Part shown: one piece after another, positions 1-64,000 of the stretch
Layout of the letters: the number at the start of each line of letters is the position of its first letter
Position numbering within the stretch: position 1 is the stretch's first letter
DNA from: Aquificota bacterium
GTDB lineage: Bacteria > Aquificota > Aquificia > Aquificales > Hydrogenothermaceae
DNA length: 64,000 bases
NCBI GenBank assembly: GCA_013153635.1
Contig: JAADDZ010000009.1
Span: forward strand, 29,967 to 93,966
Reading direction: 5' to 3'
Notes under the pieces: generated by a model
Seen by the model: only the letters and a program-made list of their open reading frames with translations
Database searches by the model: none
Told to the model about the DNA's origin: nothing
Program-made: the position numbers and the translations under genes

Positions 1-1857
1 AATATCGACGTTATATTAGATGTAATAGATACCCAAAATTTTGAGAAAAATTTCTTTCTCACTACCCAACTATTAGAATTTGAAAAACCAACAGTGATAG
101 TCCTTAATATATATGATGAAGCCGAGAGAAAGGGGATAAATGTTGACATTGAATCTTTAGAAGAAATCCTAAATGTAAAAGTAGTTAAAACAGTAGCAAG
201 AAAAGGAATAGGAATAGAAAAAGTTCTAGATGCAATTATAGAAGCTTATGAGAAAAATTTAACCCCCTCAATAAGATACGAATCTAAAATAGAAGAAGCA
301 TTTTCCAAACTGGAGAAACTTTTAGGTAAAAAATTAACAAAACATCAAGCTATTAAAATCTTATTAACTGGTACAGGGGACAAAGAGCTAGATAAACAGA
401 TAGAAAAAATAAGAAAAGAGCTAGAAAAATTCTATGGAGAAAAAATAGAGGATATTATAAAAGATGAGAGATTTGGTTTTGCCCACGGTGTAGCAAAAAA
501 AATTATAAAAAAAGAAAAAGAACAAAAATACGACATTACAGAGATATTAGATACTTTTTTACTTCACAAGTATATAGGACTTGGACTTTACATATTTATA
601 ATGTTCCTCCTATTTAAAATAGCTTTTGACTTTTCTGCACCTTTGATGGATTGGTTAGATGGATTTTTAATAAACTTTGTATCTCCGTTAATTGTTAATA
701 CCCTCCAGACATTACACGCTTCACAAACCTTGATAAACTTTTTCACAGAGGCAGTGATAGGAGGAGTAGGTTTTGTTCTAACATTTGTTCCTTTGATATT
801 TGTCTTATTTTTTCTGATGACGTTTTTAGAGATGTCAGGGTATCTTCCTAGGATAGCTGTACTTATGGATAGATTCATGGAGAAATTAGGACTACACGGA
901 AGTATGGTAATCCCTCTCATGTTAGGATTTGGCTGTAATGTACCAGCTATAATGGCTACCAAAGCGATAGAGGACAAAAGGGATAAATTTATAGTTATTA
1001 TGATGATACCCTTTATGAGCTGTCCAGCTAGATTGATAGTATTTGCATTTTTTGCCTCTGTTTTTTTCGAAAATCCAGTGTTAATAATAATGGGGCTGTA
1101 CCTATTAGGGATAGTGGTAGGTTTTATAACAGCGTTTTTCCTAAAAAAAACAGTCTTTAAAGGGAATCTTACCCATTTTGCCCTTGAACTTCCACCTTAC
1201 AGGATACCTACACTAAAAGCTCTTATATCAGTTACATGGATACATACAAAAGGGTTTATATACAGAGCAGGAACTATAATATTTGCTATATCTATAGTAG
1301 TATGGGGTCTTTTGAACCTCCCGTTAGGAATAAAAGACCAGTCCCAAAGTTATGCCGCAAAAATAGGACAGACTTTAGTACCAATTTTTGAACCTTTAGG
1401 GATAAACGATTGGAGAGCAACCGCATCACTAATCCCAGCATTCTTAGCTAGAGAGATAGCCCTTAGTTCATTAGGAACTATGTACTATGCAGAGATAAAA
1501 GAAGAAACCCAAACTGTTCCTTTAGATATAAAAGAGCAGTTAATAGACCAAACAAAAAATCTTTTCATATCCTTAAAAAAAGCCTTCCTCTCTATTTTTT
1601 CATTAAAGATAAAAGCTTTTGAGATAGCAAAAGACGAATTTGAAACATTAAGAAAAGTTATAAAAAATCATTTTACACCTCTTTCAGCACTTTCTTATAT
1701 GATACTTTTACTTATATATACTTCTTGTATTGCCACTGTAGCTGTTATGATGCAAGAGTTAGGAAAAAAATATGCACTTTTATTTTTACTATATAGTTTT
1801 GTATTAGCATGGATAATCGCTTTTACTGTATACAATGCAGGAAAAATAATTATGTGA
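1..1857 (+). CDS. feoB: Ferrous iron transporter FeoB (5' end outside window)
   Basis: Frame 1 is open from nt 1 (NIDVILDVIDTQNFEKNFFLT...), which is the tail of the G domain. It is followed by a helical domain and a polytopic membrane region with the GFGCNVPAIMATK gate motif. The listed ORF 94..1857 starts only at an internal Met. Confidence 0.9.
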   Translation, partial: NIDVILDVIDTQNFEKNFFLTTQLLEFEKPTVIVLNIYDEAERKGINVDIESLEEILNVKVVKTVARKGIGIEKVLDAIIEAYEKNLTPSIRYESKIEEAFSKLEKLLGKKLTKHQAIKILLTGTGDKELDKQIEKIRKELEKFYGEKIEDIIKDERFGFAHGVAKKIIKKEKEQKYDITEILDTFLLHKYIGLGLYIFIMFLLFKIAFDFSAPLMDWLDGFLINFVSPLIVNTLQTLHASQTLINFFTEAVIGGVGFVLTFVPLIFVLFFLMTFLEMSGYLPRIAVLMDRFMEKLGLHGSMVIPLMLGFGCNVPAIMATKAIEDKRDKFIVIMMIPFMSCPARLIVFAFFASVFFENPVLIIMGLYLLGIVVGFITAFFLKKTVFKGNLTHFALELPPYRIPTLKALISVTWIHTKGFIYRAGTIIFAISIVVWGLLNLPLGIKDQSQSYAAKIGQTLVPIFEPLGINDWRATASLIPAFLAREIALSSLGTMYYAEIKEETQTVPLDIKEQLIDQTKNLFISLKKAFLSIFSLKIKAFEIAKDEFETLRKVIKNHFTPLSALSYMILLLIYTSCIATVAVMMQELGKKYALLFLLYSFVLAWIIAFTVYNAGKIIM

Positions 1858-1864
1858 GGTTAAG

Positions 1865-2626
1865 ATGGAAAAGAAAAAATGGAGAACCGCGGTAAGTTGG
1901 CACTTTGATAAAGAAGCATACGTTAGAGGCTATAAACTCAAAGATATGATAGATAGATTAAATTTTACCCAAGCGATATATCTTGTCTTAACAGGAGAAT
2001 TACCAAACGAAAGACAACAGAGAATGATGGACGCTATATTAGTAACAATGATAGAACACTCCATCGCACCTCCATCTGTGATAGCCGCAAGAGCTGTTAT
2101 CAGTGGAGGAAATCCACTACACGTAGGAGTAGGAGCAGGAGTACTAGCGTTTGGGAAAGTTCACGGAGGAGCCCTTGAAGATGCTATGAGATTCTTACAA
2201 GAAAATGTAGATAACCCACCAGACCAAGTAGTAAAAACGTATCTTCAGCAAGGAAAGAGAATCCCCGGCTATGGTCACAGATATTACAAAGAAGAAGACC
2301 CAAGAACAGAAAAGCTCCTCTCTATAGCCAAAGAACAGGGCTATTTTGGGAAATACTGTAGATTTGCAGTAGAAATAGAAAAACAGATAGAAAAACAAAA
2401 AAGAAAAAAACTCGTTCTCAATGTAGATGGAGCAGTAGCCGCTGTCGCTTCAGAACTAGGTTTTGATTGGAAAATAGGAGAAGGTTTATGGATAATAGGT
2501 AGAATCCCCGGACTAGTTGCCCATACATACGAAGAATACACAATGGAAAAACCTTTTTCAAAAAGGTTAGACGAAGAAAAAGAAGTAGAGTATATAGGCT
2601 CTCCCCCAAGAGACTTAAACAAATAA
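1865..2626 (+). CDS. Short citrate-synthase-family protein, citryl-CoA lyase-like
   Basis: 253 aa. Carries citrate synthase catalytic blocks (GKVHGGA, IPGYGHRYY, LNVDG) but lacks the large N-terminal part of true citrate synthases. Size and motifs fit the citryl-CoA lyase type known from Aquificae reductive TCA. Confidence 0.7.
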   Translation: MEKKKWRTAVSWHFDKEAYVRGYKLKDMIDRLNFTQAIYLVLTGELPNERQQRMMDAILVTMIEHSIAPPSVIAARAVISGGNPLHVGVGAGVLAFGKVHGGALEDAMRFLQENVDNPPDQVVKTYLQQGKRIPGYGHRYYKEEDPRTEKLLSIAKEQGYFGKYCRFAVEIEKQIEKQKRKKLVLNVDGAVAAVASELGFDWKIGEGLWIIGRIPGLVAHTYEEYTMEKPFSKRLDEEKEVEYIGSPPRDLNK

Positions 2627-2637
2627 GGTAACAACTC

Positions 2638-4647
2638 TTGGAAAATAAAACAGTTAAAAAAAACAAAAAAAAGAGAAACATTCTAATAGCGATAGTAGTT
2701 CTCTTTGTGTTTATCATAGGAAATGTATACATATATGGGAAATTATCAAAAGTAGAAGAAGGTATATACAACCCATACGCTTTTTTAATAATTATCAATA
2801 TAAACGTTGTATTCTTTTTAACTATTCTTGCTCTTACACTTAGGTACTTTATAAAGCTCTTCTTTGAAGAAAGTAAATCAAGAGGGAAACTTAGAAAAAA
2901 ACTCACTGTAATATTACTATCCTTAGTGATTATTCCATCAATGATAATATCTATAGCCTCTATAAGCTTAATTTCAAATGCCACAAATATATGGTTCAGT
3001 GGGAAAGTAGAAGAAGCCCTAAAAACAATAGATGACATCTTAGAAAAAAACATAAAAGAATATGTCCATATGTGTGATGCAGTATCGAAATTAGTACTAT
3101 ATGAAAAAATCCACCCCCAAAAGATAATCAGATACTTTGAACTAAACTCAATAGTTATAATAAAAAACGGAAAAAAATCTACATATGGAAAACCTTTAAG
3201 CTCAATTTCCTACAAAGACCTCATAAACAAAAACTATATAATCTTCTACATACAAGACAAAGCATACCTTAGATACATAAAAAAAGATAACGGAACAATA
3301 GTAATCATAGATAAAAAACTCCCAGACTTCCTATCAAAAAAGAACAAAGAAGTAAAATCTATACTAAAACTATACTCCCAATTTAGATACTATAAAAACC
3401 CAATACGAATAGGTTATATACTCACCATGCTAATCATAACAATGTTCATAATTCTAGCCGCAATATGGTTTAGTCACTACATTGTAAAAAATCTAACCTA
3501 TCCATTAGAACAACTGGCAGAAGCCGCAAAAAGACTAGCAAAAGGTAATCTCAATGTAAGAGTCAACATAACCTCAAAAGACGAAATAGGAATACTCATA
3601 GAAGAATTCAATCACATGGTAGAACAACTTCAAAGCCTATACAAACAACTAGAAGTAAAAAATAAAGAACTCCAATATAGCAACCAGTATCTAGAAACCA
3701 TATTAGAGACAGCAAAAACAGGAGTTATCTTTTCTGACAAAGAAGGTAAAATCCAAAAAATAAACAGTGCCGCACTAAAAATATTAGGAACAGATAAAAA
3801 ACAAGTAGTAGGGAAAGACATTATAGAATTTCTCAAAGAACTAGGCTTAGACCCAAAAGACTTAGAAAAAGGTTCCCGAGTTCAATACAACGGAAAAATA
3901 CTCCTTATGAAACTGACAAAAATCCAAGGTACCAAAAAAGGATATGTACTAGTTATAGATGACATAACAAATGTAGTTCACGCCGAAAAAATATTAGCAT
4001 GGAAAGAGATAGCCCAAAGAATAGCTCATGAGATAAAAAATCCTCTAACACCCATACGCCTATCAGCAGAAAGGATAATCATACAGCACCAACGAAACAA
4101 CCCAAACTTCCCAAAAATACTTGAAAAAGCAACCAATATAATACTAAAAGAGGTAGACTATCTATCGAACCTAGTAAGAGAATTTAATCAATTTGCCTCG
4201 ATACAAGACAAATTAAAAAAAGAAAAATTCAGCCTAAATCAACTCCTACAAGAACTAAAAGATAGCTATGAAACCACAGACTTTAAAGTAGAAATAGAAG
4301 CAGAAAAAGAATTTACCATTTTTGGAGATAAAACCCTTATCAGACAAGCCCTAGCTAACCTTATTCAAAACAGTTACGAAGCAACAGAAGGTCAAAAAGA
4401 AAGGTGGGTAAAGATAAAAGTGTATCAAATTGATGATAAATTAGTAATAGAAGTAATAGATAATGGAGCAGGTATTTCCAAAGAAGATTTGGAAAAAATC
4501 TTCTCCCCTTATTTTTCAAAAAAAGTAAAAGGAAGTGGATTAGGTCTTTCTATAACCAAAGAAATAATAGAACTACACCAAGGAACAATAAAAGCTGTAA
4601 ATTCAGAAAAAGGAGCCCATTTTATAATAGAGCTTCCATTAAAATAA
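2638..4647 (+). CDS. Membrane sensor histidine kinase (NtrY-like: TM-HAMP-PAS-HisKA-HATPase)
   Basis: TTG start. N-terminal TM helices, HAMP-like segment (LAEAAKRLAKGNLNVRV), PAS segment, H-box HEIKNPLTPI, and N/G boxes (NLIQNSYEA, DNGAGI, GSGLGLS). No response regulator gene is adjacent. Confidence 0.85.
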   Translation: MENKTVKKNKKKRNILIAIVVLFVFIIGNVYIYGKLSKVEEGIYNPYAFLIIININVVFFLTILALTLRYFIKLFFEESKSRGKLRKKLTVILLSLVIIPSMIISIASISLISNATNIWFSGKVEEALKTIDDILEKNIKEYVHMCDAVSKLVLYEKIHPQKIIRYFELNSIVIIKNGKKSTYGKPLSSISYKDLINKNYIIFYIQDKAYLRYIKKDNGTIVIIDKKLPDFLSKKNKEVKSILKLYSQFRYYKNPIRIGYILTMLIITMFIILAAIWFSHYIVKNLTYPLEQLAEAAKRLAKGNLNVRVNITSKDEIGILIEEFNHMVEQLQSLYKQLEVKNKELQYSNQYLETILETAKTGVIFSDKEGKIQKINSAALKILGTDKKQVVGKDIIEFLKELGLDPKDLEKGSRVQYNGKILLMKLTKIQGTKKGYVLVIDDITNVVHAEKILAWKEIAQRIAHEIKNPLTPIRLSAERIIIQHQRNNPNFPKILEKATNIILKEVDYLSNLVREFNQFASIQDKLKKEKFSLNQLLQELKDSYETTDFKVEIEAEKEFTIFGDKTLIRQALANLIQNSYEATEGQKERWVKIKVYQIDDKLVIEVIDNGAGISKEDLEKIFSPYFSKKVKGSGLGLSITKEIIELHQGTIKAVNSEKGAHFIIELPLK

Positions 4648-4950
4648 GCATTATTCCTTTTAGACATATTGAAATTTTATTTTCTTTGGTTTTACAATTA
4701 TGGAATGCATTTGAGAATTAGAATATTAAAACCCCCTTATAAGAAGACCCAAAGGAAGTTAAGACTTGTCAACCTAGACAAATTGATATATTATCTATCA
4801 GTTAGGATATATTTATATGCGCATATGGATTTTAAAATGTTTAATTTAAAAAAAAGAAAACTTTTAAATAAGTTGCTTCCCGTCAGAAAAAAACACCCCA
4901 CTTTATACAAAAGCTACAACCTTTTAGAAAATAAAACAGGAGGTATATCC

Positions 4951-5922
4951 ATGAGAAAAATACTATCAACCGCAGTTTTAGGTGTTGCCGCTCTATCATT
5001 AGCAATACCAATGACTGCTGAAGCTAAAAAAGAAAGAAAATCACCACCAGCTCCATTCCTTATCTGGGTAGATGATGCTAAACCTCTCGTAGGAAATGCA
5101 GATATAAGGTTTATATGTAGTGATGGTGAGAAAAAATGTGAAAAACATATCCCAGGTTCAGCTATAACTTCAGCTCACGACTTACATTACCTTAAAGACA
5201 TAAAAGAATGTAACGGACTACCTATGTGTAAAGAAAGAGCAGAAGAGTTCATAGGAAAAGAGTTAGGAGTAAGTAATGATATGACTGCTATAGCTTACGA
5301 TGACGGTAGAGGACCAAACGCATCAGGAGTATGGTACTTCCTATATCTATACGGGTTAGATGCAGACAAAGGGCAAACAAAAATGCTAGATGGTGGACTA
5401 GCAACTTGGGAAGCTAAAGGTTACCCCTTAGAAACTGGACACCCAAAAGTTGAGCCTAAAACATTCAAAGCGAATATAAGATGGGACATCTTAGCTACCA
5501 AAGAAGAAGTACTAAAGGCTATAAAAGACAAGAAAAACTACATAATACTCGACGCAAGAAGATTCCAAGAGTATGTAGGTAAAGCTCTACTAAAAGCTGA
5601 ATACGAGCCGGGAAAAGAGATACAAGTTAAAAGAGGTGGACATATACCCGGAGCTGTGTTCTTCGAATGGAAGAAAGTCGCAGGAAACCCTGCTGGAAAG
5701 CCCGGAAGACCTTTATTCAAACCACTGAAAAAACTCAAAAAATACTTTACAAAAATCGGTGTAACTCCAGAAAAAACTGTTATCACATATTGCCACGTAG
5801 GTACAGGTAGAGGTTCATTCGTATTCGCCGCATTAAAACTAATCGGACATGAAAAAGCTAAAGTGTATGTAGGTTCTTGGGACGAATGGGGTAACGACCC
5901 ATCACTTCCAATCGAAAAATAA
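4951..5922 (+). CDS. Secreted tandem-rhodanese sulfurtransferase (thiosulfate sulfurtransferase-like)
   Basis: ATG at 4951 is preceded by AGGAGG and starts a signal peptide (MRKILSTAVLGVAALSLAIPMTAEA). Two rhodanese domains; the C-terminal one carries the active loop CHVGTGRGS. The listed 4669 start only adds an unprotein-like extension. Confidence 0.8.
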   Translation: MRKILSTAVLGVAALSLAIPMTAEAKKERKSPPAPFLIWVDDAKPLVGNADIRFICSDGEKKCEKHIPGSAITSAHDLHYLKDIKECNGLPMCKERAEEFIGKELGVSNDMTAIAYDDGRGPNASGVWYFLYLYGLDADKGQTKMLDGGLATWEAKGYPLETGHPKVEPKTFKANIRWDILATKEEVLKAIKDKKNYIILDARRFQEYVGKALLKAEYEPGKEIQVKRGGHIPGAVFFEWKKVAGNPAGKPGRPLFKPLKKLKKYFTKIGVTPEKTVITYCHVGTGRGSFVFAALKLIGHEKAKVYVGSWDEWGNDPSLPIEK

Positions 5923-5928
5923 CCTAAG

Positions 5929-5954
5929 AGCCGACCTCAAGGTCGGCTTTTTTT
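5929..5954 (+). terminator. Rho-independent terminator
   Basis: AGCCGACC-tcaa-GGTCGGCT followed by TTTTTTT, directly after the stop at 5922. Confidence 0.75.
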
Positions 5955-5969
5955 ATGGAGGGTTAAAAA

Positions 5970-7097
5970 ATGGAACACACACATGCGTTAATAATGGGAA
6001 TAATCACAGGAGCTCTTTTTGGAATAGTCCTACATAAAGTAGGAGCTATAAGATACTCAAGAGTCGAAGGAATGCTCTTACTAAGAGACCTAAAAATCAT
6101 GAAATTCGCCTTTATGGGAATAGCTACCGCATCAATAATCTACGGTTTGACCCATATACTTGGTTTAGCAGAAGCCCTAAATATCCACCCAAGAGTACTT
6201 CCATACATGGGAATAGCCCACCTAATTGGAGGTTTCTTGTTTGGTATAGCAATGGCTTCAGCTGGTTTTTGTCCCGGTACATGTGTAGCAAGGGTAGGTG
6301 CAGGAAAATGGTTTGCGGCGGCTGGAGTGATAGGATTGGTACTAGGAATAATAATCTACAGTATGATACAGCCATCACTAGTAGAAGCTGGAATATTAGG
6401 GCAGAAAGAGAAAATAACCTTGTACGGTCTACTAGGGATACCTTATGGTGTTTTAGCAGTAGTATGGGGAATAGCATTTATAATATTCACCATAATCGCA
6501 GACTGGTTTGACCCAGCTAAAAAATATGAACAAAAAGAAAATAAAAGCTTATTTCAAGCTATAAGAGGAGAGTGGCACTGGTTACCATCAGGTATCTTTG
6601 CAGGATTAATAATTACATGGGCAACTATGCAAGGAGAGTACTTAGGATTTTCTGGAGCTACCTTAGCTTTAGTTGGTTGGATAGCTCACTCAATAGGTCA
6701 CCCTTTACAGATTGTTCCAAACATAAACGAAACTATTATGTGGCATACAGGTTTGATAATAGGAGTATTACCCGGAGCATTTTTAAGTGCAATTCTTTCA
6801 AAAACATTCAAATTTGACGCAGTTCCTCCTCCTTTTGCAGTAGCAGTTACTCCAATACCTTGGGTTAGATTAGTACTTGTATTCTTTGCAGGCATATTTT
6901 TAGCCCTTGGGGCAATGATTGGAGGTGGTTGTACAACAGGAGCATTCCTTTCAGCATATCCAACTCTATCAGTAGGACCAATGGCTATGTCTGCAACGTA
7001 TTTTGCCATTGGAGTACTAACTGCAAATCTCATATATTTCGGTAGATGGAGCAGATTTGTACAAGCCAAAAAAGCGGCAGACGAGGTTTATGATTAA
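5970..7097 (+). CDS. YeeE/YedE family sulfur-compound (thiosulfate) transport membrane protein
   Basis: 375 aa, polytopic. Two conserved Cys-containing loops typical of YeeE/YedE (SAGFCPGTC and GGGCTTGAF). GGAGGG RBS upstream. Confidence 0.8.
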   Translation: MEHTHALIMGIITGALFGIVLHKVGAIRYSRVEGMLLLRDLKIMKFAFMGIATASIIYGLTHILGLAEALNIHPRVLPYMGIAHLIGGFLFGIAMASAGFCPGTCVARVGAGKWFAAAGVIGLVLGIIIYSMIQPSLVEAGILGQKEKITLYGLLGIPYGVLAVVWGIAFIIFTIIADWFDPAKKYEQKENKSLFQAIRGEWHWLPSGIFAGLIITWATMQGEYLGFSGATLALVGWIAHSIGHPLQIVPNINETIMWHTGLIIGVLPGAFLSAILSKTFKFDAVPPPFAVAVTPIPWVRLVLVFFAGIFLALGAMIGGGCTTGAFLSAYPTLSVGPMAMSATYFAIGVLTANLIYFGRWSRFVQAKKAADEVYD

Positions 7098-7119
7098 ATA
7101 ATTAAAAGAGGTGGAAAGA

Positions 7120-7257
7120 ATGAGTATGATAGAGAGGGTTCTATATTGGTTAGCAATAGTTATACTTATTATTGGACTTATCGGACTAAAAACCCAAATC
7201 TCTGAATTAGAGAAAAAAACCAAGCAAGTTCAAACAGAACTCCAAGAAGGAGGTTGA
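7120..7257 (+). CDS. Unlisted 45-aa single-pass membrane mini-protein
   Basis: ATG 7120 follows AGAGGTGGAAAG. The product MSMIERVLYWLAIVILIIGLIGLKTQISELEKKTKQVQTELQEGG has one TM helix and a charged tail. Its last codons contain the GGAGG RBS of the next gene. It is below the length cut-off of the ORF track. Confidence 0.4.
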   Translation: MSMIERVLYWLAIVILIIGLIGLKTQISELEKKTKQVQTELQEGG

Positions 7258-7262
7258 TTATC

Positions 7263-7757
7263 ATGAATCCAAAAATAGAAAGAGCCATATACATAGGGCT
7301 TATTGTAGTTCTAGCTGGTTTACTTGTAAGTTTTGGGAAAAAAGAGATAGAACTCCAAAAACAGATACCAGTTACAGCAGAAGAGCTTTACAAAAAATTA
7401 GCCAATCCTAACATAAACATTCAGATAATAGATGTGAGACCCTATGAACCAGAAGACGAAGATTACGAAGATGAGTATCTCTACTATACAGATATTCACC
7501 TACCGGGAGCTATTCCTCTTCCAGACTGCGATGAATCTAAAGCTCCAGAAGAAGCTCTAGACCAGATAAACCCATACGCACCAACTATCATAGTATCAAA
7601 AGATGGGGACCCAGAAATATTCAAGAAATGTGCGAAAAAATTTAAAATAGCTCAAAACTTAGAAGGTGGAATAGAAGCATGGGACGATGCTGGTCTTCCT
7701 ACAGAAGACGGAGAGTATGAACCACCAAAAGCAGGTGGCGGAGGTGGTTGTTTATAA
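7263..7757 (+). CDS. Membrane-anchored rhodanese-like protein without catalytic-loop Cys, with a C-terminal GGGGGCL tail
   Basis: ATG 7263 lies 9 nt after GGAGG (the listed TTG 7254 is less likely). N-terminal TM anchor (AIYIGLIVVLAGLLVSF). Rhodanese blocks IIDVRP... and NLEGGIEAWDDAGLP. The loop position reads IIVSKDGDPE with no Cys. The protein ends ...PPKAGGGGGCL. Confidence 0.7.
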   Translation: MNPKIERAIYIGLIVVLAGLLVSFGKKEIELQKQIPVTAEELYKKLANPNINIQIIDVRPYEPEDEDYEDEYLYYTDIHLPGAIPLPDCDESKAPEEALDQINPYAPTIIVSKDGDPEIFKKCAKKFKIAQNLEGGIEAWDDAGLPTEDGEYEPPKAGGGGGCL

Positions 7758-7762
7758 CAAGT

Positions 7763-7792
7763 AGGGTGGTCAGCCACCCTATAATTTTCTTT
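7763..7792 (+). terminator. Hairpin, weak terminator or attenuator before the molybdoenzyme genes
   Basis: AGGGTGG-tcag-CCACCCT followed by ATAATTTTCTTT, an imperfect U-tract. Confidence 0.45.
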
Positions 7793-7825
7793 ACTTAACG
7801 AAATTAAATTCAGGAGGTAAGTTTA

Positions 7826-10753
7826 ATGGCTCTTTCAAGAAGGGACTTTTTGAAAGCCCTTAGCGCGGCGGGAGCAGGGATAACCTTAGGAGGAAATGCT
7901 TCATTTGCCAAAGAAGCAGTATGGGTAGAAGACCCAAGAAGCTCTTATCCTAACACTTCATATACAGAAAACTTATATAGAAAAGAGTTTGCCTACACTT
8001 ATGGAAAAAAAGAAGAACACGGAACAGCTTATCACTGTGTAAATTGTCAAGGGAACTGTGCTTGGGATGTATGGGTAGACAGTGGTATAGTAACAAGGGA
8101 GAATCAAGTAGCAAACTATACACCAATAAACCCAAAAATTCCAGATTTTAACCCTAGAGGGTGTAACAAAGGAGTACAGCACTCCCAAATTATGTATGAA
8201 AAAGATAGAGTTTTATACCCTTTAAAAAGAGTAGGAGAAAGAGGGTCTGGTCAATGGAAAAGAATAACATGGGACGAAGCAGTAACAGAAATAGCCCAAA
8301 ATATATATAAAACGATGTTAGAGAAGGGACCAGAAGGTTTATATATCCATGTAGGTTCAGGAATGCTTACTGAAGCAAGAGCCGCTTCAGGTAAAAGGTT
8401 AGGTACACTTCTTGGAGCGGTAAGACCTTACATAGCCTCATATGTAGGAGATATGTTCCAAGGAGTATCAGTAGTTTATGGAGAAGGAAATATAGGTTGT
8501 TCTTGGGACTTTCAGTATGTTACAGATGTTCAAGTGTACTGGGGAATGGACCCAAACAAAACAAGAATCCCAGATGCCCACTTTGTATGGGAAGGAAAAT
8601 ACAACGGTTCAAAAGTTATAGTTATAGCACCAGAATTCAATGCTACTGCTACTCATGCAGACCTGTGGATACCTGTAAAAGCAGGATACGATACATTTTT
8701 AGCAATGGCAGTTATAAACGAAATAATACAGAAAAAAATGTATAAAGAAGGATTTGTAAAGGTATTTACAGACCTTCCTTTCTTGGTAAGATTAGACGAT
8801 AAGAAACTCCTTAGAATGTCAGATATAGATATAGAAAATCCTTCAGCAGAGTTTGATGAAGAAATTTATAAAGTTTTTGAAGAAAAATCAGAAGGAAAAG
8901 AATTTGAACCAGAAGCATGTTTCTTCTGCTGGAATACAAAAACAAATAAACTAACATTGATGCCGGGTACAGAAGGTTGCCCGATACCAACTCTTAGATT
9001 AAAAGATGTAGGTTGGGATATAGACCCTGCATTAGAAGGGACTTGGGAAGTTACACTAAAAGATGGAACAAAAGTAAAAGTTACTACAGTGTTTGAACTT
9101 CTAAAAAAAGAAGCTGAAAAATTTTCAGCAGAAAAAACATGGAAACTCACAGGAGTCCACCCTACAGTAGTAGAACAGTTAGCAAAAGACATGGCATTAA
9201 ACAAAGTAGTTGAGTTAAATGTTGGATTTACCCTTGGTAAATACTTTAATGGACTTTTAGCACATAGAGCGGTTGCATCAATACCCGGTCTAATTGGGAA
9301 ATTAGGACCTTACGGTGGACTGAACACAGAAAACGAATGGGCAATATCAGGCATGGGCAAACTGTCTGGGTTTGCTGGAAAATACATGTTTAGATTTGCA
9401 TCAGGTTTTGTAAGTGAGTTTGTCTTAGGTAATGTATTCAAAGATGCAGAAAAACTATACGATGAAGAAGATGTTAAAAGAGCAACTGGATTATCAAAAG
9501 ACGAATATTTCAAAAGAGTAAAGGAAACCTTAGATAACTTTGGAACAGACGAAAAATGGAAAGAAAATCTGCACAAAAAAGATGGAAAACCTTACTGGAA
9601 TACAGTAGAAACATTTTTAATCTTTGCAGATTCTAGATTCAGAAGAAACAAAGGTACAACTTATAAAGAAGCTTTCCTAAAAAAAGCTAAATTCTTTGCC
9701 TATGTAGACTTTAGAATGAACTCCACCGCCCAATATGCTGACATCGTTCTACCAGCGAAATCTCACTATGAAGTTTGGGACTTGAGAACAAATCCCGGTT
9801 ATCATAGATATGCTAATCTAGCTCAACCACCGTCAAATCTAAAGCCTGTAGGAGAAGCAAAATCAGAATGGGAAATCTGTACACTTATAGTAGAAAAACT
9901 ACAGGAAATTGCACTAAAGAACTTTGAAGAAGCAAAGAAAAAAGGAGATAGCAATCCCGAAAGATTTATAAAAATACCAGACCCAACTCACAGTAAAACA
10001 GGATACAGAGAACTAGATAAATTAGTAGAAGAGTACACGTTAGGTGGAAAATTAAGAACCGATAAAGATGCAGTTGAGCTAGCACTTGAAAGTGTAGACC
10101 AGTTTAAACCAAACACCATAGAATCTATGAGAAAAAGAGGCGGATTCTTGATGTTAAATGATAAAGCTGGAAAAACCTCACCTCTTTATCCTGACAAACC
10201 TTACAGCTCCTTTGAAAATAACCTATTTTTATTTGAAAGATTTGAAACCCTATCTGGAAGGCTAACTTACTATGTAGACCACGAATTATGGATAGAATTT
10301 GGAGCGGCTCTCCCAACAGCAAAAGAGCCGATAAGACCTAAAAGGTATCCATTTATCCTAATGTCTCCTCACGCTAGATGGTCAATACACTCAACATACA
10401 AAACATCAAAAATACTCCTTAGACTACAAAGAGGAAAGCCATACATAATGATAAATCCAGAAATTGCTAAGAAAAAAGGAATAAAAGATGGAGATGAAGT
10501 AAAAATATTTAATGCCCTTGGTGAATTTTATGCCATGGCAAAACTCTATCCATCTGCTCCAAAAGATGCAATTATTATAGAGCATGGTTGGGAACCTTTC
10601 TTCTTCAAGAACAATAAGTGTCACAATGAAGTGGTAGGAGACATGCTAAATCTTCTAGAAATGTCAGACGGTTGGGGACACTTAAAATTTGGTGGAAATT
10701 GGGACGGAAACCAACATGCATTTGAAACATCAGTAGATATAGAAAAAGCATAA
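7826..10753 (+). CDS. Tat-exported type II DMSO-reductase-family molybdopterin oxidoreductase, alpha subunit (substrate unknown)
   Basis: Twin-arginine signal (MALSRRDFLKALSAAGAG). FS0 motif of the H-x3-C-x3-C type (YHCVNCQGNCAWDVW ... NPRGCNKG) as in the NarG/SerA/EbdA/DdhA group. 975 aa. Confidence 0.85.
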   Translation: MALSRRDFLKALSAAGAGITLGGNASFAKEAVWVEDPRSSYPNTSYTENLYRKEFAYTYGKKEEHGTAYHCVNCQGNCAWDVWVDSGIVTRENQVANYTPINPKIPDFNPRGCNKGVQHSQIMYEKDRVLYPLKRVGERGSGQWKRITWDEAVTEIAQNIYKTMLEKGPEGLYIHVGSGMLTEARAASGKRLGTLLGAVRPYIASYVGDMFQGVSVVYGEGNIGCSWDFQYVTDVQVYWGMDPNKTRIPDAHFVWEGKYNGSKVIVIAPEFNATATHADLWIPVKAGYDTFLAMAVINEIIQKKMYKEGFVKVFTDLPFLVRLDDKKLLRMSDIDIENPSAEFDEEIYKVFEEKSEGKEFEPEACFFCWNTKTNKLTLMPGTEGCPIPTLRLKDVGWDIDPALEGTWEVTLKDGTKVKVTTVFELLKKEAEKFSAEKTWKLTGVHPTVVEQLAKDMALNKVVELNVGFTLGKYFNGLLAHRAVASIPGLIGKLGPYGGLNTENEWAISGMGKLSGFAGKYMFRFASGFVSEFVLGNVFKDAEKLYDEEDVKRATGLSKDEYFKRVKETLDNFGTDEKWKENLHKKDGKPYWNTVETFLIFADSRFRRNKGTTYKEAFLKKAKFFAYVDFRMNSTAQYADIVLPAKSHYEVWDLRTNPGYHRYANLAQPPSNLKPVGEAKSEWEICTLIVEKLQEIALKNFEEAKKKGDSNPERFIKIPDPTHSKTGYRELDKLVEEYTLGGKLRTDKDAVELALESVDQFKPNTIESMRKRGGFLMLNDKAGKTSPLYPDKPYSSFENNLFLFERFETLSGRLTYYVDHELWIEFGAALPTAKEPIRPKRYPFILMSPHARWSIHSTYKTSKILLRLQRGKPYIMINPEIAKKKGIKDGDEVKIFNALGEFYAMAKLYPSAPKDAIIIEHGWEPFFFKNNKCHNEVVGDMLNLLEMSDGWGHLKFGGNWDGNQHAFETSVDIEKA

Positions 10754-10767
10754 AAAGGAGGTAAACA

Positions 10768-11880
10768 ATGTCAAAAAGACAATTAGCAATGGTAATGGAT
10801 TTAAATAAATGTATAGGTTGCCAGACCTGTACAGTTGCCTGCAAAACCCAATGGACTAACAGAAATGGTAGAGAATATATGTATTGGAACAATGTAGAAA
10901 CAATGCCCGGAGAAGGTTACCCTAGAGGTTGGATGGAAGCAGGTGGAGGATTCGATGAACAAGGAAATCTGCAAGATGGAGTGATTCCAGACTTAGTACA
11001 TGATTACGGAGTGCCATGGGATTACAACCATGATGAACTATTTGAAATGGACTATCTAAAACCAGATGGAGACCCAGTTTGGGGTCCTAACTGGGACGAA
11101 GATGTAGGAGCAGGAGATTGGCCTAATTCTTACTATTTCTATCTTCCAAGGATATGTAACCACTGTTCAAACCCCGGTTGTTTAGCCGCATGTCCAAGAG
11201 AAGCCATATTCAAAAGAGAACAAGATGGAATAGTTCTTGTAGACCTTGATAGATGTCAAGGGTATAGATACTGTATAGCAGGTTGTCCTTACAAAAAGAT
11301 TTACTTCAACCCAAAGCTTTCAAAGTCAGAAAAATGTATATTCTGTTTCCCAAGAATAGAAAGAGGTCTTCCTCCAGCTTGCGCACATCAATGTGTAGGA
11401 AGAATAAGATGGGTAGGCTTTTTAGATGATGAAGAAGGACAGATATACAAACTAGTTCACAAATATAAAGTAGCTCTACCATTAAGACCAGATTTTGGTA
11501 CTCAACCAAATGTATACTATGTTCCTCCAGTACTTAGCCCACCAAAATTTGATGATGAAGGAAAACTAATAGAAGGAGAAATTACAGGAAGAGTTCCAAT
11601 CGAATTTTTAGAAAAACTCTTTGGACCAGAAGTTCATAACGCTATAAAAACTCTAAAAGAAGAGATGGAAAAAAGAAAAAACGGAGAAGAATCAGAGCTA
11701 ATGGACATACTTATCGCATACAGTCATGCAGATATGTTTAGACTAGATGAAAAATACTATCAGGATTTAGCATCAGAAAAAGGATTAAAAGGTACAGAGT
11801 TCTTCAAAATCATTGACCACAGATACATTGCAGGAGCTAATACAAATAAGGAAGAAGTAAAGATATACTTCGAAAAATAA
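10768..11880 (+). CDS. Iron-sulfur beta subunit (NarH/SerB/EbdB-like, four clusters)
   Basis: Four Cys groups: CIGCQTCTVAC, CNHCSNPGCLAACP, CQGYRYCIAGCP, CIFCFPR...C..CVGR. 370 aa. Immediately follows alpha with its own RBS. Confidence 0.85.
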   Translation: MSKRQLAMVMDLNKCIGCQTCTVACKTQWTNRNGREYMYWNNVETMPGEGYPRGWMEAGGGFDEQGNLQDGVIPDLVHDYGVPWDYNHDELFEMDYLKPDGDPVWGPNWDEDVGAGDWPNSYYFYLPRICNHCSNPGCLAACPREAIFKREQDGIVLVDLDRCQGYRYCIAGCPYKKIYFNPKLSKSEKCIFCFPRIERGLPPACAHQCVGRIRWVGFLDDEEGQIYKLVHKYKVALPLRPDFGTQPNVYYVPPVLSPPKFDDEGKLIEGEITGRVPIEFLEKLFGPEVHNAIKTLKEEMEKRKNGEESELMDILIAYSHADMFRLDEKYYQDLASEKGLKGTEFFKIIDHRYIAGANTNKEEVKIYFEK

Positions 11881-11933
11881 AATTGAGGGGAGAAACTCCC
11901 CTTGTTAACAATATAGCGAAGGAGGAAAAAAGA

Positions 11934-13124
11934 ATGAAAAACTTGGTAAAAACAGCTCTTCTTGGAGTTGTTTCTACATCACTGATTATTAATGCATCAA
12001 AAGCAGATATTAAAACCTTTTTCAAATACGAAGTTCTACCCTCTAAACAGATAAGTCAATCTGTACCGTCAGACCCAAGAGATGAGTTATGGAGTATGGT
12101 TCCGGGGAAATACGTCTTCTTTTATCCTCAAATATCTGTAAGATTAAATGATGCTGATGCTAACAGAGTAATTCCTAAAAAGCGCCTTCAAAAAGCTCTA
12201 GTTAAAGTCGTTTATAACAGTGAAAACATAGCTGTTTATATAAGATGGAAAGATAGAACCCCTTCTATCCAACCAGTTTATACAACAAAAGCCTTTGGAG
12301 ATGGCATAAGTGTAGAATTTCCAAATGATTTTGGAGCAGGAAAAACACTTCCGTATGTAGGTATGGGAGACTTAAAACACCCAGTAACAGTTTATTTACA
12401 AAAAACGGTAGCTGGGAAAGATTATGAAAAAACATTTATATCAGAAGGATTTGGTACCTTAACAGAGATTACAGAAAACGGAGTATCCATGGAAATGGAT
12501 TACGATAAAGCTAAAAGAGAGTGGATAGCAGTTATAAAAAGACCTTTAAAAACCAAAAATAGTGACTTAAGAGCAGGATTAGTACCTATAGCGTTTGCTA
12601 TATGGAACGGCTCTCAACAGGAAAGAGATGGAAATAAATCTCTATCTAGATGGAAATTTATAAGATTAAAAAGCTACAAAATAGATAAAGAATATCTAGC
12701 CTATATCTCATGGGGAGATATGATTCATAAAGAAGCTGACCCAAACAGAGGGAAAAAACTAACAATCCAAAATGGGTGTAATGCATGTCATATATATGAC
12801 GACCAGAGAACAGCACCTTTAGATATGGCTCCAGACCTTTCTAACATTGGAGGTATCGCCCATGCTCCATATCTTAAAGAGTCATTAGTAGACCCAAACG
12901 ATGTGATAATAAGAAATCTTAATCCAAATAGACATTACAATAAATTTGCCCAACCAGACAAAAACGGTGCATATCCAAATAATGACATGTACACATGGTA
13001 TATAAAAACTCCTGATGGAAAAATACAGTCTAAGATGCCTTCTTTTAGTCATCTATCAGAACAAGATATAAAAGACATAATTGCATATTTAAAAACGTTA
13101 AGAAACTGGAGAAACTTTAAGTAA
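11934..13124 (+). CDS. Gamma subunit: EbdC/SerC/DdhC-like haem-b domain fused to a C-terminal mono-haem cytochrome c
   Basis: ATG 11934 follows GGAGGA and starts a signal peptide (MKNLVKTALLGVVSTSLIINASKA). Central region matches the pattern of type II enzyme gamma subunits (GDGISVEF, YVGMGD, AFAIWNGSQQERDGNKSLSRW). The C-terminal about 130 aa carries CNACH plus a distal Met region. Confidence 0.7.
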   Translation: MKNLVKTALLGVVSTSLIINASKADIKTFFKYEVLPSKQISQSVPSDPRDELWSMVPGKYVFFYPQISVRLNDADANRVIPKKRLQKALVKVVYNSENIAVYIRWKDRTPSIQPVYTTKAFGDGISVEFPNDFGAGKTLPYVGMGDLKHPVTVYLQKTVAGKDYEKTFISEGFGTLTEITENGVSMEMDYDKAKREWIAVIKRPLKTKNSDLRAGLVPIAFAIWNGSQQERDGNKSLSRWKFIRLKSYKIDKEYLAYISWGDMIHKEADPNRGKKLTIQNGCNACHIYDDQRTAPLDMAPDLSNIGGIAHAPYLKESLVDPNDVIIRNLNPNRHYNKFAQPDKNGAYPNNDMYTWYIKTPDGKIQSKMPSFSHLSEQDIKDIIAYLKTLRNWRNFK

Positions 13125-13138
13125 AAAGGAGGCAAAAG

Positions 13139-13588
13139 ATGAAAATAATGAAAAAACTTTTGATTTCACTATTATGGTTAGCTTTTTTAACTAATGTCCC
13201 TTTAAATCAAGCTATTGCCCAAGAAGAAACCCAAGAAGCAACTTCAGATGAAGAATTAGAAGAAGTAGAGATTTACAGCGGAGTGATTACTGCAAAATCC
13301 TGTGCAGAAAAAGCTCAAGAGACAGGAGAGTTTGAAATCCTAGCTAACTGCCCTCCTATAGAAGCGGCAAAATCTGGTTATGTTATATATGATGTTACCG
13401 AAAACAAATTTTATGTGCCAAAGCTAGGTAAAATATATCTCTTTGAACTAGATGAAGGGTTTGGCGGTAGTATAGATATTACCGGAGTTATTGTAGGAGA
13501 AACTGAAGACGGAATTCCTATAATAGACCCTGAAGAATATGAAATAACTCCAAAACCAAAACCGGGATTCTTCAAAGGTTGTTTATAA
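13139..13588 (+). CDS. Secreted acidic protein of unknown function ending in KGCL
   Basis: AGGAGG RBS. Sec signal peptide (LAFLTNVPLNQAIA|QEE). Acidic linker, internal Cys pair (SCAEKA, ANCPP). C-terminus PGFFKGCL. No family recognised. Confidence 0.6.
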   Translation: MKIMKKLLISLLWLAFLTNVPLNQAIAQEETQEATSDEELEEVEIYSGVITAKSCAEKAQETGEFEILANCPPIEAAKSGYVIYDVTENKFYVPKLGKIYLFELDEGFGGSIDITGVIVGETEDGIPIIDPEEYEITPKPKPGFFKGCL

Positions 13589-13592
13589 CATA

Positions 13593-13616
13593 TGGGGCGC
13601 TAATGCCCCATTTTTA
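13593..13616 (+). terminator. Rho-independent terminator
   Basis: TGGGGC-gctaat-GCCCCA followed by TTTTTAT. Confidence 0.7.
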
Positions 13617-13781
13617 TGTTTTAAATCTTTACATTCTCCTATCAACGTTCTTCTTTATTCTATTTAATCTCTTTATAAATTTATTTATAATTTCTATACT
13701 TAAGTACAAAAATGTAGATATTGTAAATTCTATAAATATGTAGTAAAAATTTAAGTAGCAAATATAAAAAGGAGGGTTCTT

Positions 13782-14417
13782 ATGAGATTAGGTTTTTTGG
13801 TAGATTTGAGTAGGTGTATGGGGTGCATGGCTTGTGCAGTGTCTTGTAAAGCAGAGAATAATGTTCCTCTAGAGAGCTGGAGACTAAGAGTTAAATATAT
13901 AGACCAAGGAGAGTTTCCAGAAACAAAAAGACATTATGTTCCCCTTAGATGTAACCATTGTGAAAATGCACCTTGCGAAAGGATATGTCCTGTATCAGCA
14001 CTTCACTATCTCCCAAATGGAATTGTAAATGTAGACCATACAAGATGTATAGGCTGTGCATCGTGTATGATGGCTTGTCCATACAATGCCATATATATAG
14101 ACCCTCTTACAAATTCAGCTGATAAATGTACCTACTGCGCTCATAGGATAGAAGTTGGGTTAATGCCTGCATGTGTTGTAGCATGCCCTACACATGCCAA
14201 TATTTTTGGAGACCTTGATGACCCAGAGAGCGAAATATCCAAATATCTTCAAGAACATAGAGATGTGATGGTTAGGAAACCAGAATTAAATACAAAACCG
14301 AAACATTTTTATGTGAGAGGTTCTACTGTTGCACTTGACCCTCTTGCTTCAGAAAGACCAGAAGGGTTTACCCTGTTTACAGAAGTAAAATTCTTAGAAC
14401 ATATAGGAGGGCATTAA
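13782..14417 (+). CDS. 4Fe-4S ferredoxin-type subunit (TtrB/PsrB/NrfC-like)
   Basis: 211 aa with four CxxCxxC(xxxC)P-type groups: CMGCMACAVSC, CNHCENAPCERICP, CIGCASCMMACP, CTYCAHR...C..CP. Confidence 0.85.
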   Translation: MRLGFLVDLSRCMGCMACAVSCKAENNVPLESWRLRVKYIDQGEFPETKRHYVPLRCNHCENAPCERICPVSALHYLPNGIVNVDHTRCIGCASCMMACPYNAIYIDPLTNSADKCTYCAHRIEVGLMPACVVACPTHANIFGDLDDPESEISKYLQEHRDVMVRKPELNTKPKHFYVRGSTVALDPLASERPEGFTLFTEVKFLEHIGGH

Positions 14418-14418
14418 A

Positions 14419-15300
14419 ATGTTGGGAGCAGAAGTAACCTTTGATGTGGCACTGCCAAAAGTAGTGTGGGGGTGGCTCGTTTCTACTAATATGTGGGCAA
14501 AGAGTATATCTACAGGAGCGTTCTTTGTTGGACTTTATTTTATAAAAAAATATCCAGACCAAGATGCATTTTTTAGAAAGTGGTTGCCAATATTAGGACT
14601 TATTTTTATTGGAATTACATTACTAGTTACTATATTAGACCTTCACCATATGTTTAGATTTTGGAAAATATTTTTATTTGCTCATTTTACTTCAGCAGTT
14701 ACATTAGGAGCTTGGGTAGTATCTGCTTATGTATTGATACTTCTCATAGCTTTTTGGTCTTGGGTCACAGGTAACAGAAAACTCTTTGATAGAGTAGTTA
14801 TTCCCGGATTTATATTCGCATTTTTCTCTACTATTTATACAGCTGGAATATTAGGTCAATCTACAGGAAGAGAAGTATGGATATTTTCAGCAGAGATGAT
14901 TTCTATGCTCCTTAGTGCTACTTTAGCAGGTTCAGCGGCTTATCTATTAATAGGTTCTATCTATGGAAGTTTAAATGAAAAGATGAAAAAAGAGCTTGGA
15001 TATATACTTTTTGGAAGTGCAGGTTTACTTGCGGCGATGTTTATCGGAGAACTTGTATTTGCAAAAATGCACAGTGAATATGCAGAAAAAGTTGTAGAAA
15101 TATTGGCATTTGGCGAAGTAGCCCCTTGGTTCTGGGGAGGAATGTTCTTAGCATTTATCGTACCTATGGTTTTAGTTGGAATAGCTACAGAAAAGAGAAA
15201 ATATGAGTATGCACTATTAGGCTCTATTAGTGCGCTTGTCGGACTTTGGCTTATAAAACATGCATGGCTAATAGCTCCTCAATCATTACCATTAAGTTAA
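14419..15300 (+). CDS. NrfD/PsrC/TtrC-type integral membrane quinol-interacting subunit
   Basis: 293 aa with about 8 predicted TM helices. Starts 1 nt after the stop of the FeS subunit and lies between the B and A subunits. Confidence 0.75.
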   Translation: MLGAEVTFDVALPKVVWGWLVSTNMWAKSISTGAFFVGLYFIKKYPDQDAFFRKWLPILGLIFIGITLLVTILDLHHMFRFWKIFLFAHFTSAVTLGAWVVSAYVLILLIAFWSWVTGNRKLFDRVVIPGFIFAFFSTIYTAGILGQSTGREVWIFSAEMISMLLSATLAGSAAYLLIGSIYGSLNEKMKKELGYILFGSAGLLAAMFIGELVFAKMHSEYAEKVVEILAFGEVAPWFWGGMFLAFIVPMVLVGIATEKRKYEYALLGSISALVGLWLIKHAWLIAPQSLPLS

Positions 15301-15319
15301 TCAAGGAGGGAGATAAAAT

Positions 15320-18300
15320 ATGAGATTATCAAGAAGAACTTTTTTAAAAGGTAGTGCGGCTACGATAGGAGGAATAGCTTTAGCTAAAGGGGTTTTCTCA
15401 AAAACTCAACCTTCTGCTGTAGCACAAACTAATGAAGAAATAACATTTACTCCAGAAAGGCTTGACTATTATCCACCATTTGATAAATGGAACAACTGGA
15501 GAGAACCTGATGGAGACTATTGGAAGCTCAAAGGTGGTGCCTTAAGAGATGGGGTAAAAATGATAAATTACATGCTGGTTCCAACGGTATGTAACAACTG
15601 TGAGGCGGCTTGTGGTCTTACAGCATGGGTAGACAAGGATAACCTTGTAGTAAAAAAATATATGGGAAATCCTTTCCATTCTGGTTCTAGAGGAAGAAAC
15701 TGTGCAAAAGGCTATGCTACTCAATCCCAGATGTACGACCCAGATAGAATTCCTTTCCCTTTAAAAAGAGCGCCTGGTTCAAAAAGAGGAGAAGGAAAAT
15801 GGGTTAGAACTACTTGGGACGAAGCCTTAAAAGATATAGCAAAAAAACTAAGAGAAGCTATTTCTAGTGGAAGTGAGCTAGAGAGAAAGATGATAATGTA
15901 CCACGTAGGTAGACCTAACGAATCTGGAGGATTTACTGCTAGAGTTGTTTGGACTTGGGGTGGAGACCATCACAACTCTCATACAAATATATGTTCTTCT
16001 GGAGGTAGATTAGGAGGAATAGCTTGGTCTGGAGACGATAGACCTTCTCCGGATTTTGCAAGCTCAAGATTGATATTTTTGTCAGCCTCTCATGCGGCAG
16101 ATGCAGGTCACTATTACCAACAGCACGCAGGATATATAGCTGATGCGAGAGCCAAGGGTGCAAAACTTGTAATAATGGACCCAAGACTTTCAAACTCTGC
16201 TGGATTAGCAGACTTATGGATACCTGTATGGCCCGGTACAGAAGCCGCAGTATATCTATCAATGATAAGTAGACTTCTACAGGAAGACAAATACAACAGA
16301 AAATTTATGGAAAGATGGGTAAACTGGAAAACATTCCTTAGAGATAAGGACTATCTCAACTATCTAAAAGATAACGGTTTTATATCAAAATTTCCTGAAG
16401 GAGAGACTTTTGATGATTTTATCGCTGTTTTAAAAGAAATCTACGCTCCATATACTTTTGAATGGGCTTCTAAAGAAACAAAAGTACCTATATACAAGCT
16501 TGAAAGACTATATGAAATGATTTTATGGGCTGAAGATAGGATTACATCTTATTTTTGGAGAGCTCAAGCCGCAGGGAATAGAGGTGGTTGGCTAAACGCT
16601 GGAAGAACAGGATACTTTTTATTAATCGTAACAGGAGCTATTGGAGGAATAGGTGGAAATGGTTGGCACAAATGGCATGTATTAGGAGTAGGAGCAAAAG
16701 GTGGAAAAGCTACTTTAAAAGAAAAACCGGGTCCTGTAGATGATTGGAACGAACTCTTGTGGCCACCAGAATGGCCGTTATCTACTTACGAACTGTCCTT
16801 CCTTTTACCTCATCTATTGTCTGACGATGAATGGAGACAAAAATGGGAAAAAAGAGGTCTTAAAATTCCCGGAAAATTAAAATTATGGATTTCTAAGATA
16901 TACAATCCAGTATGGATTAATCCAGATGGCTTTAGATGGATAGAGGTTTTGAGAAACGAAAATAAGATGGAGTTAACAGTAAATCTATCTCCTACTTGGT
17001 CAGAGACCAACTGGTTCTGTGATTATATACTCCCTGTAGGATTAGCTGGAGAAAGACATGACAACCAATCAGCAGAAACAAAACCAGAGAGATGGACTGC
17101 TTTTAGACAGCCAGTACTAAGAGTGGCTCTTCAAAAGATGGGGTGGAAGCCAAAAGTCCCTTGGAGAGCAACATTGGAAGCACACAAAAAAGCTGGTCTT
17201 GGAGAAGTATGGGAAGAAAACGAGTTTTGGATTAATCTTATGTGGGAAGTAGACCCAGATGGTTCTCTAGGAGTGAGACAGTACTACGAATCAAAGAAAA
17301 ATCCGGGTAAACCTGTAACTATAGAAGAGTGGTATGATGCGGCGTTTGGTACTCTACCAAACTTGAGCAAGGTATGTCAAAAATTAGGAGTAACTCCTTA
17401 TGAGTACATGAGAGATAGAGGTGCATGGACAGAAGAAACAGATGTGTACAACGTTCATGAAAGAGAACTCCCTTATGACCCTACAAAGAATGCAATAAAG
17501 TACAAAGGAAAATGGATACCTCTATCTGAATGTGAAATAGATGAAGATACAGGCGCAGTTTACCTAAAACATCACGGTGCAAGAGAATGGCATAGTGAAA
17601 GACATACTATAGCTGTTAAGAAAGATGGCAGATACCTTCAAGGTTTCCACACACCTACAGGGGTGCTTGAGTTTTATTCAAAGACCTTTGTTGAGTGGAA
17701 ATGGCCTGAATATGCGATACCTGTCTATCCTAGAGATAAAGAAGAGAGAAAGAAAATGGTTCATATAGTAACTCATGTACATCACGACTACATGACAGAA
17801 GAGAACGCTTTTGCTTTGAATCCAATATTCAGGCTTCCTTACAATATTCACACAAGGTCTGTAAATGCTAAATGGCTGATGGAAATCTCTCAAAACCATA
17901 ACCCTATATGGATATATGAAGGTGATGCTAAAAGATTGGGTATAAAAAGAGGAGATGCTATCAAACTTAGAGTAGTAGATACTGTTTCTGGTATAGAGGT
18001 TGGATACTTTGTGGGAATGGCTATTCCAACTCAAGCTACAAGACCGGGAGTTGTTGCGTGTTCACATCATTCTGGAAGATGGAGATTAAAAACTACCGTA
18101 AAAGTAGATAAATATGAGCTAGGAATATTAAGGTATGGTTCAGCTCTTGCAGATATGAAAGAAGAAGGGTCTGTTAAAAAGATAAGATGGATAAAAGGTG
18201 TAGAAAGATTTAAGGTGGAAAAACAAGGTGATGAATTTAAATGGCCTTATCCAGAATTTAATAAAGATATGGAGTTTGTTTGGTGGAGAGGAGATACAGG

Positions 18301-18586
18301 AGTATGGCAGAATTCTGTATTCCCTGCTAACCCAGACCCGTTATCTGGAATGCACTGCTGGCATAAAAAAGTTCTTATAGAAAAGGCTGGTCCAGAAGAT
18401 AAGATAGGTGACGTAGTAGTAGATATAGAAAAGACATTCAAAGTATATCAAGCTTGGAGAGATGTATTAACTAGACCAGCACCTGGTCCTAACTACCTAA
18501 GAAGACCAAAATGGTTCAAGAGACCTTGGTATCCACACACAGATAAGTCTTATAGAATGCCAACTGGTGAATCTCACGGAGAGTAA
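15320..18586 (+). CDS. Tat-exported molybdopterin oxidoreductase catalytic subunit, Ttr/Sre/Psr-like (large, 1088 aa)
   Basis: Twin-arginine signal (MRLSRRTFLKGSAATIGG). FS0 motif C-x2-C-x3-C (CNNCEAACGL ... GRNCAKG). The B-C-A gene order and about 1000+ aa size resemble tetrathionate reductase TtrBCA. Confidence 0.8.
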   Translation: MRLSRRTFLKGSAATIGGIALAKGVFSKTQPSAVAQTNEEITFTPERLDYYPPFDKWNNWREPDGDYWKLKGGALRDGVKMINYMLVPTVCNNCEAACGLTAWVDKDNLVVKKYMGNPFHSGSRGRNCAKGYATQSQMYDPDRIPFPLKRAPGSKRGEGKWVRTTWDEALKDIAKKLREAISSGSELERKMIMYHVGRPNESGGFTARVVWTWGGDHHNSHTNICSSGGRLGGIAWSGDDRPSPDFASSRLIFLSASHAADAGHYYQQHAGYIADARAKGAKLVIMDPRLSNSAGLADLWIPVWPGTEAAVYLSMISRLLQEDKYNRKFMERWVNWKTFLRDKDYLNYLKDNGFISKFPEGETFDDFIAVLKEIYAPYTFEWASKETKVPIYKLERLYEMILWAEDRITSYFWRAQAAGNRGGWLNAGRTGYFLLIVTGAIGGIGGNGWHKWHVLGVGAKGGKATLKEKPGPVDDWNELLWPPEWPLSTYELSFLLPHLLSDDEWRQKWEKRGLKIPGKLKLWISKIYNPVWINPDGFRWIEVLRNENKMELTVNLSPTWSETNWFCDYILPVGLAGERHDNQSAETKPERWTAFRQPVLRVALQKMGWKPKVPWRATLEAHKKAGLGEVWEENEFWINLMWEVDPDGSLGVRQYYESKKNPGKPVTIEEWYDAAFGTLPNLSKVCQKLGVTPYEYMRDRGAWTEETDVYNVHERELPYDPTKNAIKYKGKWIPLSECEIDEDTGAVYLKHHGAREWHSERHTIAVKKDGRYLQGFHTPTGVLEFYSKTFVEWKWPEYAIPVYPRDKEERKKMVHIVTHVHHDYMTEENAFALNPIFRLPYNIHTRSVNAKWLMEISQNHNPIWIYEGDAKRLGIKRGDAIKLRVVDTVSGIEVGYFVGMAIPTQATRPGVVACSHHSGRWRLKTTVKVDKYELGILRYGSALADMKEEGSVKKIRWIKGVERFKVEKQGDEFKWPYPEFNKDMEFVWWRGDTGVWQNSVFPANPDPLSGMHCWHKKVLIEKAGPEDKIGDVVVDIEKTFKVYQAWRDVLTRPAPGPNYLRRPKWFKRPWYPHTDKSYRMPTGESHGE

Positions 18587-18598
18587 TATAATTCTTGA

Positions 18599-18623
18599 GG
18601 GGGCTAAAAGCCCCTTTTTATTT
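18599..18623 (+). terminator. Terminator-like hairpin
   Basis: GGGGC-taaaa-GCCCC followed by TTTTTATTT. A chaperone gene still follows 37 nt later. Confidence 0.6.
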
Positions 18624-18660
18624 AAAATTTCTATTGTAGTTTTAGATTAAAGGAGAAAAG

Positions 18661-19296
18661 ATGGGAACAGTAGAGGAAACACAAGCACGGGTTAATATGT
18701 ATGGACTTTTGTCAAGACTTTTGATAGAAGAAGTTGATTTTTATACGCTAGAAAAAATCAAAGAAAATAAAGATTTACTTGATTTATTCCCTAAGACAAA
18801 AGAATGGGATTTATTTTGGGAAAAGGATACTCAAAAGCTTATAGAAGAAGACCTAAATGTAGATTTTACAACTATTTTTATTTTAAATGCTTACCCTTAT
18901 GAATCAGTATTTGTTAATGATGAAGGTTACATAAACCCAACGATAACAAACCCTACCCTTATGTTCTATAAAGACCATGGATACTCTATAGACCTTAATG
19001 AAACAAGAGCTTTATCTCCTGACCATATTGCAGTAGAACTTGAATTTATGATGAATCTTATACAAGAGGAACTAAACGCAATAGCGAAAGAAGATGAGGA
19101 AGAATTAAAAAGGATAAGAAATATACAAAAAGATTTTCTTAAAGAACATCTTGCTAACTGGGGAACTATTTATCTACTATCAGCTAGGGAACTAGCTCAA
19201 ACACCTTTTTACCAAGATGTTAGCACTCTTGCTATGGAATTTTTATTAAACGATTACGAATATATAAATGAGCTTTTAGGTACTCAAAAAAATTAA
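18661..19296 (+). CDS. TorD/DmsD/NarJ-superfamily redox enzyme maturation chaperone
   Basis: 211 aa. N-terminal pattern RVNMYGLLSRLLIEE..., later PYESVF and DHIAVELEFM blocks typical of the family. Confidence 0.7.
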   Translation: MGTVEETQARVNMYGLLSRLLIEEVDFYTLEKIKENKDLLDLFPKTKEWDLFWEKDTQKLIEEDLNVDFTTIFILNAYPYESVFVNDEGYINPTITNPTLMFYKDHGYSIDLNETRALSPDHIAVELEFMMNLIQEELNAIAKEDEEELKRIRNIQKDFLKEHLANWGTIYLLSARELAQTPFYQDVSTLAMEFLLNDYEYINELLGTQKN

Positions 19297-19754
19297 TCTT
19301 TTATTTTCTTTGCTACAGCTAGTAATGTAGCTTCTACGGCTATTTCTGTATCTACTTTTGCTATTCCGTGGATTTTACCAATAGTTTTCTTAAAGTGGAG
19401 TCCTTTTATTTCAAATACTATTTGGTCTCCGGGGAAAACAGGTCTTCTGAATTTAGCGTCATTTATACCTGCAAAGAAAACAGTATATTTTGTGGTATCT
19501 AAATGGACTTTTTGAGTAAGTAAATATGCTCCGATTTGAGCCATCGCCTCTATTATTAGAACTCCGGGCATTACAGGATATTCAGGAAAATGTCCTACGA
19601 AATAAGGTTCGTTAATAGTAACATTCTTTATAGCTTTTATAAAGAGGTTGTCTAAATCAAACTCTACTATTCTATCTACCAATAAAAAAGGATACCTATG
19701 AGGTAGAACTTTCATAATTTCTAAAATATCAATATGTTTTTTCTCTGGAGACAT
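19293..19754 (-). CDS. fabZ: 3-hydroxyacyl-ACP dehydratase FabZ
   Basis: LPHRYPFLLVDRI, HFP..PVMPGVLIIEAMAQ and PGD hot-dog blocks. 153 aa. Confidence 0.9.
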   Translation of the reverse strand: MSPEKKHIDILEIMKVLPHRYPFLLVDRIVEFDLDNLFIKAIKNVTINEPYFVGHFPEYPVMPGVLIIEAMAQIGAYLLTQKVHLDTTKYTVFFAGINDAKFRRPVFPGDQIVFEIKGLHFKKTIGKIHGIAKVDTEIAVEATLLAVAKKIKD

Positions 19755-19764
19755 CTGTATCCTC

Positions 19765-20628
19765 CTAATTAAAAAAATAAATATCGCTAAAAACGATGAT
19801 AAAAAATATTATACTTATGAAACCGTTCACTGTAAAAAAAGCTTTATTAATTTTCGAAAGATTTTCATGAGTTATTAGTGAATGTTCGTATATTAAAAAG
19901 ATACCTAACATAACCAGTCCAGTAAAATATACAACTCCGAGATTTGCACTTATACCAGTTAAAATTAAAAATATCAGTGTCAAAAGGTGAAATACTCGGG
20001 CAGTAATCAAAGCTTTCTTTATCCCAAATTTTGCAGGTATTGAGTGTAGGCCTATTTTTTTGTCAAAATTTATATCCTGAATAGCATATAGTATGTCAAA
20101 CCCAGACACCCAAAAAGCCATAGCCAAACCTAGATAAATCATAGATAACTCTATCTTTCCTTTTAAAGCTATAGAAACTGCAATAGGAATAAGAAAATAT
20201 ATAATCCCTAATATAAAATGTACGAAAGTAGTAAACCTTTTTCCTAGAGGATACAGTATAAGAAACAAAATCACTATTGGAGATAGATAAAAGGCAAGCT
20301 TGTTTAACATGTATGCACTAAAGATAAATACCACAGAAGATACAATAGCTAACATTAAGATTTCTATAGGTTTTACTAAACCTTTTACAGAAGCCCAGTC
20401 TTTTGTTCGTGGATTTAATTTATCAAAAGGAAGGTCAAAAAATCGATTAAAAGCCATTCCCGCAGTTCTTGCTGATATTAAGGCGACAAGAATCCATAAG
20501 ATTTTTTCTAAAGGAGGAAAACCTTTCTCTAATATAACTACAGCAGATAGAGCAAAGGGAAGAGCAAATATGGAATGCTCGAATTTAGTTAATTCTAGGT
20601 AGATTTTTAGTTTAGATAGAAGTTTCAT
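19765..20628 (-). CDS. UbiA-family aromatic prenyltransferase (quinone biosynthesis)
   Basis: 287 aa, about 8 TM helices. NRFFDLPFD and YAIQDINFDKKIG Asp-rich motifs. Confidence 0.8.
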   Translation of the reverse strand: MKLLSKLKIYLELTKFEHSIFALPFALSAVVILEKGFPPLEKILWILVALISARTAGMAFNRFFDLPFDKLNPRTKDWASVKGLVKPIEILMLAIVSSVVFIFSAYMLNKLAFYLSPIVILFLILYPLGKRFTTFVHFILGIIYFLIPIAVSIALKGKIELSMIYLGLAMAFWVSGFDILYAIQDINFDKKIGLHSIPAKFGIKKALITARVFHLLTLIFLILTGISANLGVVYFTGLVMLGIFLIYEHSLITHENLSKINKAFFTVNGFISIIFFIIVFSDIYFFN

Positions 20629-21416
20629 TTTATTTCTAGATAGGTTAGTAATTCAGATAAACTGTCAAATATAAAGTCTGGCTCAAAATTTTCTTTTATA
20701 TCTGATATTTGATATTTACCAGTAGTTAGAAAAACGGTTTTTAATCCTAGCTTTTTGTACCCAGCAAGGTCTATGTATAGGTCATCGCTGATAATCGCTA
20801 GTTTCTCTGGGGGAAAATTAAAAGATTGAAAAATGTATCTGTTGTATATATCGCTCATTTTACCAAAATGGGTATAATCTTCGTTACATGTACATGCATA
20901 CACAAACATTTTGCTTATAGCTCCTACTCCGGGAAAAAGTAAACCATCTCCATCTTGAGAAAGGAGGTTGTTGTTCATAGCGTACAATTTGGCGGTATGT
21001 CTTTTTAGAGCAGTGGTAGCTATTTTTAGTTTTTCAAAGTCCAGATTCCTATCCTGTGCAATCAGTACTGCATCTACTTTTGGGTCATCTTGTATTTTAA
21101 AACCATGTTTTTTTAAATAATTTACAAGAGTATTTTCCCCAATAACGAATATAGATTTTATATATTCTTCATTTAGCACCTTTGGTGCAAGTGAAAGAGG
21201 AGAGAAAATATCTTCTTTATTTATCGGTAGTCCTTTATTTTTTAATATTTTTGCTATATCTTCTGGAGGTATCCGTGAGTTATTGGTAGCTATTTTAAAA
21301 GGTATGTAATTACTACGGAGTTTCTTTATAAATTCTGGTGCATCTTCAAACACACTAAAGTCTTTATCTTTTACCAAAACTCCATCTAAATCTATTAGAA
21401 ATCCTTTTATATCCAT
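20625..21416 (-). CDS. HAD-superfamily (IIA-like) phosphatase
   Basis: DLDGVL motif I at the N-terminus, TNNS motif II, distal SDD motif. 263 aa. Confidence 0.7.
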   Translation of the reverse strand: MDIKGFLIDLDGVLVKDKDFSVFEDAPEFIKKLRSNYIPFKIATNNSRIPPEDIAKILKNKGLPINKEDIFSPLSLAPKVLNEEYIKSIFVIGENTLVNYLKKHGFKIQDDPKVDAVLIAQDRNLDFEKLKIATTALKRHTAKLYAMNNNLLSQDGDGLLFPGVGAISKMFVYACTCNEDYTHFGKMSDIYNRYIFQSFNFPPEKLAIISDDLYIDLAGYKKLGLKTVFLTTGKYQISDIKENFEPDFIFDSLSELLTYLEIK

Positions 21417-21418
21417 AG

Positions 21419-22006
21419 TTATCTTTTTAATATTCCATAGAAGAGTTGAGATATTAAAAGGTCTGGGTCTTCTACTATAGAGCCATTCTTTTGTGCCATA
21501 ACAAAAGCAAATACCTTTGCCTGTATAATACCTAAAAAGAGCATAGCAGTATCTTCAGAGTTTATATCTTCTCTAACAAAACCTTCTTTTTGTCCTTGTT
21601 CTATGATTTCTGCTAATCGACATTTGTAGTTTTCTAGAAACTCCTTGAGGATATTAAAAAACTTTGCATTTTGACTTCTTGAGAACTCAAAACATAGTAC
21701 AGGAACAGCTCCTTTAGTCTCTTCTAGAACCTCAAAATGAGCTTTTAGTACTAGTTCTAGTTTTTCTTTTGTGTTTTTTCCTTCTTTTAATGCGATGTCT
21801 ACCGCATTTAAACATCTTGTTATGTACCTGTTTATAATTTCAAGTATTATCTCGTCCATAGATTTAAAATGTTTAAAAAGAGCCGCATCTGTTATTCCTA
21901 ACCTGTTTGCTATGTTCTTTGCTGTAAATTTTCTAAGACCTTCTTTTACAATTATTTCTGCTCCTACTTCTATGATTTTTTCCTTCGTTGAAAGTTCTTC
22001 TTTCAA
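21419..22006 (-). CDS. TetR-family transcriptional regulator
   Basis: N-terminal HTH (FTAKNIANRLGITDAALFKHF). 195 aa. Confidence 0.8.
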   Translation of the reverse strand: MKEELSTKEKIIEVGAEIIVKEGLRKFTAKNIANRLGITDAALFKHFKSMDEIILEIINRYITRCLNAVDIALKEGKNTKEKLELVLKAHFEVLEETKGAVPVLCFEFSRSQNAKFFNILKEFLENYKCRLAEIIEQGQKEGFVREDINSEDTAMLFLGIIQAKVFAFVMAQKNGSIVEDPDLLISQLFYGILKR

Positions 22007-22019
22007 TTCATATCCTCCT

Positions 22020-22886
22020 CTAATTAAAAAGTATCATATCGCAAAAATCTTTAAGTGGAACTACTGCTCCTGCCGCATTTTTATGTCCACCACCCCCGAG
22101 GATTTTTGCAAGTTCTAAAGCAGAAGGACTCACAAAATCACAGCTCCTAAAACTAAATTTTACTATATCTCCGCTTATATTAAAAAGGGCTATAGGCTCT
22201 TTGTATTTTTGGCACATTAAGTTGCCAATTTCTGATTGAAATAGTCCTGTATTGAATGCTTTTACTTTATAATTACCTATCTTAAGGTAAGTTTCTTTGG
22301 CTTTTTCTATAAAGTAGTTTACGATGTAGTCTGTATATTCAGACAAAATTTTTCCTTTTTCTAGGATTTTTTCTATAGGTTGGTCGAGGAGTTCTACTAC
22401 TTTTTCTGGTTTATTTGTGAACAAAAAAAGATATGCGTTTGCATATTTTGTTTTTTCTCCGTATTTCCATGTCCATATATCTTTATCTTCTACGAACTTT
22501 ATAAGAGGAGGTATCTCCTCTCCTTTGAATAAATATATCCATGCAAGAGAAGCTCCTGACCTATTATTGTCAAATATATATTCAAAGTTTTTATACTTTT
22601 TCGCTAAACTTTCTAATAGACTTTTAACTCCTATATGATGGTCTATTAATACCACTTTTCTTGCCTTTTTTAGTAGATTTTCTAAATCTTCTTTTTTTAA
22701 AGAAAAATCTACTATATAAACAGTAGTATTTTTGTCTACGTTAGATAAGATAGCTTCTATATCCTCTTGAGAATAATTATGTTCTAACGGAACAAGCATA
22801 CAGTCAGGGAACTTTTTCAGTAAAACAGCCGCCGCTGTTGTCCCATCTGTACAGTTTTTATGATAAATACAAATAATTTTTTCCAT
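22020..22886 (-). CDS. DHH-family phosphoesterase
   Basis: NCTDG, IDHH and GGGGHKNAAG motifs. 288 aa. Confidence 0.75.
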   Translation of the reverse strand: MEKIICIYHKNCTDGTTAAAVLLKKFPDCMLVPLEHNYSQEDIEAILSNVDKNTTVYIVDFSLKKEDLENLLKKARKVVLIDHHIGVKSLLESLAKKYKNFEYIFDNNRSGASLAWIYLFKGEEIPPLIKFVEDKDIWTWKYGEKTKYANAYLFLFTNKPEKVVELLDQPIEKILEKGKILSEYTDYIVNYFIEKAKETYLKIGNYKVKAFNTGLFQSEIGNLMCQKYKEPIALFNISGDIVKFSFRSCDFVSPSALELAKILGGGGHKNAAGAVVPLKDFCDMILFN

Positions 22887-23019
22887 TTAAAAACCTTACA
22901 ATATAGTTTTATAATACTATATCATGTATCTAATACCTTTCAACTGTATATGTTATCTATTTGTAATTTTATGAATAACTTATCTTTAAGTTCTTCATGT
23001 AGATTGAAAAATTTTCAAG

Positions 23020-23048
23020 TTGACACATACTAAATATAGTGTTATGTT
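23020..23048 (+). promoter_or_regulatory. Candidate sigma-70 promoter of nrdBA
   Basis: TTGACA (23020..23025), 17 nt spacer, TATGTT (23043..23048). Confidence 0.4.
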
Positions 23049-23073
23049 TATTCGAAAACACTATATATAGTAT
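23027..23073 (+). promoter_or_regulatory. Two tandem NrdR boxes
   Basis: ATACTAAATATAGTGT (23027..23042, 14/16) and ACACTATATATAGTAT (23058..23073, 15/16) match the acaCwAtATaTwGtgt consensus. Starts are 31 bp apart and the boxes overlap the candidate promoter. Confidence 0.6.
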
Positions 23074-23094
23074 AGATAGTTGGAGGTGTCTCTT

Positions 23095-24084
23095 ATGTCA
23101 AGTCTAAATTTTATCGGTAAAACTTCTGTAAGAGATAATATCAGATTAACAGATAATCCTAAGTATCCGGTTTTTAAGAATTTATATGTTAAGCAAAAAA
23201 AAGCTGTATGGTTTCCAGAGGAACTAAACATACAGCAAGATGTTTTAGACTATAAATCTTTAAATCCTACAGAAAAAGACCTGTTTGACAGTGCCGTAGG
23301 ATACTTTGCTTCATCAGAACTCCTTGTTCAAAATGTCTTAGGTAATGGATTTTTCCCTGTTTTAACAGACCCTTACGTAAAGATGTCTTTCACTGCCCAG
23401 ATGTTCATGGAAAATATCCACAGTGATTTTTTTGAAATCATTCTAAATACTTTTGATATGGATAGGAAAAGAGTTTACAATATCACCCTTGAAGATAAGC
23501 TTCTCATGGAAAAACAAGAATTAATAATAAGAGCTGTTGATAGGATAACTTATGGAAAAGCTGACCCAGATAGCTTAGAGGGGAAAAAACAGATATTAAC
23601 ATCAATACTGTTAAATAACATTATTCAAGAGGGTCTTTTCTTTTACTCTGCGTTTGCTCACTTTTTTGCGATGAAAGATGTAGGAAAGATGAAAAATGTA
23701 GTTTCTGGAGTAGAGCTAGTATTGATTGATGAATCCTTACATCTTCAAAACGGTATAGAGGCTATACTTACAATAATCGAAGAAAATCCAGAAATCGTTG
23801 ACGATATTAAATTTGTGGAAAACATAAGAGATACGATTATAGATGCAGTAGAGCTAGAGTTAAATTACTTAAAAACGAAGTTTGGAGGGACAACCATCTT
23901 TGGTGTATCTTACAAAGAACTTGAACAATATATGAAATATATAGCCGATAGAAGACTTGAAGAACTTGGGTTTGACCCCCAGTTCAAAATATCTCAAAAT
24001 CCCCTTAAATTTCTCCAAAAAGAAGACGTTAAAAAGCTTACAAACTTTTTCGAAGTTTCTTCTACAGAATACACAAACTTCTAA
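23095..24084 (+). CDS. nrdB: Ribonucleotide reductase small subunit (class I; class Ic-like metal and radical site)
   Basis: ATG 23095 follows GGAGGTG. Ferritin-like ligand blocks SSE, MENIHSDFF, QEGLFFYSAFA and DESLH. C-terminal STEYTNF tail. Confidence 0.9.
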   Translation: MSSLNFIGKTSVRDNIRLTDNPKYPVFKNLYVKQKKAVWFPEELNIQQDVLDYKSLNPTEKDLFDSAVGYFASSELLVQNVLGNGFFPVLTDPYVKMSFTAQMFMENIHSDFFEIILNTFDMDRKRVYNITLEDKLLMEKQELIIRAVDRITYGKADPDSLEGKKQILTSILLNNIIQEGLFFYSAFAHFFAMKDVGKMKNVVSGVELVLIDESLHLQNGIEAILTIIEENPEIVDDIKFVENIRDTIIDAVELELNYLKTKFGGTTIFGVSYKELEQYMKYIADRRLEELGFDPQFKISQNPLKFLQKEDVKKLTNFFEVSSTEYTNF

Positions 24085-24096
24085 AGGATTTAGGAG

Positions 24097-26511
24097 GTGG
24101 GAAAATTGCAAAGAATAGTTGTCAAGAGAGACGGAACAGAAGAAAAATTTCAGATGAAAAAGCTTATAAATGCAATATTCGCCCTTTTAGATGGGCTTGA
24201 TATACCAGATGATTACGAAATTGTTTTTAAGGTAGCAAAGGAACTTGATTTAAAAATACCCCAGAGAGTTACTACAGAAGAGTTAGATTATCTAGTTCTA
24301 AAAGCTATAGAACAGCTAATACCGAAACACCTCATATATGACACTCTTGCCTCAAGGCAACTTCTCAAAATTATAAATAGGAGAATCGATAGGAGATTTG
24401 GCTCCTTTAAAGACTATATAGAGTATGGAGTAAGACAAAATCTCCTAAAAGAAGAACTTCTTAATTTTGATATAGATTATCTAGAACAAAATATAGATTA
24501 CTCTAGAGATTCTCTCATTGACTATTTTGGACTTACCACCCTGAAAGATAGGTATCTAACTAAAGATAGAGAATTTGAAATAATAGAGAAACCACAATGG
24601 TTCTTTATGAGAGTTGCAATGGGTATAGGAAATAATGAAGAGGAAATACTAAAAATCTACAATAAAATATCTAACCTTGAGTACCTCCATTCTACTCCTA
24701 CTCTTTATAACTCGGGTACTACCACAAATCAGTATTCTAGTTGCTATGTAAACGTTATTGATGACTCTCTAGAGAGTATAATGGATAAGGCTAAAGAAAC
24801 TGCCTTCCTTGCAAAGTATGCAGGGGGAGTTGGAACTGATGTTACAAGAATAAGAGCCACAGGCTCAAAAATACATTCTCTAAATGCAAAATCTTCTGGA
24901 ATAATTCCATTCATAAAGATTTTTGACACAATAGTAAACGCTATTCAGCAAGGAGGAAGAAGAAGAAGCTCCCAAGTTATGTATCTCCAGCCTTGGCATT
25001 TAGACATAGATGCGTTTTTAGACCTAAGAGAAACTACTGGAAACCCTTATTTCAGGACACCTTCACTAAACACTGCTGTATGGATGCCAGATGAGATAAT
25101 GAGAAGAATAAAAGAAGGAGAGCCTTTGTACCTATTTGACCCAGCAGAATGTCCAGAGCTTGTAACTAGTCATGGAGAAGAGTTTACAAAACATTACTTT
25201 GAATGTATAGAAAAAGCTGAAACTGGTCAACTTAAAATGTGGAAAAAGATAGATAGCCAAGAATTCTTCAATAGATACCTATTCAAACTTGCAAAAACAG
25301 GCCACCCTTGGCTTACCTTCAAAGATAGACATAACGAGCATAACCCTTGCCCAGAGTATAGTGTTATAAATTCTAGTAACTTATGTACAGAAATCTCAAT
25401 CCCAAACTCACCAGAAAGCACAGCTGTTTGTACTCTTGCTTCGGTGAACCTTGCAAGACATATAAATGAAGACAAAACAGATATAGACTGGGATAAGCTA
25501 AAAGATACAATAGAAACAATGGTCTTAGCCCTTGATAACATATTAGACAAAAACTTCTACCCTTCAGAAGAAAGCCGAAAAAATACTATGGATTTAAGAC
25601 CCCTTGGAATAGGTCTCATGGGATTTGCTGAAGCCTTAGTAGACCTAGGTATTCCTTATGATTCTGATGCGGCTGTAGATATGGCGGAGAAGATAGCTAA
25701 GTTTATGAGAGATACTGCATACAAAAAATCCCAAAAACTTGCTGAAGAAAGAGGAGCTTTCCTACATTATGAAGAGATGAAAAAAGCAGGTAAACCCTAC
25801 CCATATCCGCCAAGAAGAAATGCAGTCTTACTAGCTATAGCACCTACCGCATCTATTTCAATAATTGCAGGGACAACTTCTTCTATAGACAGTTACTTTT
25901 CAAATATATATTCAAGAGATACTCTTTCCGGGAAATTTATTGTAATAAATAAAAAACTGATGGAAGAACTAGATAAAAAAGGTTTATGGAATGAGGAGAT
26001 AGCCGAAAAGATAAAATCTCAAGGAGGTTCAATCCAATATATACAAGAATTAGAAGGGAATATAAACAAATCTCTTTATAAAACAGCTTACGAGATTCAC
26101 CCATACAGACAGATAAAAATAGCCGCCGCATTTCAAAAATACATAGATCAAGCAGTATCCAAGTCTCTATATATAGAGGAAGACCTAAGGAATAAAATGT
26201 TTGATATATATATGTATGCTTGGGAGGAAGGCTTAAAATCTACTTACTACTGTTTTATTGATAAAACGGTAAAAGGAGAGAAATATATGCAAAAGGTGAA
26301 CAAGAGAGGTTCAAGAAGAGGATTCGGTTTACTGAAAGAAAGAGTGAAAGCTTCTCAATCAGAGAATAATCAAGAATACGAATTAAAGGAGATAGAAGAA
26401 AAAGCTAGAGAAAAATACGGAGATGAGATAGTAGAAAAAGTAAAATCTGGAAATATAGAGGCATGTCCTACAGACCCACTACTTTCAAAAATATGTCCAA
26501 GTTGTGAGTAG
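24097..26511 (+). CDS. nrdA: Ribonucleotide reductase large subunit with N-terminal ATP-cone
   Basis: ATP-cone (VVKRDGTEEKF), catalytic blocks NLCTEI and C-terminal CPSCE Cys pair. The start could be GTG 24097 or TTG 24106; the latter is 8 nt after GGAGG. Confidence 0.9.
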   Translation: MGKLQRIVVKRDGTEEKFQMKKLINAIFALLDGLDIPDDYEIVFKVAKELDLKIPQRVTTEELDYLVLKAIEQLIPKHLIYDTLASRQLLKIINRRIDRRFGSFKDYIEYGVRQNLLKEELLNFDIDYLEQNIDYSRDSLIDYFGLTTLKDRYLTKDREFEIIEKPQWFFMRVAMGIGNNEEEILKIYNKISNLEYLHSTPTLYNSGTTTNQYSSCYVNVIDDSLESIMDKAKETAFLAKYAGGVGTDVTRIRATGSKIHSLNAKSSGIIPFIKIFDTIVNAIQQGGRRRSSQVMYLQPWHLDIDAFLDLRETTGNPYFRTPSLNTAVWMPDEIMRRIKEGEPLYLFDPAECPELVTSHGEEFTKHYFECIEKAETGQLKMWKKIDSQEFFNRYLFKLAKTGHPWLTFKDRHNEHNPCPEYSVINSSNLCTEISIPNSPESTAVCTLASVNLARHINEDKTDIDWDKLKDTIETMVLALDNILDKNFYPSEESRKNTMDLRPLGIGLMGFAEALVDLGIPYDSDAAVDMAEKIAKFMRDTAYKKSQKLAEERGAFLHYEEMKKAGKPYPYPPRRNAVLLAIAPTASISIIAGTTSSIDSYFSNIYSRDTLSGKFIVINKKLMEELDKKGLWNEEIAEKIKSQGGSIQYIQELEGNINKSLYKTAYEIHPYRQIKIAAAFQKYIDQAVSKSLYIEEDLRNKMFDIYMYAWEEGLKSTYYCFIDKTVKGEKYMQKVNKRGSRRGFGLLKERVKASQSENNQEYELKEIEEKAREKYGDEIVEKVKSGNIEACPTDPLLSKICPSCE

Positions 26512-26519
26512 GAGAGAAA

Positions 26520-26666
26520 ATGGGGCAGATATATAATCCAAATGACTTTCTATGTCAGGTATGTGCATATAAAACATGTCTCCTTGAGAATAAAGGAAGA
26601 GAGCTTATAAGAAAGAAAATAAGAGATATTGAAAAGCATAAAAAGGATAAAAGGAAGAGAACTTAG
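26520..26666 (+). CDS. Possible 48-aa Cys-containing basic mini-protein
   Basis: ATG lies 5 nt after GGAG and 8 nt after the nrdA stop. Product is MGQIYNPNDFLCQVCAYKTCLLENKGRELIRKKIRDIEKHKKDKRKRT. No homology evidence. Confidence 0.25.
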   Translation: MGQIYNPNDFLCQVCAYKTCLLENKGRELIRKKIRDIEKHKKDKRKRT

Positions 26667-26803
26667 AGTTTTCTTTAGTTGATATTTATGAAAAAGAATA
26701 TTAGTATATTTTATATATTGACAAATAAAGCCAAATAAATTAGCATTATAAAAAATTTATAAACTCTGAAAGTAAATAATAACTATATTTAGGAGGTAGG
26801 AGT

Positions 26804-27754
26804 ATGAAGAAAGTTGTAGGTTTAGCAGCAGCAGGGCTACTAGCTGTATCAGCGGCAAATGCTGGGAATTTTGGAACTGCTTTTGAGGATATAACTCTCT
26901 TTGGTGGAATAGGTGCTGGGTGGTATAACGACAGAGCAGATTTTAGTATTACTACTTTGGCGGTAGGGCTTACTCACCCTGTTTCTAGTAAAAGTCCAGT
27001 AGGATTTACTGTTGCTATTGCAGATTTTGGAATTCCTGTCGTTCATTTAGACAACGAAGTTCTAAGAAATCCTTTTGGCGGTGGAGATGTTCACGATTTT
27101 GACCTTTATTTAGGATACTTCTCTCTTATGCTTGTTGAAGGAGTTACTCTTGATGCAGGTCTACTATGGCAGAACTTTGGTAACGCTCCTGTTACTATCT
27201 TAAACCCTCATATTACAAGACCTGTTGCTTTTGTAGCTCAACCTGTTTTATTTGCTGGAGCTAGAGTTAATTTTGATTTAGGTGGCTTTAAAGCTTATCT
27301 TGGTATAAACGATGGTAGTGCGCTAGGTGGAGCTCATGGAGGTGGTGTTACTGATAATGGATATGAGGCAGGAATTAAAGGAGATTTAGGTACTGTTAAA
27401 GTATCTTTAGACTATTTTAAAAACGATGACAGCTCGTCAACTATTAATGCTACTGCCGCTGGAGATGTTGGTGGAATATTACTTGCTTTAGAAATAAACA
27501 GAATTACTGATATTCCGGGAACAACTGATGATTTGACAACGGTAGCTTTAAAAGCTAATTTTGACCTTGGAAGTATCAAATTACCAGTGAGAATAGAAAA
27601 AGCTTCTGACTATGTAGATGTTACAACTTTAACTGTTACACCTACTTGGCACCCTACAAAAAATTCTTTTGTAAGAGCAGACCTCATTCTTAGAAGTGGT
27701 GATGATAAAGAAGACAGCCATAATTTAATAGCTGAATTTGGTTATCTCTTTTAA
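26804..27754 (+). CDS. Outer-membrane beta-barrel (porin-like) protein
   Basis: Signal peptide (MKKVVGLAAAGLLAVSAANA). Alternating amphipathic strands, Gly/aromatic-rich, C-terminal ...FGYLF signature. Confidence 0.6.
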   Translation: MKKVVGLAAAGLLAVSAANAGNFGTAFEDITLFGGIGAGWYNDRADFSITTLAVGLTHPVSSKSPVGFTVAIADFGIPVVHLDNEVLRNPFGGGDVHDFDLYLGYFSLMLVEGVTLDAGLLWQNFGNAPVTILNPHITRPVAFVAQPVLFAGARVNFDLGGFKAYLGINDGSALGGAHGGGVTDNGYEAGIKGDLGTVKVSLDYFKNDDSSSTINATAAGDVGGILLALEINRITDIPGTTDDLTTVALKANFDLGSIKLPVRIEKASDYVDVTTLTVTPTWHPTKNSFVRADLILRSGDDKEDSHNLIAEFGYLF

Positions 27755-27781
27755 AAGCTAAAGTATAAAATTTACTGTAAG

Positions 27782-27811
27782 CCTGTCGGGTAAAACCCGA
27801 TGGGTTTTTTA
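27782..27811 (+). terminator. Rho-independent terminator
   Basis: CCTGTCGGG-taaaa-CCCGATGGG followed by TTTTTTATTTTT. Confidence 0.7.
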
Positions 27812-27825
27812 TTTTTGAAACATTA

Positions 27826-27854
27826 TTGACACGATTGTAGTTAGGGAATATAAT
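27826..27854 (+). promoter_or_regulatory. Consensus sigma-70 promoter of tRNA-Gly
   Basis: TTGACA (27826..27831), 17 nt spacer, TATAAT (27849..27854), 13 nt before the tRNA 5' end. Confidence 0.6.
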
Positions 27855-27867
27855 ATATACCGCTTTT

Positions 27868-27942
27868 GCGAGAGTAGCTCAGCGGTAGAGCACTTCCTTG
27901 CCAAGGAAGGGGTCGCGGGTTCGAATCCCGTCTCTCGCTCCA
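27868..27942 (+). tRNA. tRNA-Gly (anticodon GCC), CCA encoded
   Basis: Acceptor stem GCGAGAG/CTCTCGC, D-arm TAGCTCAGCGGTAGAGCA, anticodon arm CTTCC-TTGCCAA-GGAAG, T-arm GCGGGTTCGAATCCCGT, then T-CCA. Stands out as a GC-rich island. Confidence 0.95.
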
Positions 27943-27943
27943 T

Positions 27944-28387
27944 TTATCCTATTTTATCTAAAACATATTCTCCGATAGGATTCTCAAATCTTTTATCTCC
28001 TAAGTGATAGGCTGTCCATAGATGTAAACATTTTATTTTAAGTGGTTTAGTTTTGAAATCTCTAATTCCTCCAATGCCTGTATTTAGTAAAACATTTTTG
28101 ATTATTTTGGCTTGCTGTGAGCTAGAATTGAAAATGTCTGGATATTTTTCTTTTAGGATTTGCTTTCTTATTTTGATTTCTAATTTGTGTAGGTTTATAA
28201 AGGTTATAAAAAGATTTTTGTCTTTGGTAAATTTTTTGGATAGGTAGATTATAGTACCTTTTTCTTCTAGTTGCGAAATTTTCTTTCTAAGGTTTTTTTC
28301 TAGTATCCAAAATCTTGTTGGGTTTGGGGTGAGTGTTTTGCTTTTTTCTATTATGTTGCTTTGAACTACTGGTTTAGTTGTTTTCAT
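27944..28387 (-). CDS. DUF501-like protein
   Basis: 147 aa. Blocks RFWILEKNLRKKISQLEEKG and GIGG...IKCLHLWTAYHL resemble the DUF501 pattern as I remember it. Confidence 0.5.
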   Translation of the reverse strand: MKTTKPVVQSNIIEKSKTLTPNPTRFWILEKNLRKKISQLEEKGTIIYLSKKFTKDKNLFITFINLHKLEIKIRKQILKEKYPDIFNSSSQQAKIIKNVLLNTGIGGIRDFKTKPLKIKCLHLWTAYHLGDKRFENPIGEYVLDKIG

Positions 28388-28967
28388 CTAAGGTGGTAAA
28401 TATGTATGATACTAGTTCTTTTATGCCTGTACCTTCTTTTGCTGATGTTAGAAATATAGGAGTGTTGTCTGGAAGGTCGAGAGTATCTTTTATCTGTTTT
28501 TTTAGTCGTGCTTTTTCACTTTGGTTTAGTTTGTCTACTTTTGTTGCTACAATCACATATGGTATTTCTAAGCTTTCAAGCCATTCTTTCATCAATATAT
28601 CTAAGTTCGTAGGTTTGTATCTGCTGTCTACAAGGAGAAGGACTAGTTTTAAATTGTCTCTATTGTAGAAATAGTTTTCTATCATTTCTTTCCATTTTTC
28701 TCTTTCTTTTTTGGAAACTGCGGCATATCCGTATCCGGGAAGGTCTACGAAGTATATCTTGTCATTTAGAGAAAAAAAGTTTACAAGTTTTGTTTTTCCG
28801 GGGTTTGCACTGACTTTTGCTATGCTCCTTTTAAAGATTGCGTTAATTAAGGAAGATTTTCCTACATTAGAACGACCTACTACCGCTACTTCTGGTTTTA
28901 CTGGTGGTGGATAATCTTTTGGTTTAACTGCACTTTTTATAAATTCTACTTTTTTTATTGTAGCCAT
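28374..28967 (-). CDS. engB: Ribosome-biogenesis GTPase EngB/YsxC/YihA
   Basis: G1 GRSNVGKSS, G3 DLPGYG, G4 TKVDK. 197 aa. Confidence 0.9.
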   Translation of the reverse strand: MATIKKVEFIKSAVKPKDYPPPVKPEVAVVGRSNVGKSSLINAIFKRSIAKVSANPGKTKLVNFFSLNDKIYFVDLPGYGYAAVSKKEREKWKEMIENYFYNRDNLKLVLLLVDSRYKPTNLDILMKEWLESLEIPYVIVATKVDKLNQSEKARLKKQIKDTLDLPDNTPIFLTSAKEGTGIKELVSYIFTTLDENN

Positions 28968-28971
28968 TTAT

Positions 28972-30201
28972 TTAGCTAGCCTTTTCATACACGAAAATTG
29001 GTTTTTTTCGTTCTTTTACAACTTCTTTATCTATTACTACTTTTTTTATTCCGGGCATGTTTGGTATTTCGTACATGATATCTAACATTATTTCTTCTAT
29101 TATAGCTCTTAGACCTCTTGCTCCTGTTCTTCTTTGAATCGCTTCTTTTGCTATTTCTCTTACTGCGTCTTCTGTGAATTCTAGTTCTACTCCTTCTAAG
29201 GCGAGGAGTTTTTTATACTGTTTTATAAGGGCATTTTTTGGTTCTGTAAGAACTTTTACTAAAGCGTCTTCATCAAGTTCTTCTAAGGTTGCTATAACTG
29301 GAATTCTTCCTACAAATTCTGGTATAAGTCCATATTGGATTAGGTCTTCTACACGTACTTTTGATAGTATATTTTTTTCTTCTTCTTTTGTTTTTATTTC
29401 TGCTCCAAATCCGATAGTTTTTTTTCCGATTCTTTTTTTGATTATTTCTTCTAAGCCTACAAAGGCTCCTCCTAATATGAACAATATGTTTGTTGTATCT
29501 ATCTGGATAAATTCTTGGTGTGGGTGTTTTCTTCCTCCTTGGGGTGGTATGTTTGCTATAGTGCCTTCTAGTATTTTTAGGAGTGCTTGCTGGACTCCTT
29601 CTCCTGAAACGTCTCTTGTTATTGATGGATTTTCACCAGATTTTTTTGCTATTTTGTCTATCTCGTCTATATAAACTATTCCTCTTTGGGCTTTTTCTAT
29701 GTCGTAGTCTGCTGACTGTACCAACCTTACTAGGATACTTTCTACATCTTCTCCTACGTATCCTGCTTCTGTTATGTTTGTTGCATCTGCTATTGCAAAG
29801 GGTACATCGAGTATTTTTGCTAATGTTCTTGCAAGCAGTGTTTTTCCTGAACCGGTAGGTCCTATTAAAAGGATGTTACTTTTTTCTAATTCTACATCTT
29901 GATCTAGTTTCCCTATCTGTTCTTGGGAGTGTATTCTTTTGTAATGGTTGTATACTGCTACTGATAGGATTTTTTTTGCTTTTTCTTGTCCTATTACGTA
30001 TTCATCAAGTTTTTCTTTTATCTGATTTGGTTTTGGGAGTGTTTTTATCTTTTTGTGGGTTTCTTCTTTTAGTTCTTCTTTTACTAGCAGGTTGCATTGG
30101 GATATACAGTCATCACATATGTATACTTCGTTGGGACCTGCTATTAAAACTTTTGCTTCTTCTTGTGTTTTTCCGCAAAAAGAGCATTTATTTTCTGTCA
30201 T
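28972..30201 (-). CDS. clpX: ATP-dependent Clp protease ATPase subunit ClpX
   Basis: N-terminal zinc finger (CSFCGK...CDDC), Walker [18 protein letters not shown], sensor blocks. Confidence 0.95.
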
Positions 30202-30806
30202 TATTTTCTTCCTTCTATTACTTTGTCTATTAATCCGTATTCTTTTGCTTCGTATGCAGACATAAAGTAGTCTCTTTCTGTGTCTTGCTCAATTTTTTCT
30301 AATGGTTGTCCAGTATTTTTTGCTAGGTGTTCGTTTAGGAGCTTTTTTAGTCTAAGTATTTCTCTGGCGTGGATTTCTATGTCTGTTGCTTGTCCCTGAA
30401 ATCCTCCCAATGGTTGATGTATCATTATTCTAGCGTTAGGTAGGGCATATCTTTTTCCTTTCGCTCCTGCCGCTAATAGAAAAGCTCCCATTGAAGCGGC
30501 TTGTCCCATACATATTGTAGATACATCTGGTTTTATATAGTTCATTGTATCGTATATGGCTAGTCCTGCGGTAACAACTCCTCCGGGTGAGTTTATGTAC
30601 ATGTATATATCTTTTTCTGGGTCTTCAGCCTCTAAGAAGAGGAGTTGTGCCACTATAAGGTTTGCTATGTGGTCATCTATAGGAAATCCAAGTAGTATAA
30701 TCCTATCTTTAAGGAGCCTTGAGTAGATGTCGTAGGCTCTCTCTCCACGAGGAGTTTGCTCTATAACTATTGGTACTAACTGATTAATAATCTTATCTAT
30801 GTCCAT
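30201..30806 (-). CDS. clpP: ATP-dependent Clp protease proteolytic subunit ClpP
   Basis: Catalytic blocks GQAASMGA and IMIHQP. Stop overlaps the clpX start by 1 nt. Confidence 0.95.
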
Positions 30807-30820
30807 ATGTTCCTCCTAGT

Positions 30821-32173
30821 TTATTCTTTTTTTTCGGTGGTTTGGTTTTCTTCTTTTTGCTGGGCTTGTGTTTTTTCTTGTTGCTGTTGTTCTTTCATTC
30901 TTTTTTCAAATTCTTCTCTAGAAATTTCTTTTATATTAGCTTTTTCTGCTATTTTTTCAAGTACTTTTTTTCTAAGTATTCCAAATGTTATATTTGGCAG
31001 TAGTCCTTGTTCTTCAAGGGTTCTTCTGATTTCTTCTGGTGTTGTGTTGTAGGCTTTTGCTAATTTTGATATTTCTTCATTTATCTCTTCTTCTGTAACT
31101 TCTATGTTTTCTTTTTCAGCTATTTTGTTTATTATGAACATCAGTCTTACGTTTTTTTGTGCTGTTGGTATTAAGTTTTCTTTTGCGGTTAGAAGCATGT
31201 CTTGATTTGGTTGTATTCCAAAAGATTGGAGTTGTCTTGCATAGTCTTGTAGTAGTGCCTCTAGCTCTGCTTCTACTAAGGTTTGAGGTACAGGGAAGTC
31301 GTATTCTTTTATTAGTTCGTCTATTATTTTTTGTTCAATTTCTCTTTTTTCGTCTTCTTTAAATCTTTTTTCTAGGTCTTCTTTTATTTTTTGTTTTGCT
31401 TCTTCTGCTGTTTCTCCTAGTCCTATTTTTTTGACAAATTCGTCATTGAATTGGGGAAGGACTTTTTTGTAAACTTCTAAGATGGTTATTGTTACATCTG
31501 CTTTTCCTTTTTCGTTTCCTTGTTCATCTAGGAGGGATATGTCTTTTATCTCTATTGTGTCTCCTTTTTTCTTACCTATTAGCTTTTCTTCTATTTCTTG
31601 TCTTAATGCTCCACTTCCTAATACTACTTCAAATTCGTCTTCTTCTTCTTCTCCTTCTTTTGATATTATGTGGTATCTAATTTTTATTTTATCTCCTTGT
31701 TCTATCTCTTTGTCTGCTGGTTCATAAGTTACATTTTGATTTAGTAGGTTTTCTATTACTTTGTTTATGTCTTCTTCTTTTACTTCTTTTTTTACTACTT
31801 CTACGTTTAATCCTTCGTATTCTTTGAGTTCAAATTCTGGTGCTATTTCGAAACTTACTTTTAGTTTTAATTCGTCTTCTCCTTTTAGCTCTACATCTCC
31901 AAAGAAAATTTGGGTAACAGGAGTTAATCCTTCTTTTTCTAAGATTTTAGGTAGATTTTCTTCTATAAATTTTCTTGCTACTTCGTCTTGTATGTGTTCT
32001 TTATATCTTGCCATGATTATAGATTTTGGCACATGACCTTTTCTAAATCCTTTTAGACTTACCTCTTTGGAAACTTCTTTTAGAACTTCTTCTACTGTTT
32101 GTTTTATTTTTTGACCTTTTTCTTGTATTGTTAGAGTTCTTACTAGCTGATTTTCTTCTACAACGACGCTCAT
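30821..32173 (-). CDS. tig: Trigger factor
   Basis: N-terminal ribosome-binding block GFRKGHVP, central FKBP-like region. 450 aa with an acidic/Q-rich tail. Confidence 0.9.
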   Translation of the reverse strand: MSVVVEENQLVRTLTIQEKGQKIKQTVEEVLKEVSKEVSLKGFRKGHVPKSIIMARYKEHIQDEVARKFIEENLPKILEKEGLTPVTQIFFGDVELKGEDELKLKVSFEIAPEFELKEYEGLNVEVVKKEVKEEDINKVIENLLNQNVTYEPADKEIEQGDKIKIRYHIISKEGEEEEDEFEVVLGSGALRQEIEEKLIGKKKGDTIEIKDISLLDEQGNEKGKADVTITILEVYKKVLPQFNDEFVKKIGLGETAEEAKQKIKEDLEKRFKEDEKREIEQKIIDELIKEYDFPVPQTLVEAELEALLQDYARQLQSFGIQPNQDMLLTAKENLIPTAQKNVRLMFIINKIAEKENIEVTEEEINEEISKLAKAYNTTPEEIRRTLEEQGLLPNITFGILRKKVLEKIAEKANIKEISREEFEKRMKEQQQQEKTQAQQKEENQTTEKKE

Positions 32174-32212
32174 TTAATTTCTCCTTTTGGTTTGGTTAAA
32201 ATCAAACAATTA

Positions 32213-32956
32213 TTATAACATTATATCTTTTACTTTTATTATTCCGTGTAATGCGTTGGTTGTGAATATGTAGTGGGCATTTTTTAGGTCTTTTATAAAG
32301 AATCTTCCTTCTACTACTGTAAACCCTTCTTTTCTTGCTTCTTGTAATATTATTTTTCTGGTTATTCCATCTAATAATCCACAGTCTATAGATGGAGTGT
32401 ATAGATATTTTCCTTTTACCCAAAAGATATTTGCTGTGGTTGTTTCTGTTATTTCGTTGTTTTCATTTAGGAATATAGCATCGTCAAAACCTTTTTCTTG
32501 AGCATATCTTTTGGCTAGTATGTTTGATTCGTAGTTTATGGATTTTACTTTTACTAGGGGGTTTGAACTGTGTCTTTTAAATGGGGCTATTGTTAAGGTT
32601 ATTTCTTTTTTTTCTGGGGGTATGTAGTCTTTTGCTATTATGAGGAGGTGGCTTTTTTGTGGTTTTGATGCGAGGTATGTATCTCCACTACCGATAAGAA
32701 TGGTTTTTATGTATAGGTCTTTGTTTTTGTGTTTTAGTACTGTGTTGTTTATCTGGTTTATATAATCTTCTATAGGAATAGGTGGTATGTTTAGGATTTT
32801 TGCTCCATTTATGAGTCTTTTGTGATGATGTTGGATATAATTTGGGAGTTTGTTTTTGTATCTAAAGGTCTCAAACACTCCTTCGCCATACATCAGTCCT
32901 CTTAGTATTTTCTTATTTAGAAATTGTTTTCCGTCAAGGGTGATAACTTCCTCCAT
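32213..32956 (-). CDS. Class IV aminotransferase-fold protein (aminodeoxychorismate lyase-like)
   Basis: YGEGVFETFR block. Short 247 aa length fits PabC-type rather than a branched-chain aminotransferase. Confidence 0.65.
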   Translation of the reverse strand: MEEVITLDGKQFLNKKILRGLMYGEGVFETFRYKNKLPNYIQHHHKRLINGAKILNIPPIPIEDYINQINNTVLKHKNKDLYIKTILIGSGDTYLASKPQKSHLLIIAKDYIPPEKKEITLTIAPFKRHSSNPLVKVKSINYESNILAKRYAQEKGFDDAIFLNENNEITETTTANIFWVKGKYLYTPSIDCGLLDGITRKIILQEARKEGFTVVEGRFFIKDLKNAHYIFTTNALHGIIKVKDIML

Positions 32957-34541
32957 TTTTTTCTCCTTTCTTATATATTACACACATTTTATCGAAACCA
33001 GACATATCTCCTTGTTGGGCTTTTATAACATATTTTAATAATGTTAATATACGCGAATCTCCTCTGTTTTTGTATATATATCCACACCATATTTTTTCTG
33101 TTTTTGGAAATTTTTTTATGTTATGTTCATAAATTATTGCTATATAGGGGATTTTGTGTTTTTTTATCTGACTTATACTCATCTTTCCGTATAGTTTCCT
33201 TTGGGCATAAAATATGAGATTGTTTAGAGATTTGTCTTCTACAAAGATGGGTATTGTTTTATCTGGAACATGCTGTAGAATCAGATTTCCAATTTCTTTG
33301 TATGGTCTATATTTTTCTACGATTGGAGAGACAAATATTACTAAAAGAAGATAAAAGCTAGTTATAAGGGCTACAGGGATATAGATTATCTTTTTGATGG
33401 CTAGTAGCAATATTACTAATAATAGAGTAAATAATAGGTATAGTGGAGATATGTTTAGGTGAATAACTCCGTATACTATGTAGGTAGCTATGTATATAGA
33501 TGGGATTAATATTGCTGTGTAGAATAGGATTCTCCAGATTTTTTGATGGTTTTTATAGTTTGTTATCATGTATCCAGCAAATATGGACAAGACTGGAAAA
33601 GCCTGTAAAAAGTAGTTTGGTATCTTTCCTGCTGAAAGGGTGAAAATAATGTACATTCCTCCTATCCATGAAAGGAAAAAAGAAAAATGTTTTGTATTTG
33701 TTTTTATAGCTGTGATGATGCCTAAAAAGGCTATCCATACAAATGGTAAGAAAGCCCACGGGAGTACTTTTATGTAATAAAGGGGTTTTAATTCTCGGAG
33801 AAACTCGTCATATCCGGTGGCTCTATGTATAGTTTCTCTGAATACTTCTTTTATAAGCCATACTCCTTGGTCTAAAAAAGCATACAGATACCACCACCCG
33901 CCTATAGTTAAGGTTAGTATTATACCTTTTGGTAGATTTAGCTTCTTTATCTCTATGGATAGATTTTCTAAAGAGCCTTTTGTTTGAAATATTAAGTACA
34001 GAAATACAATAAATCCTATGATGATGTAGTATGGGAATCCTTTTGTTAAGACGGTAAGACCTAAAAATGTATAGAACAAAGTAAGATAAGATTTTTGATT
34101 GGTTTTATAACCTTTTAAAAAAAAGTATAAGCTTGCTGTGAAGAAAAACAGTAGAGGTATTTCTGGAGCTGTATATCTTATGTTTCCTATGAACATCGGT
34201 GAAAAGGCTAATGCTAAAACACTATAAAAAGCGATACTAGGTGAGAAATATACTCTTGCTAATTTGTATGTAAACAGTATAGAAAGTATACCAAATATAA
34301 ACATTGGGAATCTTATAGCAAATTCATTTAGACCAAAGATTTTTGTGCTGACGATTATAGACCAATATGTTAAAGGAGGTTTGTGAAGTCGTGGCTCGTA
34401 GTTGTAGTATGGGATTACATAAGATTTTAGTTCTATCATTTCTCTAACACTTTCAGCGTAGAGGGCTTCATTTTTCATCCATATATCGTTTAATCCTATA
34501 TTCCATAAGGATATAAAACTAAAAACGATTCCAAATATCAC
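32934..34541 (-). CDS. GT-C fold glycosyltransferase (ArnT/PMT, family 39/83-like)
   Basis: 535 aa, more than 10 TM helices. N-terminal loop with EALYAESVREM and HKPPLTYW blocks typical of ArnT-like enzymes. Confidence 0.75.
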   Translation of the reverse strand: MIFGIVFSFISLWNIGLNDIWMKNEALYAESVREMIELKSYVIPYYNYEPRLHKPPLTYWSIIVSTKIFGLNEFAIRFPMFIFGILSILFTYKLARVYFSPSIAFYSVLALAFSPMFIGNIRYTAPEIPLLFFFTASLYFFLKGYKTNQKSYLTLFYTFLGLTVLTKGFPYYIIIGFIVFLYLIFQTKGSLENLSIEIKKLNLPKGIILTLTIGGWWYLYAFLDQGVWLIKEVFRETIHRATGYDEFLRELKPLYYIKVLPWAFLPFVWIAFLGIITAIKTNTKHFSFFLSWIGGMYIIFTLSAGKIPNYFLQAFPVLSIFAGYMITNYKNHQKIWRILFYTAILIPSIYIATYIVYGVIHLNISPLYLLFTLLLVILLLAIKKIIYIPVALITSFYLLLVIFVSPIVEKYRPYKEIGNLILQHVPDKTIPIFVEDKSLNNLIFYAQRKLYGKMSISQIKKHKIPYIAIIYEHNIKKFPKTEKIWCGYIYKNRGDSRILTLLKYVIKAQQGDMSGFDKMCVIYKKGEKNGGSYHP

Positions 34542-34614
34542 CCATTTTCTTTTCAGAATTTTTATCTCCTGTTAATTTTTTTGTTTTTAAATTACTATTT
34601 ATATAGAAATTAAA

Positions 34615-35415
34615 ATGATTACTCAATATGTTAAACGAAAAATGAAAAATATATCTCTTACTATAGCTGGAAGTGACCCAAGTGGAGGTGCTGGGTTACA
34701 GGTTGATTTGAAGGTTTTTAAAGAATTAGGAGTTTACGGTATGGGGGTGGTATCTTCTCTCACTGTTCAAAACTCTAAAGGAGTCCTTTGTACATATCCG
34801 TTAACAAGAGGTGCGGTATTTCAGCAGATAGACGCTTTGTTTAGAGATTTTAAGATAGATGCTGTAAAAACAGGAATGTTACTAAAAACAGAAGTAGTAG
34901 AAGAAGTGTACAAAGCTTTAGAAAATAAGAATGTAAAAATAGTGGTAGACCCTGTTTTAGTATCGTCTTCTGGAAAACCTCTTTTAGAAGAAAAGGCTAT
35001 ATCTGTGTTAAAAGAAAAACTTTTCTCTATATGTTCTATACTCACTCCTAATCTTCCAGAATTAGAAGTTTTGACAGGTATTGAGATAAAAGGGGAAGAC
35101 GATATAGAAAAAGCTGGTAAGTACTTGATAGATTTTGGCGTGGATACTGTAGTGGTTAAAGGAGGGCATCTAAAAAAAGGTAAAACAGTGATTGATTATA
35201 TCTTTTACGAAGGTAAGTTAGAAAAGCTAGAGTACCCAATGGTGAATGTAGATGATGTACATGGTACTGGGTGTGTACTTTCATCAGCAATCACTGCTTA
35301 TCTGTCTTTTGGTTATGAACATTATAAGGCGATAAGGCTGGCTAGAGCTTTTCTACAGTACAAATTAGAATCTGTTAAAAAGTTAGGTACAGGTTCTTTT
35401 TATTTTATTTTGTAA
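34615..35415 (+). CDS. thiD: Hydroxymethylpyrimidine/phosphomethylpyrimidine kinase ThiD
   Basis: IAGSDPSGGAG, KTGML, DPV and GTGC blocks. The start may be ATG 34642. Confidence 0.9.
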   Translation: MITQYVKRKMKNISLTIAGSDPSGGAGLQVDLKVFKELGVYGMGVVSSLTVQNSKGVLCTYPLTRGAVFQQIDALFRDFKIDAVKTGMLLKTEVVEEVYKALENKNVKIVVDPVLVSSSGKPLLEEKAISVLKEKLFSICSILTPNLPELEVLTGIEIKGEDDIEKAGKYLIDFGVDTVVVKGGHLKKGKTVIDYIFYEGKLEKLEYPMVNVDDVHGTGCVLSSAITAYLSFGYEHYKAIRLARAFLQYKLESVKKLGTGSFYFIL

Positions 35416-36026
35416 GATACAAGTACTCCATCTCTAACAGGGAGTATAACAGAGAAAAAATTCTCCAAAGAGAACATATACTCGTTAAACTCTTTTATAG
35501 CTTTGGTTTGTTTGTCTAAGTTTTTTTCTATTACTTTTCCTTTCCACAAGGTATTATCTGCTATAATGATTCCTCCTATTGAGAGATTTTCTTTTAGTGT
35601 TTCTACAGCTTTTTTATATTTTGTTTTTTGAATATCAATAAATAGAATATCTATATTTTTATACATAGATGCTATTTCTACAGCCTCTCCTACTTTAAAC
35701 TCTGCTTTTTCTAATAGATTTCCTGCGGTAAAAAATTTTTTTGCCAAGTTTAGATTTTCAGGACTTAAATCAGTGAGAACTATTTTTCCTTTATCTAAAG
35801 CTTTCGCAAACCAGTAACCAGAGTAACCAAATCCAGAGCCTAGCTCTACAATGAGTTTTGGGTCTTTTATCTTTGAGAGTATGTACAAAAGTCTTCCTAC
35901 TATCCTATCTACAATAGGAAAACCTGTTTCATGTCCAATCTCTTCCATCTCTAACAGTATTGGGTCTCTTGGAACTGATAGATTGTATATATAACTTTCT
36001 ATATCTGGATTAGTTATGAAGTTCAT
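35400..36026 (-). CDS. Class I SAM-dependent O-methyltransferase (family 3-like)
   Basis: VELGSGFGYS SAM motif and DIDILFIDIQK block. 208 aa. Confidence 0.75.
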   Translation of the reverse strand: MNFITNPDIESYIYNLSVPRDPILLEMEEIGHETGFPIVDRIVGRLLYILSKIKDPKLIVELGSGFGYSGYWFAKALDKGKIVLTDLSPENLNLAKKFFTAGNLLEKAEFKVGEAVEIASMYKNIDILFIDIQKTKYKKAVETLKENLSIGGIIIADNTLWKGKVIEKNLDKQTKAIKEFNEYMFSLENFFSVILPVRDGVLVSYKIK

Positions 36027-36793
36027 TCTTCTTTGAGGGTCTGTTTTATAAAGGGGATTATAATCTGATTGAACTCTTTTGGATTTTCAAAGGGAGGAAG
36101 ATGTGCAGAGTTTGGAACTACATGAAATCTAGCTCCATCTATCCCTTTTGCTATTTTTTCAACGACTTTGGGAGGCGTTACTTTCTCATCATCTTTACCT
36201 GCAATTACCAAAGTAGGTACATATATCGTCTTCAATATTTCTGTGTTGTCTTCTCTTTCAGCAAGAGCCTTCAGAGCTTTAATTATACCCTTCTTGGTAG
36301 CTTTTTCCATTATGCATCTTAATGTTCTCATTTTATACTCATCTTGTTTTGTCGTTGGCGATGTTTGGAGGTCTAGCATTACGTCTATTAAGAATTCTTT
36401 ACCATTTTGTTCTATTCTTTTTATGAGGGCGTATCTCGCTTTTCTTGCCTCATTATCGTCTGCTTCTGCTCTTGTAGCTGTAAAAATGAGTCCTTTTACA
36501 TACTCTTTATACTTTTTCCAGATTTGGAACATTATATACCCACCCATACTATCTCCAATTAGTACAAGGTCTTTTATACCTAGTTGATGAACCTGCCAGA
36601 ATATACTGTCTGCAAGGGTTTCTATTGTATAATCAACATCTGGGGGTGGATTATCACCAAAGCCCGGATAGTCTACAGCTACAAATGGTATATTTTCTTT
36701 TTGGAAGGCTTCCATCTGAAAACGGTACATATCTTTATTGAGAGGAAATGCATGAAGTAATAAAACAGCCTTTTGGAATCCTATTTTCATCAT
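36023..36793 (-). CDS. Alpha/beta-fold hydrolase
   Basis: Nucleophile elbow GDSMGG and C-terminal H in NSAHLP. 256 aa. Confidence 0.75.
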   Translation of the reverse strand: MMKIGFQKAVLLLHAFPLNKDMYRFQMEAFQKENIPFVAVDYPGFGDNPPPDVDYTIETLADSIFWQVHQLGIKDLVLIGDSMGGYIMFQIWKKYKEYVKGLIFTATRAEADDNEARKARYALIKRIEQNGKEFLIDVMLDLQTSPTTKQDEYKMRTLRCIMEKATKKGIIKALKALAEREDNTEILKTIYVPTLVIAGKDDEKVTPPKVVEKIAKGIDGARFHVVPNSAHLPPFENPKEFNQIIIPFIKQTLKEE

Positions 36794-36993
36794 TTAACCG
36801 TTTAGTTTTATTTGTATAGTTAGATTTTAGAATAAAACTTTGACTAAAATCAATTTTTAAAGCTTAAAAACTTTTATAAGCGGTGTATCTTTTGTATATA
36901 ATTATTTGGGACATATATGTATTAAAATTTTGAAAAAATTTTGTAAAAAGATATTTTTTTATATTCAAAACTCTATTTACAAAGAGGCAAGAT

Positions 36994-38592
36994 ATGGCAA
37001 AGCAGATACTTGTATATGATACAACCTTGAGAGATGGTACACAGGCAGAAGGAGTTAGCGTGTCTGTAGAAGATAAATTGCGAATAGCAGAGAAACTTGC
37101 AGATTTTGGAGTTCATTACATAGAAGGAGGTTGGCCCGGCTCTAATCCAAAAGATAAACAGTTTTTTAAGGAAGTTAAAAAGCTAAACCTAAAAGATACC
37201 AAAATTACAGCTTTTGGTTCGACAAGGAGAGCCTATTTAAAAGTAGAACAAGACCCCCAAATACAAGATTTGATAAAAGTAGAAACGCCGGCAATAACTA
37301 TTTTTGGTAAAAGCTGGGATTTGCATGTAACCCAAGCATTAAAAACGACTTTAGAAAAAAATTTAGAGATGATTTTTGATAGTATTCAGTATCTAAAAAG
37401 ATATACAGATGAAGTAATCTTTGATGCAGAACATTTTTTTGATGGGTTTAAAAGTAATAAAGAATATGCTTTATCTATTTTGAAAGTTGCCCAAGAAGCG
37501 GGTGTGGATTTTCTTGTCCTTTGTGATACTAATGGAGGGACTCTTCCCCATGAGATAGAACAGATATTTACTGCTGTTAACGATGCTGGTATAACTGCAA
37601 AGTTAGGTATCCATGCTCATAATGATTCTGATACTGCCGTATGGAACTCAATAGTTGCTGTTACAAAAGGAGGAGCTGTTCAGATACACGGGACTATAAA
37701 CGGTTTTGGAGAAAGATGTGGAAATGCTAATCTCTGTACTATAATACCAAATCTCTCCCTAAAGTTAGGATATGAAACGATACCTAAGCAGAACCTAAGA
37801 AAACTAAAAGAAATATCAAACTTCGTTGCAGATATAGTAAATCTTCCAGTTCCCAAAAATATGCCATATGTAGGAGATAGTGCTTTTGCTCACAAAGGTG
37901 GTGTTCACGCATCAGCAGTGTTAAAAAATCCAAAGCTCTACGAACATATAAATCCAGAAGAGGTAGGAAACCGAAGAAAGATTCTTGTTTCTGATTTGGC
38001 AGGGAAAAGCAATATTATATACAAAGCTAAAGAGATAGGGATAGAGTTAGATGAGAAAGACCCAAGGGTAAATGACATCATAAAGGAGATAAAAGAGTTA
38101 GAAAACTATGGGTATCATTTTGAAGCCGCAGAAGCATCTTTGGAGCTTTTGATTAGAAAACATCTAGGCTTACTACCGAAGTTTTTTGATTTAGACGCTT
38201 ATAGGGTTTTAATAGCAAGGAGATATACAGACAAAACACCTATATCTGAAGCTACAGTGAGAATAAAGATGGAAAGTTCTTATGAGCATACTGCATCTTT
38301 GGGACACGGTCCTGTTAATGCTTTAGACAAAGCATTAAGGAAGGCTTTAATATCGAAATACCCTTCTTTAAAAGAAGTGGAACTTATAGATTATAAAGTG
38401 AGGATAGTTAATGAAAGCGGAGGTACTGCCGCAAAGATAAGAGTGCTAATAGAAAGTAAAGACAAGGAAAAAAAATGGGGGACAGTTGGGGTATCAGACA
38501 ACGTTATAGAGGCATCTTGGCAAGCTGTAGTAGATAGTTTTATATATAAACTTGTTAAAGATAATGTAAAGCCTTTAGAAAAGGAAGTTTAA
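36994..38592 (+). CDS. cimA: Citramalate synthase (2-isopropylmalate synthase family, CimA-type)
   Basis: [15 protein letters not shown] and HKGGVH blocks plus a LeuA-dimer-type C-terminal regulatory domain. 532 aa. Confidence 0.8.
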
Positions 38593-38598
38593 TTTTAA

Positions 38599-39474
38599 AT
38601 GGTAGTACAAAGCAAGAGAATGTTAAAAAGAAAAGTAAAACAAAGATTTAGAAAAACATTTATGAAGTTTCTAAGAAAAGAGAGGCTACTAGATAGGATT
38701 CAGGACGAAAGCAAAAATTGGACTGTAAAAGGTTTTATTGATAGAGATAAAAATATCTATGAGATAACAAGTGATACTAAATTAATCTCCAAAATTTTAG
38801 AAATTCAGATACTACCGTTTATATTGAAATTTGGAAAAGAATATAAATATGAAGTAAAACTACCTAAGCATCAAAATACCTACCCAGATTTTACGCTTAT
38901 AGATTTGGAACTAAATCAAAAGATAGCATTAGATTTAAAAACTAGTTACAAAGAGAAAGGTAAGTTGAAAGGTTTTACTTTAGGTTCTCATGGCACATAT
39001 TTTAGAGATAGAAATAGTACAAAAAATATAATGTATCCATATAAAGAATACGCAGGACATTTTATCTTAGGTCTAATTTATGAAAGAGTAGAAAAAAGTG
39101 ATATTGATGTTAAAGTTTATTCAATTGACGATTTGGAAAAAATAGTTTCCTCTATAAAGAATATAGAAATATTTTTATGTGAAAAGTGGCAAGTGGCTAG
39201 TGATAAACAAGGTAGTTCCAATACTGCAAATATTGGGAGTATAAAAGATTTAGAAAAGTTAAAAAATTGTGAAGGAATTTTTACTATATTTGGGGAAGAA
39301 GGAGAAGAAATTTTTGATGATTACTGGATTAACTATGGAATCATAAACCCAAAAACAAAAGAAAAAATAAAAAATGTTAAAGAATTTCTTGAATATAAAA
39401 ATAGAAATGACCTAATAGATATTTTAAAAAAGTCATCTGGAGAAAATGATGAAGATACTAACTCCACCAATTAA
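38599..39474 (+). CDS. Type II restriction endonuclease, EcoRV family
   Basis: Blocks I recognise from R.EcoRV: NIYEITSDTK, HQNTYPDFTL + IALDLKTSY (the PD...D-x-K core), NSTKNIMYP, GSSNTANIGSI (EcoRV GSGNTTNIGSI recognition loop) and DDYWINY. By alignment the true start may be ATG 38662. Confidence 0.8.
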   Translation: MVVQSKRMLKRKVKQRFRKTFMKFLRKERLLDRIQDESKNWTVKGFIDRDKNIYEITSDTKLISKILEIQILPFILKFGKEYKYEVKLPKHQNTYPDFTLIDLELNQKIALDLKTSYKEKGKLKGFTLGSHGTYFRDRNSTKNIMYPYKEYAGHFILGLIYERVEKSDIDVKVYSIDDLEKIVSSIKNIEIFLCEKWQVASDKQGSSNTANIGSIKDLEKLKNCEGIFTIFGEEGEEIFDDYWINYGIINPKTKEKIKNVKEFLEYKNRNDLIDILKKSSGENDEDTNSTN

Positions 39475-40282
39475 AATACAAGGGAAAAAAAGTAAATTAG
39501 CAGAATGGATATTGAGCTTTATACCCTCTGATTTTGTAAATAATAAAATCTATATAGAACCATTTGTTGGTTCTGGAGTTGTAGGTTTTAATTTAAATCC
39601 AAAGAAAGCTATATTTGCAGATATAAATCCACATATAATTAGGTTCTATAAAGATTTACAAAAAGATATAATTACTCCAAATATTGTTAAAAATTTTCTT
39701 ATTTCAGAGGGAGAAAAACTAAAAATAAAAGGTGCAGATTACTATTATGAGGTTAGAGAAAGATTTAACAAAGAACCTAGCTCTTTAGATTTTATATTCC
39801 TAAATAGAGCCTCTTTTAACGGAGTCATTAGATTTAACAAAAGGGGAAACTTTAATGTCCCTTTTTGTAAAAATAAAGATAGATTCTCTAAAGCATATAT
39901 TACAAAGATATATAATCAAATTAATTGGCTTTATTTTAGAATAAAAAATAACGATTGGATATTTTTAAATGAAGATTTTAGAGAAGTTTTAAAAAAGGCT
40001 GACAAGAATAATCTTGTTTATCTTGACCCTCCATACATAGCAAGGCATTGCGACTATTTTAATAAGTGGAATGATAAAGATGAGCAGGATTTATTTAATC
40101 TAATACTAACTAAAAAATTCTATTTTATATTATCTTCATGGCAGAAAAACTCATATAGAGAAAACCCTTATCTGTTTAAATATTTTGAAAAAAATTTTAA
40201 AATTCATACAAGAAAACATTTTTACATTGTAAAAGGAAAAAAAGAAAAATCCATCTATGAAGCTGTGATTATGAATAGATGA
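39446..40282 (+). CDS. N6-adenine DNA methyltransferase, M.EcoRV/Dam family
   Basis: PPIKIQGKKSKL, FxGxG EPFVGSGVV, YYYEVRERFN, FNVPFCK and catalytic VYLDPPYIA. Overlaps the endonuclease gene by 29 nt. Confidence 0.85.
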   Translation: MMKILTPPIKIQGKKSKLAEWILSFIPSDFVNNKIYIEPFVGSGVVGFNLNPKKAIFADINPHIIRFYKDLQKDIITPNIVKNFLISEGEKLKIKGADYYYEVRERFNKEPSSLDFIFLNRASFNGVIRFNKRGNFNVPFCKNKDRFSKAYITKIYNQINWLYFRIKNNDWIFLNEDFREVLKKADKNNLVYLDPPYIARHCDYFNKWNDKDEQDLFNLILTKKFYFILSSWQKNSYRENPYLFKYFEKNFKIHTRKHFYIVKGKKEKSIYEAVIMNR

Positions 40283-40305
40283 AATATTCAATACAAGGAG
40301 GTAGA

Positions 40306-40875
40306 ATGAAAAATAGTCATTGCTTTGTTACTGTTCTCCATTATCCCGCCTTAAATAAAGATGGAAAATGGATAGTGACCTCATTTACTACTTTAGACTT
40401 TCACGACATTGCAAGACCTGCTAGGACTTATGAGCTTGGAGCTTATTATATAGTCCAACCTTTAGAAGCACAGCAATTTGTGATAAAAGAGCAGAAAAAA
40501 TACTGGACAGAAGGTTTTGGTAAAGAGTTCAACCCAAGGAGATATGAAGCCGCAAAGATTGTTGAACTTAAAACATCTCTATCTGAAGTGATTGACGACA
40601 TTAAAAATAAAACAGGAAAAGAACCAAAGCTCGTTGCAACTTCAGCAAAGGAGTATCCTCAAACGGTTTCCTATCAAGAACTTAGAAAAAAGATACAAGC
40701 AGTGGAGGATATTTATCTTTTAATGTTTGGAACTGGTTGGGGTATGCCTTCAGAGCTTGTAGAAGCTTGTGACTATGTGTTAGAACCTATTCTCGGTGCT
40801 GGAGATTACAATCATCTCTCTGTAAGAAATGCCGCATCTATCATAATGGATAGACTCTTTTCACCAAACAGGTAA
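40306..40875 (+). CDS. Predicted SPOUT-like RNA methyltransferase (Methyltrn_RNA_4-like)
   Basis: ATG 40306 follows AAGGAGG. Blocks VTSFTTLDFHDIARP, LMFGTGWGMP and HLSVRNAASIIMDRL match my memory of this family. Moderate certainty only. Confidence 0.45.
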   Translation: MKNSHCFVTVLHYPALNKDGKWIVTSFTTLDFHDIARPARTYELGAYYIVQPLEAQQFVIKEQKKYWTEGFGKEFNPRRYEAAKIVELKTSLSEVIDDIKNKTGKEPKLVATSAKEYPQTVSYQELRKKIQAVEDIYLLMFGTGWGMPSELVEACDYVLEPILGAGDYNHLSVRNAASIIMDRLFSPNR

Positions 40876-40886
40876 AGGAAGGTTAA

Positions 40887-41948
40887 ATGTTATATCACTT
40901 ACTTTATCAATATTTTGATGTAAATCTATTTAAATATATAACCTTTAGAGGATTCCTTGCATTATTAACCGCTTTTTTTCTTTCACTTATTATTTATCCA
41001 TACATAATAAAAAAATTGAGAGCTATACAGAGATTAAAAGGAGGTTACAAAAGAGATTTTCTAGATAACCATGTTTCTAAAAGATATACTCCTTCTATGG
41101 GAGGAGTTCTTATCGGTATAACTGTTGTGGTTTCTTCTCTTTTGTGGTGTAGGTTTGACAATTTTTTTATCTGGGTTTTACTTTTTGTACTTGTTTCTTT
41201 TGGAACTTTAGGTTTTATAGACGATTGGAAAAAGTTAAACAAAAAAGCTGGGATTTCAGCAAGGGTGAAGTTTCTGTTCCAGATTATCTTTGCTTCTGTT
41301 GCTTCTTTGGCGTTGTATGTTTATCCAAAGTTTAATTCTATTTTGTACTTTCCCTTTTTTAAAAATCTGTACTTTGATTTAGGTATTTTTTATTTTTTCT
41401 TTATGATTTTTATTATTGTAGCTTCTTCTAATGCTGTAAATCTTACAGATGGTCTTGATGGTTTGGCTATAGGTCCTGCTCTTATTTCGATTTCCGCTTT
41501 TTCTATATTTGCCTATATTGCTGGAAATGCTGTCCTATCTAGTTATCTTTTCTTACCTTTCATAGAAGGAAGTGGAGAGGTAGCTGTGTTTTTAATGGCT
41601 TTACTTGGTGCTGGGCTTGGATTTTTATGGTTTAACTCTTTCCCTGCTGACATTTTTATGGGAGATTCAGGCTCTCTTTCTATAGGGGCGGTACTAGGGA
41701 CTGTAGCAATAATAACTAAACAAGAGATAGTATTGGCTATCGTTGGTGGGATTTTTGTGGTAGAGACCCTTTCTGTAATTATACAGGTTTTTTACTATAA
41801 ACTTACAGGAAAACGGATATTTCTTATGGCACCTATTCATCATCATTTTGAAAAGCTAGGAATCCCAGAAAACAAAATAGTTGTACGTATATGGATAATA
41901 TCTATTATCTTAGCAATCATAGCCCTTTCTACCTTAAAAATCAGATAG
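40887..41948 (+). CDS. mraY: Phospho-N-acetylmuramoyl-pentapeptide transferase MraY
   Basis: PSMGG, NAVNLTDGLDGLA, FMGDSGSL and PIHHHFE blocks. 353 aa. Confidence 0.95.
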   Translation: MLYHLLYQYFDVNLFKYITFRGFLALLTAFFLSLIIYPYIIKKLRAIQRLKGGYKRDFLDNHVSKRYTPSMGGVLIGITVVVSSLLWCRFDNFFIWVLLFVLVSFGTLGFIDDWKKLNKKAGISARVKFLFQIIFASVASLALYVYPKFNSILYFPFFKNLYFDLGIFYFFFMIFIIVASSNAVNLTDGLDGLAIGPALISISAFSIFAYIAGNAVLSSYLFLPFIEGSGEVAVFLMALLGAGLGFLWFNSFPADIFMGDSGSLSIGAVLGTVAIITKQEIVLAIVGGIFVVETLSVIIQVFYYKLTGKRIFLMAPIHHHFEKLGIPENKIVVRIWIISIILAIIALSTLKIR

Positions 41949-42012
41949 ATTTAAGTTTGTCTCTCTTCTAGACGAAATCTGGTATAGTACAGAATAAAAG
42001 GAGTGTTTTGCT

Positions 42013-43386
42013 GTGAGAACAAACATTCTACGAAAAGAGGTAGAATCTCCTTTTGAGAATGATGAGATATTTTTTTCTACCACTGATTTAAAAGGTATCA
42101 TAAACTCTGGAAATGATGTTTTTGCACGGGTAAGTAAATATCCTATAGAAGAGATGATAGGTAAGCCTCACAATATTGTAAGACACCCAGACATGCCAAA
42201 AGTAGTATTTAAGTTACTTTGGGACTATATCCAAAGAGGAAAACCGATAGTAGCATACGTGAAAAATATGGCAAAAGATGGCAGTTATTACTGGGTTCTT
42301 GCGGTAGTCTCTCCTTTGTTCAATGAAGAAGGAGAAGTCTACAGATATATATCTATAAGAATAAAACCTACTTCTGATTTTTTCAAAACTATACAAAAGC
42401 TATACAAAGAACTTATAAAAGCAGAGTATTTAGGTGGTATAGAGGAGAGTAAAACTCTTTTGGAGCAAAAATTAAAGGAGTTAGGTTTTGATAGTTATGA
42501 TGATTTTATGAAAAAAGCTCTTGAGCTTGAACTAAAACAAAAAGGGTCTGTTTTGGAAAAACAGATAGACATATCAGAAATAGACAAGGATTTTATAGAC
42601 CTATTTAATATGTACAAAATTTTTAAGAATATAGAGGTTACCTATCAGAATATATACGAGTTTTTATATTCATTTTCCAAAGTAGGGGCAACTATAAAAG
42701 AGAAAGCTCAAGACATATTGACTATCTCTGAAGATGTGAGACTTATCTCTCTAAATTCTTCTGTTGAGTCTTATAAGCTTGGTTCCCAAGGTAACTCCTT
42801 TTTTGTATTATCTACAGAGATGAGAAAAACAGCAGAAAAAAGTGGAAAGCTGACTCAAAAAATGGAAAATATCCTAAACGATACATTAAAAGATATAGAT
42901 GATATGGTTTTTTACATGAATCTATCAAAGTTAGGTATATACATGATGAGTAATTTCCTTGCTGAAGTTTTAACGAGAGATGTACTTAATAGATTGACTA
43001 CTATAATGACTGATATTTTGGACAATTTTAGATTTGTATCTTATTATCTAAACAAATTGGACAGGATTTCTTCAGGGCTAAACAGTAGTTTAAGTGAAAT
43101 ATTAACGATAATCAATAGTGTAAATATCCTTATAAAGAGACTTCACTTTTTGTATTTAACAGGAATGGTAGAGTCAGCTCATCAAGTTAAAACAAGTTTT
43201 TCTCTTATCTTTACTCAAGTGAGTAATCTTGTAGAAAAAACAAAAGGTACTATAACAGAGTTAAGTATAGAGTTAAAAAATGTTCTAGAAGTGAACAAAA
43301 ACTTAAATTCAGAACTAAAATCTATAATAAGCTTAACAAGAGATGTTAAAACCAAATTCGAGGAAGAGCAGTTTGTAGAAACTTAA
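42013..43386 (+). CDS. Soluble Aer-like PAS protein with a degenerate MCP-signalling-like C-terminal coiled coil
   Basis: GTG start. PAS block (TDLKGIINSGNDVFARVSKY...GKPHNIVRHPDMP...DGSYYWVLA). C-terminal LNSSVESYKLGSQGNSFFVLSTEMRKTAEKS resembles the MCP hairpin tip [28 protein letters not shown].S. Confidence 0.6.
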   Translation: MRTNILRKEVESPFENDEIFFSTTDLKGIINSGNDVFARVSKYPIEEMIGKPHNIVRHPDMPKVVFKLLWDYIQRGKPIVAYVKNMAKDGSYYWVLAVVSPLFNEEGEVYRYISIRIKPTSDFFKTIQKLYKELIKAEYLGGIEESKTLLEQKLKELGFDSYDDFMKKALELELKQKGSVLEKQIDISEIDKDFIDLFNMYKIFKNIEVTYQNIYEFLYSFSKVGATIKEKAQDILTISEDVRLISLNSSVESYKLGSQGNSFFVLSTEMRKTAEKSGKLTQKMENILNDTLKDIDDMVFYMNLSKLGIYMMSNFLAEVLTRDVLNRLTTIMTDILDNFRFVSYYLNKLDRISSGLNSSLSEILTIINSVNILIKRLHFLYLTGMVESAHQVKTSFSLIFTQVSNLVEKTKGTITELSIELKNVLEVNKNLNSELKSIISLTRDVKTKFEEEQFVET

Positions 43387-45221
43387 TCAGTTTCTATTAT
43401 TTGGTACTTTTTTATAAAGTTTTCATCTATCTTTATAATACCTTTTTTAGCTAATCTTGATATAACTTGTTTATCACAAAATACATCACTTGGCCATTTT
43501 CTCTTGTATCCATCAATACTTGTTTTTACTGTAGCATCTATACCTATTATATCTTCTACCCATACATCATAAAGAGCATCTATGTTGTTAGTTATCCTCC
43601 ATACAAGCATGTAAGGATTATCAAGGTCATTTTGATAATCATCAATAAATATAACTATTTTTAGATGGTCTTTTAATTTTTTTATTTTTTTAAAAAGTTC
43701 TCTCATTGGTTTTGATTTCTTGACTTTTACTACGGTTATAGGGTTAGGGGTATCTTTAAAAAACTGTTTTAGTTCTACTACAGAGCTGTCTAAAGATTTG
43801 AATTTTTCCTCTAGTTCCTTGTCTTCTAAAACAGATAAGTTACTGTCGGTTATAGTACCGCTTTGAGTTACATCTATACCAAGTTTACCACCGACTAACT
43901 CCTCATAACTAGCATGGTCTAACTGGTCTACGACACCTTGAGTTATGAGTATATTTTCAGGGGTTAACCTATTTAAAACATAGTAAGCTAAACCTTTATA
44001 ATCTGTTAAATCAGGAGCATCTTTTTTTACAAAGATAGCGTGTTTTACAAAACTCATCTGTCCCACACCCCAAAAAGCATGCATTATTTGCTTGGCATGT
44101 CCTTTATAAAGAGGATTTATCTTTGTCAGGATAAGATTGTGAAACACAGCATTTTCCGGCATATGGTAGTCCACTATATCTGGATTGGTAGTTTTTAGTA
44201 AAGGCAAAAATATCCGTTCTGTTGCCCACCCCATATATTTGTCCTCACAAGGAGGTTTTCCAACTACTGTTGCATAGTAGATAGCCTCTTTTTTTATTGT
44301 TATAGCTTTTACATCGATGAGAGGAAACATCTCGATAGGAGTATAGTAACCTGTATGGTCTCCAAAGGGTCCCTCTGGGACTAAGATGTCTGGGTTTACT
44401 TCCCCCTCTATTATAATGTCAGCATCTTCAGGTACATACAAATCGTTGGTTATACACTTTACAAGTTTTGCTGGTTTTTTTCTTATAAATCCATAAAGGA
44501 GCAACTCAAAAATTCCATATGGCATAGGAGCTTGTCCACACCAAGTATACAAAGGGTCTCCACCTATAGCTATAGCTACAGGCATCTTTTTTCCGTATCT
44601 TTTATATTCATGAAAAAAATGATTTGCATCTTTATGAACTTGCCAATGAGCTATAAGCTGATTATGAGATAGTTTTTGTAACCTATACATTCCTACATTT
44701 GATATACTTGCATCTAAACTTTGGGTATAAATCTGTCCTGCAGTTATGAATTTTCCTGCATCTTTAGACCAAGTTTTCAGTATAGGAATCTTATCTAGAT
44801 TTACCTCATTTCCAAGATAGTGAACCTGCCTAAAGGTACTCTTTTTATTTTTTCTTTTTGGGAAAACACTCTTTAATTGAAAAAGTTTTTTAAAAGAGGA
44901 GATTTTTTCTTGTATATTAGTAGGAGGCTTTATTTTCAAAATCTGCTCTATCTCTTTAGCAATATCATCTGGGTGTTTTCCAAAAATAACCTCTGTCATA
45001 TCAAAACCAGCAAACAGATTCATCACCACAGGTATGTTGTACTTTCTATCTTCCAAACTATCTATAGGATTTGTAAACAGAAGGACGTTAGGTTTTTCTT
45101 TTTTGATTTCTATATATGCGATATGTGGAATCTCAAGGTTCACATCTAAAGGTTCATCAAAAACTTTCAATCTACCTTTTTGTTTTGCAATTTCTAAAAA
45201 CATTTTTAAATCCATGCTCAT
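43383..45221 (-). CDS. UbiD-family (prenyl-FMN dependent) decarboxylase, quinone biosynthesis type
   Basis: 612 aa. Blocks NVGMYRLQ, GGDP and FGDHTGYY typical of UbiD. Confidence 0.85.
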   Translation of the reverse strand: MSMDLKMFLEIAKQKGRLKVFDEPLDVNLEIPHIAYIEIKKEKPNVLLFTNPIDSLEDRKYNIPVVMNLFAGFDMTEVIFGKHPDDIAKEIEQILKIKPPTNIQEKISSFKKLFQLKSVFPKRKNKKSTFRQVHYLGNEVNLDKIPILKTWSKDAGKFITAGQIYTQSLDASISNVGMYRLQKLSHNQLIAHWQVHKDANHFFHEYKRYGKKMPVAIAIGGDPLYTWCGQAPMPYGIFELLLYGFIRKKPAKLVKCITNDLYVPEDADIIIEGEVNPDILVPEGPFGDHTGYYTPIEMFPLIDVKAITIKKEAIYYATVVGKPPCEDKYMGWATERIFLPLLKTTNPDIVDYHMPENAVFHNLILTKINPLYKGHAKQIMHAFWGVGQMSFVKHAIFVKKDAPDLTDYKGLAYYVLNRLTPENILITQGVVDQLDHASYEELVGGKLGIDVTQSGTITDSNLSVLEDKELEEKFKSLDSSVVELKQFFKDTPNPITVVKVKKSKPMRELFKKIKKLKDHLKIVIFIDDYQNDLDNPYMLVWRITNNIDALYDVWVEDIIGIDATVKTSIDGYKRKWPSDVFCDKQVISRLAKKGIIKIDENFIKKYQIIETD

Positions 45222-45364
45222 AATTTTACACGATTAGATATGTTATCTTACGAAAAAAGTTTATATAAGCGGATTTTACTAAGATTTTCTTATTACTTTT
45301 ATATAAAAAAACTTGACAATGAATATTTAAGATTTATACTATAATACAGAGCTAAGCGAAACAG

Positions 45365-46078
45365 ATGATAATGGAGGGGTACACAGTGGATTTATACCAG
45401 TTGAGAGAGTTACAGGCTATACACACTCTCGTATTTGAGACACTGGGACAACCAGAAAAAGAAAGAGAATTCAAACTAAAATCTCTAAAAAGATGGGGCT
45501 TTGACTTACTTTTTGGTAAAAAAGCTGGGAAAGCTACATTTTTCACTTGTGAATCTGGAAAACGAGAGAAAGGGGAAAAATACAAAGAAAATGATGTACA
45601 TTACGAAGTTGAAGAAATCATAAATGAACTTCCTAAAAACAAAAAGATATATGCCCACATAGAGATGATAAATGGACGAGCTTATCTAGTTGCTGACCTA
45701 AGAGAAAGAGAAGAAAATATAGAGATTCTTCGTGTTCCTGCTGGGTCTATACTTCTTGCATACTTCAAAAAACACAGACTACATCACCTTATACAGTCCC
45801 TAAAAAATGTAGGTACTGCTTCAGAACTTGTAAAACAGAGAGGTCAAGAAGGTAAACCAGTACCTTACGAAAATCTTCCTAATGTAGCTAGAAGATTCCT
45901 AAGAGGAGCAAAAGATGTAGAAGAAAATGCAGGATTTGGGAGGGTTGCTCTTTCTTACTGGGGAGAAAACAAAGACAAAGATGCTAGATTTAGAGTATCA
46001 TGGTTATTACCTACTATTGCGCTTTTTGATATAAACATAGCAGAAAAAGCTGACAAGCTTCTTTCTGCTTTTAAATAG
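45365..46078 (+). CDS. Hypothetical protein (no family recognised)
   Basis: 237-aa ORF behind TTGACA-16-TATACT (45313..45340). The start may instead be GTG 45386, 4 nt after GGAGGGG. Coding-like composition. Confidence 0.55.
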
Positions 46079-46116
46079 AGCTGGGGAGGTTTATTAGGGG
46101 ATGCTTCTTCTCAGCT
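46079..46116 (+). terminator. Hairpin with G-U pairs, probable terminator of the preceding gene
   Basis: AGCTGGGGAGG (46079..46089) pairs with TCTTCTCAGCT (46106..46116), 11 bp including 3 G-U, followed by GTTCGCCTTTTATCTTT. Confidence 0.4.
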
Positions 46117-46135
46117 GTTCGCCTTTTATCTTTAG

Positions 46136-46183
46136 CCGGGGAGGATTTCCAACATACCAAAAAGGAAATCCGTTCCTCCCCGG
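46136..46183 (+). other. Very stable GC-rich hairpin in the prefoldin leader (function unknown)
   Basis: CCGGGGAGGATTTCC - 13 nt loop - GGAAATCC-gt-TCCTCCCCGG. No U-tract on either strand. A third small hairpin, CGAAG-n8-CTTCG + TTTTAT, sits at 46206..46228. Confidence 0.5.
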
Positions 46184-46318
46184 AATAAAAACAGACAAAG
46201 ACAATCGAAGTTTTGCATCTTCGTTTTATCAGCCTTTATTTAGTAATATAAAAATTTACAAAAATCTGTATTTTCTTTTAGAGAAAAAATTTATCTAAAT
46301 AAAAAGGAGGGTACAAAA

Positions 46319-46759
46319 ATGGCAAAAAGAAAAACAAAGGACACACCAAAAGTATCTTTAGAGGAGCTAAACAGAGAGCTAAGAGGATACATAGCTCAAA
46401 TAGAAGCTCTTAGAACAGAGATAGCCGCAATAGATACAGCGATTGCAGACCTACGAGCGGTAATAAAGACAATCAATAACATCAAAGACCTTGGAAAAGG
46501 TAAAAACATCTTGATTCCTATAGGAGCTATAGCCCAGATAGAAGCCAAGATAGAAGAACCAGATAAAGTAGTTGTCAGTATAGGAAACGGTATATCCGCA
46601 GAATTGAGTGTAGAAGAAGCTCTAGCTCAAATCGCCAAAGAAATAGCTACACTACAGGCTCTTAGAAGAGCTTTAGAAGAAGCGATAGTAGAAGCTTATG
46701 CGAAAACAGAGGAGCTACTGGAGAAAACAAAGGCTTTAGGGGCAGAAGAAGGCAAATAA
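46319..46759 (+). CDS. Prefoldin alpha-subunit-like protein (archaeal PfdA/GimC-alpha type)
   Basis: 146 aa. N- and C-terminal heptad coiled coils flank a double beta-hairpin block ILIPIGAIAQIEAKIEEPDKVVVSIGNGISAELSVEEA, which matches the archaeal PfdA pattern (ILVPLG...V.A.I...DKVLV.IG.G..VE....EA). Confidence 0.7.
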   Translation: MAKRKTKDTPKVSLEELNRELRGYIAQIEALRTEIAAIDTAIADLRAVIKTINNIKDLGKGKNILIPIGAIAQIEAKIEEPDKVVVSIGNGISAELSVEEALAQIAKEIATLQALRRALEEAIVEAYAKTEELLEKTKALGAEEGK

Positions 46760-46772
46760 GGAGGAAAATCTT

Positions 46773-46988
46773 ATGGAAGATAAAACCAAGGAGATAGAAG
46801 CTCTACAGACCTTAAAAAAAGAACTCGAAGATACCTTAAGTGTAGTTCAGGAGCTAGAAGGAGCAAGGAGGTTTTTTTACAATACAGGTACTATATGTAT
46901 AGAGATGAACAAAGAGGAAATAATAGAGTTAGTTAAAACAGAAATAGAAGAAATAGAAAATATGATAAAAGAACTAGAAACCAAATAA
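46773..46988 (+). CDS. Short prefoldin beta-like protein (71 aa)
   Basis: Helix, single hairpin (FFYNTGTICIEMNKEE), helix. Resembles PfdB (VYK.VG.LLVK.DKEE) but with a shortened N-terminal coil. GGAGGA RBS, 13 nt after the alpha gene. Confidence 0.45.
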   Translation: MEDKTKEIEALQTLKKELEDTLSVVQELEGARRFFYNTGTICIEMNKEEIIELVKTEIEEIENMIKELETK

Positions 46989-47015
46989 AAATAAAATAAA
47001 AGGAGGTCAGGCAGT

Positions 47016-47906
47016 ATGAAAAAAATACTTAGTATCTTAGTAGCAACCGTTTTATCTATATCAATATCATTTTCACAAAGCTCTGATAAAAGTCAAACTA
47101 CAGAGCAATTGATGGAAACAGCAGGGAAAAGAAGTGTAGAGAAAGTAAAGGCAGGAGAGATAGAGAAGGTAATCCAAGAAGCTTTAGCAGTTTTCCAAAA
47201 GTCCCAACAGCTCCTATTTCAGTTAACTCACAATCAGATAGACCAAGCTAAAAAAACTGTAAAAGAGATACAACAGAGATTGGAAAAACTAGACAAACAG
47301 TACAAAGGAAAAATCGATAAACTCCCTATACAAGTAGTTATAATAGAAGTAGATGGTATAGATGACATAGAGTTAGCTGAAAAACTCAAGAAAGAAGCAA
47401 AAAAACTGTTAGAAGAAAATGATGTACCTTCTGCTAGAGATATACTAAATGCTCTTAGAAATGAGATAGTAATTGAAACTCACTATCTACCTTTAGAAAT
47501 ATACAAAGACACAATAGACCTTGTAGCTAAATTTTTAGAAAAAAATAATATTCCAAAAGCTGTAGAAGCATTGAATATAGCTTTAGGTACTATCGAAATA
47601 GAGCAAACAATCATACCAAAACCTATCGCAGAAGCCGTATTGCTAGTACAAGATGCAAAAGCAATCTTCAAAGAAGATAAAAAATCAGCTCTACAACTGT
47701 TAGAAGAGGCAAAAAGAAAACTAAAACTCGCAAAAGCTCTTGGTTATATAAGAACTGAAAAAGAGATAGAGCCTCTAATAAAAGAGATAGAAAAACTTGA
47801 AAAACAGATTAGAAAAGAAACTGCTGAAAAAGTTCTATTCGAAAGTCTAGAAAAGAAAATAAAACAGACTCAAGAAAAAGCTACAGAAACAAAACAAAGA
47901 AAATAA
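47016..47906 (+). CDS. Secreted YfdX-family-like helical protein
   Basis: Signal peptide (MKKILSILVATVLSISISFS). Block ETHYLPLEIYKDTIDLVAKFLEKNNIPKAVEALNIALGTIEIE resembles E. coli YfdX [44 protein letters not shown]. Confidence 0.5.
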   Translation: MKKILSILVATVLSISISFSQSSDKSQTTEQLMETAGKRSVEKVKAGEIEKVIQEALAVFQKSQQLLFQLTHNQIDQAKKTVKEIQQRLEKLDKQYKGKIDKLPIQVVIIEVDGIDDIELAEKLKKEAKKLLEENDVPSARDILNALRNEIVIETHYLPLEIYKDTIDLVAKFLEKNNIPKAVEALNIALGTIEIEQTIIPKPIAEAVLLVQDAKAIFKEDKKSALQLLEEAKRKLKLAKALGYIRTEKEIEPLIKEIEKLEKQIRKETAEKVLFESLEKKIKQTQEKATETKQRK

Positions 47907-47922
47907 TCTGTAGCTTATCACT

Positions 47923-47946
47923 GGGGGGGTTATCCCCCTTTTTTAT
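47923..47946 (+). terminator. Rho-independent terminator
   Basis: GGGGGG-gttat-CCCCC followed by TTTTTTAT. Overlaps the 3' end of the convergent metF. Confidence 0.6.
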
Positions 47947-48818
47947 AAAAGATGTTTTATATTTTCGTAGATTTGGATAGTTGCGTCAGACTTATTTAGT
48001 GTATAAAAATGAAGACCTTTTACCCCATGCTCCAACAGGTCAATACACTGTTTTGTAGCATACTCAATACCTACCTTTTTAACTTCTTCTGGTTTATTCT
48101 CTACCGCTTCTAATCTCTTTACTAGTTCTTCTGGTATTGTAGCTCCACACATAAGTGCAAACTTTCTTATCTGTTTGAAGTTGGTTATCGGCATGATTCC
48201 CGGAATGATAGGAATGTCTATTCCTTCTTTTGATACTTTTTCTAAAAAGTCATAGAAAAATCTATTATCAAAAAACATTTGAGTAATTGCAAATTCTGCT
48301 CCAGCTTCGACTTTTTTCTTAAAGAAGAATATATCTCTTTCTAGGTTAGGACTCTCTGGGTGTCCTTCTGGATAGGCGGCGGTAGCGATACAAAAGTGAT
48401 TTCCAAAGTTTTCTTTTATGAGTTGTATCAGCTCAACTGCGAATTTACAGCTATCTTTTGGTATCTCAAAATCTTTTATATCAGCAGGAATATCTCCTCT
48501 TAGGGCTAATATATTTTCTATTCCTATCTTTTTGTAGTCTGTTAGTATTTCTAATATTTCTTCTTTTGTATGTCCTATACATGTAAGGTGAGCCATCACA
48601 GTGAGGTTTGTTTTTTCATGTATCTTTTTCACAATGTTTCTAGTTCTATCTCTTGTACTTCCACCTGCTCCGTATGTAACTGATACAAAAGTAGGATTTA
48701 GTGATTCTAACTCTCTTATGGTATTGAACAACTGGTTTTCTGCTTGTGAATTTTTGGGAGGGAAGAACTCAAAAGAGATGCTCTTATTTACCTGTTTAAG
48801 GATATTCGAGATTTTCAT
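47943..48818 (-). CDS. metF: 5,10-methylenetetrahydrofolate reductase
   Basis: SFEFFPPK and [10 protein letters not shown] blocks, TIM-barrel length of 291 aa. Confidence 0.9.
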
Positions 48819-48865
48819 GCTATATAGTATAACTTATAAAGATTAGGGGCTAAAGCCCCAAAATC

Positions 48866-49210
48866 TTACATACCACCCGGCATACCCGGCATACCCGGAG
48901 GTTTACCTTTTGATGTGACAAGCCTTTCTACAGGCTCTCCTCCAATAATGTGTTTTTCTATGATTTCTGGTACATCTTCCGGTTTTACATTACCATACCA
49001 AACAGCGTCAGGATATACCACTACAGTAGGTCCTAACATACAAGGACCTAGACAGCCAGTAGGGGTAACAGCCATTTTTTCAAAAAGATTTTTATTCATC
49101 ATCTCTTCTTGGAATTTCATAAAAATTTGGTCTGAACCTTGAGCGCCACAAGACGGCATGCCCGGGGGCTTCTTTTGCAAACATACAAAAACATGACGAA
49201 ACTCTGCCAT
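48866..49210 (-). CDS. Thioredoxin-like [2Fe-2S] ferredoxin
   Basis: Cys pattern VCLQ...SCG ... GCLGPCMLGPTVVVYPD as in NuoE/Aquifex Fdx4-type proteins. Unusual PGMPGMPGGM tail. Followed on the minus strand by the GGGGC-ttta-GCCCC hairpin at 48846..48859. Confidence 0.75.
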   Translation of the reverse strand: MAEFRHVFVCLQKKPPGMPSCGAQGSDQIFMKFQEEMMNKNLFEKMAVTPTGCLGPCMLGPTVVVYPDAVWYGNVKPEDVPEIIEKHIIGGEPVERLVTSKGKPPGMPGMPGGM

Positions 49211-49289
49211 ATAACTTTACCTCCGTTTCTTTTTATATTTCACTATTTTAAAAGGTTCGTGTAAAAACTAAAAATGATTTTTATTATAG

Positions 49290-50483
49290 TTATCTTAGGA
49301 TTTCTTCTATTTTGGTTATGTATGCATCAGAAAATCCTAGCTTCTTTATTTTTTGGAGCATTTCTTGAGCTTCTTGTTTTGTTTTGTACAATCCACAGTA
49401 AATTATGAATTTTGTTTTATCTATATCTTTTATAAAACACTCATCTAGGTTTATCTGTTTTAGTACTCTTTTAGCTTTTTCTTCAGAGAATAGAGTGATT
49501 GTTCTTACAGTATAAAATTTTTCTTTTGAGATAATTCCAGCTTTTTTGAATGCTATTATCCTTTCTTTAGCTAATTTTCCGTATTTTGTATTGAACTTTG
49601 ATGCTTTTTTGTAATACTCCACAGCTTTTTTATAGCTTTTGTACTGCTCTTGAATAACTCCTAGCATATAATAAGCGTAATCTTTGTAATCTTTTTCTAA
49701 TGTTAGAAGTTTATAATACCTTTCAGCTCTTATAAAATCTTTTTTCTTAAAGTAGTAATTAGCTAAAAATTCTATAATTTTTGGCGTTTTGAACGTTATC
49801 TGTTCAAAGGTTTTTACAGCCATCTCTTCTTTTCCAAGTTTTATAAAAGCCAATCCTCTATAATAAAGAGCGTCATCTTTTTGTTCTGGTAGAAAGTTCT
49901 CTGGTCTTGCTGTAAGTCTTAGTACATCATAATAGTTGCCGAGTTTATAAGCCGCAAGAACTTTGAGCATGTTTATACTCTTTAGGTCTGGTAGAGCTAT
50001 AAGCTTGTCCCACATCTTGTATTTGTAGTAGAGTTTTCCTAAGCTTTCGATGATTTTTTCTCTCTCTTTACCAGTGGTGAGAGGTAGCAATTTTTCTAAA
50101 ACTTGTATAAGTTCTTGCTCTTTACCTTTTTCTTTTAGGAGTTTTGCTCCAAGTACGAGTATTTCCTTTTTTTCTTTTAGAGATATGTTTTCGTTGTCTA
50201 ATGTTCTTATCAGCTGTAATAGTTTTTCATCATTCTTTGTAAAATAGTAAGAGCCTGCTAATATCTTTATAACTTTTTCTCTTTTTGGGTCGTCTTTTGG
50301 AGCCTTTTTTAGATATTCTTCAGCCTTTTGAGCGGCTATAGAGTAGACTTTGTCATTGTACGCGCCTTGTATCAAGAGTAACAACCTGTTTAGGTCTTCT
50401 TTTGCAAAAGCAAAGCTGAAAAAAAGCATCAGTATAAATAAAATCCTCATCATGTTTTTAATTATAACAGAACTTATAGACAC
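49290..50483 (-). CDS. TPR-repeat protein with C-terminal SPOR (peptidoglycan-binding) domain
   Basis: Signal/anchor peptide, several TPR-like A/Y-rich repeats. The C-terminal about 75 aa (FYTVRTITLFSEEKAKRVL...YCGLYKTKQEAQEML) fits the SPOR pattern. Confidence 0.6.
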   Translation of the reverse strand: MSISSVIIKNMMRILFILMLFFSFAFAKEDLNRLLLLIQGAYNDKVYSIAAQKAEEYLKKAPKDDPKREKVIKILAGSYYFTKNDEKLLQLIRTLDNENISLKEKKEILVLGAKLLKEKGKEQELIQVLEKLLPLTTGKEREKIIESLGKLYYKYKMWDKLIALPDLKSINMLKVLAAYKLGNYYDVLRLTARPENFLPEQKDDALYYRGLAFIKLGKEEMAVKTFEQITFKTPKIIEFLANYYFKKKDFIRAERYYKLLTLEKDYKDYAYYMLGVIQEQYKSYKKAVEYYKKASKFNTKYGKLAKERIIAFKKAGIISKEKFYTVRTITLFSEEKAKRVLKQINLDECFIKDIDKTKFIIYCGLYKTKQEAQEMLQKIKKLGFSDAYITKIEEILR

Positions 50484-50543
50484 AAAAAAAATGTAGAAAT
50501 TTTAATCCTTTCTCTAAAAGGAGGTTTTTCCGAAAAAATTATT

Positions 50544-51563
50544 ATGATAAATATTAAGCCTTTAATAAACCCTTACGAATACATACAAATCACAAAACCA
50601 AAAGGGTACTCTATATCCTTAAAAGTGGGAGAGATAGTAAAAGCAGAAGTGGTAGATATACTTCCCTCTGGTGGTGTAGTTATAAGAATGAAAGGAGCTT
50701 ACATAACAGTAAGGACAGAGATTCCACTCCAAAAAGATAGTTCTTTGCTTTTACAGATTTTACAACTTCCCGAAGATAACAGGCTAAAAATATCACTCTT
50801 ATCAGTGCTTAATCAAAAAGGACAGATAAACATAAACAAAGCTGAATTTTCAAGATTGGATATAAAGTCTCTAGCTTCTCTTATAGATATTGAGAATGTA
50901 ACCGAGTTTGAAAAAATTATGCTTTTTCAGATAATAAAAGAGAAAATATCCCCTTATAGAAATGTTATCTATCCCTTATCGATAAACAGTATATATCCTG
51001 ACAATCTAAGATATGCAGTATACAACAGCGGTATATTTCTAGAGTCAAAACTAAAAAATATCTTAAAAGGCAAAAAAGAAGACCTAAAGAATGATATAAA
51101 AGCGAATCTTTTACAGCAAATAGAAGATAACAACCTGTTTCATAATCTACTACAGACCAATACAAAAAAGAAAGCTCTCCTAAATGATATATATCTATAC
51201 CAGTTACTATCTAAACTCACAGAATCAGTGTATACATACATACCGATAAGTCTTAAACAGATAAAAAACTTCGACTTTTCTTACAAAAGAGAACAAAATG
51301 GAGGAAATTTTGTCAAACTAGACCTATCTTTTGAAGAAAAAGGTAGAGTTCTTGTCATAGTAACTTATTACCAAAACTATCTTAATATTTTTTTCAAATT
51401 TGAAGACAGTGATTTTAAAAAACAGGCAGAGAATCATATAGACAAACTAAAACAAAAACTCTCACCTATAAAAATAAATATCTTCTTTATAGAAGATAAA
51501 GTACCCTTTGATAGATTAGAAACATTCGAAATATCAAAACATCTCTTGGATATAAAAACATGA
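50544..51563 (+). CDS. Hypothetical protein, possible FliK-like hook-length-control domain protein
   Basis: C-terminal block FVKLDLSFEEKGRVLVIVTYYQNYLNIFFKFEDSDFKKQAENHIDKLKQKL resembles the Flg_hook pattern. Translationally coupled to an FlhB-CTD-like gene. Confidence 0.4.
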   Translation: MINIKPLINPYEYIQITKPKGYSISLKVGEIVKAEVVDILPSGGVVIRMKGAYITVRTEIPLQKDSSLLLQILQLPEDNRLKISLLSVLNQKGQININKAEFSRLDIKSLASLIDIENVTEFEKIMLFQIIKEKISPYRNVIYPLSINSIYPDNLRYAVYNSGIFLESKLKNILKGKKEDLKNDIKANLLQQIEDNNLFHNLLQTNTKKKALLNDIYLYQLLSKLTESVYTYIPISLKQIKNFDFSYKREQNGGNFVKLDLSFEEKGRVLVIVTYYQNYLNIFFKFEDSDFKKQAENHIDKLKQKLSPIKINIFFIEDKVPFDRLETFEISKHLLDIKT

Positions 51564-51820
51564 AAAAAAAGGCTGTAGCTCTAAACTACGAAAAAAATAA
51601 AGATTTAGCCCCAAAAGTAAAGGCAAAAGGGGAAGGTCTGATAGCCGAAAAAATAATACAGATAGCCCATCAAAACAACATTCCTATAAAAGAGGATAAA
51701 GAACTTATACAGATACTATCCTCTATCCCTTTAGACCAAGAAATCCCTCCAGAACTTTACAAAGCAGTGGCAGAGATTTTTGCCTATATTTACTCTATAA
51801 GTAAGAAAAAAATTGACTAA
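51560..51820 (+). CDS. FlhB C-terminal-domain-like small protein (YlqH/EscU-CTD family)
   Basis: 86 aa. AVALNYEKNKDLAPKVKAKGEGLIAEKIIQIAHQNNIPI.EDKELIQIL... matches the type III export switch C-terminal domain. Confidence 0.75.
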   Translation: MKKKAVALNYEKNKDLAPKVKAKGEGLIAEKIIQIAHQNNIPIKEDKELIQILSSIPLDQEIPPELYKAVAEIFAYIYSISKKKID

Positions 51821-51876
51821 CAGATAAAAATTTTTTATGATAATGATAATAATTATTAATAAATGGAGGGTAAGCT

Positions 51877-52929
51877 ATGAAAAATCTAAAAAAAGCTGTT
51901 TTTGGCATAGTCGCTACAACGCTAGCGGTAACCTGCTCCTATGCTGGTGATGATAGTAAACTTTTGGAGCAGGCAAAAGCGTATTTCAAACCTCTGCCAA
52001 AGGTAACTCCAGCACCAGCTTATAACCCAACCACTCCACAAAAGGTAAAGCTTGGGAAAATGCTTTACTACGATCCTAGACTCTCTTTAAGTGGTGTTAT
52101 CAGTTGTAATACCTGCCATAACTTGTCTTTCTTTGGCTCTGATGACCTTGAGACATCTTTAGGGCATAAATTTCAAACAGGTGGTAGAAATGCTCCTACA
52201 GTGTTAAATGCTGGTTTCCAGATAGCTCAATTCTGGGACGGTAGGGCAAAAGACCTAGAAGAACAAGCAAAAGGTCCTATCCTCAACCCTGTAGAGATGG
52301 CTGTACCTAATCCAGAGTTAGTTATAAGCAGACTAAAAACGATAAAAGAGTACGTACAACTGTTCAAAGAGGCTTTCCCACAGGATAAAAACCCAGTAAA
52401 TTATGATAATGTAGCAAAAGCTATCGCTTCTTTTGAGAGAACATTGGTAACCCCTTCTAGATTCGACGAATTCCTAAAAGGAAATACAAAAGCCCTAACT
52501 AAAAAAGAAAAAGAAGGTCTCCGTCTATTTATAACCAAAGGTTGTGCCAGTTGTCATCAAGGAGTAGCTGTTGGTGGAACGATGTTTCAAAAAATGGGTG
52601 TAGTAAAACCTTATCCTACTGGACTATTAGGAGAAGACCTTGGAAGGTATAACGTAACCAAGAAAGAAGAGGATAAACATGTTTTCAAAGTACCTATCCT
52701 AAGAAATATTACAAGAACTTATCCATACTTTAGTACTGGAAAGATATGGGATATAAAAGAAGCAGTTCAAATAATGGCAGAATATCAGTTAGGGATAAAA
52801 CTAACACAAGACGAAATAGACAAGATAGTAGCATTTTTAGACTCTCTAACTGGAGAAATTCCTAAAGATGCTCTAACACTTCCAGTTTTACCTCCATCAA
52901 CCCCACAGACACCAAAACCTCAATTATAG
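51877..52929 (+). CDS. Di-haem cytochrome c peroxidase
   Basis: Signal peptide, two CxxCH sites (CNTCH, CASCH), NAPTVLN and FWDGRA blocks. Confidence 0.9.
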   Translation: MKNLKKAVFGIVATTLAVTCSYAGDDSKLLEQAKAYFKPLPKVTPAPAYNPTTPQKVKLGKMLYYDPRLSLSGVISCNTCHNLSFFGSDDLETSLGHKFQTGGRNAPTVLNAGFQIAQFWDGRAKDLEEQAKGPILNPVEMAVPNPELVISRLKTIKEYVQLFKEAFPQDKNPVNYDNVAKAIASFERTLVTPSRFDEFLKGNTKALTKKEKEGLRLFITKGCASCHQGVAVGGTMFQKMGVVKPYPTGLLGEDLGRYNVTKKEEDKHVFKVPILRNITRTYPYFSTGKIWDIKEAVQIMAEYQLGIKLTQDEIDKIVAFLDSLTGEIPKDALTLPVLPPSTPQTPKPQL

Positions 52930-52936
52930 ATTAAAC

Positions 52937-52956
52937 GGGGCATTAAGCCCCTTTTT
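52937..52956 (+). terminator. Rho-independent terminator
   Basis: GGGGC-attaa-GCCCC followed by TTTTTAAAT. Confidence 0.7.
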
Positions 52957-52999
52957 AAATCATTGTGAATTTTTGCTAAAATGAAGCCTACCAACTAAA

Positions 53000-54262
53000 G
53001 TGAGTGAGGAAAATATGGACAAAATGTTAGTTCATATATGCTGTGGAGTAGATGCGGTTTGGGCTATTAGAAAATTAAAAGAACAGTTTCCAGATACGAA
53101 AATCAAAGGTTTTTTCTATGACCCTAACATACACCCCGAAGAAGAATATGAGCTAAGGTGGATAGAAACCAAAAGAGTTTGTGACTCCTTAGATATAGAT
53201 TGTATAAAAGGGGAATACGACCTAGAAAACTGGTTAAATCAAGTAAAAGGATACGAAAATGAGCCAGAAAGGGGAGAAAGATGTTCTATATGCCATGACA
53301 TTCGACTAGAAAAAACAGCAAAAGTGGCAAAAGAGTTAGGATTTAACAAAATAACGACTGTTCTTTTGATGAGTCCTAAGAAAGATTTTCAGGTTCTAAA
53401 GCAGATAGGAGAACATATAGCCCAAAAATATGGAATCCAGTTTCAATCTGTAGAGTTTAGAAAAGGTGGTGGAATAGAGATGATGAACAAGCTCTCAAAA
53501 CAGCAACAACTCTACCACCAAAATTACTGTGGCTGTATATATGGTCTTTTTAAACAAAGACAAGGTTTGGATATAATAACAGAGCTTGTATCCTTTGGTA
53601 AAGGAAGACTTGCAGGAAGTAGAGAAGAATTACTGTTTATAAAACAGATAAGGTCTTTTTGTGAAAATTTAGGAGTTTCATGCAAAGAACAGACCTTTAG
53701 TTTTATAAATTGGAAGCTAATATCTTCTATAATGAAGATACAAAAACAACCGGTATACCATACACTACTTCCTTACTCTTCTCCTATAAAAGGGATTTTA
53801 AGAGCAAAGATTGAGAGTATTATAGAAAAAGCTGATAAATATATATACAAACTAAACAAAACAGATACACAGATATGGAAACTAAAAAAAGAGTTAAAAG
53901 AAATTCCTCTAAAAGAGCCAAGAATTTTAACTAATCCAGTATTCATAGTAGGAAAAGATACAAACTTAGAGATAGGTCAAAAGATAGAGCTTCAGTTAAA
54001 AACCGAGTTTGATGCTTCAGCAAAGTCTCAAAACCTTATAATTGGTGATATAAAATCTCCAAATAAAATATTTTTTCATAGTGATACCCTACCTGATGGA
54101 ACTATGGGAGCAGATTTAAAAGAGATAATTTCTTGTATAAAACAAAACGAAGAACCACTAAAAAGAGGCTCTATCTGTATTGTAGTACTTGGAGCAAGTA
54201 CTGTAGGTAATTTGGGAAAAAGAGCCTTTTTAGAATATACAGAGCTTGAGTCTAACCTTTGA
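53000..54262 (+). CDS. queH: Epoxyqueuosine reductase QueH (DUF208) with a C-terminal extension of about 220 aa
   Basis: N-terminal about 190 aa carries DUF208 blocks (LVHICCG, FFYDPNIHP, ERCSICHDIRL, NYCGCIYG). The remainder has no motif I recognise. The start may be ATG 53015. Confidence 0.7.
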   Translation: MSEENMDKMLVHICCGVDAVWAIRKLKEQFPDTKIKGFFYDPNIHPEEEYELRWIETKRVCDSLDIDCIKGEYDLENWLNQVKGYENEPERGERCSICHDIRLEKTAKVAKELGFNKITTVLLMSPKKDFQVLKQIGEHIAQKYGIQFQSVEFRKGGGIEMMNKLSKQQQLYHQNYCGCIYGLFKQRQGLDIITELVSFGKGRLAGSREELLFIKQIRSFCENLGVSCKEQTFSFINWKLISSIMKIQKQPVYHTLLPYSSPIKGILRAKIESIIEKADKYIYKLNKTDTQIWKLKKELKEIPLKEPRILTNPVFIVGKDTNLEIGQKIELQLKTEFDASAKSQNLIIGDIKSPNKIFFHSDTLPDGTMGADLKEIISCIKQNEEPLKRGSICIVVLGASTVGNLGKRAFLEYTELESNL

Positions 54263-55970
54263 ACTTTTCTCCAGAGATGGTTATGAATCTATAAAAGACC
54301 CCTTTTTTCTTTATTAGTTCGTCCTTAGTTCCTTCTTCTACTATCTTTCCTTTATCTATCACTACTATTCTTTGGGTTTTTTCCAAAATCTTTAGCCTAT
54401 GGGTAATCATCAGGATAGTATTCTTTTCAAACTCTGAAAATATATTGTTTATCACCTCTTCCTCTGTTTTTACATCAAGGGCAGAAGTCCCTTCATCTAT
54501 GATAAGAATGTTCGGTCTTTTCAAAAAGATTCTTGCTATAGAGAGCCTCTGCCTTTCTCCTCCGGATAATCTAGAACCCTTTTCTCCAAGTACAGTATCC
54601 AGACCTTTTTCTAGCTTGAATACAAAGTCGGCTTTTGCTTTTTTTAGAGCTTGTATTATCTCTTCATCAGTAGCATCAGGTTTTGCGATAAGCAGGTTGT
54701 TTCTAACTGTGTCATTGAATATAAAAACATCTTGAGAGACCATGCCAATTCTCTTTCTCAAAGAAGAGACCCTATACTCCCTTAGCTCATGCTCATCTAG
54801 AAAAACCTCTCCTTGATAATTCTTTATAAGAGCTGGAAGAATCTTTACCATAGTAGACTTACCAGAGCCGGTAAGTCCTACGATACCTAATTTTTCTCCA
54901 GCTTTTATACGGAGGTTTATACCATTTAGGATTTGATTTTCCTTTATTTTTAGGTACACATCTTTATACAGTATTTTTTCCTTTAGACCTTTAAACTCTA
55001 TACCTTTATCTTCCTCTTGGGGTATCATCAAAAGGAATCTCAATCTATCGATAATCGGGTTTAGAGCTTTTATCTGTACCGCTCCCCTTTGTAAAACTTG
55101 GAGAGAATTTATTAAAATAACTACACCTCCTAAAAAAGAGAAAAATTCTCCAGTAGAAAGGTTACCGCTGATAATTCTATAACCACCATAAAACACAATC
55201 GCCGCAGTAGCAGAGTATCCAATAAACTCAACTACCGCTAGATATATACTCTCATAAAAAATATCTTTTTTCTGTCGGTGGTAGAGTTTATTATTAATCT
55301 TTTGGAAAAGGGCGATAAAAGGCTTTTTATCAAAAAGTTTAACAACTTCTATTCCTGTAAGTATCTGATTTATAATCTGGGTAAATTCTGCAAAACTCTC
55401 TCTAAGCCTTTGAGAATACTTTTTCCTTTTATTCCCAAAGTAATTTAACGCCAAAGCCAAGAAAGGAACAGATACCAAGAATATCAAAAATAACTGCCAA
55501 TCTCTATATATGAGAACTATTATCATAGCAACCACAGTAAATATCTGGGTAATAAGATTCACACTCAAAAGTTTTACAGTTTTGGTAAAAGCCTCTAAAT
55601 CGTTTGTAATCCTACTTAGAATATCTCCAAGATTATTGTCAACAAAAAAAGAAGGCTCTGCGTTTAGTATTTTGTTATAAATGTCAGCCCTAATATTCCT
55701 AACAACTTTGAATATAGCAAGAGGATACAGATAATCTCTCATAAAAAAACCTAGCTGTTTAAAAAATGCTATAACTACGATAGCGGTAACAACAAACTTT
55801 AGAGAGGTTAAATCCTTTGCGATAAAAACATCATCAATGATGTTTTTTATTATAAAAACGATTCCCGCCATCGCCAAAGATTCTATGATTCCCCCGAAAA
55901 TAGCAAAAAGCATAAGATAGCTATAAGGCTTAAATAGTTTCCATAAGAAAGAGAAGTTATTTTCTTTCAT
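54252..55970 (-). CDS. ABC exporter, fused permease-ATPase (MsbA-like)
   Basis: Six TM helices, then Walker A GLTGSGKST, signature LSGGERQR and Walker B ILIIDEGTS. 572 aa. Confidence 0.85.
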   Translation of the reverse strand: MKENNFSFLWKLFKPYSYLMLFAIFGGIIESLAMAGIVFIIKNIIDDVFIAKDLTSLKFVVTAIVVIAFFKQLGFFMRDYLYPLAIFKVVRNIRADIYNKILNAEPSFFVDNNLGDILSRITNDLEAFTKTVKLLSVNLITQIFTVVAMIIVLIYRDWQLFLIFLVSVPFLALALNYFGNKRKKYSQRLRESFAEFTQIINQILTGIEVVKLFDKKPFIALFQKINNKLYHRQKKDIFYESIYLAVVEFIGYSATAAIVFYGGYRIISGNLSTGEFFSFLGGVVILINSLQVLQRGAVQIKALNPIIDRLRFLLMIPQEEDKGIEFKGLKEKILYKDVYLKIKENQILNGINLRIKAGEKLGIVGLTGSGKSTMVKILPALIKNYQGEVFLDEHELREYRVSSLRKRIGMVSQDVFIFNDTVRNNLLIAKPDATDEEIIQALKKAKADFVFKLEKGLDTVLGEKGSRLSGGERQRLSIARIFLKRPNILIIDEGTSALDVKTEEEVINNIFSEFEKNTILMITHRLKILEKTQRIVVIDKGKIVEEGTKDELIKKKGVFYRFITISGEKFKG

Positions 55971-57333
55971 AAAGCTCTATAAGTCCACCTTTGTATTCGT
56001 ATGACTTAATAAGTTTACCATCTTTATAGTCACTACAGGTTATCAGATATTTCCAGTCCGGGTATACAAATGGAAAGCCTACTATCTTTTTTAGGTCTCT
56101 TTCTACAAAGAAACATACAGCCTTAAATTCATTACAAGAACAAGCTATCTTTTGATTTTTGTCTATTATAGAAACTATATCAGCTGATATTTTCTCTATA
56201 GAACCGTATTTTTTCGATTTTTCAGGTATTACGACTAAACCGTACACAAATCTTAACAGTATAGAGATTATACTTAGGACAAAGAAAGTTCTTATTATCC
56301 AATCTTTTTGAGGTTTGTTTAGAATGTATCCAAAAACCACAGCAACAAAAGGGAGCAAAGGGAGAATATATCTCGCATCAACGGTATACATACCTTTACC
56401 CCCAGCAAAAAGTAGGTAAGGAACATAATTTATCAAAATAATAAGTAAAAATGCCTTTATAGGGTGTTTTAGAATCTGAACCTTGTATCTAACCAGTACA
56501 AAAAGTACAAGCAAACTAGTCAAAAGAGTTTGTTTTATATTCTGTATAGGAAAAGATATAAGATGTGTAAAAAATTTGTGAAAATCTTTAGAGCCTTCTG
56601 CTCTCATAGCAACTTCAAAAAACATCATTTTCAGATAATCTACAGGGCTAACTGTCTGTATAAGCCAAGCGGCAGGAATCAAAACAGCCAAAATATAAGA
56701 AACGATAAAAGGTTTGGAAAAAAGTTTAAAATACTCTCTGTAATATATAGAAAGTCCAAGAAATGTTAGACCAAAAAATCCATAAGCATTAAAACCCTTT
56801 AGTAAAAATGCTAGTCCAGCAACAACCCCAGACATAACTATAAAACTACCATTTTCTTTCGTAAATCCAAGATACTGTAAAAACATCATAACAGCGATAA
56901 AAAAAGTAAAAGTAGCGTCAATCTCCCCAAGATAACCATAGAAAAAAAGAATATCCCCAAAAGTGATAAAAGATAGACCACATATAAAAGCTAAAAGGCT
57001 ATTCTTAAAGACTTTATAACTAAAGAAAATCACTGCCAAAGAACTAAAAAAAGTAAAAAATACAGACAAGATTCTAACAGTTAAAACATTCCACCCGACT
57101 ATCTTAGAAGATAAGATAGTTAACCACATAAACATTGGTGGTTTATTAAAATAATAAGCCCCTAACCTTGTAGGTTGAAAAAAGTCTCCTCTAAGGTACA
57201 TCTCATAAGCTAAGGTAAGGCGGAGAGGTTCATCTCCAACAGGTTCTAAAACACCTAAATTTACAAACATAGATAAAAACGCCAAAAGTATCAAAATAAG
57301 AGCAAAAAGCTCTCTTCTATTGATTTTCCCCAT
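55957..57333 (-). CDS. GT-C fold glycosyltransferase (ArnT-like), paralogue A
   Basis: 458 aa, polytopic. NKPPMFMW loop and GEIDATFTFF block. Paralogous to 58227..59585. Confidence 0.7.
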   Translation of the reverse strand: MGKINRRELFALILILLAFLSMFVNLGVLEPVGDEPLRLTLAYEMYLRGDFFQPTRLGAYYFNKPPMFMWLTILSSKIVGWNVLTVRILSVFFTFFSSLAVIFFSYKVFKNSLLAFICGLSFITFGDILFFYGYLGEIDATFTFFIAVMMFLQYLGFTKENGSFIVMSGVVAGLAFLLKGFNAYGFFGLTFLGLSIYYREYFKLFSKPFIVSYILAVLIPAAWLIQTVSPVDYLKMMFFEVAMRAEGSKDFHKFFTHLISFPIQNIKQTLLTSLLVLFVLVRYKVQILKHPIKAFLLIILINYVPYLLFAGGKGMYTVDARYILPLLPFVAVVFGYILNKPQKDWIIRTFFVLSIISILLRFVYGLVVIPEKSKKYGSIEKISADIVSIIDKNQKIACSCNEFKAVCFFVERDLKKIVGFPFVYPDWKYLITCSDYKDGKLIKSYEYKGGLIELYERK

Positions 57334-58237
57334 AAATCTCTTCTAAAACCTTTTTTGCTCCTTGTTCCAACAGTCTTTCTGCTAGAGATACCCCTAACAT
57401 TTTGGCTTCTTTTAAAGAACCACTAATCTTATCCTTAAATACTCTATTTCCTTCCAAGTCAGAAACAAAGCCAATTAGCTCAATCTCTCCATCTTTTATC
57501 TCACTATAGGCGGCTATAGGAACTTGACACCCGCCTTCTAAAGTAGCAAGAAAACTTCTTTCAGCTGTAGCTCTAATCTGACTGTCTTTACTGTTTAAAA
57601 TAGAGACTGCATCTATAATCCTTTTGTCATCTAGCCTACCTTCTATACCTAAGAACCCTTGACATACAGCTGGTATCATCTCTTGAGGAGAAAACACTTT
57701 TTTCACCCTCTTTTCAAAACCTAACCTCTTTAAACCAGCATAAGCCAGTAAAATCCCATCATACTCACCTTGTTCTAACTTTTTGATTCTCGTATCCACA
57801 TTTCCTCTAAGGTCTTTAGTTTGTACTTTTGGAGCTAATATCTTTAGTTGAGCTTTCCTCCGTAGACTACTAGTACCGATGACAGAATTTTCGTCCATAC
57901 TATAAACATCTTCATATTTAACAGACAAAAAAGCGTCTCTAGGGTCTTCTCTATCTGAAACTGCAATAATACCTAAACCTTCAGGAAAATAAGTAGGAAC
58001 ATCTTTTAAAGAATGAACAGCTATATCGATTTCACCCCTTAAAAGAGCTTCTTCAATCTCTTTTACAAAGAGACCCTTGCCTCCTACCTTTGCCAAAGGA
58101 ACATCAAGGATTTTGTCTCCTTTTGTAGTTATCTTTATAAGCTCCACTTGATAACCGTGCTTTCTCAAAATATCAGCTACATAATTAGCCTGCCAAAGAG
58201 CAAGCTTGCTTTTTCTAGTACCTATTCTAATTTTCAT
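57317..58237 (-). CDS. hemC: Hydroxymethylbilane synthase (porphobilinogen deaminase)
   Basis: IRIGTRKSKLALWQA, GGKGLFVKE, NVDTR and the C-terminal Cys block GGCQVPIAAY. Confidence 0.9.
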   Translation of the reverse strand: MKIRIGTRKSKLALWQANYVADILRKHGYQVELIKITTKGDKILDVPLAKVGGKGLFVKEIEEALLRGEIDIAVHSLKDVPTYFPEGLGIIAVSDREDPRDAFLSVKYEDVYSMDENSVIGTSSLRRKAQLKILAPKVQTKDLRGNVDTRIKKLEQGEYDGILLAYAGLKRLGFEKRVKKVFSPQEMIPAVCQGFLGIEGRLDDKRIIDAVSILNSKDSQIRATAERSFLATLEGGCQVPIAAYSEIKDGEIELIGFVSDLEGNRVFKDKISGSLKEAKMLGVSLAERLLEQGAKKVLEEIYGENQ

Positions 58238-59585
58238 CTTTACTCCTTTTGTACAGCTTTATAATTCCTTTTCTGTATTTGTAAGATTTAATCAGTTTAC
58301 CACTATCTAGATTATTGCAGTCAATCAAATAATCCCAATCTCTTTCAAGATGAGGGAGTTTTAAAATCTTGTCCTCGTACACCTCTACAAAGAAACACAC
58401 AGATTTGTGAGACCCTTCACAGTTGCAAACTATATTCCCATTATCAATAATCTTAGCCATATCAAGAGCTATAGATTTGATATTTCCATCTTTTTTCATT
58501 ATATATGGTACCAAAAAAACACCTGCAAAAAGTCTAAGAACGATAAAAAATGCAACCGCTACAAAGAAAGCTTTTTGTAAAGTTTTAGAATTTCTCGATA
58601 AAGCATAACCAAAAACAACAGCAAAGATAGGAAAAAGAGGTAACACATACCGTCCATGACTCCCAACAGAAAACAGATAAGGTAGATAATTTATACCAAT
58701 AATAAAAAACAAAAGTTTTACATCTTTATTTAGAGGGATTTTTTTTCTAATAGCCATATAAATAAAAAAAACACTAGCAGGTAAGGTCTGTTTTATGTTA
58801 GTCAGAGGATAACCTAAGATATGTTTAATCAAGGCATGAGAGTCCTTTTTAACTCTTTGAGTTCCTTCATACAAAAGAGTCTTCAACAAAGTTATAGGCT
58901 GTGAAGTCGAAAAAATCCACACAGCAGGAACTAACAGAGCAAAAACATAAGACAGAAGGAAGATTGGTCTAAATAAAACAAAAAACTTTTTATAAAATAC
59001 AGCCATAACCAAAAAATTAGTCCCAAAAAAAAGATAAGAAGGTATACCTTTGAGAAGAAATGATAGACCAGCTACCACACCAGACAGTACGATAAAAATC
59101 CCTTTATTCTCTCTAAAACCTATAAACTGGAGAACAAACATAAAAAAAACAAAAAAAGTAAAAGTAGCATCAATCTCGCCTATCCACCCATACCAAAAAA
59201 GCACATCAAAAAAAGACAGATAAGCAACAGCTCCAAAAAACCCAGCCTTCTCATCTTTGAATAGATATTTTGAAAAAAAATAGATTAACAAAGCGGTCAA
59301 AACGACAAAAAAGATAGACAAAGCTCTAATCGTTACCGCGTCCCAGCCAAAAATTTTTGAAGAAACAACAGTAAACCAATAGAACAAAGGAGGTTTGTTC
59401 AGATAGACCTCTCCAAGATAGGTAAGATTTATAAAATCTCCACTTTTGACCATCTCAAAAGCAGGAATAAGCCTTTTAGCTTCTTCTCCTCTAAGGTTAT
59501 AACTGTTTAGATTTATACTCATAGAGACAATGTAGACAACCAAAAAAAAGAAAAAATATAAACGCAGATTCCCCCTAACTTTCAC
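58227..59585 (-). CDS. GT-C fold glycosyltransferase (ArnT-like), paralogue B
   Basis: 452 aa. NKPPLFYW, GEIDATFTFF and VLSGVVAGLSFLLKG blocks shared with paralogue A. Confidence 0.7.
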   Translation of the reverse strand: MKVRGNLRLYFFFFLVVYIVSMSINLNSYNLRGEEAKRLIPAFEMVKSGDFINLTYLGEVYLNKPPLFYWFTVVSSKIFGWDAVTIRALSIFFVVLTALLIYFFSKYLFKDEKAGFFGAVAYLSFFDVLFWYGWIGEIDATFTFFVFFMFVLQFIGFRENKGIFIVLSGVVAGLSFLLKGIPSYLFFGTNFLVMAVFYKKFFVLFRPIFLLSYVFALLVPAVWIFSTSQPITLLKTLLYEGTQRVKKDSHALIKHILGYPLTNIKQTLPASVFFIYMAIRKKIPLNKDVKLLFFIIGINYLPYLFSVGSHGRYVLPLFPIFAVVFGYALSRNSKTLQKAFFVAVAFFIVLRLFAGVFLVPYIMKKDGNIKSIALDMAKIIDNGNIVCNCEGSHKSVCFFVEVYEDKILKLPHLERDWDYLIDCNNLDSGKLIKSYKYRKGIIKLYKRSKDEN

Positions 59586-59707
59586 CTAAGCACCTATATA
59601 AAAAAATTTATCCAAAATTATACCAAATTAGAATAAGTTATAACTTTTTCAATTTGAAATTAGAACTACGCTGATATATCATTGTTCAAAAACAAAAAGA
59701 GAAAAAA

Positions 59708-60658
59708 ATGAAAAAAACAGCGGTCATTCTCCTCAATATGGGAGGTCCTGACAGTTTAGAAGCGATAGAGCCTTTTTTATACAATCTCTTTTCTGACCAC
59801 GATATTATCCAAATTCCAAAGCCGATTCAAAAGCCACTAGCTAAGCTCATAGCCAAGATAAGAGCAAAAAAAACAAGAGAATACTACCAATACATGGGAG
59901 GAAAATCCCCCCAAAAAGAGCAAACATTAGACCAAGCCAGAGAACTCCAAAACATTCTAGGTGATAGATATATAGTGACAGTCGCTATGAGATACTGGTA
60001 TCCATTTACAGAAGAAGCTTTAGAAAAACTAAAAGATGAAAATATCGATAAAATCGTCCTACTACCTTTGTATCCCCAATACAGCAGAACAACTACAGGT
60101 TCTTCTTTTAACGAATTCTATAGAAATCTAAAAAAGTTTCAAAAAGAAGGTTACTTTAAAAACACAAAGATAATTCAGATAGAAGATTATCACGACCACC
60201 CCCTTTTTATAAAAGCTTGGGTAGAGCTTATAAAAGAATATGTCAAAGACAAAGATTATTACTTTTTGTTTTCAGCCCACAGCTTGCCAGAGAAAATTAT
60301 AAAAAAAGGAGACCCTTACAAAGCTCAAGTTGAAAAAACAGTAGAGCTTATCATGGAGAATTTCCCAGACACAAAATACTCAATAGCATATCAAAGCAAA
60401 GTAGGACCTGTTAAATGGCTAGAACCTATGACAGATAGAGAGATAATAGACCTTGCAAAGAGAGGAATTAAAAAGTTAGCAGTTATACCAGTAACCTTTG
60501 TATCAGAGCATTCAGAGACATTGTACGAATTGGACAAACAATATGGGTCTCTTGCACAGGAACACGGGATAGAGTCCTATCTAAGGATTCCTACATTACA
60601 AACCCAAGAACTGTTTATCCAAGCCTTAAAAGATATTGTTACTAAACAAAACACTTAG
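59708..60658 (+). CDS. hemH: Ferrochelatase
   Basis: LLNMGGPD, LPLYPQYS, SAHSLP and VSEHSETL blocks. 316 aa. Confidence 0.9.
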   Translation: MKKTAVILLNMGGPDSLEAIEPFLYNLFSDHDIIQIPKPIQKPLAKLIAKIRAKKTREYYQYMGGKSPQKEQTLDQARELQNILGDRYIVTVAMRYWYPFTEEALEKLKDENIDKIVLLPLYPQYSRTTTGSSFNEFYRNLKKFQKEGYFKNTKIIQIEDYHDHPLFIKAWVELIKEYVKDKDYYFLFSAHSLPEKIIKKGDPYKAQVEKTVELIMENFPDTKYSIAYQSKVGPVKWLEPMTDREIIDLAKRGIKKLAVIPVTFVSEHSETLYELDKQYGSLAQEHGIESYLRIPTLQTQELFIQALKDIVTKQNT

Positions 60659-60661
60659 ACT

Positions 60662-62026
60662 TTAGTCTTTTTTAGATTCAGAGGTGAGATATTTATCTAA
60701 CCTATATCTAAACTCTCTCAAGTTAAGACCCAAAAGCTGTGCGGCTTTTGTCTTGTTTCCTTTTGCCAAATCTAACGCATTTAAAACATACGATTTTTCA
60801 ATCTCATCTATAATTTCTTTTAGATTTATGCCTTCTGGAGGGATATTAACTTTTACTGGTAATGTTTTCTTTTCTAGCTTTTGGTGAGATTTTAACACTC
60901 CATCTTCAGATAAGATAATCTCTTTTTCTACAATATTTCTTAGCTCTCTGATGTTACCCTTAAAGTTATAGTTCATAACAAGGTCTATAAAAGAGCTATC
61001 AATTTTTTCTATATTTTTTCCATACTTTTGAGCAAATTCATTAATAAACTGCTCAACAATCTGTAAAATGTCCTCTTTTCTCTCATTTAGAGAAGGCATA
61101 TAGATAACAATACCAGCTAGCCTATAGTACAAATCCTCTCTAAAGTTACCTTTCTTTATTTCCTCTTCGAGATTTTTATTGGTAGCCGCTATAACTCTAA
61201 CATCTACATTAATCTCTTGAATACCACCTACCCTTCTAAACTTCTTTTCTTCTAAAAAATGAAGTAATTTAGCTTGAAGGGATAAAGGCATCTCCCCAAT
61301 CTCATCTAAGAACACCGTTCCCCCATCTGCAATCTCAAAAAGCCCTTTCTTTTCAGAAACAGCACCGGTAAAAGCTCCTTTTTCGTGACCGAACAATTCT
61401 GACTCAAGTAATTCTTCTGGGAGACTTGCACAGTTAATAGAGACAAAAGGTTTGTCTTTTCTAGGGCTTAGTTTGTGTATAAGTTTTGCGGCTACATTCT
61501 TTCCAGTACCACTTTCTCCAGTAATCAAAACATTTATGTCATAAGGAGCGATTTTGTATATAATCTCTTTTACTTTAGTGATAGCTGGAGAATTACCTGT
61601 TAGCTCTATATCTTCAGGTAATCTACTTTCTTTTAGCTTTTTTTCAAGCTCTATCTTCTGCTTTACATTTCTTATAAGAATCTTTAAGTCTGGTAGGGAA
61701 AAAGGTTTAGGTACATAATCATAAGCACCAAGTTTCATAGTTTCTACAGCAGTATCAGAAGAGGCAAAGGCTGTTATCATGATTACTTCTGTATCTGGGC
61801 TTTTTTGTTTTATAGCTTTTAGGACTTCTATTCCATTTCCATCAGGAAGCCGTATATCAACAAGAGCCAAATCAAAGTACTCTTTTTTTATTATCTCTTT
61901 TGCTTCTTTTTCAGAGTACGCACTTTTAACCTCAAAACCAAACTCACTAAATATTATCCCTAAAATTTCTACTATATTTTTTTCATCATCAACAATTAAT
62001 ACTTTTAATTTATTTTCCATGTTCAT
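60662..62026 (-). CDS. Sigma-54-dependent response regulator (NtrC/PilR family)
   Basis: Receiver domain (DDEKNI...D...KP), AAA+ with GESGTGKN, GAFTGA loop and C-terminal Fis-type HTH. 454 aa. Confidence 0.9.
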   Translation of the reverse strand: MNMENKLKVLIVDDEKNIVEILGIIFSEFGFEVKSAYSEKEAKEIIKKEYFDLALVDIRLPDGNGIEVLKAIKQKSPDTEVIMITAFASSDTAVETMKLGAYDYVPKPFSLPDLKILIRNVKQKIELEKKLKESRLPEDIELTGNSPAITKVKEIIYKIAPYDINVLITGESGTGKNVAAKLIHKLSPRKDKPFVSINCASLPEELLESELFGHEKGAFTGAVSEKKGLFEIADGGTVFLDEIGEMPLSLQAKLLHFLEEKKFRRVGGIQEINVDVRVIAATNKNLEEEIKKGNFREDLYYRLAGIVIYMPSLNERKEDILQIVEQFINEFAQKYGKNIEKIDSSFIDLVMNYNFKGNIRELRNIVEKEIILSEDGVLKSHQKLEKKTLPVKVNIPPEGINLKEIIDEIEKSYVLNALDLAKGNKTKAAQLLGLNLREFRYRLDKYLTSESKKD

Positions 62027-63179
62027 GCCCTACCGGTATTATGATAGCAAACTTCGCACCTCCAAGCTTGCTCCTTCCTACCTTAATGTCCCCTCCTAAC
62101 TCAATGATATATTTTTTTGCTATAGCTAGTCCTAGACCAGTACCTTTATCTCTCTTCGTAAAAAAAGGTTCAAAAATCTTTTCGTAGTCCTCTATGGATA
62201 TACCTCTACCGTCATCTTCTACATTTAAGACAATAAAATTGTCTTTTCTTTCAGCCGAAATTACGACTTCCTTTCTAGCCCATTGGACTGCATTTTCTAT
62301 GATATTCTTCAAAACTAGCTTTAGAGCCTCCTTCGATATATAACTGTACAGGTGTCTATCAATACTCATCGATATATTCACATTTTTATCTTTATTTTCC
62401 TCTTTTAATTCATGTATTATCTCGTCACATAAGGCTCTGATGTTAACCTCTGAAAAATTTTTATCCACAGGTCTAGAAAAGGTTAAAAATGTGTTTAATA
62501 AATCCTCTATTCTCTTACCCTCGCTTTTGATAATATCTATCATCTTTTCTCTGTGAGGAGAGCTGTCTATCAGTTCTACAGCTGCAAGTAATGAAGTCAT
62601 AGGATTTCTAAGCTCATGAGCAAAATCTGCACTTATCCTATATATTCTTTTGAATATCTCATTTTGTTTTTTTTCTTCTTCTAATAGAGAGATATATTTA
62701 TTCTGTTCTTGGAATCTGCTGTGTAAACTTAATCCTGCATAATTTATCGCAACCAAAGAAAGAAGTATAAAAAATATATTCATTATAGTTTCTGTGTCTA
62801 GTCCATGATATTTATAGACGATAAAGCTGTAGAAAAAAACGATAAAAATAGGTAAAACATAAGACACTTTTTTTCCTGTTAAAAATGCGTACAAAAAAGT
62901 AGGGAACAAGAACAGTATAGATAGATAACTTAAATATAAATACCCTATGTACAAAAGAGCCAAAATAAATACAATATCAAGGATAAAATCAAAAACAGAA
63001 ACTTTCTTTAGAAGAAAAAACAGAGAAAGTATCGCAGTTAGGTTATATACAATCAGTATCAATATTACATTTTTGTAGTCTTCATAATTTTCTGGAAAGA
63101 ATACAAAGAAAGACAAAAGCAGGAAAGCAAAAACTAACCTGCTTATCTTATAAGCAATATATATATTTTTGGTGTCCAA
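62010..63179 (-). CDS. Polytopic sensor histidine kinase (PilS-like architecture)
   Basis: About 6 N-terminal TM helices and no periplasmic domain. H-box FAHELRNPM and G-box GTGLGLAIAKK. Overlaps the regulator gene by 17 nt. Confidence 0.85.
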   Translation of the reverse strand: MDTKNIYIAYKISRLVFAFLLLSFFVFFPENYEDYKNVILILIVYNLTAILSLFFLLKKVSVFDFILDIVFILALLYIGYLYLSYLSILFLFPTFLYAFLTGKKVSYVLPIFIVFFYSFIVYKYHGLDTETIMNIFFILLSLVAINYAGLSLHSRFQEQNKYISLLEEEKKQNEIFKRIYRISADFAHELRNPMTSLLAAVELIDSSPHREKMIDIIKSEGKRIEDLLNTFLTFSRPVDKNFSEVNIRALCDEIIHELKEENKDKNVNISMSIDRHLYSYISKEALKLVLKNIIENAVQWARKEVVISAERKDNFIVLNVEDDGRGISIEDYEKIFEPFFTKRDKGTGLGLAIAKKYIIELGGDIKVGRSKLGGAKFAIIIPVGHEHGK

Positions 63180-63193
63180 TATCTATCCTTAAT

Positions 63194-63412
63194 CTATTCT
63201 TCTATATTTTCTTTTCTGACTATAATCGCCCTTCCTTTAGCTATCTCATCAATAGCTATAACAGTTTTCTTTAATGGGATACCTTCTTCATTTACATAGC
63301 TCTCTATTCCTGTTTCGTATAGTTCTTTGGCTAACTTTGCCGCCGCATGAACTAGCTCATACCTGTTGTTTACCTTTTTTAGAGCTTCCTCTATCAGTGG
63401 ACGTCTACCCAT
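63194..63412 (-). CDS. rpoZ: RNA polymerase omega subunit
   Basis: 72 aa. NRYELVHAAAKLAKEL block typical of RpoZ. Confidence 0.8.
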   Translation of the reverse strand: MGRRPLIEEALKKVNNRYELVHAAAKLAKELYETGIESYVNEEGIPLKKTVIAIDEIAKGRAIIVRKENIEE

Positions 63413-63523
63413 AAAAATACCTCCTCTATAAATTAGACTATTATTATAATTTATTTAAATAATTATAGGAAATATAAAAAGTATATTCTTAAGTTATTCA
63501 AAAATAATAACTTTTTACAAAAA

Positions 63524-63552
63524 TTGTCACCTGAACTGACAAAAATTGTCAA
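63524..63552 (+). promoter_or_regulatory. Candidate enhancer (UAS): TTGTCA-N7-TGACAA plus a third TTGTCAA half-site
   Basis: TTGTCA (63524..63529), TGACAA (63537..63542) and TTGTCAA (63546..63552), about 55-80 bp upstream of the sigma-54 promoter. Confidence 0.45.
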
Positions 63553-63602
63553 CTTTTTGTTTCCTTATTCTGTTTTAGCTAATAATACCACACAAAATTT
63601 TT

Positions 63603-63618
63603 TGGCACACTTATTGCA
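63603..63618 (+). promoter_or_regulatory. Sigma-54 (-24/-12) promoter
   Basis: TGGCAC-actta-TTGCA is an exact match to TGGCAC-N5-TTGCW. It lies 38 nt upstream of the pilin ATG. Confidence 0.7.
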
Positions 63619-63656
63619 TATTAAAATATCAAACAAAACAAACCAAGGAGGTATTG

Positions 63657-64000
63657 ATGATGGAAAACATCACTCTACAACAGGAGCAACAGCTCCAACA
63701 AAAGAAAAAAGCCCAAAAAGGGTTTACTCTAATCGAGCTACTTATCGTTGTAGCTATCATAGCTATCCTAGCCGCTATAGCTCTTCCACAGTTCTCTAAG
63801 TACAAACAAAGCGCTTATAGAGATGCTGTAAGAAGTGACATCAAGAATGCTGTTACTGCAATAGAAGCGTTCGCCGCTGATTTTGGAAATTATCCAAACG
63901 CTACAAGTTGTGGACCAGGACCTGCCCAATGTGACCTTACAGACGGAACGAATACTATAAATAATGCTCTTAATGTTTCCAGAAATGTTACAATTACAAT
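63657..64000 (+). CDS. Type IV pilin / pseudopilin precursor (3' end outside window)
   Basis: ATG is 6 nt after AAGGAGG. Product begins MMENITLQQEQQLQQKKKAQKG|FTLIELLIVVAIIAILAAIALPQF, i.e. a prepilin peptidase site G|F and E+5. This ORF is not in the track because it has no stop in the window. Confidence 0.85.
   Translation, partial: MMENITLQQEQQLQQKKKAQKGFTLIELLIVVAIIAILAAIALPQFSKYKQSAYRDAVRSDIKNAVTAIEAFAADFGNYPNATSCGPGPAQCDLTDGTNTINNALNVSRNVTIT

Follow-up and report, generated by a model that had tools for sequence, protein, structure and literature searches.

Exchange of electrons between the haem b of the gamma subunit and cytochrome c is known in type II enzymes of the DMSO reductase (DMSOR) family, including the S-oxygenating dimethylsulfide dehydrogenase. 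In sulfur metabolism, the arm LPKPTGCV-COOH is present in five solved DsrC proteins. SoxT, which is YeeE-like, takes up sulfane sulfur delivered by a periplasmic carrier and also signals to a repressor of the ArsR type, and there is precedent for a truncated Sox system accompanied by cytoplasmic sHdr (PMC11582611). Aquificota, for their part, have been described as lacking SoxCD (PMC13500833).

The locus analysed here occupies positions 4951–19296 of the window, a stretch of 64,000 nucleotides from a member of the Hydrogenothermaceae (Aquificota). The earlier note had depicted it as a co-directional island of 14–15 genes without a characterised operon counterpart. All the genes that it listed were found on the plus strand at the coordinates given, although their number is 12 (Table 1). 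A 54-codon ORF at 13579–13743, which runs into a terminator hairpin, is probably spurious. Since terminator-like hairpins follow rhdC, cys149, and A2, the island is modular and probably not a single operon. All its products except the TorD chaperone are exported or membrane-bound. As for a counterpart, no earlier description of the alpha1–cys149 system was found in the literature searched, a search that is incomplete.

Table 1. Features of the island (window coordinates).
Feature	Description	Position	Strand	Support or remarks
rhd2	Secreted tandem rhodanese (sulfurtransferase)	4951..5922	+	Sec signal, PF00581 E=9e-21
yeeE	YeeE/YedE-family membrane protein	5970..7097	+	PF04143 E=1e-29
mini48	1-TM mini-protein without Cys	7111..7257	+	Translation
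rhdC	Signal-anchored periplasmic rhodanese-like protein	about 7263..7757	+	PF00581 E=6e-9, tail GGGGGCL
Hairpin	Terminator-like, between rhdC and alpha1	7761..7782	+	Stem 9 bp, 5 GC pairs, T-rich tail
alpha1	Tat-exported type II DMSOR-family catalytic subunit	7826..10753	+	TIGR03479 803 bits, below cut-off 985
beta1	Four-cluster Fe-S subunit	10768..11880	+	TIGR03478 530 bits, above cut-off 481
gammaC	Haem-b gamma and monohaem class I cytochrome c fusion	about 11934..13124	+	EB_dh + Cytochrom_C
cys149	Secreted carrier-like protein, about 12 kDa	13139..13588	+	Sec signal, 149 aa, tail FKGCL
Hairpin	Terminator-like, after cys149	13592..13611	+	Then AT-rich spacer and strong RBS before B2
B2	Four-cluster ferredoxin subunit	13782..14417	+	Fer4_11; TtrB-like 198 bits, below cut-off 416
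C2	NrfD/PsrC-type quinone-interacting membrane anchor	14419..15300	+	PF03916 E=2e-15
A2	Tat-exported Cys-ligated catalytic subunit	15320..18586	+	Psr/Phs/Ttr supergroup
Hairpin	Terminator-like, after A2	18597..18617	+	
torD	TorD/NarJ-family maturation chaperone	18661..19296	+	PF02613 E=2.5e-17

The first catalytic subunit, alpha1, belongs to a distinct type II clade and has an Asp-ligated Mo and an FS0 cluster. The H-x3-C-x3-C motif pointed out previously is present as H70-x3-C74-x3-C78 (H70, C74, C78, and C113 being invariant), and the Mo-ligand residue is Asp in alpha1 (Asp209, aligned with the ligand Asp of PcrA and EbdA) and Cys in A2 (Cys225). The best solved relatives of alpha1 are PcrA (383 bits) and EbdA (322 bits), with a score of 348 bits against a cut-off of 2000 for the EbdA equivalog, and its identity reaches 38% with ClrA, 32% with both PcrA and pNarG, and 28% with NarG. 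In a tree whose references came without SerA, DdhA, full-length EbdA, and NxrA, the alpha1 clade (56–94% internal identity) is monophyletic with a long stem, and lies outside all the characterised clades among the references obtained. The aromatic gate of PcrA, F164/Y165/W167, is replaced by I203/A204/Y206, substitutions compatible with a wider funnel. The ORF listed for gammaC runs from 11883, with a Met at 11934 as the probable start. Numbered from 11883, its Met161 and Lys252 align with the haem ligands Met108 and Lys201 of EbdC, every full-length homologue has a single CxxCH, and the cytochrome c domain weakly matches a SoxX model. The electron wire leads from the Fe-S clusters through haem b to the fused cytochrome c, in agreement with the c-type haem wiring proposed earlier.

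Relatives of alpha1 were found at 531 loci in one genome per species from 185,579 species. Core genes were counted at the 66 loci whose sequence extends far enough downstream, and the rhodanese was scored at 64. Both the gamma–cytochrome c fusion and an FKGCL protein encoded directly 3' of gamma are present at 66/66 loci, and a tandem rhodanese lies upstream of alpha at 60/64. The conserved core is therefore a tandem rhodanese, alpha-beta-gamma(cytochrome c), and the FKGCL protein, shared by at least three phyla, and the recurrence of its order in Aquificota, Myxococcota/Bdellovibrionota, and Campylobacterota places the arrangement far beyond chance. YeeE is found at all 50 Aquificota and Myxococcota-group loci and at none of the 14 from Campylobacterota; the GGGCL-tailed second carrier likewise accompanies the set in Aquificota and Myxococcota, and is absent from Campylobacterota. 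The co-occurrence check that had been proposed therefore bears out the conservation of the rhodanese, YeeE, and Cys-tail neighbours beside alpha1 orthologues across phyla. The module is widespread among sulfur oxidisers from sulfidic caves and vents and freshwater Myxococcota.

The product of cys149 matches no Pfam or NCBIfam family and constitutes a new protein family. It is predicted to fold as a small beta-barrel with, at the C-terminus, a flexible arm, PKPKPGFFKGCL-COOH, whose FKGCL end is invariant across phyla. Its AF2 model (pLDDT 82, the tail being modelled with lower confidence) gave no match to PDB folds at E<=0.001. The family is tiny, with 34 representatives among 1.84 billion proteins, nearly all the full-length ones ending in KGCL, and essentially confined to the molybdoenzyme context. 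The same invariant G-C-L-COOH tail occurs on two unrelated scaffolds, the soluble cys149 and the membrane-anchored rhdC, preceded by PKP or PP in a manner resembling the DsrC arm.

The listed start of rhdC is a TTG at 7254, whereas its homologues begin with MNPKIER, at 7263. Its N-terminus, short and basic ahead of a TM helix, indicates a signal anchor. The flexible tail PP-x-GGGCL-COOH is invariant in 61 homologues. C92 and C126 are invariant too, whereas the canonical catalytic position is S, T, G, or A and never Cys; rhdC has lost the catalytic Cys and retained that of the tail. In Rhd2, on the contrary, the loop reported as intact (CHVGTGR) is indeed kept: across 70 homologues, YCHVGTGRGS and the pair Cys87/Cys93 show conservation of 95% or more, and a 3-MST-like match at residues 64–322 covers both domains. 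YeeE conserves the motifs CPGTC and GGGCTTG. Sulfur models (102 bits for Rhd2 against 3-MST; 63 for YeeE against the TsuA equivalog, cut-off 400) score above selenium models (ExtH, 32 bits for Rhd2; YedE/FdhT, 29 bits for YeeE). The product of mini48, BLAST-detectable at 18 Aquificota loci, is likely a YeeE partner; a comparable 56-aa gene, also encoding a Cys-free 1-TM protein, adjoins SoxT1A in Hyphomicrobium (PMC11582611).

The second enzyme keeps the B-C-A order for which it had been likened to Ttr, but A2 is no orthologue of TtrA (60 bits, cut-off 1750). It belongs to an uncharacterised clade of the Psr/Phs/Ttr supergroup, with homologues in Sulfurimonas, Sulfurovum, Thermomicrobium, Rhodococcus, and Natrinema. 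Its best PDB match is PsrA (2vpw, 120 bits), with TNIC(225)SSG aligned to the PsrA ligand Cys, and it scores 149 bits against PhsA (cut-off 694). Both molybdoenzymes are present in the window, as the "double" island of the earlier note implied, but their pairing is not conserved: A2 lies downstream of the alpha1 set at 13/14 loci in Aquificota, 5/30 in the Myxococcota group, and 0/12 in Campylobacterota, and also occurs alone, away from that set. The second molybdoenzyme is hence an optional add-on outside the conserved unit. Among the TorD proteins of Campylobacterota, those associated with A2 (154 bits) and with alpha1 (133 bits) are equally related to the TorD of the island; ClrD is a distant relative (41 bits). 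That the first enzyme lacks a dedicated chaperone, as had been proposed, is questionable, given that in Campylobacterota without A2 the alpha-beta-gamma-cys149 set is directly followed by the same TorD subfamily and a 350-aa multi-[4Fe-4S] protein.

The reading that we tentatively favour, with its function inferred, as are the substrate and direction of the alpha1 enzyme, is that of a periplasmic sulfane-sulfur oxidation module built on Cys-tail carriers. With thiosulfate, polysulfide, or S0 as the donor, Rhd2 would accept sulfane sulfur on its catalytic Cys and pass it to the penultimate Cys of the GCL-COOH arms of cys149 and rhdC. The cys149 arm would enter the alpha1 funnel, by analogy with DsrC and DsrAB or SoxY and SoxCD, where the Mo=O centre would oxidise the bound sulfur to a sulfinate or sulfonate by oxygen-atom transfer, to be released as sulfite or sulfate. 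Electrons would pass along the wire to a soluble c-type pool, and from it to a terminal oxidase or denitrification enzymes. The rhdC arm, in turn, may deliver to YeeE and the mini-TM protein for import, followed by cytoplasmic oxidation (sHdr), assimilation, or signalling, for instance to the ArsR–rhodanese regulators of Myxococcota. B2-C2-A2 would be a separate, optional, quinone-linked oxidoreductase that may either oxidise or reduce a sulfur compound, and the maturation of one Mo subunit, or of both, probably falls to TorD.

This model draws on the strict core synteny across phyla, the DsrC-like tail on two scaffolds together with the context-bound cys149 family, the Cys pattern of the rhodaneses, and the gate changes of alpha1. 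The sulfur role proposed earlier is further backed by ArsR-HTH–rhodanese regulators directly upstream at 22 Myxococcota-group loci, by SorA-like sulfite-oxidase-family Mo enzymes, some accompanied by a small cytochrome c, within 10 kb at 13 loci, and by the better fit of Rhd2 and YeeE to sulfur models. The wiring of dimethylsulfide dehydrogenase also favours the model, and on thermodynamic grounds the potentials of cytochrome c allow the oxidation of sulfur compounds but not their reduction. The SoxT precedent (PMC11582611) and the lack of SoxCD in Aquificota (PMC13500833) point in the same direction. Nevertheless, Hydrogenothermus marinus carries a cys149 gene. This species is described as a strict H2 oxidiser. 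The nearest characterised relatives of alpha1 are oxyanion reductases, and next to SorAB-like enzymes it might equally neither make nor consume sulfite. Moreover, Campylobacterota, which generally have SoxCD, keep the core, so that a simple replacement of SoxCD is not the whole story.

Another possibility, albeit rather unlikely, is a dehydrogenase for a free sulfur anion (sulfite or thiosulfate), where Rhd2 cleaves thiosulfate to give sulfite and a persulfide, alpha-beta-gamma-c oxidises sulfite to sulfate, and the GCL proteins do no more than carry off the sulfane half, either to YeeE and the cytoplasm or to different acceptors. The same parts and localisation would serve, Campylobacterota can do without YeeE and rhdC, enzymes of this family normally transfer oxygen atoms to small anions, and the precedent of a truncated Sox with sHdr fits (PMC11582611). 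However, the linkage of cys149 to gamma, which extends to loci without YeeE, would be left unexplained, and the enzyme would be redundant at the loci with SorAB-like sulfite dehydrogenases. It is highly unlikely that the GCL-tailed proteins serve instead in structure or assembly, for instance as a fourth subunit whose Cys ligates a haem or cluster, or as a maturation factor: cys149 is placed as a subunit gene would be, the Cys-ligated haems of SoxAX and TsdA are catalytic, and the cytochrome c domain weakly matches SoxX, but the same tail occurs on rhdC, encoded beside YeeE and not the enzyme, the cys149 tail is predicted to be flexible, and the likeness to the arm of DsrC speaks for a carrier.

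Quite unlikely, too, is a cytochrome c-fed respiratory reductase of the Ser/Clr type, acting on selenate, tellurate, or chlorate, with the rhodanese, Cys-tail, and YeeE proteins capturing and trafficking a reactive Se or Te product. Among characterised enzymes ClrA is the closest relative, selenite and tellurite reductases have rhodaneses as companions (compare the weakly matched ExtH model), YedE-type proteins are linked to selenium, and isolates of Sulfurihydrogenibium, whose species respire selenate and selenite, carry the cluster. Yet the selenium models score lower, the regulators and SorA-like neighbours indicate sulfur, the module is widespread in sulfur oxidisers and freshwater Myxococcota, and the surroundings showed neither a chlorite dismutase nor selenium genes, whereas true chlorate clusters have cld. 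Ddh and Ebd also fall within the type II clade, and wiring of gamma to cytochrome c is typical of dehydrogenases; an organic or volatile sulfur compound (dimethylsulfide, methanethiol) or a hydrocarbon as substrate is nonetheless extremely improbable, as the sulfur-trafficking genes would then be unrelated neighbours, which the conservation of rhodanese and FKGCL protein over three phyla at 57–60% alpha identity makes unexpected, and the EbdA equivalog score is far under threshold.

If the sulfane-sulfur oxidation reading is true, these genes probably represent an undescribed sulfur-oxidising module common to at least three phyla.

The 12 credible plus-strand genes between positions 4951 and 19296 (see the table) lie in a window of AT-rich composition, with about 33% G+C, that belongs to a member of the Hydrogenothermaceae (Aquificota). 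As read from the sequence, the island would consist of four consecutive modules (trafficking, first enzyme plus carrier, second enzyme, and chaperone), and is not demonstrably a single operon, because terminator-like hairpins follow rhdC (7761-7782), cys149 (13592-13611) and A2 (18597-18617), and the spacer between cys149 and B2 holds an AT-rich stretch and a strong ribosome-binding site. These three intergenic hairpins are among the four strongest of this kind on the plus strand of the region, the fourth being a variant call of the A2 hairpin. An ORF at 13579-13743 was discarded as a gene, since it overlaps a terminator and has no homologues.

Genes of the island, with window coordinates, strand and sequence features
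Gene	Position	Strand	Features
rhd2	4951-5922	+	Sec signal; two rhodanese domains (3-MST model match, residues 64-322); loop YCHVGTGRGS
yeeE	5970-7097	+	PF04143; motifs CPGTC and GGGCTTG
mini48	7111-7257	+	48-codon ORF; single TM helix, Cys-free
rhdC	about 7263-7757	+	short basic N-tail and one TM helix; rhodanese-like domain; tail ...PPKAGGGGGCL
alpha1	7826-10753	+	Tat signal; FS0 motif H70-x3-C74-x3-C78 plus C113; Asp209
beta1		+	four-cluster; passes the curated type II beta model
gammaC		+	EB_dh haem-b domain, then C-terminal monohaem cytochrome c
cys149	13139-13588	+	secreted; no family assignment; C-terminus PKPKPGFFKGCL
B2		+	first of three genes after cys149
C2		+	NrfD; follows B2
A2		+	follows C2; 1088 aa; Tat signal; Cys225
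torD	end 19296	+	TorD-family chaperone; last gene of the island

Both flanks are unrelated to the island, with FeoB, a citrate-synthase-like protein and a HAMP-PAS histidine kinase on the 5' side, and a convergent fabZ and a UbiA prenyltransferase on the 3' side. The FeoB ORF (94-1857) opens with a GTG start after a stop codon and covers only positions 110-156, the last third, of the N-terminal G-domain model, and this gene near the window edge may be split, frameshifted or misjudged. The 253-aa protein encoded at 1865-2626 corresponds to the citrate-synthase C-terminal domain alone, and is similar to the short citryl-CoA-lyase-type proteins of autotrophs using the reductive TCA cycle.

Relatives of alpha1, the catalytic subunit of the first enzyme, were sought in one genome per species across 185,579 species, where 531 loci encode them; about 0.3% of sequenced species carry the clade, which spans at least three phyla. 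The nearest public loci are those of Hydrogenothermaceae vent MAGs (93-94% alpha identity). The best 80 of the 531 loci were fetched with 10-kb flanks, and the window proteins were compared by BLAST with all their ORFs, restricting the counts to loci with enough flanking DNA. Among these 80, alpha identity is 73-94% in Hydrogenothermaceae, 57-62% in a group of Myxococcota, Bdellovibrionales and unclassified MAGs, and 56-59% in Campylobacterota. The fusion of the gamma subunit to cytochrome c and an ORF ending in KGCL directly 3' of gamma are found in 66/66 loci each, and the tandem rhodanese is encoded upstream in 60 of 64. YeeE accompanies the cluster in all 50 loci of Aquificota and the Myxococcota group, and rhdC with its GGGCL tail in 45 of them, both being absent from the 14 Campylobacterota loci. 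A2 lies downstream in 13/14 Aquificota, 5/30 loci of the Myxococcota group and 0/12 Campylobacterota. From these counts, the conserved core comprises the rhodanese, alpha-beta-gamma(c) and the FKGCL protein; the branch of YeeE, rhdC and the mini-TM protein is facultative, and the second molybdoenzyme is a lineage-specific add-on. Chance co-location was rejected, as the cross-phylum synteny speaks against it. In one Campylobacterales MAG (L066:9995-12880) the alpha1 orthologue is broken up into one ORF of 574 aa and another of 384 aa, owing to either a frameshift or an assembly error.

The first enzyme resembles SerABC, ClrABC, DdhABC, EbdABC, PcrAB(C) and the periplasmic Nar enzymes in its Tat-exported alpha subunit with a His/Cys3 FS0 cluster and an Asp Mo ligand, its four-cluster beta subunit, and its EB_dh-type haem-b gamma subunit with Met/Lys ligands. 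All of them are periplasmic, lack a membrane subunit and exchange electrons with c-type cytochromes. The twin-arginine signal of alpha1 is recognized as a TAT_signal domain (TIGR01409, 23.3 bits over a cut-off of 16.7). H70, C74, C78 and the distal C113 are invariant among 13 diverse homologues and align with the HLVNCTGAC stretch of PcrA, and the equally invariant D209 aligns with the Asp of YDWYGD in PcrA and of DIGD in EbdA, so that Asp is the predicted protein ligand of Mo. In gammaC, M161 and K252 align with M108 and K201, the axial haem ligands of EbdC.

Among the curated family models, beta1 exceeds the cut-off of TIGR03478 (529.8 over 480.7 bits), while alpha1 stays below that of TIGR03479 (802.6 under 984.75) and gammaC below that of TIGR03477 (110 under 170). 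With the equivalog models, alpha1 scores 348 bits against a threshold of 2000 for EbdA, and 223 against 1084 for NarG. Alpha1 shares 38% identity with Ideonella ClrA, 32% with PcrA and also with haloarchaeal pNarG, 29% with a cld-adjacent enzyme and 28% with Thermus NarG. In a neighbour-joining tree with ClrA, the cld-adjacent enzyme, haloarchaeal pNarG, Thermus NarG and a PcrA rebuilt from an alignment as references (thus without SerA, DdhA, NxrA and full-length EbdA), the 18 sampled members of the alpha1 clade form one group on a long stem, adjoining ClrA. Neither equivalog-level similarity to EbdA, NarG, ClrA or PcrA nor nesting within them was found with the curated models, the identities and this tree, and alpha1 stands apart from the curated set as a divergent clade within the type II DMSO reductase family. 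The gate residues F164, Y165 and W167 of PcrA are replaced by I203, A204 and Y206. Apart from forming a separate clade (at most 38% identity), the first enzyme differs from Ser, Clr, Ddh, Ebd, Pcr and pNar in that its gamma subunit is always fused to cytochrome c, in its obligatory rhodanese and FKGCL-protein partners, in the absence of a cld, ser or ddh context, and in the lack of a delta/NarJ-type gene between beta and gamma, none of which was seen at that position in the window or in any of the 80 loci.

The C-termini of the cys149 and rhdC homologues are invariant across phyla, the former following ...P[KR]PK[PA]G[FAS]FKGCL (...PPPKKSFFKGCL in Campylobacterota) and the latter ...PP-x(2-3)-GGGCL, and GCL is the second commonest terminal tripeptide of the 15,012 ORFs of the 80 loci, with 131 cases. 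When 1.84 billion representative proteins were searched with a profile, only 34 members of the cys149 family emerged, of which nearly all full-length ones end in KGCL. The matches P0343 (1599 aa), P0348 and P0349 are long Cys-poor or Cys-rich proteins that align weakly and repeatedly, many times over, with a portion of the profile, and probably reflect composition or unrelated repeats rather than family membership. The AF2 model of cys149 (pLDDT 82) consists of a small beta-barrel and short helices, with a less confident tail, and two further invariant cysteines, C55 and C71, probably form a disulfide. A Foldseek search of this model against the PDB gave no match at E<=0.001; cys149 is left without a fold assignment because its only PDB matches are weak and OB-fold-like (best E=0.095).

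With respect to known sulfur carriers, homology of cys149 to SoxY or SoxZ was not detected by Pfam, NCBIfam or fold matches, and its tail is FKGCL, not GGCGG-COOH. Similarly, no DsrC was matched by Foldseek in the PDB, the model being a beta-barrel with short helices, and the two proteins share only the terminal PKP...GC[VL] motif. The DsrC arm brings sulfur into the active site of DsrAB. Five solved DsrC proteins end in ...AGLPKPTGCV, where a PKP stretch is followed by G-C-aliphatic-COOH as in the island tails. The DsrC/TusE arm thus resembles the tails described here in its penultimate Cys, its single C-terminal aliphatic residue and the preceding Pro-Lys-Pro (...LPKPTGCV, compared with ...PKPKPGFFKGCL and ...PPKAGGGGGCL). 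However, DsrC is a helical protein of the cytoplasm that works with a sirohaem enzyme and bears a second Cys on its arm, whereas the arms of the island are borne by a periplasmic beta-barrel and a rhodanese-like domain, and the likeness is probably convergent. As for rhdC, the alignment columns settle that the catalytic Cys is missing, the position after T-V-I-V being S/T/G/A in 61/61 homologues. The protein holds a rhodanese-like, non-catalytic domain, exposed to the periplasm by a predicted signal anchor made of the short basic N-tail and the TM helix.

The secreted rhodanese rhd2, on the other hand, retains its catalytic Cys in a loop, YCHVGTGRGS, that is at least 95% conserved. Periplasmic rhodanese-type proteins are also encoded with DMSOR-family enzymes in the Sud-PsrABC system of Wolinella, in which Sud is a rhodanese-like polysulfide-sulfur transferase, and with the selenite/tellurite reductases that have Srr and ExtH rhodaneses; there the rhodanese is thought to deliver the chalcogen to the enzyme, as proposed here. 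The enzymes of those systems are Cys-ligated, quinol-linked reductases of the Psr clade, whereas rhd2 is paired with a type II enzyme that has an Asp ligand and a link to cytochrome c, and the island holds extra, non-rhodanese carriers.

The YeeE branch parallels SoxT1A and SoxT1B, through which sulfane sulfur is imported from a carrier in the periplasm, both to be oxidised and to signal to an ArsR-type repressor, SoxT1A being encoded beside a small Cys-free TM protein (PMC11582611). YeeE matches PF04143 with 104 bits, and its motifs CPGTC and GGGCTTG, at least 95% conserved, would hold the equivalents of Cys91 and Cys293 in helices 4 and 8 of TsuA, according to the motif positions of that protein (PMC11582611). 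It shares with YeeE/TsuA-TsuB and SoxT1A/SoxT1B these second and third Cys motifs, an adjoining small Cys-free protein with one TM helix, the sulfur-oxidation context and, in Myxococcota, ArsR-type regulators nearby. Unlike TsuA, it falls far below the cut-off of the TsuA equivalog NF052577 (63 bits against 400), and the first conserved Cys (Cys22 in TsuA) appears to be absent, none being present within the N-terminal 100 residues. Its partner also differs: in place of a cytoplasmic TusA-like YeeD, it is a rhodanese-like protein that is anchored in the periplasm and bears a Cys tail.

The second enzyme, with Molybdop_Fe4S4, NrfD and Fer4_11 domains, is predicted to belong to the Psr/Phs/Ttr/Arr supergroup by its Cys Mo ligand (C225 of A2 aligns with the ligand Cys of PsrA), N-terminal 4Fe-4S domain, NrfD anchor and four-cluster B subunit. 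It resembles PsrABC, PhsABC and TtrBCA in its Tat-exported Cys-ligated A, four-cluster B and NrfD-type C subunits, with the gene order B-C-A of ttr. In contrast to those enzymes, every equivalog model is far under its threshold (TtrA 59.8 bits against 1750, PhsA 148.8 against 694, ArrA 63 against 1600), so no match of A2 was found at that level, and A2 falls in an unnamed clade with relatives in Sulfurimonas, Nitrosophilus, Thiovulum, a Sulfurovum mangrovi plasmid, Thermomicrobium roseum, Rhodococcus and the haloarchaeon Natrinema. A UbiA prenyltransferase gene (19765-20628, minus strand) and one for an SCO4490-type menaquinone-biosynthesis decarboxylase (43383-45221, minus strand) point to the futalosine route to menaquinone, which is the likely quinone partner of C2.

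In the Sulfurovum plasmid (L083, NZ_CP087125.1), NrfD, A, TorD and Fx, a multi-[4Fe-4S] protein, stand alone after a histidine kinase, with no B-type Fe-S gene in the annotation table. The match to the A2 homologue there (9001-12157, 56% identical) falls into two pieces, and no CDS is annotated for it, although nrfD, torD and 4Fe-4S genes on its flanks are annotated; it may be a pseudogene or frameshifted. The homologue on the Thermomicrobium roseum megaplasmid (L082:5108-9859, 43% identical) is preceded by a "metal-sensitive" regulator of the CsoR family and by a 4Fe-4S protein of 510 aa, possibly a fusion of the B and C subunits. The TorD of the window is distant from ClrD, and its assignment to one of the two enzymes by similarity is ambiguous (154 bits to A2-associated TorD, 133 bits to alpha1-associated TorD). 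The TorD-family gene follows A2 in the window and cys149 in Campylobacterota.

Related loci hold several additional genes. Fx (about 350 aa, cytoplasmic) follows TorD in 31 loci (e.g., L003:14628-15722, L088:16016-17098 and L063:16192-17256), and in Campylobacterota both genes are directly 3' of cys149. No Fx was found by tblastn over the 64 kb of the window, where torD abuts the convergent fabZ. All-versus-all ORF clustering by single linkage served only to spot Fx, since families merged through spurious ORFs of GC-rich genomes. In 22 Myxococcota-group loci, the gene immediately upstream of rhd2 encodes a fusion of an ArsR-type HTH and a rhodanese, a candidate for a regulator that controls the module by sensing sulfane sulfur (e.g., L023:6587-7294 and L040:6511-7239). 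A SorA-like molybdoenzyme of the sulfite-oxidase family lies within 10 kb of the cluster in 13 loci (e.g., L021:5658-6851, minus strand), in five of them beside a small monohaem cytochrome c (e.g., L021:5338-5661, minus strand). Genes for Mrp/NBP35 (NUBPL-type) Fe-S carrier ATPases occur with the cluster in 35 loci of Myxococcota and Campylobacterota (e.g., L063:6780-8762 and L021:15509-16381, both on the minus strand); those of Campylobacterota come with an LRV/HEAT-repeat protein and a 120-aa protein, and another is found at the cld-adjacent chlorate-reductase-like cluster of an Alisedimentitalea plasmid (L085). The complete cluster, Fx and a FadL-type outer-membrane protein are present on contigs encoding the cys149 homologue that NCBI and UniRef name for Persephonella (P. 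marina). In the Persephonella loci (L087:17235-20257), the genes beyond Fx encode an outer-membrane channel of the FadL/Toluene_X type, a secreted protein of 163 aa and a YeiH-like membrane protein (PF03601). Five Aquificota loci have the FadL-like gene, and this channel could be tied to the uptake of hydrophobic sulfur.

Taken together, the localisation of these proteins, their electron wiring and their partners speak for a sulfur redox module in the periplasm. A periplasmic nitrate reductase or nitrite oxidoreductase was rejected on account of the low similarity and of the sulfur carriers, for which it would give no reason. The potential of c-type cytochromes allows sulfur species to act as donors only, and selenate, chlorate or similar oxyanions could serve as acceptors. 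The sulfur reading is favoured because of the sulfane-sensing-type regulators, the SorA-like neighbours and the habitats of the organisms carrying the cluster, and because rhd2 and YeeE fit sulfur models better than selenium models. The rival readings are, in order of rank, a dehydrogenase of free sulfite or thiosulfate, a Ser/Clr-like reductase with selenium trafficking, and structural-subunit roles. The tight coupling between the genes of the FKGCL protein and the enzyme, which is kept without YeeE, and the DsrC-like tail suggest that the Cys of the carrier offers its bound sulfur to the Mo centre, by analogy with SoxY-SoxCD.

Under this carrier-based proposal, the secreted rhodanese would load cys149, a dedicated 12-kDa carrier, and the type II Mo enzyme would oxidise the Cys persulfide on its arm, passing the electrons to cytochrome c. 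As in SoxYZ-SoxCD, the substrate would be a persulfide bound to the Cys of a flexible C-terminal arm of a periplasmic carrier, to be oxidised by a molybdoenzyme that is partnered with a cytochrome c. The proteins are nevertheless unrelated, SoxC belonging to the sulfite-oxidase family and SoxY being Ig-like and ending in GGCGG, and the island holds no equivalents of SoxAX or SoxB; loading would be performed by the rhodanese and not by oxidative conjugation. Aquificota lack SoxCD (PMC13500833), which would fit the oxidation of carrier-bound sulfur by a Mo enzyme. An unrecognised periplasmic sulfur-oxidation pathway, in which the Asp-ligated type II enzyme oxidises a Cys persulfide on the ...FKGCL-COOH arm of a rhodanese-loaded carrier, is put forward only tentatively, as an account that may well prove wrong.

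Every large component of the island comes from a known superfamily, and there is a substantial chance that the module is a new pathway. No prior description of the alpha1 clade, the FKGCL family or their combination was found in the full-text literature searched, the coverage of which is incomplete. If true, the proposal would make the module a functional equivalent of SoxYZ-SoxCD built from non-homologous proteins, and its enzyme the first type II DMSOR to act on a protein-bound substrate; it would add protein-bound sulfur as a new substrate class for type II molybdoenzymes, as well as a third independent invention of the principle of a Cys on a C-terminal swinging arm. In hundreds of genomes these proteins are currently labelled "molybdopterin oxidoreductase", "selenate/chlorate reductase-like" or "hypothetical protein", and such labels can mislead the metagenomic inference of selenate or chlorate respiration. 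The module is a concrete candidate, with a defined parts list, an invariant Cys and cultured hosts, which include Persephonella marina, Sulfurihydrogenibium azorense, S. subterraneum, S. yellowstonense, Hydrogenivirga and related Campylobacterota, and the questions that it may address are how sulfane sulfur is oxidised under a truncated Sox system and how elemental sulfur and polysulfide are handled in the periplasm.

Follow-up and report, generated by a model that had tools for sequence, protein, structure and literature searches.

What remains for a rhodanese fold to do once its catalytic loop has no cysteine and its chain ends in a glycine-rich stretch with a penultimate cysteine? The question is raised by a 164-aa protein encoded in the 64,000-nucleotide stretch of Aquificota DNA analysed here (Hydrogenothermaceae, contig JAADDZ010000009.1; the window), downstream of a YeeE/TsuA-family gene. 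We propose that it is a catalytically dead rhodanese scaffold, the sole functional nucleophile of which has been shifted to a flexible arm ending in G-(Cys/Sec)-Leu-COOH. Its features and those of the neighbouring genes are collected in Table 1.

Table 1. Positions in the window of the 164-aa protein, its parts and the surrounding gene module, with the evidence for each.
Feature	Positions	Strand	Evidence
Gene of the 164-aa membrane-anchored rhodanese-like protein ending GGGGGCL	7263..7757	+	ORF and RBS; Pfam Rhodanese 36.9 bits; 76 homologues
N-terminal TM helix, residues ~8-25, AIYIGLIVVLAGLLVSFG	7284..7337	+	AlphaFold2 helix 3-34; hydropathy
Rhodanese-fold domain, residues 38-142	7374..7688	+	Pfam; AlphaFold2 pLDDT >90 over most of core; Foldseek
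Degenerate active-site loop SKDGDPE, Ser112 at catalytic-Cys position, no Arg	7596..7616	+	Sud alignment; 34-homologue column
Conserved linker P146-x5-Y152-x2-P155 (LPTEDGEYEPPK), running into the tail	7698..7733	+	P146, Y152 and P155 invariant in alignment
Flexible tail GGGGGCL, Leu164 as C-terminus	7734..7754	+	pLDDT <50 at residues 158-164; GGGCL invariant
Strong hairpin and T-rich tract right after the stop, terminator or attenuator	7761..7792	+	ΔG -15 kcal/mol, z -3.3; terminator scan
Secreted two-domain rhodanese (rhod2), intact CX5R loop YCHVGTGRGS	4951..5922	+	74.7 bits with Pfam Rhodanese; 101.7 bits with the SseA-like model of NCBIfam
Membrane protein of the YeeE/TsuA family, with GFCPGTC and GGGCTTG as conserved Cys motifs	5970..7097	+	Pfam Sulf_transp 104 bits
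Peptide of 45 aa with one TM segment, encoded between YeeE and the 164-aa protein	7120..7257	+	Sequence reading; homologues in 22 Hydrogenothermaceae loci
MoA, catalytic subunit with Mo-bisPGD, exported by TAT, type II DMSO reductase family; Mo-ligand position occupied by Asp209	7826..10753	+	TIGR03479
MoB, Fe-S beta subunit	10768..11880	+	TIGR03478 529.8 bits (cut-off 480.7)
MoC, gamma subunit, EB_dh haem-b domain fused to cytochrome c domain	11883..13124	+	Pfam EB_dh 48.4 bits, Cytochrom_C 41.2 bits
Secreted 149-aa protein ending PKPKPGFFKGCL	13139..13588	+	77/85 homologues end GCL; AlphaFold2 pLDDT 81; Sec form in L051
Terminator-like hairpin after the 149-aa gene	13592..13621	+	Terminator scan

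The open reading frame starts at an ATG 8 nt past AGGAGG and closes with ggt tgt tta TAA, the last residues in translation being PPKAGGGGGCL. The preliminary description of this DNA had recognised rhodanese fold markers, and these are borne out by the Pfam Rhodanese profile (36.9 bits against a cut-off of 22.2, residues 38-142), by an AlphaFold2 model with a mean pLDDT of 87.8, and by Foldseek, where only rhodanese domains appear among the best PDB matches (E as low as 1e-5), including SseA, BH2092, Alr3790, YgaP and Sud. Catalytic rhodaneses have a loop Cys after the central β-strand, in a CX5R or CX4-5[R/T] arrangement, and the 164-aa protein does not. Its Ser112 (TIIVSKDGDPE) is aligned by phmmer to the sole Cys column of the Wolinella Sud stretch VVVFCKTAA, which we take to be the catalytic Cys of Sud. 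The column opposite Ser112 holds Ser or Gly and never Cys in 34 aligned homologues, none of which has a CX5R loop; Thr is found there in some more distant relatives. The earlier reading of a loop without Cys thus withstands proper alignment, and a catalytic Cys concealed by misalignment is ruled out, the profile, PDB and 34-sequence alignments all giving Ser or Gly at this position. Two further cysteines, Cys89 and Cys123, might form a disulfide. By a rough regex count 82 sequences have the two, 11 have neither and 11 are mixed, and both are missing in the five aligned members of the clade that contains the selenocysteine (Sec) forms described below.

The remaining parts of the protein are its two ends. 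An N-terminal hydrophobic helix is found throughout the family, with a mean Kyte-Doolittle hydropathy of 2.5 in its core (103 members) and an invariant Glu6 just ahead of it, so the TM anchor next to YeeE that had been proposed is confirmed. At the other end, residues 158-164 fall below a pLDDT of 50, joined to a core above 90, as expected of the Gly-rich flexible arm with a penultimate Cys that had been described; Cys163 is encoded by TGT at 7749-7751. The arm is not peculiar to this genome. GCL stands at the end of 75 of 76 homologues and of all 42 Cys-type copies in related loci. Loss of the terminal Cys or Gly arm in orthologues had been named as grounds for abandoning the idea, and the tail is kept down to 37% identity with the window protein.

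The same ending recurs, as had been noticed, on the secreted 149-aa protein encoded at the end of the cluster, which has a signal-peptide-like N-terminus, ends in KPGFFKGCL and carries its Cys148 codon at 13580-13582. GCL closes 77 of its 85 homologues, and FKGCL all 33 copies in related loci. The window has 89 ORFs that begin with ATG and reach at least 60 aa, and of these just the two discussed here encode proteins ending in CL. The tail-bearing sequences come from Aquificota, Myxococcota and one Nitrospinae MAG, and a paralogue of the 149-aa protein located outside the module is without the tail; chance likeness of the two C-termini is ruled out by this cross-phylum conservation and the tail-less paralogue. 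Membership of the 149-aa protein in a known family is rejected, nothing in Pfam or NCBIfam lying above cut-off, and Foldseek gives no PDB match with E <0.1, only weak OB-fold-like ones (E at least 0.14); its structure model may therefore represent a new fold. G-C-L is thus strictly conserved in two unrelated folds.

The reactivity of the tail residue is indicated by its apparent replacement with Sec. In six metagenomic sequence types of the 164-aa family (L004, L005, L006-8, L009-10, L052, L053) an in-frame TGA takes the place of the tail Cys codon, in the pattern G-TGA-CT(C/G)-stop, followed 10-20 nt downstream by a GC-rich hairpin with G in its apical loop. The putative Sec form of the 149-aa family (L051) reads FFKG-TGA-CTG-TGA, also with a hairpin, and a SelB gene lies on the same contig. 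In all seven types the codons after TGA are Leu and then stop, without exception. Eight 90%-identity clusters of the 164-aa family terminate at the Gly before TGA, and four sister clusters end in GCL. The folding energies of the SECIS-like hairpins, in 49-nt GC-rich segments, do not differ individually from those of shuffled sequences (z ~0); the argument for Sec therefore rests on the recurrent TGA-Leu-stop pattern and its alignment to Cys. Judged from these sequences, Sec and Cys exchange at exactly the tail residue in both families, and a Sec/Cys pair is a classic mark of a reactive residue. In genomes with Sec in a tail, YeeE too is of selenoprotein type, its Sec lying at a site other than the listed GUxSG motif.

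A 2026 selenoproteome review distinguishes five rhodanese-like Sec forms, with UxxS, UxxG, CxU or UxxxxU motifs, none of which has a terminal G-U-L Sec (PMC13188914), whereas here Sec is penultimate, in G-U-L-stop. The 164-aa protein scores 15.1 bits with NF041203 (cut-off 115) and does not match the TsoB model (NF045694). There is a likeness to the Gly-Cys-Sec-Gly arm of thioredoxin reductase and to the UXX-star, KCU-star and SaoC families, in which a mobile tail bears Sec or Cys 1-3 residues before the C-terminus. In these families, as here, the coding region ends almost at once after UGA, so that any SECIS must be in the 3' untranslated region. They differ in having other domains, and a vicinal Cys-Sec pair is absent from the tails described here. 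The NCBIfam models of the near-C-terminal Sec families (UXX-star, KCU-star, SaoC) give no match to the 164-aa protein. The 164-aa and 149-aa families are candidate new selenoprotein families with penultimate Sec, cut short by gene callers.

Both tail proteins belong to a conserved gene module with the order rhod2, YeeE, (small TM peptide), 164-aa protein, MoA, MoB, MoC, 149-aa protein. Every sufficiently long locus keeps this order, among 38 loci from a genome collection with one genome per species and additional metagenome contigs, and the module occurs in cultured Persephonella marina, Sulfurihydrogenibium, Hydrogenothermus and Hydrogenivirga. It is an operon of about eight genes, conserved and unstudied, that is present in cultured bacteria. 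YeeE is upstream of the 164-aa gene in every locus with upstream sequence, with at most a small TM ORF between them (42-45 aa in L001 and L002), and rhod2, a conserved member, has a signal-peptide-like N-terminus. MoA has a TAT motif and scores 802.6 bits with TIGR03479, under the cut-off of 984.75, and its closest PDB match is PcrA (383 bits); its YVGD (Asp209) is aligned with WYGD of PcrA and DIGD of EbdA, the Asp residues of which are presumably D170 and D223. MoC reaches 110.5 bits with the type II gamma profile, under the cut-off of 169.85. By these scores MoABC appears to belong to the type II DMSO reductase family as a divergent clade.

The surroundings vary more. A gene for a TlpA-like thioredoxin is inserted after the 164-aa gene in L005, L006 and L051, a TauE gene is found in L004, and the Myxococcota loci are headed by ArsR-type regulators, one of them fused to a rhodanese domain. 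In Myxococcota L001, L002, L003 and L037 (L001 and L037 are one contig) the cluster continues into genes for cytochrome c, SCO1 and an aa3-type oxidase, and in Aquificota a second, Psr-like Mo enzyme follows the module. L050, and probably L009, have a distant YeeE with a 164-aa-like protein and no Mo enzyme nearby. An Rfam scan found no RNA family in the cluster, its only match being a tRNA at 27868-27939. Literature searches on the YeeE/rhodanese module or its Mo enzyme, including Persephonella/Sulfurihydrogenibium, selenite reductase and near-C-terminal selenoproteins, returned no description, and neither a family model nor a paper describing the 164-aa family was found; a paper on the MopB superfamily mentions neither Aquificae, rhodanese nor YeeE. 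The 164-aa protein thus marks an undescribed sulfur- or selenium-handling module, in which a YeeE channel is combined with a periplasmic Mo enzyme.

On balance we lean towards the reading that the 164-aa and 149-aa proteins are swinging-arm carriers of sulfane sulfur, possibly of Se. The former would be tethered to the inner membrane beside YeeE, and its arm would bear sulfane sulfur covalently, as a persulfide or an S-Se/Se-S adduct. rhod2, with its intact loop, would load the tail, e.g., from thiosulfate, and the tail would shuttle the sulfur atom among rhod2, the YeeE channel and the funnel of the adjoining type II Mo enzyme; the arm may enter the Mo enzyme, YeeE or both. The 149-aa protein would be a second, soluble carrier docking at the same site(s) via the same G-C-L end, and the Mo enzyme may run as a dehydrogenase feeding cytochrome c. 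This reading draws on the dead loop and flexible tail, the conservation of GCL, the recurrence of the tail on a second fold and the conserved module. The ArsR-type regulators, the rhodanese fusion and TauE in related loci provide a sulfur context, and the SoxY-like carrier arm proposed in the preliminary description is much better supported now that Sec is seen to replace the tail Cys in several lineages of both families.

Several points weigh against parts of this reading. The nearest solved relatives of MoA, perchlorate reductase and ethylbenzene dehydrogenase, do not take protein-bound substrates. The link between the 164-aa protein and the Mo enzyme is weakened by the terminator-like hairpin that splits their genes in the window, and since pairs of YeeE and a 164-aa-like protein occur without a nearby Mo enzyme, the obligatory partner may be YeeE only. 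Rhodanese and YeeE also accompany selenite/tellurite reductases, and rhod2 matches ExtH, so that Se may be the element handled.

Carriers of this kind have precedents. DsrC ends in G-C-V-COOH, compared with G-C-L-COOH here. DsrC/TusE (TIGR03342) shares with the 164-aa protein a penultimate Cys (163 of 164) on a flexible C-terminal arm (75/76 homologues), by convergence rather than homology, and the DsrC/TusE model in Pfam and NCBIfam does not match it. The sulfane sulfur of DsrC is carried on the penultimate Cys, and the arm enters and fills the substrate cavity of the partner enzyme, DsrAB (PMC3397948). Unlike DsrC, which is helical and cytoplasmic, with DsrAB as partner and a second arm Cys, the 164-aa protein has a TM-anchored rhodanese fold, no second arm Cys and a Sec form. 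Sulfur bound to SoxY is processed by partner enzymes including the molybdoenzyme SoxCD. SoxY, which also acts as a carrier in the periplasm and has its Cys between Gly residues at the very C-terminus (GGCGG), differs in its Ig-like fold, SoxZ partner and TAT signal from the rhodanese and OB-like folds with G-C-L, one of them TM-anchored, described here; SoxCD moreover belongs to the sulfite oxidase family and the Mo enzyme of the module to type II DMSO reductases. No SoxY/SoxZ match in Pfam or NCBIfam was found for the 164-aa protein or its neighbours, and the module contains no sox genes. Sud of Wolinella succinogenes (PDB 1QXN), a periplasmic single-domain rhodanese fold that hands bound sulfur to the Mo-bisPGD enzyme Psr, gives weak sequence and fold matches, but is soluble with a canonical loop Cys, whereas the 164-aa protein is membrane-anchored with Ser in the loop and Cys in the tail. 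SoxY is thus not the sole analogue, as had been supposed: DsrC/TusE is closer in tail geometry (PMC3397948) and Sud-Psr in fold and partner. YeeD/TsuB, like the 164-aa protein, is a small Cys-bearing protein encoded beside YeeE/TsuA, and is needed to accept the sulfur species that YeeE transports (PMC11073785); unlike the 164-aa protein, which is TM-anchored, bears a C-terminal Cys/Sec and is probably periplasmic, it has the TusA fold, is soluble in the cytoplasm and bears its CPxP-type Cys at the N-terminal end. The neighbourhood of the YeeE-like SoxT1A includes a thiol-disulfide oxidoreductase, a 56-aa TM protein and a rhodanese (PMC11582611).

The domain probably faces the periplasm, the net-charge rule favouring N-in/C-out: of 103 family members, 74 have the more positive charge on the N flank of the helix and 4 on the C flank. 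The signal peptides of rhod2 and the 149-aa protein, the TAT signal of MoA and the TlpA-like insertions argue, together with this rule, for a periplasmic setting. Counts of K+R alone oppose it (3.3 on the C-terminal flank vs 1.7 on the N-terminal). An N-out/C-in domain, which we consider unlikely, would present the tail Cys to sulfur at the inner mouth of YeeE in place of the absent TusA-like YeeD/TsuB, and the 149-aa protein would serve the outer mouth of the pseudo-symmetric channel with the same G-C-L plug. The excess of K+R on the C flank would suit this, and so would the tightness of the link between YeeE and the 164-aa protein, which are adjacent or separated by a small TM ORF and persist together in L050 without the Mo enzyme. 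No TusA/YeeD gene is present in the operon, and the terminator-like hairpin groups the 164-aa gene with rhod2 and YeeE. YeeE function requires YeeD, a cytoplasmic rhodanese follows SoxT1A (PMC11073785, PMC11582611), and genomes that place Sec in a tail also have YeeE as a selenoprotein. Besides the net-charge rule, this arrangement has against it the Sec-clade member P0108, without positive charge for ~25 residues past the helix, the export of every other soluble part of the module, and the identical tail on a clearly secreted protein, for which a shared compartment is the simplest explanation.

More doubtful is that the module is an island for respiring or detoxifying selenate/selenite, in which the tails would bind Se(0)/selenide or another soft metalloid from the Mo enzymes; a role as metal ligands has been proposed for near-C-terminal Sec families (PMC13188914). 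rhod2 matches ExtH, a rhodanese of selenite/tellurite operons, at 31.6 bits and YeeE matches the selenium-metabolism YedE model at 29 bits, both far under the cut-offs (200 and 350 bits). The Psr-like second Mo enzyme downstream in Aquificota would fit, as some Sulfurihydrogenibium species respire selenate or selenite, but the module is also present in S. yellowstonense, which is not known to respire selenate. The cytochrome c, SCO1 and aa3-type oxidase of the four Myxococcota loci and the cytochrome c fusion of the gamma subunit suit substrate oxidation better than selenate reduction.

It is less probable still that the tail is a redox relay rather than a carrier, its Cys/Sec alternating between the thiol (or selenol) state and that of a mixed disulfide or selenenylsulfide, like the GCUG tail of thioredoxin reductase, and passing reducing equivalents among the TlpA-like thioredoxin, cysteines of YeeE or the other tail protein, e.g., so that bound intermediates release sulfide or sulfite. 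Redox-active residues are typical sites of Sec/Cys exchange (PMC13188914), and the protein encoded directly after the 164-aa gene in the three loci with a thioredoxin insertion is TlpA/ResA-like, with WATWCP(P/T)C. A thioredoxin-like gene is nevertheless missing from the module in most loci, the window included, the one Cys of the tail lacks a resolving partner, and the intact sulfurtransferase and sulfur channel point to transfer of atoms rather than electrons. A sorting, lipidation or cleavage signal without a catalytic arm (CAAX-like, MYXO-CTERM-like, or QbsE-like with GG-CF trimming) could account for a short C-terminal motif common to two unrelated proteins, as QbsE-type carriers are trimmed after GG, but is very improbable and is rejected, since Sec would be senseless in a lipid anchor or discarded residue and the module has no sortase, protease or E1-like gene, and since the Cys is followed by a single residue and not by a TM or basic segment of the kind found in CTERM sorting domains.

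A wider form of the carrier reading, which we put forward as speculative, is that two unrelated folds converged on a G-(Cys/Sec)-Leu-COOH plug that would offer bound sulfane sulfur to an unrecognised periplasmic clade of the type II DMSO reductase family. The clade would oxidise carrier-bound sulfur by SoxCD-like chemistry, the electrons passing via the fused cytochrome c to the oxidase, and YeeE would link the periplasmic carrier pool with the cytoplasm. If true, this would be a new carrier-dependent pathway of dissimilatory sulfur oxidation in Hydrogenothermaceae, Anaeromyxobacteraceae and a Nitrospinae MAG. Sulfur carriers with Cys on a swinging arm, SoxY and DsrC, are central to dissimilatory sulfur metabolism. 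If the 164-aa protein is such a carrier, it would be a third independent solution beside these two, in which a rhodanese fold surrendered its active site and the nucleophile moved to the C-terminus. The Sec/Cys tail pinpoints the residue for work on the substrate of the Mo enzyme and on the physiological partner of YeeE.

In fold the rhodanese-like protein is a member of the rhodanese superfamily, but its loop lacks the defining catalytic Cys. Pfam Rhodanese matches residues 38-142 at 36.9 bits (cut-off 22.2), and the AlphaFold2 model, with 34 homologues as input (mean pLDDT 87.8), has an N-terminal helix at residues 3-34 followed by a confident α/β core. The top Foldseek matches in PDB are rhodanese domains only (SseA, BH2092, Alr3790, YgaP, Sud). 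In the phmmer pairing of TIIVS112KDGD with 'VVVFCKTAA' of Wolinella Sud, Ser112 occupies the column of the sole Cys of that stretch, which we take to be the catalytic Cys of Sud. In none of the 34 homologues does this column hold Cys; Ser or Gly stands in its place, in a loop that is acidic or rich in Gly and has no Arg. Some more distant relatives have Thr at this column. The protein is a dead rhodanese scaffold, with no catalytic Cys hidden in the loop by misalignment. The ORF, Pfam match, model, Foldseek matches and loop alignment make the preliminary description of a rhodanese fold devoid of the loop Cys and ending in a Gly-Cys-Leu arm accurate at the coordinates tabulated here, and the flexibility suggested for this arm agrees with the disorder of residues 158-164 (pLDDT <50). 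Persephonella-type domains contain an acidic Tyr-rich insertion (YEPEDEDYEDEYLYY); the Sulfurihydrogenibium type has a shorter version, and Myxococcota homologues lack it.

Coordinates of the features in the window and in related loci of genomes and metagenome contigs (L-numbers)
Feature	Sequence	Position	Strand	Detail
FeoB fragment, 253-aa citrate-synthase-like protein, membrane histidine kinase	window	94-4647		kinase 2638-4647
Two-domain rhodanese	window	4951-5922	+	longest ORF 4669-5922, TTG start
YeeE	window	5970-7097	+	
45-aa single-TM ORF	window	7120-7257		
Rhodanese-like protein	window	7263-7757	+	164 aa; ATG 8 nt after AGGAGG; end ggt tgt tta TAA; C-terminus PPKAGGGGGCL
Tyr-rich insertion	window	7443-7490		residues 61-76
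Cys89	window	7527-7529		PDCD
Cys123	window	7629-7631		KKCAKK
Terminator-like hairpin	window	7761-7792		T-rich tail; ΔG -15, z -3.3
MoA	window	7826-10753	+	
MoB	window	10768-11880	+	
MoC	window	11883-13124	+	
149-aa protein	window	13139-13588	+	
Terminator-like hairpin	window	13592-13621		T-rich tail
Second Mo set	window	13782-19296		
Rhodanese-like gene end	L004			GGC TGA CTC TAA, read from DNA
Rhodanese-like gene end	L005			GGT TGA CTC TAG, read from DNA
Rhodanese-like gene end	L006/7/8			GGA TGA CTG TGA, read from DNA
Rhodanese-like gene end	L009/10			GGC TGA CTG TAA, read from DNA
Rhodanese-like gene end	L052			GGG TGA CTC TAG, read from DNA
Rhodanese-like gene end	L053			GGG TGA CTG TGA, read from DNA
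TGA in YeeE	L004	9146-9148		in frame
TGA in YeeE	L006	951-953		in frame
TGA in YeeE	L051	7149-7151		in frame
TlpA/ResA-like protein	L005	763-969		
TlpA/ResA-like protein	L006	2233-2805		
TlpA/ResA-like protein	L051	8472-9005		
149-aa gene	L051	5549-5902		end FFKG-TGA-CTG-TGA
Paralogue of 149-aa protein	L054	748-1221		
Cytochrome c, SCO1/SenC, COX2-COX1-COX3	L001	16858-20471		
Cytochrome c, SCO1/SenC, COX2-COX1-COX3	L002	11579-15946		

The terminal Cys and the Gly arm are conserved in orthologues. Of the 76 homologues retrieved by word-indexed search from 5.8 billion proteins, 75 end in GCL, the sole exception being a 103-aa fragment. The last five residues, GGGCL, are invariant down to 37% identity to the window protein, as are P146, Y152 and P155 of the linker. 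The family is small: among 1.84 billion cluster representatives scanned exhaustively with HMMER, no more than 40 matched (24 at E ≤ 1e-10). One genome per species in GTDB yielded 38 loci, all with the GCL end, in Hydrogenothermaceae (Persephonella, Sulfurihydrogenibium yellowstonense, Hydrogenothermus), Myxococcota (Anaeromyxobacteraceae, Archangium) and two Pseudomonadota-labelled MAGs.

The most distant members from the exhaustive search (P0098, P0102, P0106 and P0108) apparently end at the Gly before the Cys because the 'stop' is a TGA, followed by a Leu codon (CTC or CTG) and the true stop. Each TGA site is followed 10-20 nt 3' by a GC-rich hairpin with G in the apical loop, the distance at which a bacterial SECIS is expected; compared with shuffles, none of these short SECIS-like hairpins is individually significant. 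In a profile search of this clade eight 90%-identity clusters end at that Gly and four in GCL, so that the candidate Sec and Cys forms interleave. Sec/Cys pairing at a single residue is the usual bioinformatic mark of a site active in catalysis or redox chemistry, and the predicted exchange speaks for the importance of the tail residue far more than conservation would by itself. None of the five rhodanese-like Sec forms listed in a 2026 review of prokaryotic selenoproteins (motifs UxxS, UxxG, CxU and UxxxxU; PMC13188914) ends in G-U-L, and assignment to any of them was rejected.

The same ending on the secreted 149-aa protein, noticed earlier, is real: the two are the only ORFs ending in CL among the 89 ATG-initiated ORFs of ≥60 aa in the window. 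Besides its signal-peptide-like N-terminus, the 149-aa protein shows a pair of conserved Cys (C55, and C71 in 'CPP') and the invariant family end PKPKPG(F/A)FKGCL. GCL terminates 77 of its 85 homologues and 33/33 copies in related loci; the exceptions are fragments, together with a paralogue whose Cys-rich tail differs. This paralogue (L054; P0150, P0153, P0160) ends in …KTCEEFCCSKKRYYINMWKQ and lies beside ATP synthase genes, outside the module. The predicted structure of the 149-aa protein (pLDDT 81) has helices inserted into a β-barrel and no PDB match at E <0.1, the weak ones being OB-fold-like. In a Nitrospinae MAG (L051) the TGA-containing end of the 149-aa gene is followed by the hairpin GGCCCC-GUGC-GGGGCC, and the contig also encodes SelB, at a distance of 6 kb. 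Predicted Sec is in the 149-aa protein of L051, with Cys in the rhodanese-like one, and the reverse in L004. Two unrelated folds thus appear to share one terminal motif, G-(C/U)-L-COOH, with Sec possible in both. No family in Pfam or NCBIfam reaches cut-off for the 149-aa protein and none in NCBIfam for the rhodanese-like one (best 15 bits vs 115), and no description of either family or of the module was found in the literature.

The module consists of a secreted two-domain rhodanese (signal-peptide-like, CX5R loop intact), YeeE, a 42-50-aa TM peptide, the rhodanese-like protein, MoA-MoB-MoC and the 149-aa protein, and this order holds in every sufficiently long locus from Aquificota to Myxococcota; in the clade with Sec forms the 149-aa gene is shifted upstream of the rhodanese. 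From its ATG the two-domain rhodanese has a typical signal peptide (MRKILSTAVLGVAALSLAIPMTAEA) and homologue-like length, so the 94 codons upstream are probably untranslated. The small TM ORF, below the usual ORF cut-off, is conserved in Hydrogenothermaceae, has a 42-45-aa counterpart at the same slot in Myxococcota and is missing from L004, L006 and L051 of the Sec-form clade. The terminator-like hairpins suggest a division into [rhodanese-YeeE-peptide-rhodanese-like] and [MoABC-149-aa] units; they may split sub-operons or set carrier-to-enzyme stoichiometry. A distant YeeE and a rhodanese-like partner ending in DCL occur without any Mo enzyme in L050, which makes this pair the tightest association. 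In three YeeE genes an in-frame TGA takes the exact place of the first Cys in conserved G(F/L)-C-PGTC ('AGFCPGTC' in the window), with the hairpin CGGCC-AGGUU-GGCCG 3' of it in the coding region. By motif position these look like Sec-YeeE, with Sec at an apparent Cys91-equivalent site. The selenoprotein review lists a Sec YeeE with a GUxSG motif (PMC13188914), which would fit the other conserved YeeE site, GGGCT[T/S]G. Upstream of the module, the citrate-synthase-like protein could be a citryl-CoA lyase of the kind present in rTCA-cycle Aquificota, and the histidine kinase may regulate the cluster.

MoA, a TAT-signal protein, is probably a divergent member of the type II DMSO reductase family (TIGR03479 802.6 bits, under the 984.75 cut-off), with Asp209 at the Mo-ligand position; its top PDB matches are PcrA, a perchlorate reductase (383 bits), and EbdA (322 bits). 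MoB is above the TIGR03478 cut-off, and MoC is a fusion of EB_dh haem-b and cytochrome c domains. ArsR-type regulators, one fused to a rhodanese, head the cluster in four Myxococcota loci (L001, L002, L003 and L037, L001 and L037 being the same contig), where the module runs directly into cytochrome c, SCO1/SenC and COX2-COX1-COX3, hinting at electron flow from the Mo enzyme to an aa3-type oxidase. The cytochrome c fusion and adjoining oxidase genes suggest a dehydrogenase. In Aquificota, L030 and L035 the module is followed by genes for a PsrB-NrfD-PsrA-like enzyme and a chaperone of the TorD/NarJ type. The window set comprises, in this order, an Fe-S subunit, an NrfD-like membrane subunit, a 1088-aa TAT catalytic subunit and the chaperone; the catalytic subunit is a distant relative of the polysulfide reductase of Thermus (120 bits) and falls well short of every NCBIfam cut-off.

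The TM anchor beside YeeE proposed earlier corresponds to the N-terminal helix, whose hydrophobic core averages 2.5 in Kyte-Doolittle hydropathy across the family. In 74 of 103 members the N flank, with the amino terminus counted, has a higher net charge than the 15 residues that follow the helix; the two are equal in 25 and the N flank is lower in 4, so the charge-difference rule favours an N-in/C-out signal anchor. The intact rhodanese, Mo enzyme, 149-aa protein and TlpA-like protein are all predicted in the periplasm, and the rhodanese-like domain would be periplasmic with a likelihood of about two in three. Raw K+R counts are opposite (1.7 in the N flank vs 3.3 in the C flank, 103 members), as would suit the strongest rival, a cytoplasmic YeeD-like acceptor. 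Cys89 and Cys123 are near-invariant in the main clade and both missing in the 5 aligned members of the clade with Sec forms (rough regex count: 82 sequences with the two Cys, 11 with neither and 11 mixed). This co-occurrence would fit a structural disulfide, which in turn would imply an oxidising compartment.

The tail of the rhodanese-like protein is disordered, a reactive penultimate residue (Cys or predicted Sec) is conserved in the two folds, and linkage to a sulfurtransferase and a sulfur channel is obligate, nearly always with a periplasmic Mo enzyme also. We infer that the intact two-domain rhodanese would load the tail with sulfane sulfur, carried as a persulfide, and that the Cys-Leu-COOH end of the tail would dock in an anion-binding pocket, which could be the Mo enzyme funnel, a YeeE vestibule or both. 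A pure thiol/selenol redox relay could instead operate with the TlpA/ResA-like membrane-anchored thioredoxin (WATWCP(P/T)C) encoded between the rhodanese-like protein and MoA in three loci of lineages related to the Sec forms (L005, L006 and L051). Selenium or metalloid handling is a further rival. G-C-L as a processing signal is effectively excluded by the predicted Sec forms.

The SoxY tail GGCGG carries sulfur that is processed by the molybdoenzyme SoxCD, and Sud is a periplasmic rhodanese passing polysulfide sulfur to the Mo enzyme Psr; these two are nearest in the proposed role. Nearest in tail geometry is DsrC, persulfurated exclusively at its penultimate Cys, with an arm filling the DsrAB cavity (PMC3397948). 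The rhodanese-like protein belongs to none of the SoxY, DsrC/TusE, TusA/YeeD or Sud families. A close parallel to the module exists in Hyphomicrobium, where the genes accompanying that of YeeE-like SoxT1A specify a thiol-disulfide oxidoreductase, a single-TM protein of 56 aa and a rhodanese (PMC11582611). The 45-aa TM ORF is reminiscent of that 56-aa protein, Hden_0678, adjoining SoxT1A. The finding is real and more strongly supported than the first description could know, and the protein is classified, with its function inferred, as a putative swinging-arm Cys carrier on a new scaffold, with a predicted Sec form, in an uncharacterised operon.

What the first reader, a model, noticed from the sequence alone, without database searches (positions are those of the whole stretch)
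13139..13588. Secreted acidic protein of unknown family ending in KGCL, sharing a 14-nt 3' end with the rhodanese-like gene
This ORF closes the type II enzyme gene set in the slot where a NarJ-like chaperone would normally sit. It has a Sec signal peptide, so it cannot be a cytoplasmic maturation chaperone. It has an acidic linker, two internal Cys and a C-terminal GFFKGCL. The last 14 nt, GGTTGTTTATAACA (13577..13590: Gly-Cys-Leu-stop plus CA), are identical to 7746..7759 at the end of the rhodanese-like gene. Both are followed by a hairpin terminator. Two unrelated proteins of one cluster sharing a penultimate-Cys C-terminus suggests a common function, such as a substrate carrier arm, a metal or haem ligand, or a processing or attachment signal.
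Basis: seen in the sequence. Interest (0 to 1): 0.7.

Follow-up and report, generated by a model that had tools for sequence, protein, structure and literature searches.

The report
Periplasmic cysteine-arm carrier of a molybdoenzyme
This small secreted protein belongs to an unannotated family whose invariant tail (…PKPKPGFFKGCL) puts a cysteine next to the C-terminus, always sits behind an uncharacterised periplasmic molybdenum enzyme in a conserved sulfur-gene cassette, and most likely carries covalently bound sulfur on a swinging arm, as DsrC and SoxY do.

Summary
ORF 13139..13588 (149 aa) has a Sec signal, an acidic linker, two core Cys and the end GFFKGCL. The rhodanese-like ORF 7264..7757 ends GGGGGCL.

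The 14-nt DNA identity is a by-product of AT-rich codon bias; relatives use other synonymous codons. The peptide tails are deeply conserved. Every tailed member ends GCL: 77/85 homologues and 98 of 99 loci that carry a copy. All exceptions are tail-less paralogues or truncated entries. 49/53 rhodanese homologues also end GCL. In register the two tails share P-K-[PA]-G-x3-G-C-L.

The gene is the last of a colinear cassette: periplasmic tandem rhodanese, YeeE, small TM peptide, rhodanese-GCL, type II Mo enzyme alpha/beta/gamma (haem b + cyt c), GCL protein. Gamma lies directly upstream in 53/53 loci, from Hydrogenothermaceae to Myxococcales and Pseudomonadota MAGs. Outside Aquificota, a SorT-SorU sulfite dehydrogenase, cytochrome c and a caa3-type oxidase often follow, which indicates an oxidative sulfur pathway.

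There is no Pfam or NCBIfam match. The AF2 model is confident, but Foldseek gives only weak OB-fold-like hits. It is not a NarJ substitute; a type II chaperone-like gene lies at 18661..19296.

Best reading (inferred): a new sulfur-carrier subunit with a DsrC-like penultimate-Cys arm. The mechanism is untested.

The parts
4954..5922 (+). Periplasmic tandem rhodanese (rhd2x). Signal peptide MRKILSTAVLGVAALSLAIPMTAEA; the C-terminal domain has the active-site loop CHVGTGR. It is the first gene of the conserved cassette.
   Evidence: Pfam Rhodanese 2.5e-20; NCBIfam SseA-like and ExtH-like, both below cut-off. Conserved at this position in 21 long loci. The start is my choice; the ORF is open from 4669, and JGI called a 403-aa product.
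5970..7097 (+). YeeE/TsuA-like sulfur transport membrane protein
   Evidence: PF04143 Sulf_transp 1.3e-29; TsuA model 2.2e-17, below cut-off. Always at this position; three tandem copies in L001.
7120..7257 (+). Small conserved single-pass membrane peptide (45 aa, MSMIERVLYWLAIVILIIGLIGLK...). It resembles the N-terminal anchor of the following rhodanese-like protein.
   Evidence: Called by JGI and translated. An equivalent small ORF was found between yeeE and the rhodanese-like gene in 17 of 25 loci.
7264..7757 (+). Membrane-anchored rhodanese-like protein with the tail ...EYEPPKAGGGGGCL (rhdGCL). The canonical catalytic Cys is replaced by Ser112; C89, C123 and tail C163 are invariant.
   Evidence: PF00581 5.7e-09. 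49/53 homologues end in GCL. Ser aligns with the active-site Cys of Wolinella Sud, but in a very weak alignment (E = 0.16). AF2: helix 3-34, rhodanese fold 36-145, tail 157-164 with pLDDT below 50.
7761..7782 (+). Terminator-like GC-rich hairpin plus T-run after rhdGCL
7826..10753 (+). Type II DMSO-reductase-family molybdopterin subunit (alpha). It has a Tat signal, the FS0 motif HCVNCQGNC, and Mo-ligand Asp209.
   Evidence: TIGR03479 802 bits (cut-off 985); PF00384, PF01568 and a TAT signal. The closest solved structures are PcrA 4ydd and EbdA 2ivf.
10768..11880 (+). Type II family iron-sulfur subunit (beta)
   Evidence: TIGR03478 529.8 bits, above the cut-off of 480.7
11934..13124 (+). Gamma subunit: Sec signal, EbdC-like haem-b domain with the Met and Lys ligands kept, fused to a C-terminal monohaem cytochrome c domain (CNACH)
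   Evidence: PF09459 and PF00034; TIGR03477 110 bits, below cut-off; alignment to 2ivf_C. The start follows the JGI 396-aa call.
13139..13219 (+). Signal peptide of the target protein (residues 1-27, ...NQAIA|QEE)
   Evidence: Read from the sequence; the cleavage site is inferred. Homologues have either Sec-type signal peptides or lipoboxes. AF2 gives a low-confidence N-terminal helix at 3-18.
13220..13258 (+). Variable acidic linker (residues 28-40)
   Evidence: Length and sequence vary across alignment A1; pLDDT 53-63.
13259..13549 (+). Conserved core domain (residues 41-137). It is a compact beta-barrel with inserted helices and holds near-invariant C55 and C71 (probably a disulfide) and invariant D85, G110 and D113.
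   Evidence: Alignment A1; AF2 pLDDT 94-98 over the core; Foldseek gives only weak OB-fold hits, E >= 0.055.
13550..13588 (+). C-terminal arm TPKPKPGFFKGCL plus stop. Cys148 is penultimate and the terminal Leu carries the free carboxylate.
   Evidence: Per-position conservation over 154 distinct tails: P96 K98 [P68/A31] G100 x F99 K100 G99 C100 L100. The DSSP state is coil, and the mean pLDDT of the last block is 79.
13592..13611 (+). Terminator-like hairpin after the target gene
18661..19296 (+). NarJ/TorD/EbdD-like maturation chaperone (the 'missing delta'), encoded after the neighbouring Psr/Phs/Ttr-like operon
   Evidence: PF02613 2.5e-17; TIGR03482 type II chaperone 1.1e-13 and TorD 1.4e-13, both below cut-off.

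Best explanation
The 149-aa protein is the fourth, exported component of a previously undescribed periplasmic type II molybdoenzyme that oxidises a reduced sulfur species. It consists of a compact beta-barrel body and an 11-12-residue Pro/Lys-rich C-terminal arm that ends in Gly-Cys-Leu-COOH. I propose that Cys148 carries sulfur covalently (as a persulfide, polysulfide or thiosulfonate) and swings it between partners. It would be loaded by the periplasmic tandem rhodanese. It would most probably be presented in the substrate funnel of the alpha subunit, where O-atom transfer oxidises the bound sulfur. Electrons would leave through beta (FeS), gamma haem b and the gamma cytochrome c domain to soluble cytochrome c and an oxidase. 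The same arm on the membrane-anchored rhodanese-like protein next to YeeE would let the two proteins use one docking site or hand cargo to each other and to YeeE. Shown here: export signals, family-wide invariance of the arm, strict genetic linkage to alpha/beta/gamma and to rhdGCL, YeeE and the rhodanese, linkage to sulfite dehydrogenase and cytochrome oxidase genes, and absence of any known domain. Inferred: the nature of the cargo, the direction of the reaction, and the docking site.
For: (1) Tail invariance. 77/85 homologues and all distant representatives with 36-50% core identity end in [PA]G[FAS]FKGCL. 115 of 130 metagenome matches to that motif belong to this family. In 154 distinct tails, G-6, K-3, C-1 and L-0 are 100% conserved.

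(2) The tail is shared in register with a second, unrelated protein of the cassette: P-K-[PA]-G-x3-G-C-L. This holds in every locus that carries both genes, including a Myxococcales MAG.

(3) Linkage. Gamma lies directly upstream in 53/53 loci, alpha is present in 27/27 and rhdGCL in 25/25 loci with enough sequence. The gene order is identical in about 30 long loci. The gene starts 14 nt after gamma here and overlaps gamma by 4 nt in L010, L011 and L014. That suggests co-translation of a subunit-like partner.

(4) Tail-less paralogues lie outside the cassette, next to the ATP synthase operon.

(5) Sulfur and an oxidative direction. The cassette holds two rhodaneses and YeeE. In non-Aquificota loci a SorT-SorU fusion follows (508 bits against NF052247), then a cytochrome c and COX2(+cyt c)/COX1/COX3. 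Gamma carries a fused cytochrome c domain.

(6) Precedent. The DsrC solved structure 2v4j_C ends ...GLPKPTGCV with a penultimate Cys. That Cys carries persulfide or sulfonate, and the arm inserts into DsrAB (PMC3397948). SoxYZ carries Sox intermediates on a C-terminal-arm Cys (PMC5336275).

(7) The arms are predicted to be non-globular: coil in the target and pLDDT below 50 in rhdGCL.

(8) Haem b and Mo already have their usual ligands, so the Cys is free for cargo.
Against: There is no biochemical or structural evidence for any adduct or for docking. The tail residues are invariant, so no covariation with a partner can be read. The membrane topology of rhdGCL is ambiguous. If its domain is cytoplasmic, the two arms cannot both visit the alpha subunit, and YeeE becomes the more natural common partner. 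Known type II enzymes act on small molecules; none is known to take a protein-tethered substrate. The pLDDT of the target's arm is moderate (about 79), so it may pack on the body at rest. The sulfur assignment rests on gene neighbourhood only.
Confidence: 0.5

Rival explanations
1. YeeE hand-off carrier. The arm does not enter the Mo enzyme. It docks into the periplasmic vestibule of YeeE to deliver (or collect) sulfane sulfur or thiosulfate. The identical arm of rhdGCL does the same on the other face of the membrane, in the role that YeeD/TsuB or Rhd442 plays elsewhere.
For: rhdGCL always follows yeeE, in the place where yeeD follows yeeE in E. coli-type operons (the E. coli gene order is my own knowledge). 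No TusA-like gene is present in the cassette. More K/R residues lie on the C-terminal flank of the anchor in many members, which is compatible with a cytoplasmic domain. There is a published model in which a periplasmic Cys-arm carrier (SoxYZ) hands sulfur to the YeeE-like SoxT1A and then to a cytoplasmic rhodanese, with a small single-TM protein encoded alongside (PMC11582611). The small TM ORF at 7120..7257 parallels that protein. One membrane channel reachable from both sides would explain two identical arms.
Against: The target gene is coupled to gamma, not to yeeE, in 53/53 loci. Terminator-like hairpins separate the yeeE unit from the alpha-beta-gamma-GCL unit in the window. In L014 and L029 the anchor flanks favour a periplasmic rhodanese domain. 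This reading is not exclusive of the best explanation, because the arm could visit both partners.
Confidence: 0.2
2. Structural or regulatory delta subunit. The Cys acts as a redox switch, active-site plug or cofactor ligand of the enzyme rather than as a cargo carrier.
For: The subunit-like genetic coupling to gamma. The tail is invariant. The free C-terminal carboxylate next to a thiol could mimic an oxyanion in the active site (inference only).
Against: Gamma keeps both haem-b ligands, and its cytochrome c domain has CxxCH. Alpha keeps the Mo-ligating Asp. A purely structural role does not explain why a membrane-anchored rhodanese-like protein in a separate transcription unit carries the same arm.
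Confidence: 0.12
3. The same carrier logic applies, but for selenium or another chalcogen or metalloid (for example a selenate/selenite-handling enzyme with Se-binding thiol arms).
For: Weak ExtH (selenite/tellurite operon rhodanese) and YedE/FdhT matches, both far below cut-off. Type II enzymes include selenate reductase. Some Sulfurihydrogenibium species are reported to respire selenate and selenite (my own knowledge, not checked here).
Against: The cassette is linked to SorT-SorU sulfite dehydrogenase and to cytochrome c oxidase genes in many lineages. That points to oxidation of a sulfur donor, not to reduction of an oxyanion. The family is present throughout the sulfur-oxidising Hydrogenothermaceae.
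Confidence: 0.08
4. The tail is a C-terminal sorting, processing or attachment signal (lipidation, cross-linking to the envelope, or recognition by a protease or maturase).
For: C-terminal position and invariance in two unrelated exported or membrane proteins.
Against: No hydrophobic segment or basic stop-transfer follows the motif, unlike the known C-terminal sorting signals LPXTG, PEP-CTERM and GlyGly-CTERM (my own knowledge). No candidate processing enzyme is conserved in the neighbourhood. The tail occurs only in these two cassette proteins in the window and in about 100 loci.
Confidence: 0.05

Closest known systems
DsrC / TusE family (PF04358, TIGR03342): cytoplasmic sulfur-carrier and substrate-presenting protein of DsrAB
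   Same: A strictly conserved Cys sits at the penultimate position of a flexible, Pro/Lys-containing C-terminal arm: DsrC ...GLPKPTGCV versus ...TPKPKPGFFKGCL and ...PPKAGGGGGCL. In DsrC this Cys carries persulfide or sulfonate, and the arm inserts into the catalytic cleft of its partner enzyme (PMC3397948). Like DsrC, the target is genetically tied to its redox enzyme.
   Different: No sequence or fold relationship was found (no Pfam hit; Foldseek finds no DsrC). The target is periplasmic rather than cytoplasmic. The partner is a Mo-bisPGD type II enzyme rather than a sirohaem sulfite reductase. The arm is 3-4 residues longer and has no second arm Cys (CysB).
SoxY of the SoxYZ carrier (periplasmic Sox pathway)
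   Same: A periplasmic carrier whose C-terminal-arm Cys holds all pathway intermediates (PMC5336275). It is serviced by a Mo enzyme (SoxCD) that oxidises carrier-bound sulfane sulfur (my own knowledge). The Gly-rich arm of rhdGCL (GGGGGCL) recalls GGCGG.
   Different: No SoxY Pfam match. The model is a barrel with weak OB-fold-like matches only, whereas SoxY is an Ig-like sandwich (SoxY fold from my own knowledge). The motif ends in Cys-Leu, not Cys-Gly-Gly. There is no SoxZ partner gene. The partner Mo enzyme belongs to the DMSO reductase family, not the sulfite oxidase family.
Sud, the periplasmic polysulfide-sulfur transferase of Wolinella succinogenes (PDB 1qxn)
   Same: A periplasmic rhodanese-fold protein that hands Cys-bound sulfur to a molybdoenzyme (Psr) (my own knowledge). 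It is one of the few PDB sequences that aligns with rhdGCL over the active-site region, and only very weakly (E = 0.16).
   Different: Sud uses the canonical rhodanese active-site Cys. rhdGCL has Ser there and places its conserved thiol on a C-terminal arm. The target protein itself is not a rhodanese.
NarJ / EbdD / TorD-type delta chaperones of type II DMSO reductases (PF02613, TIGR03482)
   Same: It occupies the last position of an alpha-beta-gamma operon, where ebdD and pcrD sit.
   Different: The target is exported, acidic and modelled as a beta-barrel, with no PF02613 match. A genuine chaperone-like gene lies at 18661..19296.
YeeD/TsuB (TusA-like partner of YeeE) and the SoxT1A-Rhd442 module
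   Same: A Cys-bearing sulfur-transfer protein encoded next to a YeeE-type transporter, with a small single-TM protein alongside it in Hyphomicrobium (PMC11582611).
   Different: No TusA fold or motif. The thiol sits on a C-terminal arm. One of the two arm proteins is clearly periplasmic.

Membership tests
NarJ/TorD/EbdD delta chaperone (PF02613, TIGR03482) | Match to the family HMM and an all-helical fold | tested here: not met
   No Pfam or NCBIfam hit at E <= 0.01. The AF2 core is mainly beta strands.
NarJ/TorD/EbdD delta chaperone (PF02613, TIGR03482) | Cytoplasmic location (no export signal), acting before Tat export | tested here: not met
   N-terminal Sec-type signal peptide here, and signal peptides or lipoboxes across the family. 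No dedicated signal-peptide predictor was available.
DsrC/TusE (PF04358) | Match to the family HMM or fold | tested here: not met
   No Pfam hit. There is no DsrC among the Foldseek PDB matches, although DsrC structures are in the PDB.
DsrC/TusE (PF04358) | Strictly conserved Cys at the penultimate position of a flexible C-terminal arm | tested here: met
   C-1 is 100% conserved in 154 tails. The arm is coil in the AF2 model. The DsrC end ...PKPTGCV was verified in 2v4j_C.
SoxY sulfur carrier | SoxY domain and C-terminal GGCGG motif, paired with SoxZ | tested here: not met
   No SoxY or SoxZ Pfam match in the target or its neighbours. The motif is ...KGCL. No soxZ-like gene is conserved in the cassette.
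Sulfur-carrier proteins in general (functional class) | Covalent sulfur adduct on the conserved Cys | not testable with these tools
   This needs mass spectrometry of the native or in vitro loaded protein.
OB-fold / bacterial periplasmic OB (BOF) proteins | Significant structural match to OB-fold domains | tested here: inconclusive
   The best Foldseek PDB hits are OB-fold domains (aaRS N-domains, RPA, YobA) but have E = 0.055-1 and TM <= 0.39.
Type II DMSO reductase family enzyme (for the partner alpha/beta/gamma) | Alpha has a Tat signal, the HxxxCxxxC FS0 motif and an Asp Mo ligand; beta matches TIGR03478; gamma is an EbdC-like haem-b subunit with Met/Lys ligands | tested here: met
   TAT signal, HCVNCQGNC, and D209 aligned to PcrA D170, EbdA D223 and NarG D222. 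Beta scores 529.8 bits against a cut-off of 480.7. The gamma Met and Lys align to EbdC M108 and K201. Alpha and gamma score below the curated subfamily cut-offs (802 < 985; 110 < 170), so this is a divergent clade.
Rhodanese sulfurtransferase (for rhdGCL) | Rhodanese domain with a catalytic Cys in the active-site loop | tested here: not met
   The PF00581 domain is present. The residue aligned to the Sud active-site Cys is Ser112, in a very weak alignment (E = 0.16). Ser112 is invariant in 31 sequences.

The most novel reading that the evidence does not exclude
This cassette encodes a previously unrecognised, widespread periplasmic sulfur-oxidation pathway. In it, a DMSO-reductase-family (type II) molybdoenzyme acts on sulfur tethered to the penultimate Cys of a dedicated carrier protein. 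That would be the first protein-bound substrate known for this enzyme family. It would be a functional counterpart of SoxCD/SoxYZ and DsrAB/DsrC that arose independently on a new fold. A twin arm on a YeeE-associated rhodanese-like protein would link the pathway to transmembrane sulfur traffic.
Probability: 0.35. Interest if true: 0.85.

Novelty: new variant of a known kind. Interest (0 to 1): 0.72.

Why it matters
Sulfur oxidation in Aquificota and in many uncultured soil, wetland and vent bacteria is only partly explained by the Sox, Dsr and sHdr systems. This is a strictly conserved seven- to eight-gene cassette built around an uncharacterised clade of type II molybdoenzymes. It has its own cytochrome c outlet, and in many lineages its own sulfite dehydrogenase and terminal oxidase. 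That makes it a strong candidate for a missing energy-conserving step. The two GCL arms give a precise, testable handle: one cysteine to mutate and one peptide to follow by mass spectrometry. Cultured hosts exist (Persephonella marina, Sulfurihydrogenibium azorense, S. subterraneum, S. yellowstonense, Hydrogenothermus marinus, Hydrogenivirga). If the arm feeds the Mo site, the known chemistry of the DMSO reductase family extends to protein-tethered substrates. It would also be a third, independent origin of the 'cysteine on a swinging C-terminal arm' solution. At the least, an unannotated protein family and a diagnostic C-terminal motif, [PA]G[FAS]FKGCL-COOH, can now be defined for genome annotation.

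Tried and rejected
(1) DNA-level meaning of the 14-mer (shared RNA element, gene conversion). Rejected, because relatives keep the peptide but not the nucleotides and codon bias makes identity plausible. I did note that three AT-rich loci (the window, L020, L031) have identical 12-13 nt in the two tails. That is somewhat more than 2.7% per locus would predict, but the loci are related and share strong codon preferences.

(2) NarJ-like chaperone. Rejected.

(3) Cys as haem-b or Mo ligand. Disfavoured.

(4) A known fold relative. Foldseek against the PDB gave nothing significant. The BFVD viral library was not searched because it is not relevant here.

(5) Complex prediction. I built a paired alignment of alpha-linker-GCL protein fusions from 9 loci.

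(6) Topology of rhdGCL by the positive-inside rule. Ambiguous: 1.8 K/R before the anchor versus 3.4 after it, with equal net charge.

(7) Literature. Nine full-text searches and four papers read in part (PMC11582611, PMC2907700, PMC10045233, PMC3397948) found no description of this cassette or protein. The library lacks most subscription journals.

(8) The hits of the single-sequence representative search to very large proteins (P0104, P0107, P0111 and others) match only residues 68-115, often in repeats. I treated them as a shared beta-hairpin-like motif, not as evidence of homology, and did not follow them up.

(9) The third homologue search was not used.
Full report
**1. What is in the window**

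ORF 13139..13588 (+, 149 aa) starts 14 nt after the stop of the preceding gene and has a strong RBS. Its parts are:
- a Sec-type signal peptide (MKIMKKLLISLLWLAFLTNVPLNQAIA|QEE);
- a variable acidic linker;
- a conserved core with two Cys (C55, C71);
- the end ...EEYEITPKPKPGFFKGCL.

The small rhodanese-like gene probably starts at ATG 7264, which gives 164 aa identical to database protein P0118. It ends ...GEYEPPKAGGGGGCL.

The 14-mer GGTTGTTTATAACA occurs only at 7746 and 13577. Both genes are followed by terminator-like hairpins (7761-7782 and 13592-13611). The window comes from JGI metagenome 3300005095, contig Ga0072504_100011 (123 kb). The gene is called there, with no Pfam assignment.

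**2. DNA identity versus peptide identity**

With the window's codon usage, two G-C-L-stop ends share 12 identical nt with P about 0.027, and 14 nt with P about 0.002. Relatives keep the peptides but use other synonymous codons. The closest locus, L001, has 93% alpha identity and reads GGATGTCTGTAATG versus GGTTGCCTATAATA. High-GC loci use GGCTGCCTG. The nucleotide identity is therefore incidental.

The peptide identity is not incidental.
- 77 of 85 homologues of the target end in ...PKP[KA]PGFFKGCL.
- Distant representatives with 36-50% core identity end in ...[PA]G[AFS]FKGCL.
- 49 of 53 homologues of the rhodanese-like protein end in ...PP[KAS]AGGGGGCL.
- In 154 and 66 distinct tails respectively, C(-1) and L(0) are 100% conserved in both families and G(-2) is 99-100%.
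- In the same register, both families have P(-9), K(-8), [P/A](-7) and G(-6).
- A metagenome scan with K[PA]G[FAS]FKGCL found 130 matches, of which 115 belong to this family.
- No other real ORF in the window or in about 100 fetched loci ends this way.

**3. The protein family**

There is no Pfam or NCBIfam match. Alignment A1 (35 sequences) shows these features:
- invariant A56, D85, G110, D113, G143, K146, C148 and L149;
- near-invariant C55 and C71, probably a periplasmic disulfide (inference);
- N-termini that are either signal peptides or lipoboxes.

The AF2 model has mean pLDDT 86.5, and 94-98 over residues 41-140. It is a compact beta-barrel with inserted helices, followed by a coil arm. 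Foldseek against the PDB gives only weak OB-fold matches (best E = 0.055, TM <= 0.39). The protein is therefore not a relative of NarJ, SoxY, SoxZ or DsrC.

**4. Genomic context**

The cassette reads as follows in the window and in about 30 long loci:
1. tandem rhodanese with a signal peptide and an active-site Cys;
2. YeeE/TsuA-like transporter;
3. small single-TM peptide (7120..7257);
4. rhdGCL;
5. alpha;
6. beta;
7. gamma;
8. GCL protein.

Among GCL-tailed loci with enough upstream sequence, gamma lies directly upstream in 53/53, alpha is present in 27/27 and rhdGCL in 25/25. The hosts range from Hydrogenothermaceae (Sulfurihydrogenibium, Persephonella, Hydrogenivirga, Hydrogenothermus) to MAGs labelled Myxococcales and Pseudomonadota, and to soil, wetland and sediment metagenomes. 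In high-GC loci the gene overlaps gamma by 4 nt, which suggests translational coupling.

Tail-less paralogues exist, but they lie elsewhere, next to the ATP synthase operon.

**5. The partner enzyme**

- Alpha has a Tat signal and the type II FS0 motif HCVNCQGNC. Its Asp209 aligns with the Mo-ligating Asp of PcrA (D170), EbdA (D223) and NarG (D222), and is invariant in 18 orthologues. The closest solved structures are perchlorate reductase PcrA and ethylbenzene dehydrogenase EbdA.
- Beta passes the TIGR03478 cut-off. Alpha and gamma fall below their subfamily cut-offs, so this is a divergent, unassigned clade.
- Gamma is an EbdC-like haem-b domain that keeps the Met and Lys ligands. It is fused to a monohaem cytochrome c domain.
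- In non-Aquificota loci the cassette is followed by a SorT-SorU sulfite dehydrogenase fusion (508 bits), an Mrp/NUBPL-type ATPase, a monohaem cytochrome c, and COX2(+cyt c), COX1 and COX3.
- In Hydrogenothermaceae it is followed instead by a Psr/Phs/Ttr-like B-C-A operon and a type II/TorD-like chaperone gene (18661..19296).

The neighbourhood therefore points to a periplasmic dehydrogenase that oxidises a reduced sulfur compound and passes the electrons to cytochrome c and an oxidase. The 'missing' NarJ-like chaperone is not missing.

**6. The second arm protein**

rhdGCL has a long N-terminal helix (TM anchor), a rhodanese fold and a disordered tail, with pLDDT below 50 for residues 157-164. 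The canonical catalytic Cys is replaced by an invariant Ser112, which aligns to the active-site Cys of Wolinella Sud, though only in a very weak alignment (E = 0.16). C89, C123 and tail C163 are invariant. Charge counts around the anchor do not settle its topology.

**7. Interpretation**

The pattern matches the logic of DsrC and of SoxY. That pattern is an invariant thiol next to a free C-terminus, on a Pro/Lys- or Gly-rich non-globular arm, in two otherwise unrelated proteins of one sulfur cassette. One of those proteins is genetically welded to a redox enzyme.
- DsrC ends ...GLPKPTGCV, as verified in 2v4j_C. Its penultimate Cys carries persulfide or sulfonate and inserts into DsrAB (PMC3397948).
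- SoxY is the Sox carrier with a C-terminal-arm Cys (PMC5336275).

I therefore propose that the protein is a periplasmic sulfur carrier and a fourth subunit of the enzyme. Its Cys148 would be loaded by the tandem rhodanese and presented to the Mo site for O-atom transfer. This is analogous to SoxCD acting on SoxY-persulfide (the SoxCD analogy rests on my own knowledge).

The main alternative, which is not exclusive, is hand-off to or from YeeE, with rhdGCL acting at the other face of the membrane. It follows the published SoxYZ to SoxT1A to Rhd442 model, which also includes a small single-TM protein (PMC11582611).

The roles as haem or Mo ligand, sorting signal or selenium carrier are less well supported (see the rival explanations).

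Everything about cargo, direction and docking is inference. I could not run a complex prediction.

**8. Novelty**

Nine full-text searches and four partly read papers found no description of the cassette or the protein. Database names are 'hypothetical protein' or 'lipoprotein'. The principle of a Cys on a swinging C-terminal arm is known. The fold, the family, the motif and the type of partner enzyme are new. I rate it a new variant of a known kind, with substantial interest because the hypothesis is sharply testable in cultured organisms.

Noticed in passing
window 7120..7257 (+): A conserved 45-aa single-pass membrane peptide (MSMIERVLYWLAIVILIIGLIGLK...) lies between yeeE and the rhodanese-like gene. 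It resembles the N-terminal anchor of that protein. An equivalent small ORF was found in 17 of 25 loci, including a Myxococcales MAG. It parallels the 56-aa Hden_0678 next to SoxT1A in Hyphomicrobium.
   Followed up: partly
window 13782..18586 (+) and 18661..19296 (+): A second molybdoenzyme operon in B-C-A order: a TtrB/ArrB-like FeS subunit, an NrfD-type membrane subunit, and a 1088-aa Tat-exported PhsA/PsrA-like catalytic subunit. A type II/TorD-like chaperone gene and a terminator-like hairpin (18597-18617) are associated with it. It is linked to the cassette only in Hydrogenothermaceae. The substrate is unknown (thiosulfate, polysulfide or tetrathionate type).
   Followed up: partly
L045, L047, L054, L056 and others, about 300-6500 nt downstream of the GCL gene; L009-L011: Outside Aquificota the cassette is followed by a SorT-SorU fused sulfite dehydrogenase, an Mrp/NUBPL P-loop ATPase, a monohaem cytochrome c and a caa3-type oxidase (COX2 with fused cyt c, COX1, COX3). 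Together these form a self-contained donor-to-oxygen module. An unannotated 398-aa ORF follows SorTU in L009 and L011.
   Followed up: partly
L001 538..3971: Three tandem yeeE copies (76-88% identical to the window's YeeE) in the closest relative, where the window has one.
   Followed up: no
L099 5984..7565 and 10001..10357; L098 748..1221: One lineage has three tandem paralogues behind gamma: two with the FFKGCL tail and one ending ...PRPKEIIQYTIF. It also has a fourth, tail-less copy next to the ATP synthase operon. A related copy (P0035) there ends in a Cys-rich extension (...CNYCSF...CEEFCCSKKRYYINMWKQ).
   Followed up: partly
L099 103..624 (P0166; also P0155, P0167): In the same lineage as L099, the rhodanese-like protein carries extra residues after the motif (...SSRGCLGGGNSIKVVYSW). 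The Cys is then no longer penultimate. This natural variant could show whether the free C-terminus matters.
   Followed up: no
window 2638..4647 (+): A HAMP-PAS histidine kinase is encoded directly upstream of the cassette and is a possible sensor for it. Its conservation in other loci was not examined.
   Followed up: no
window 7746..7757 vs 13577..13588; L020, L031: In three AT-rich loci the last four codons of the two tails (Gly-Cys-Leu-stop) are identical at the DNA level. That is more often than the roughly 2.7% per locus expected from codon usage. The likely cause is shared strong codon preference in related genomes, but this was not formally tested.
   Followed up: partly
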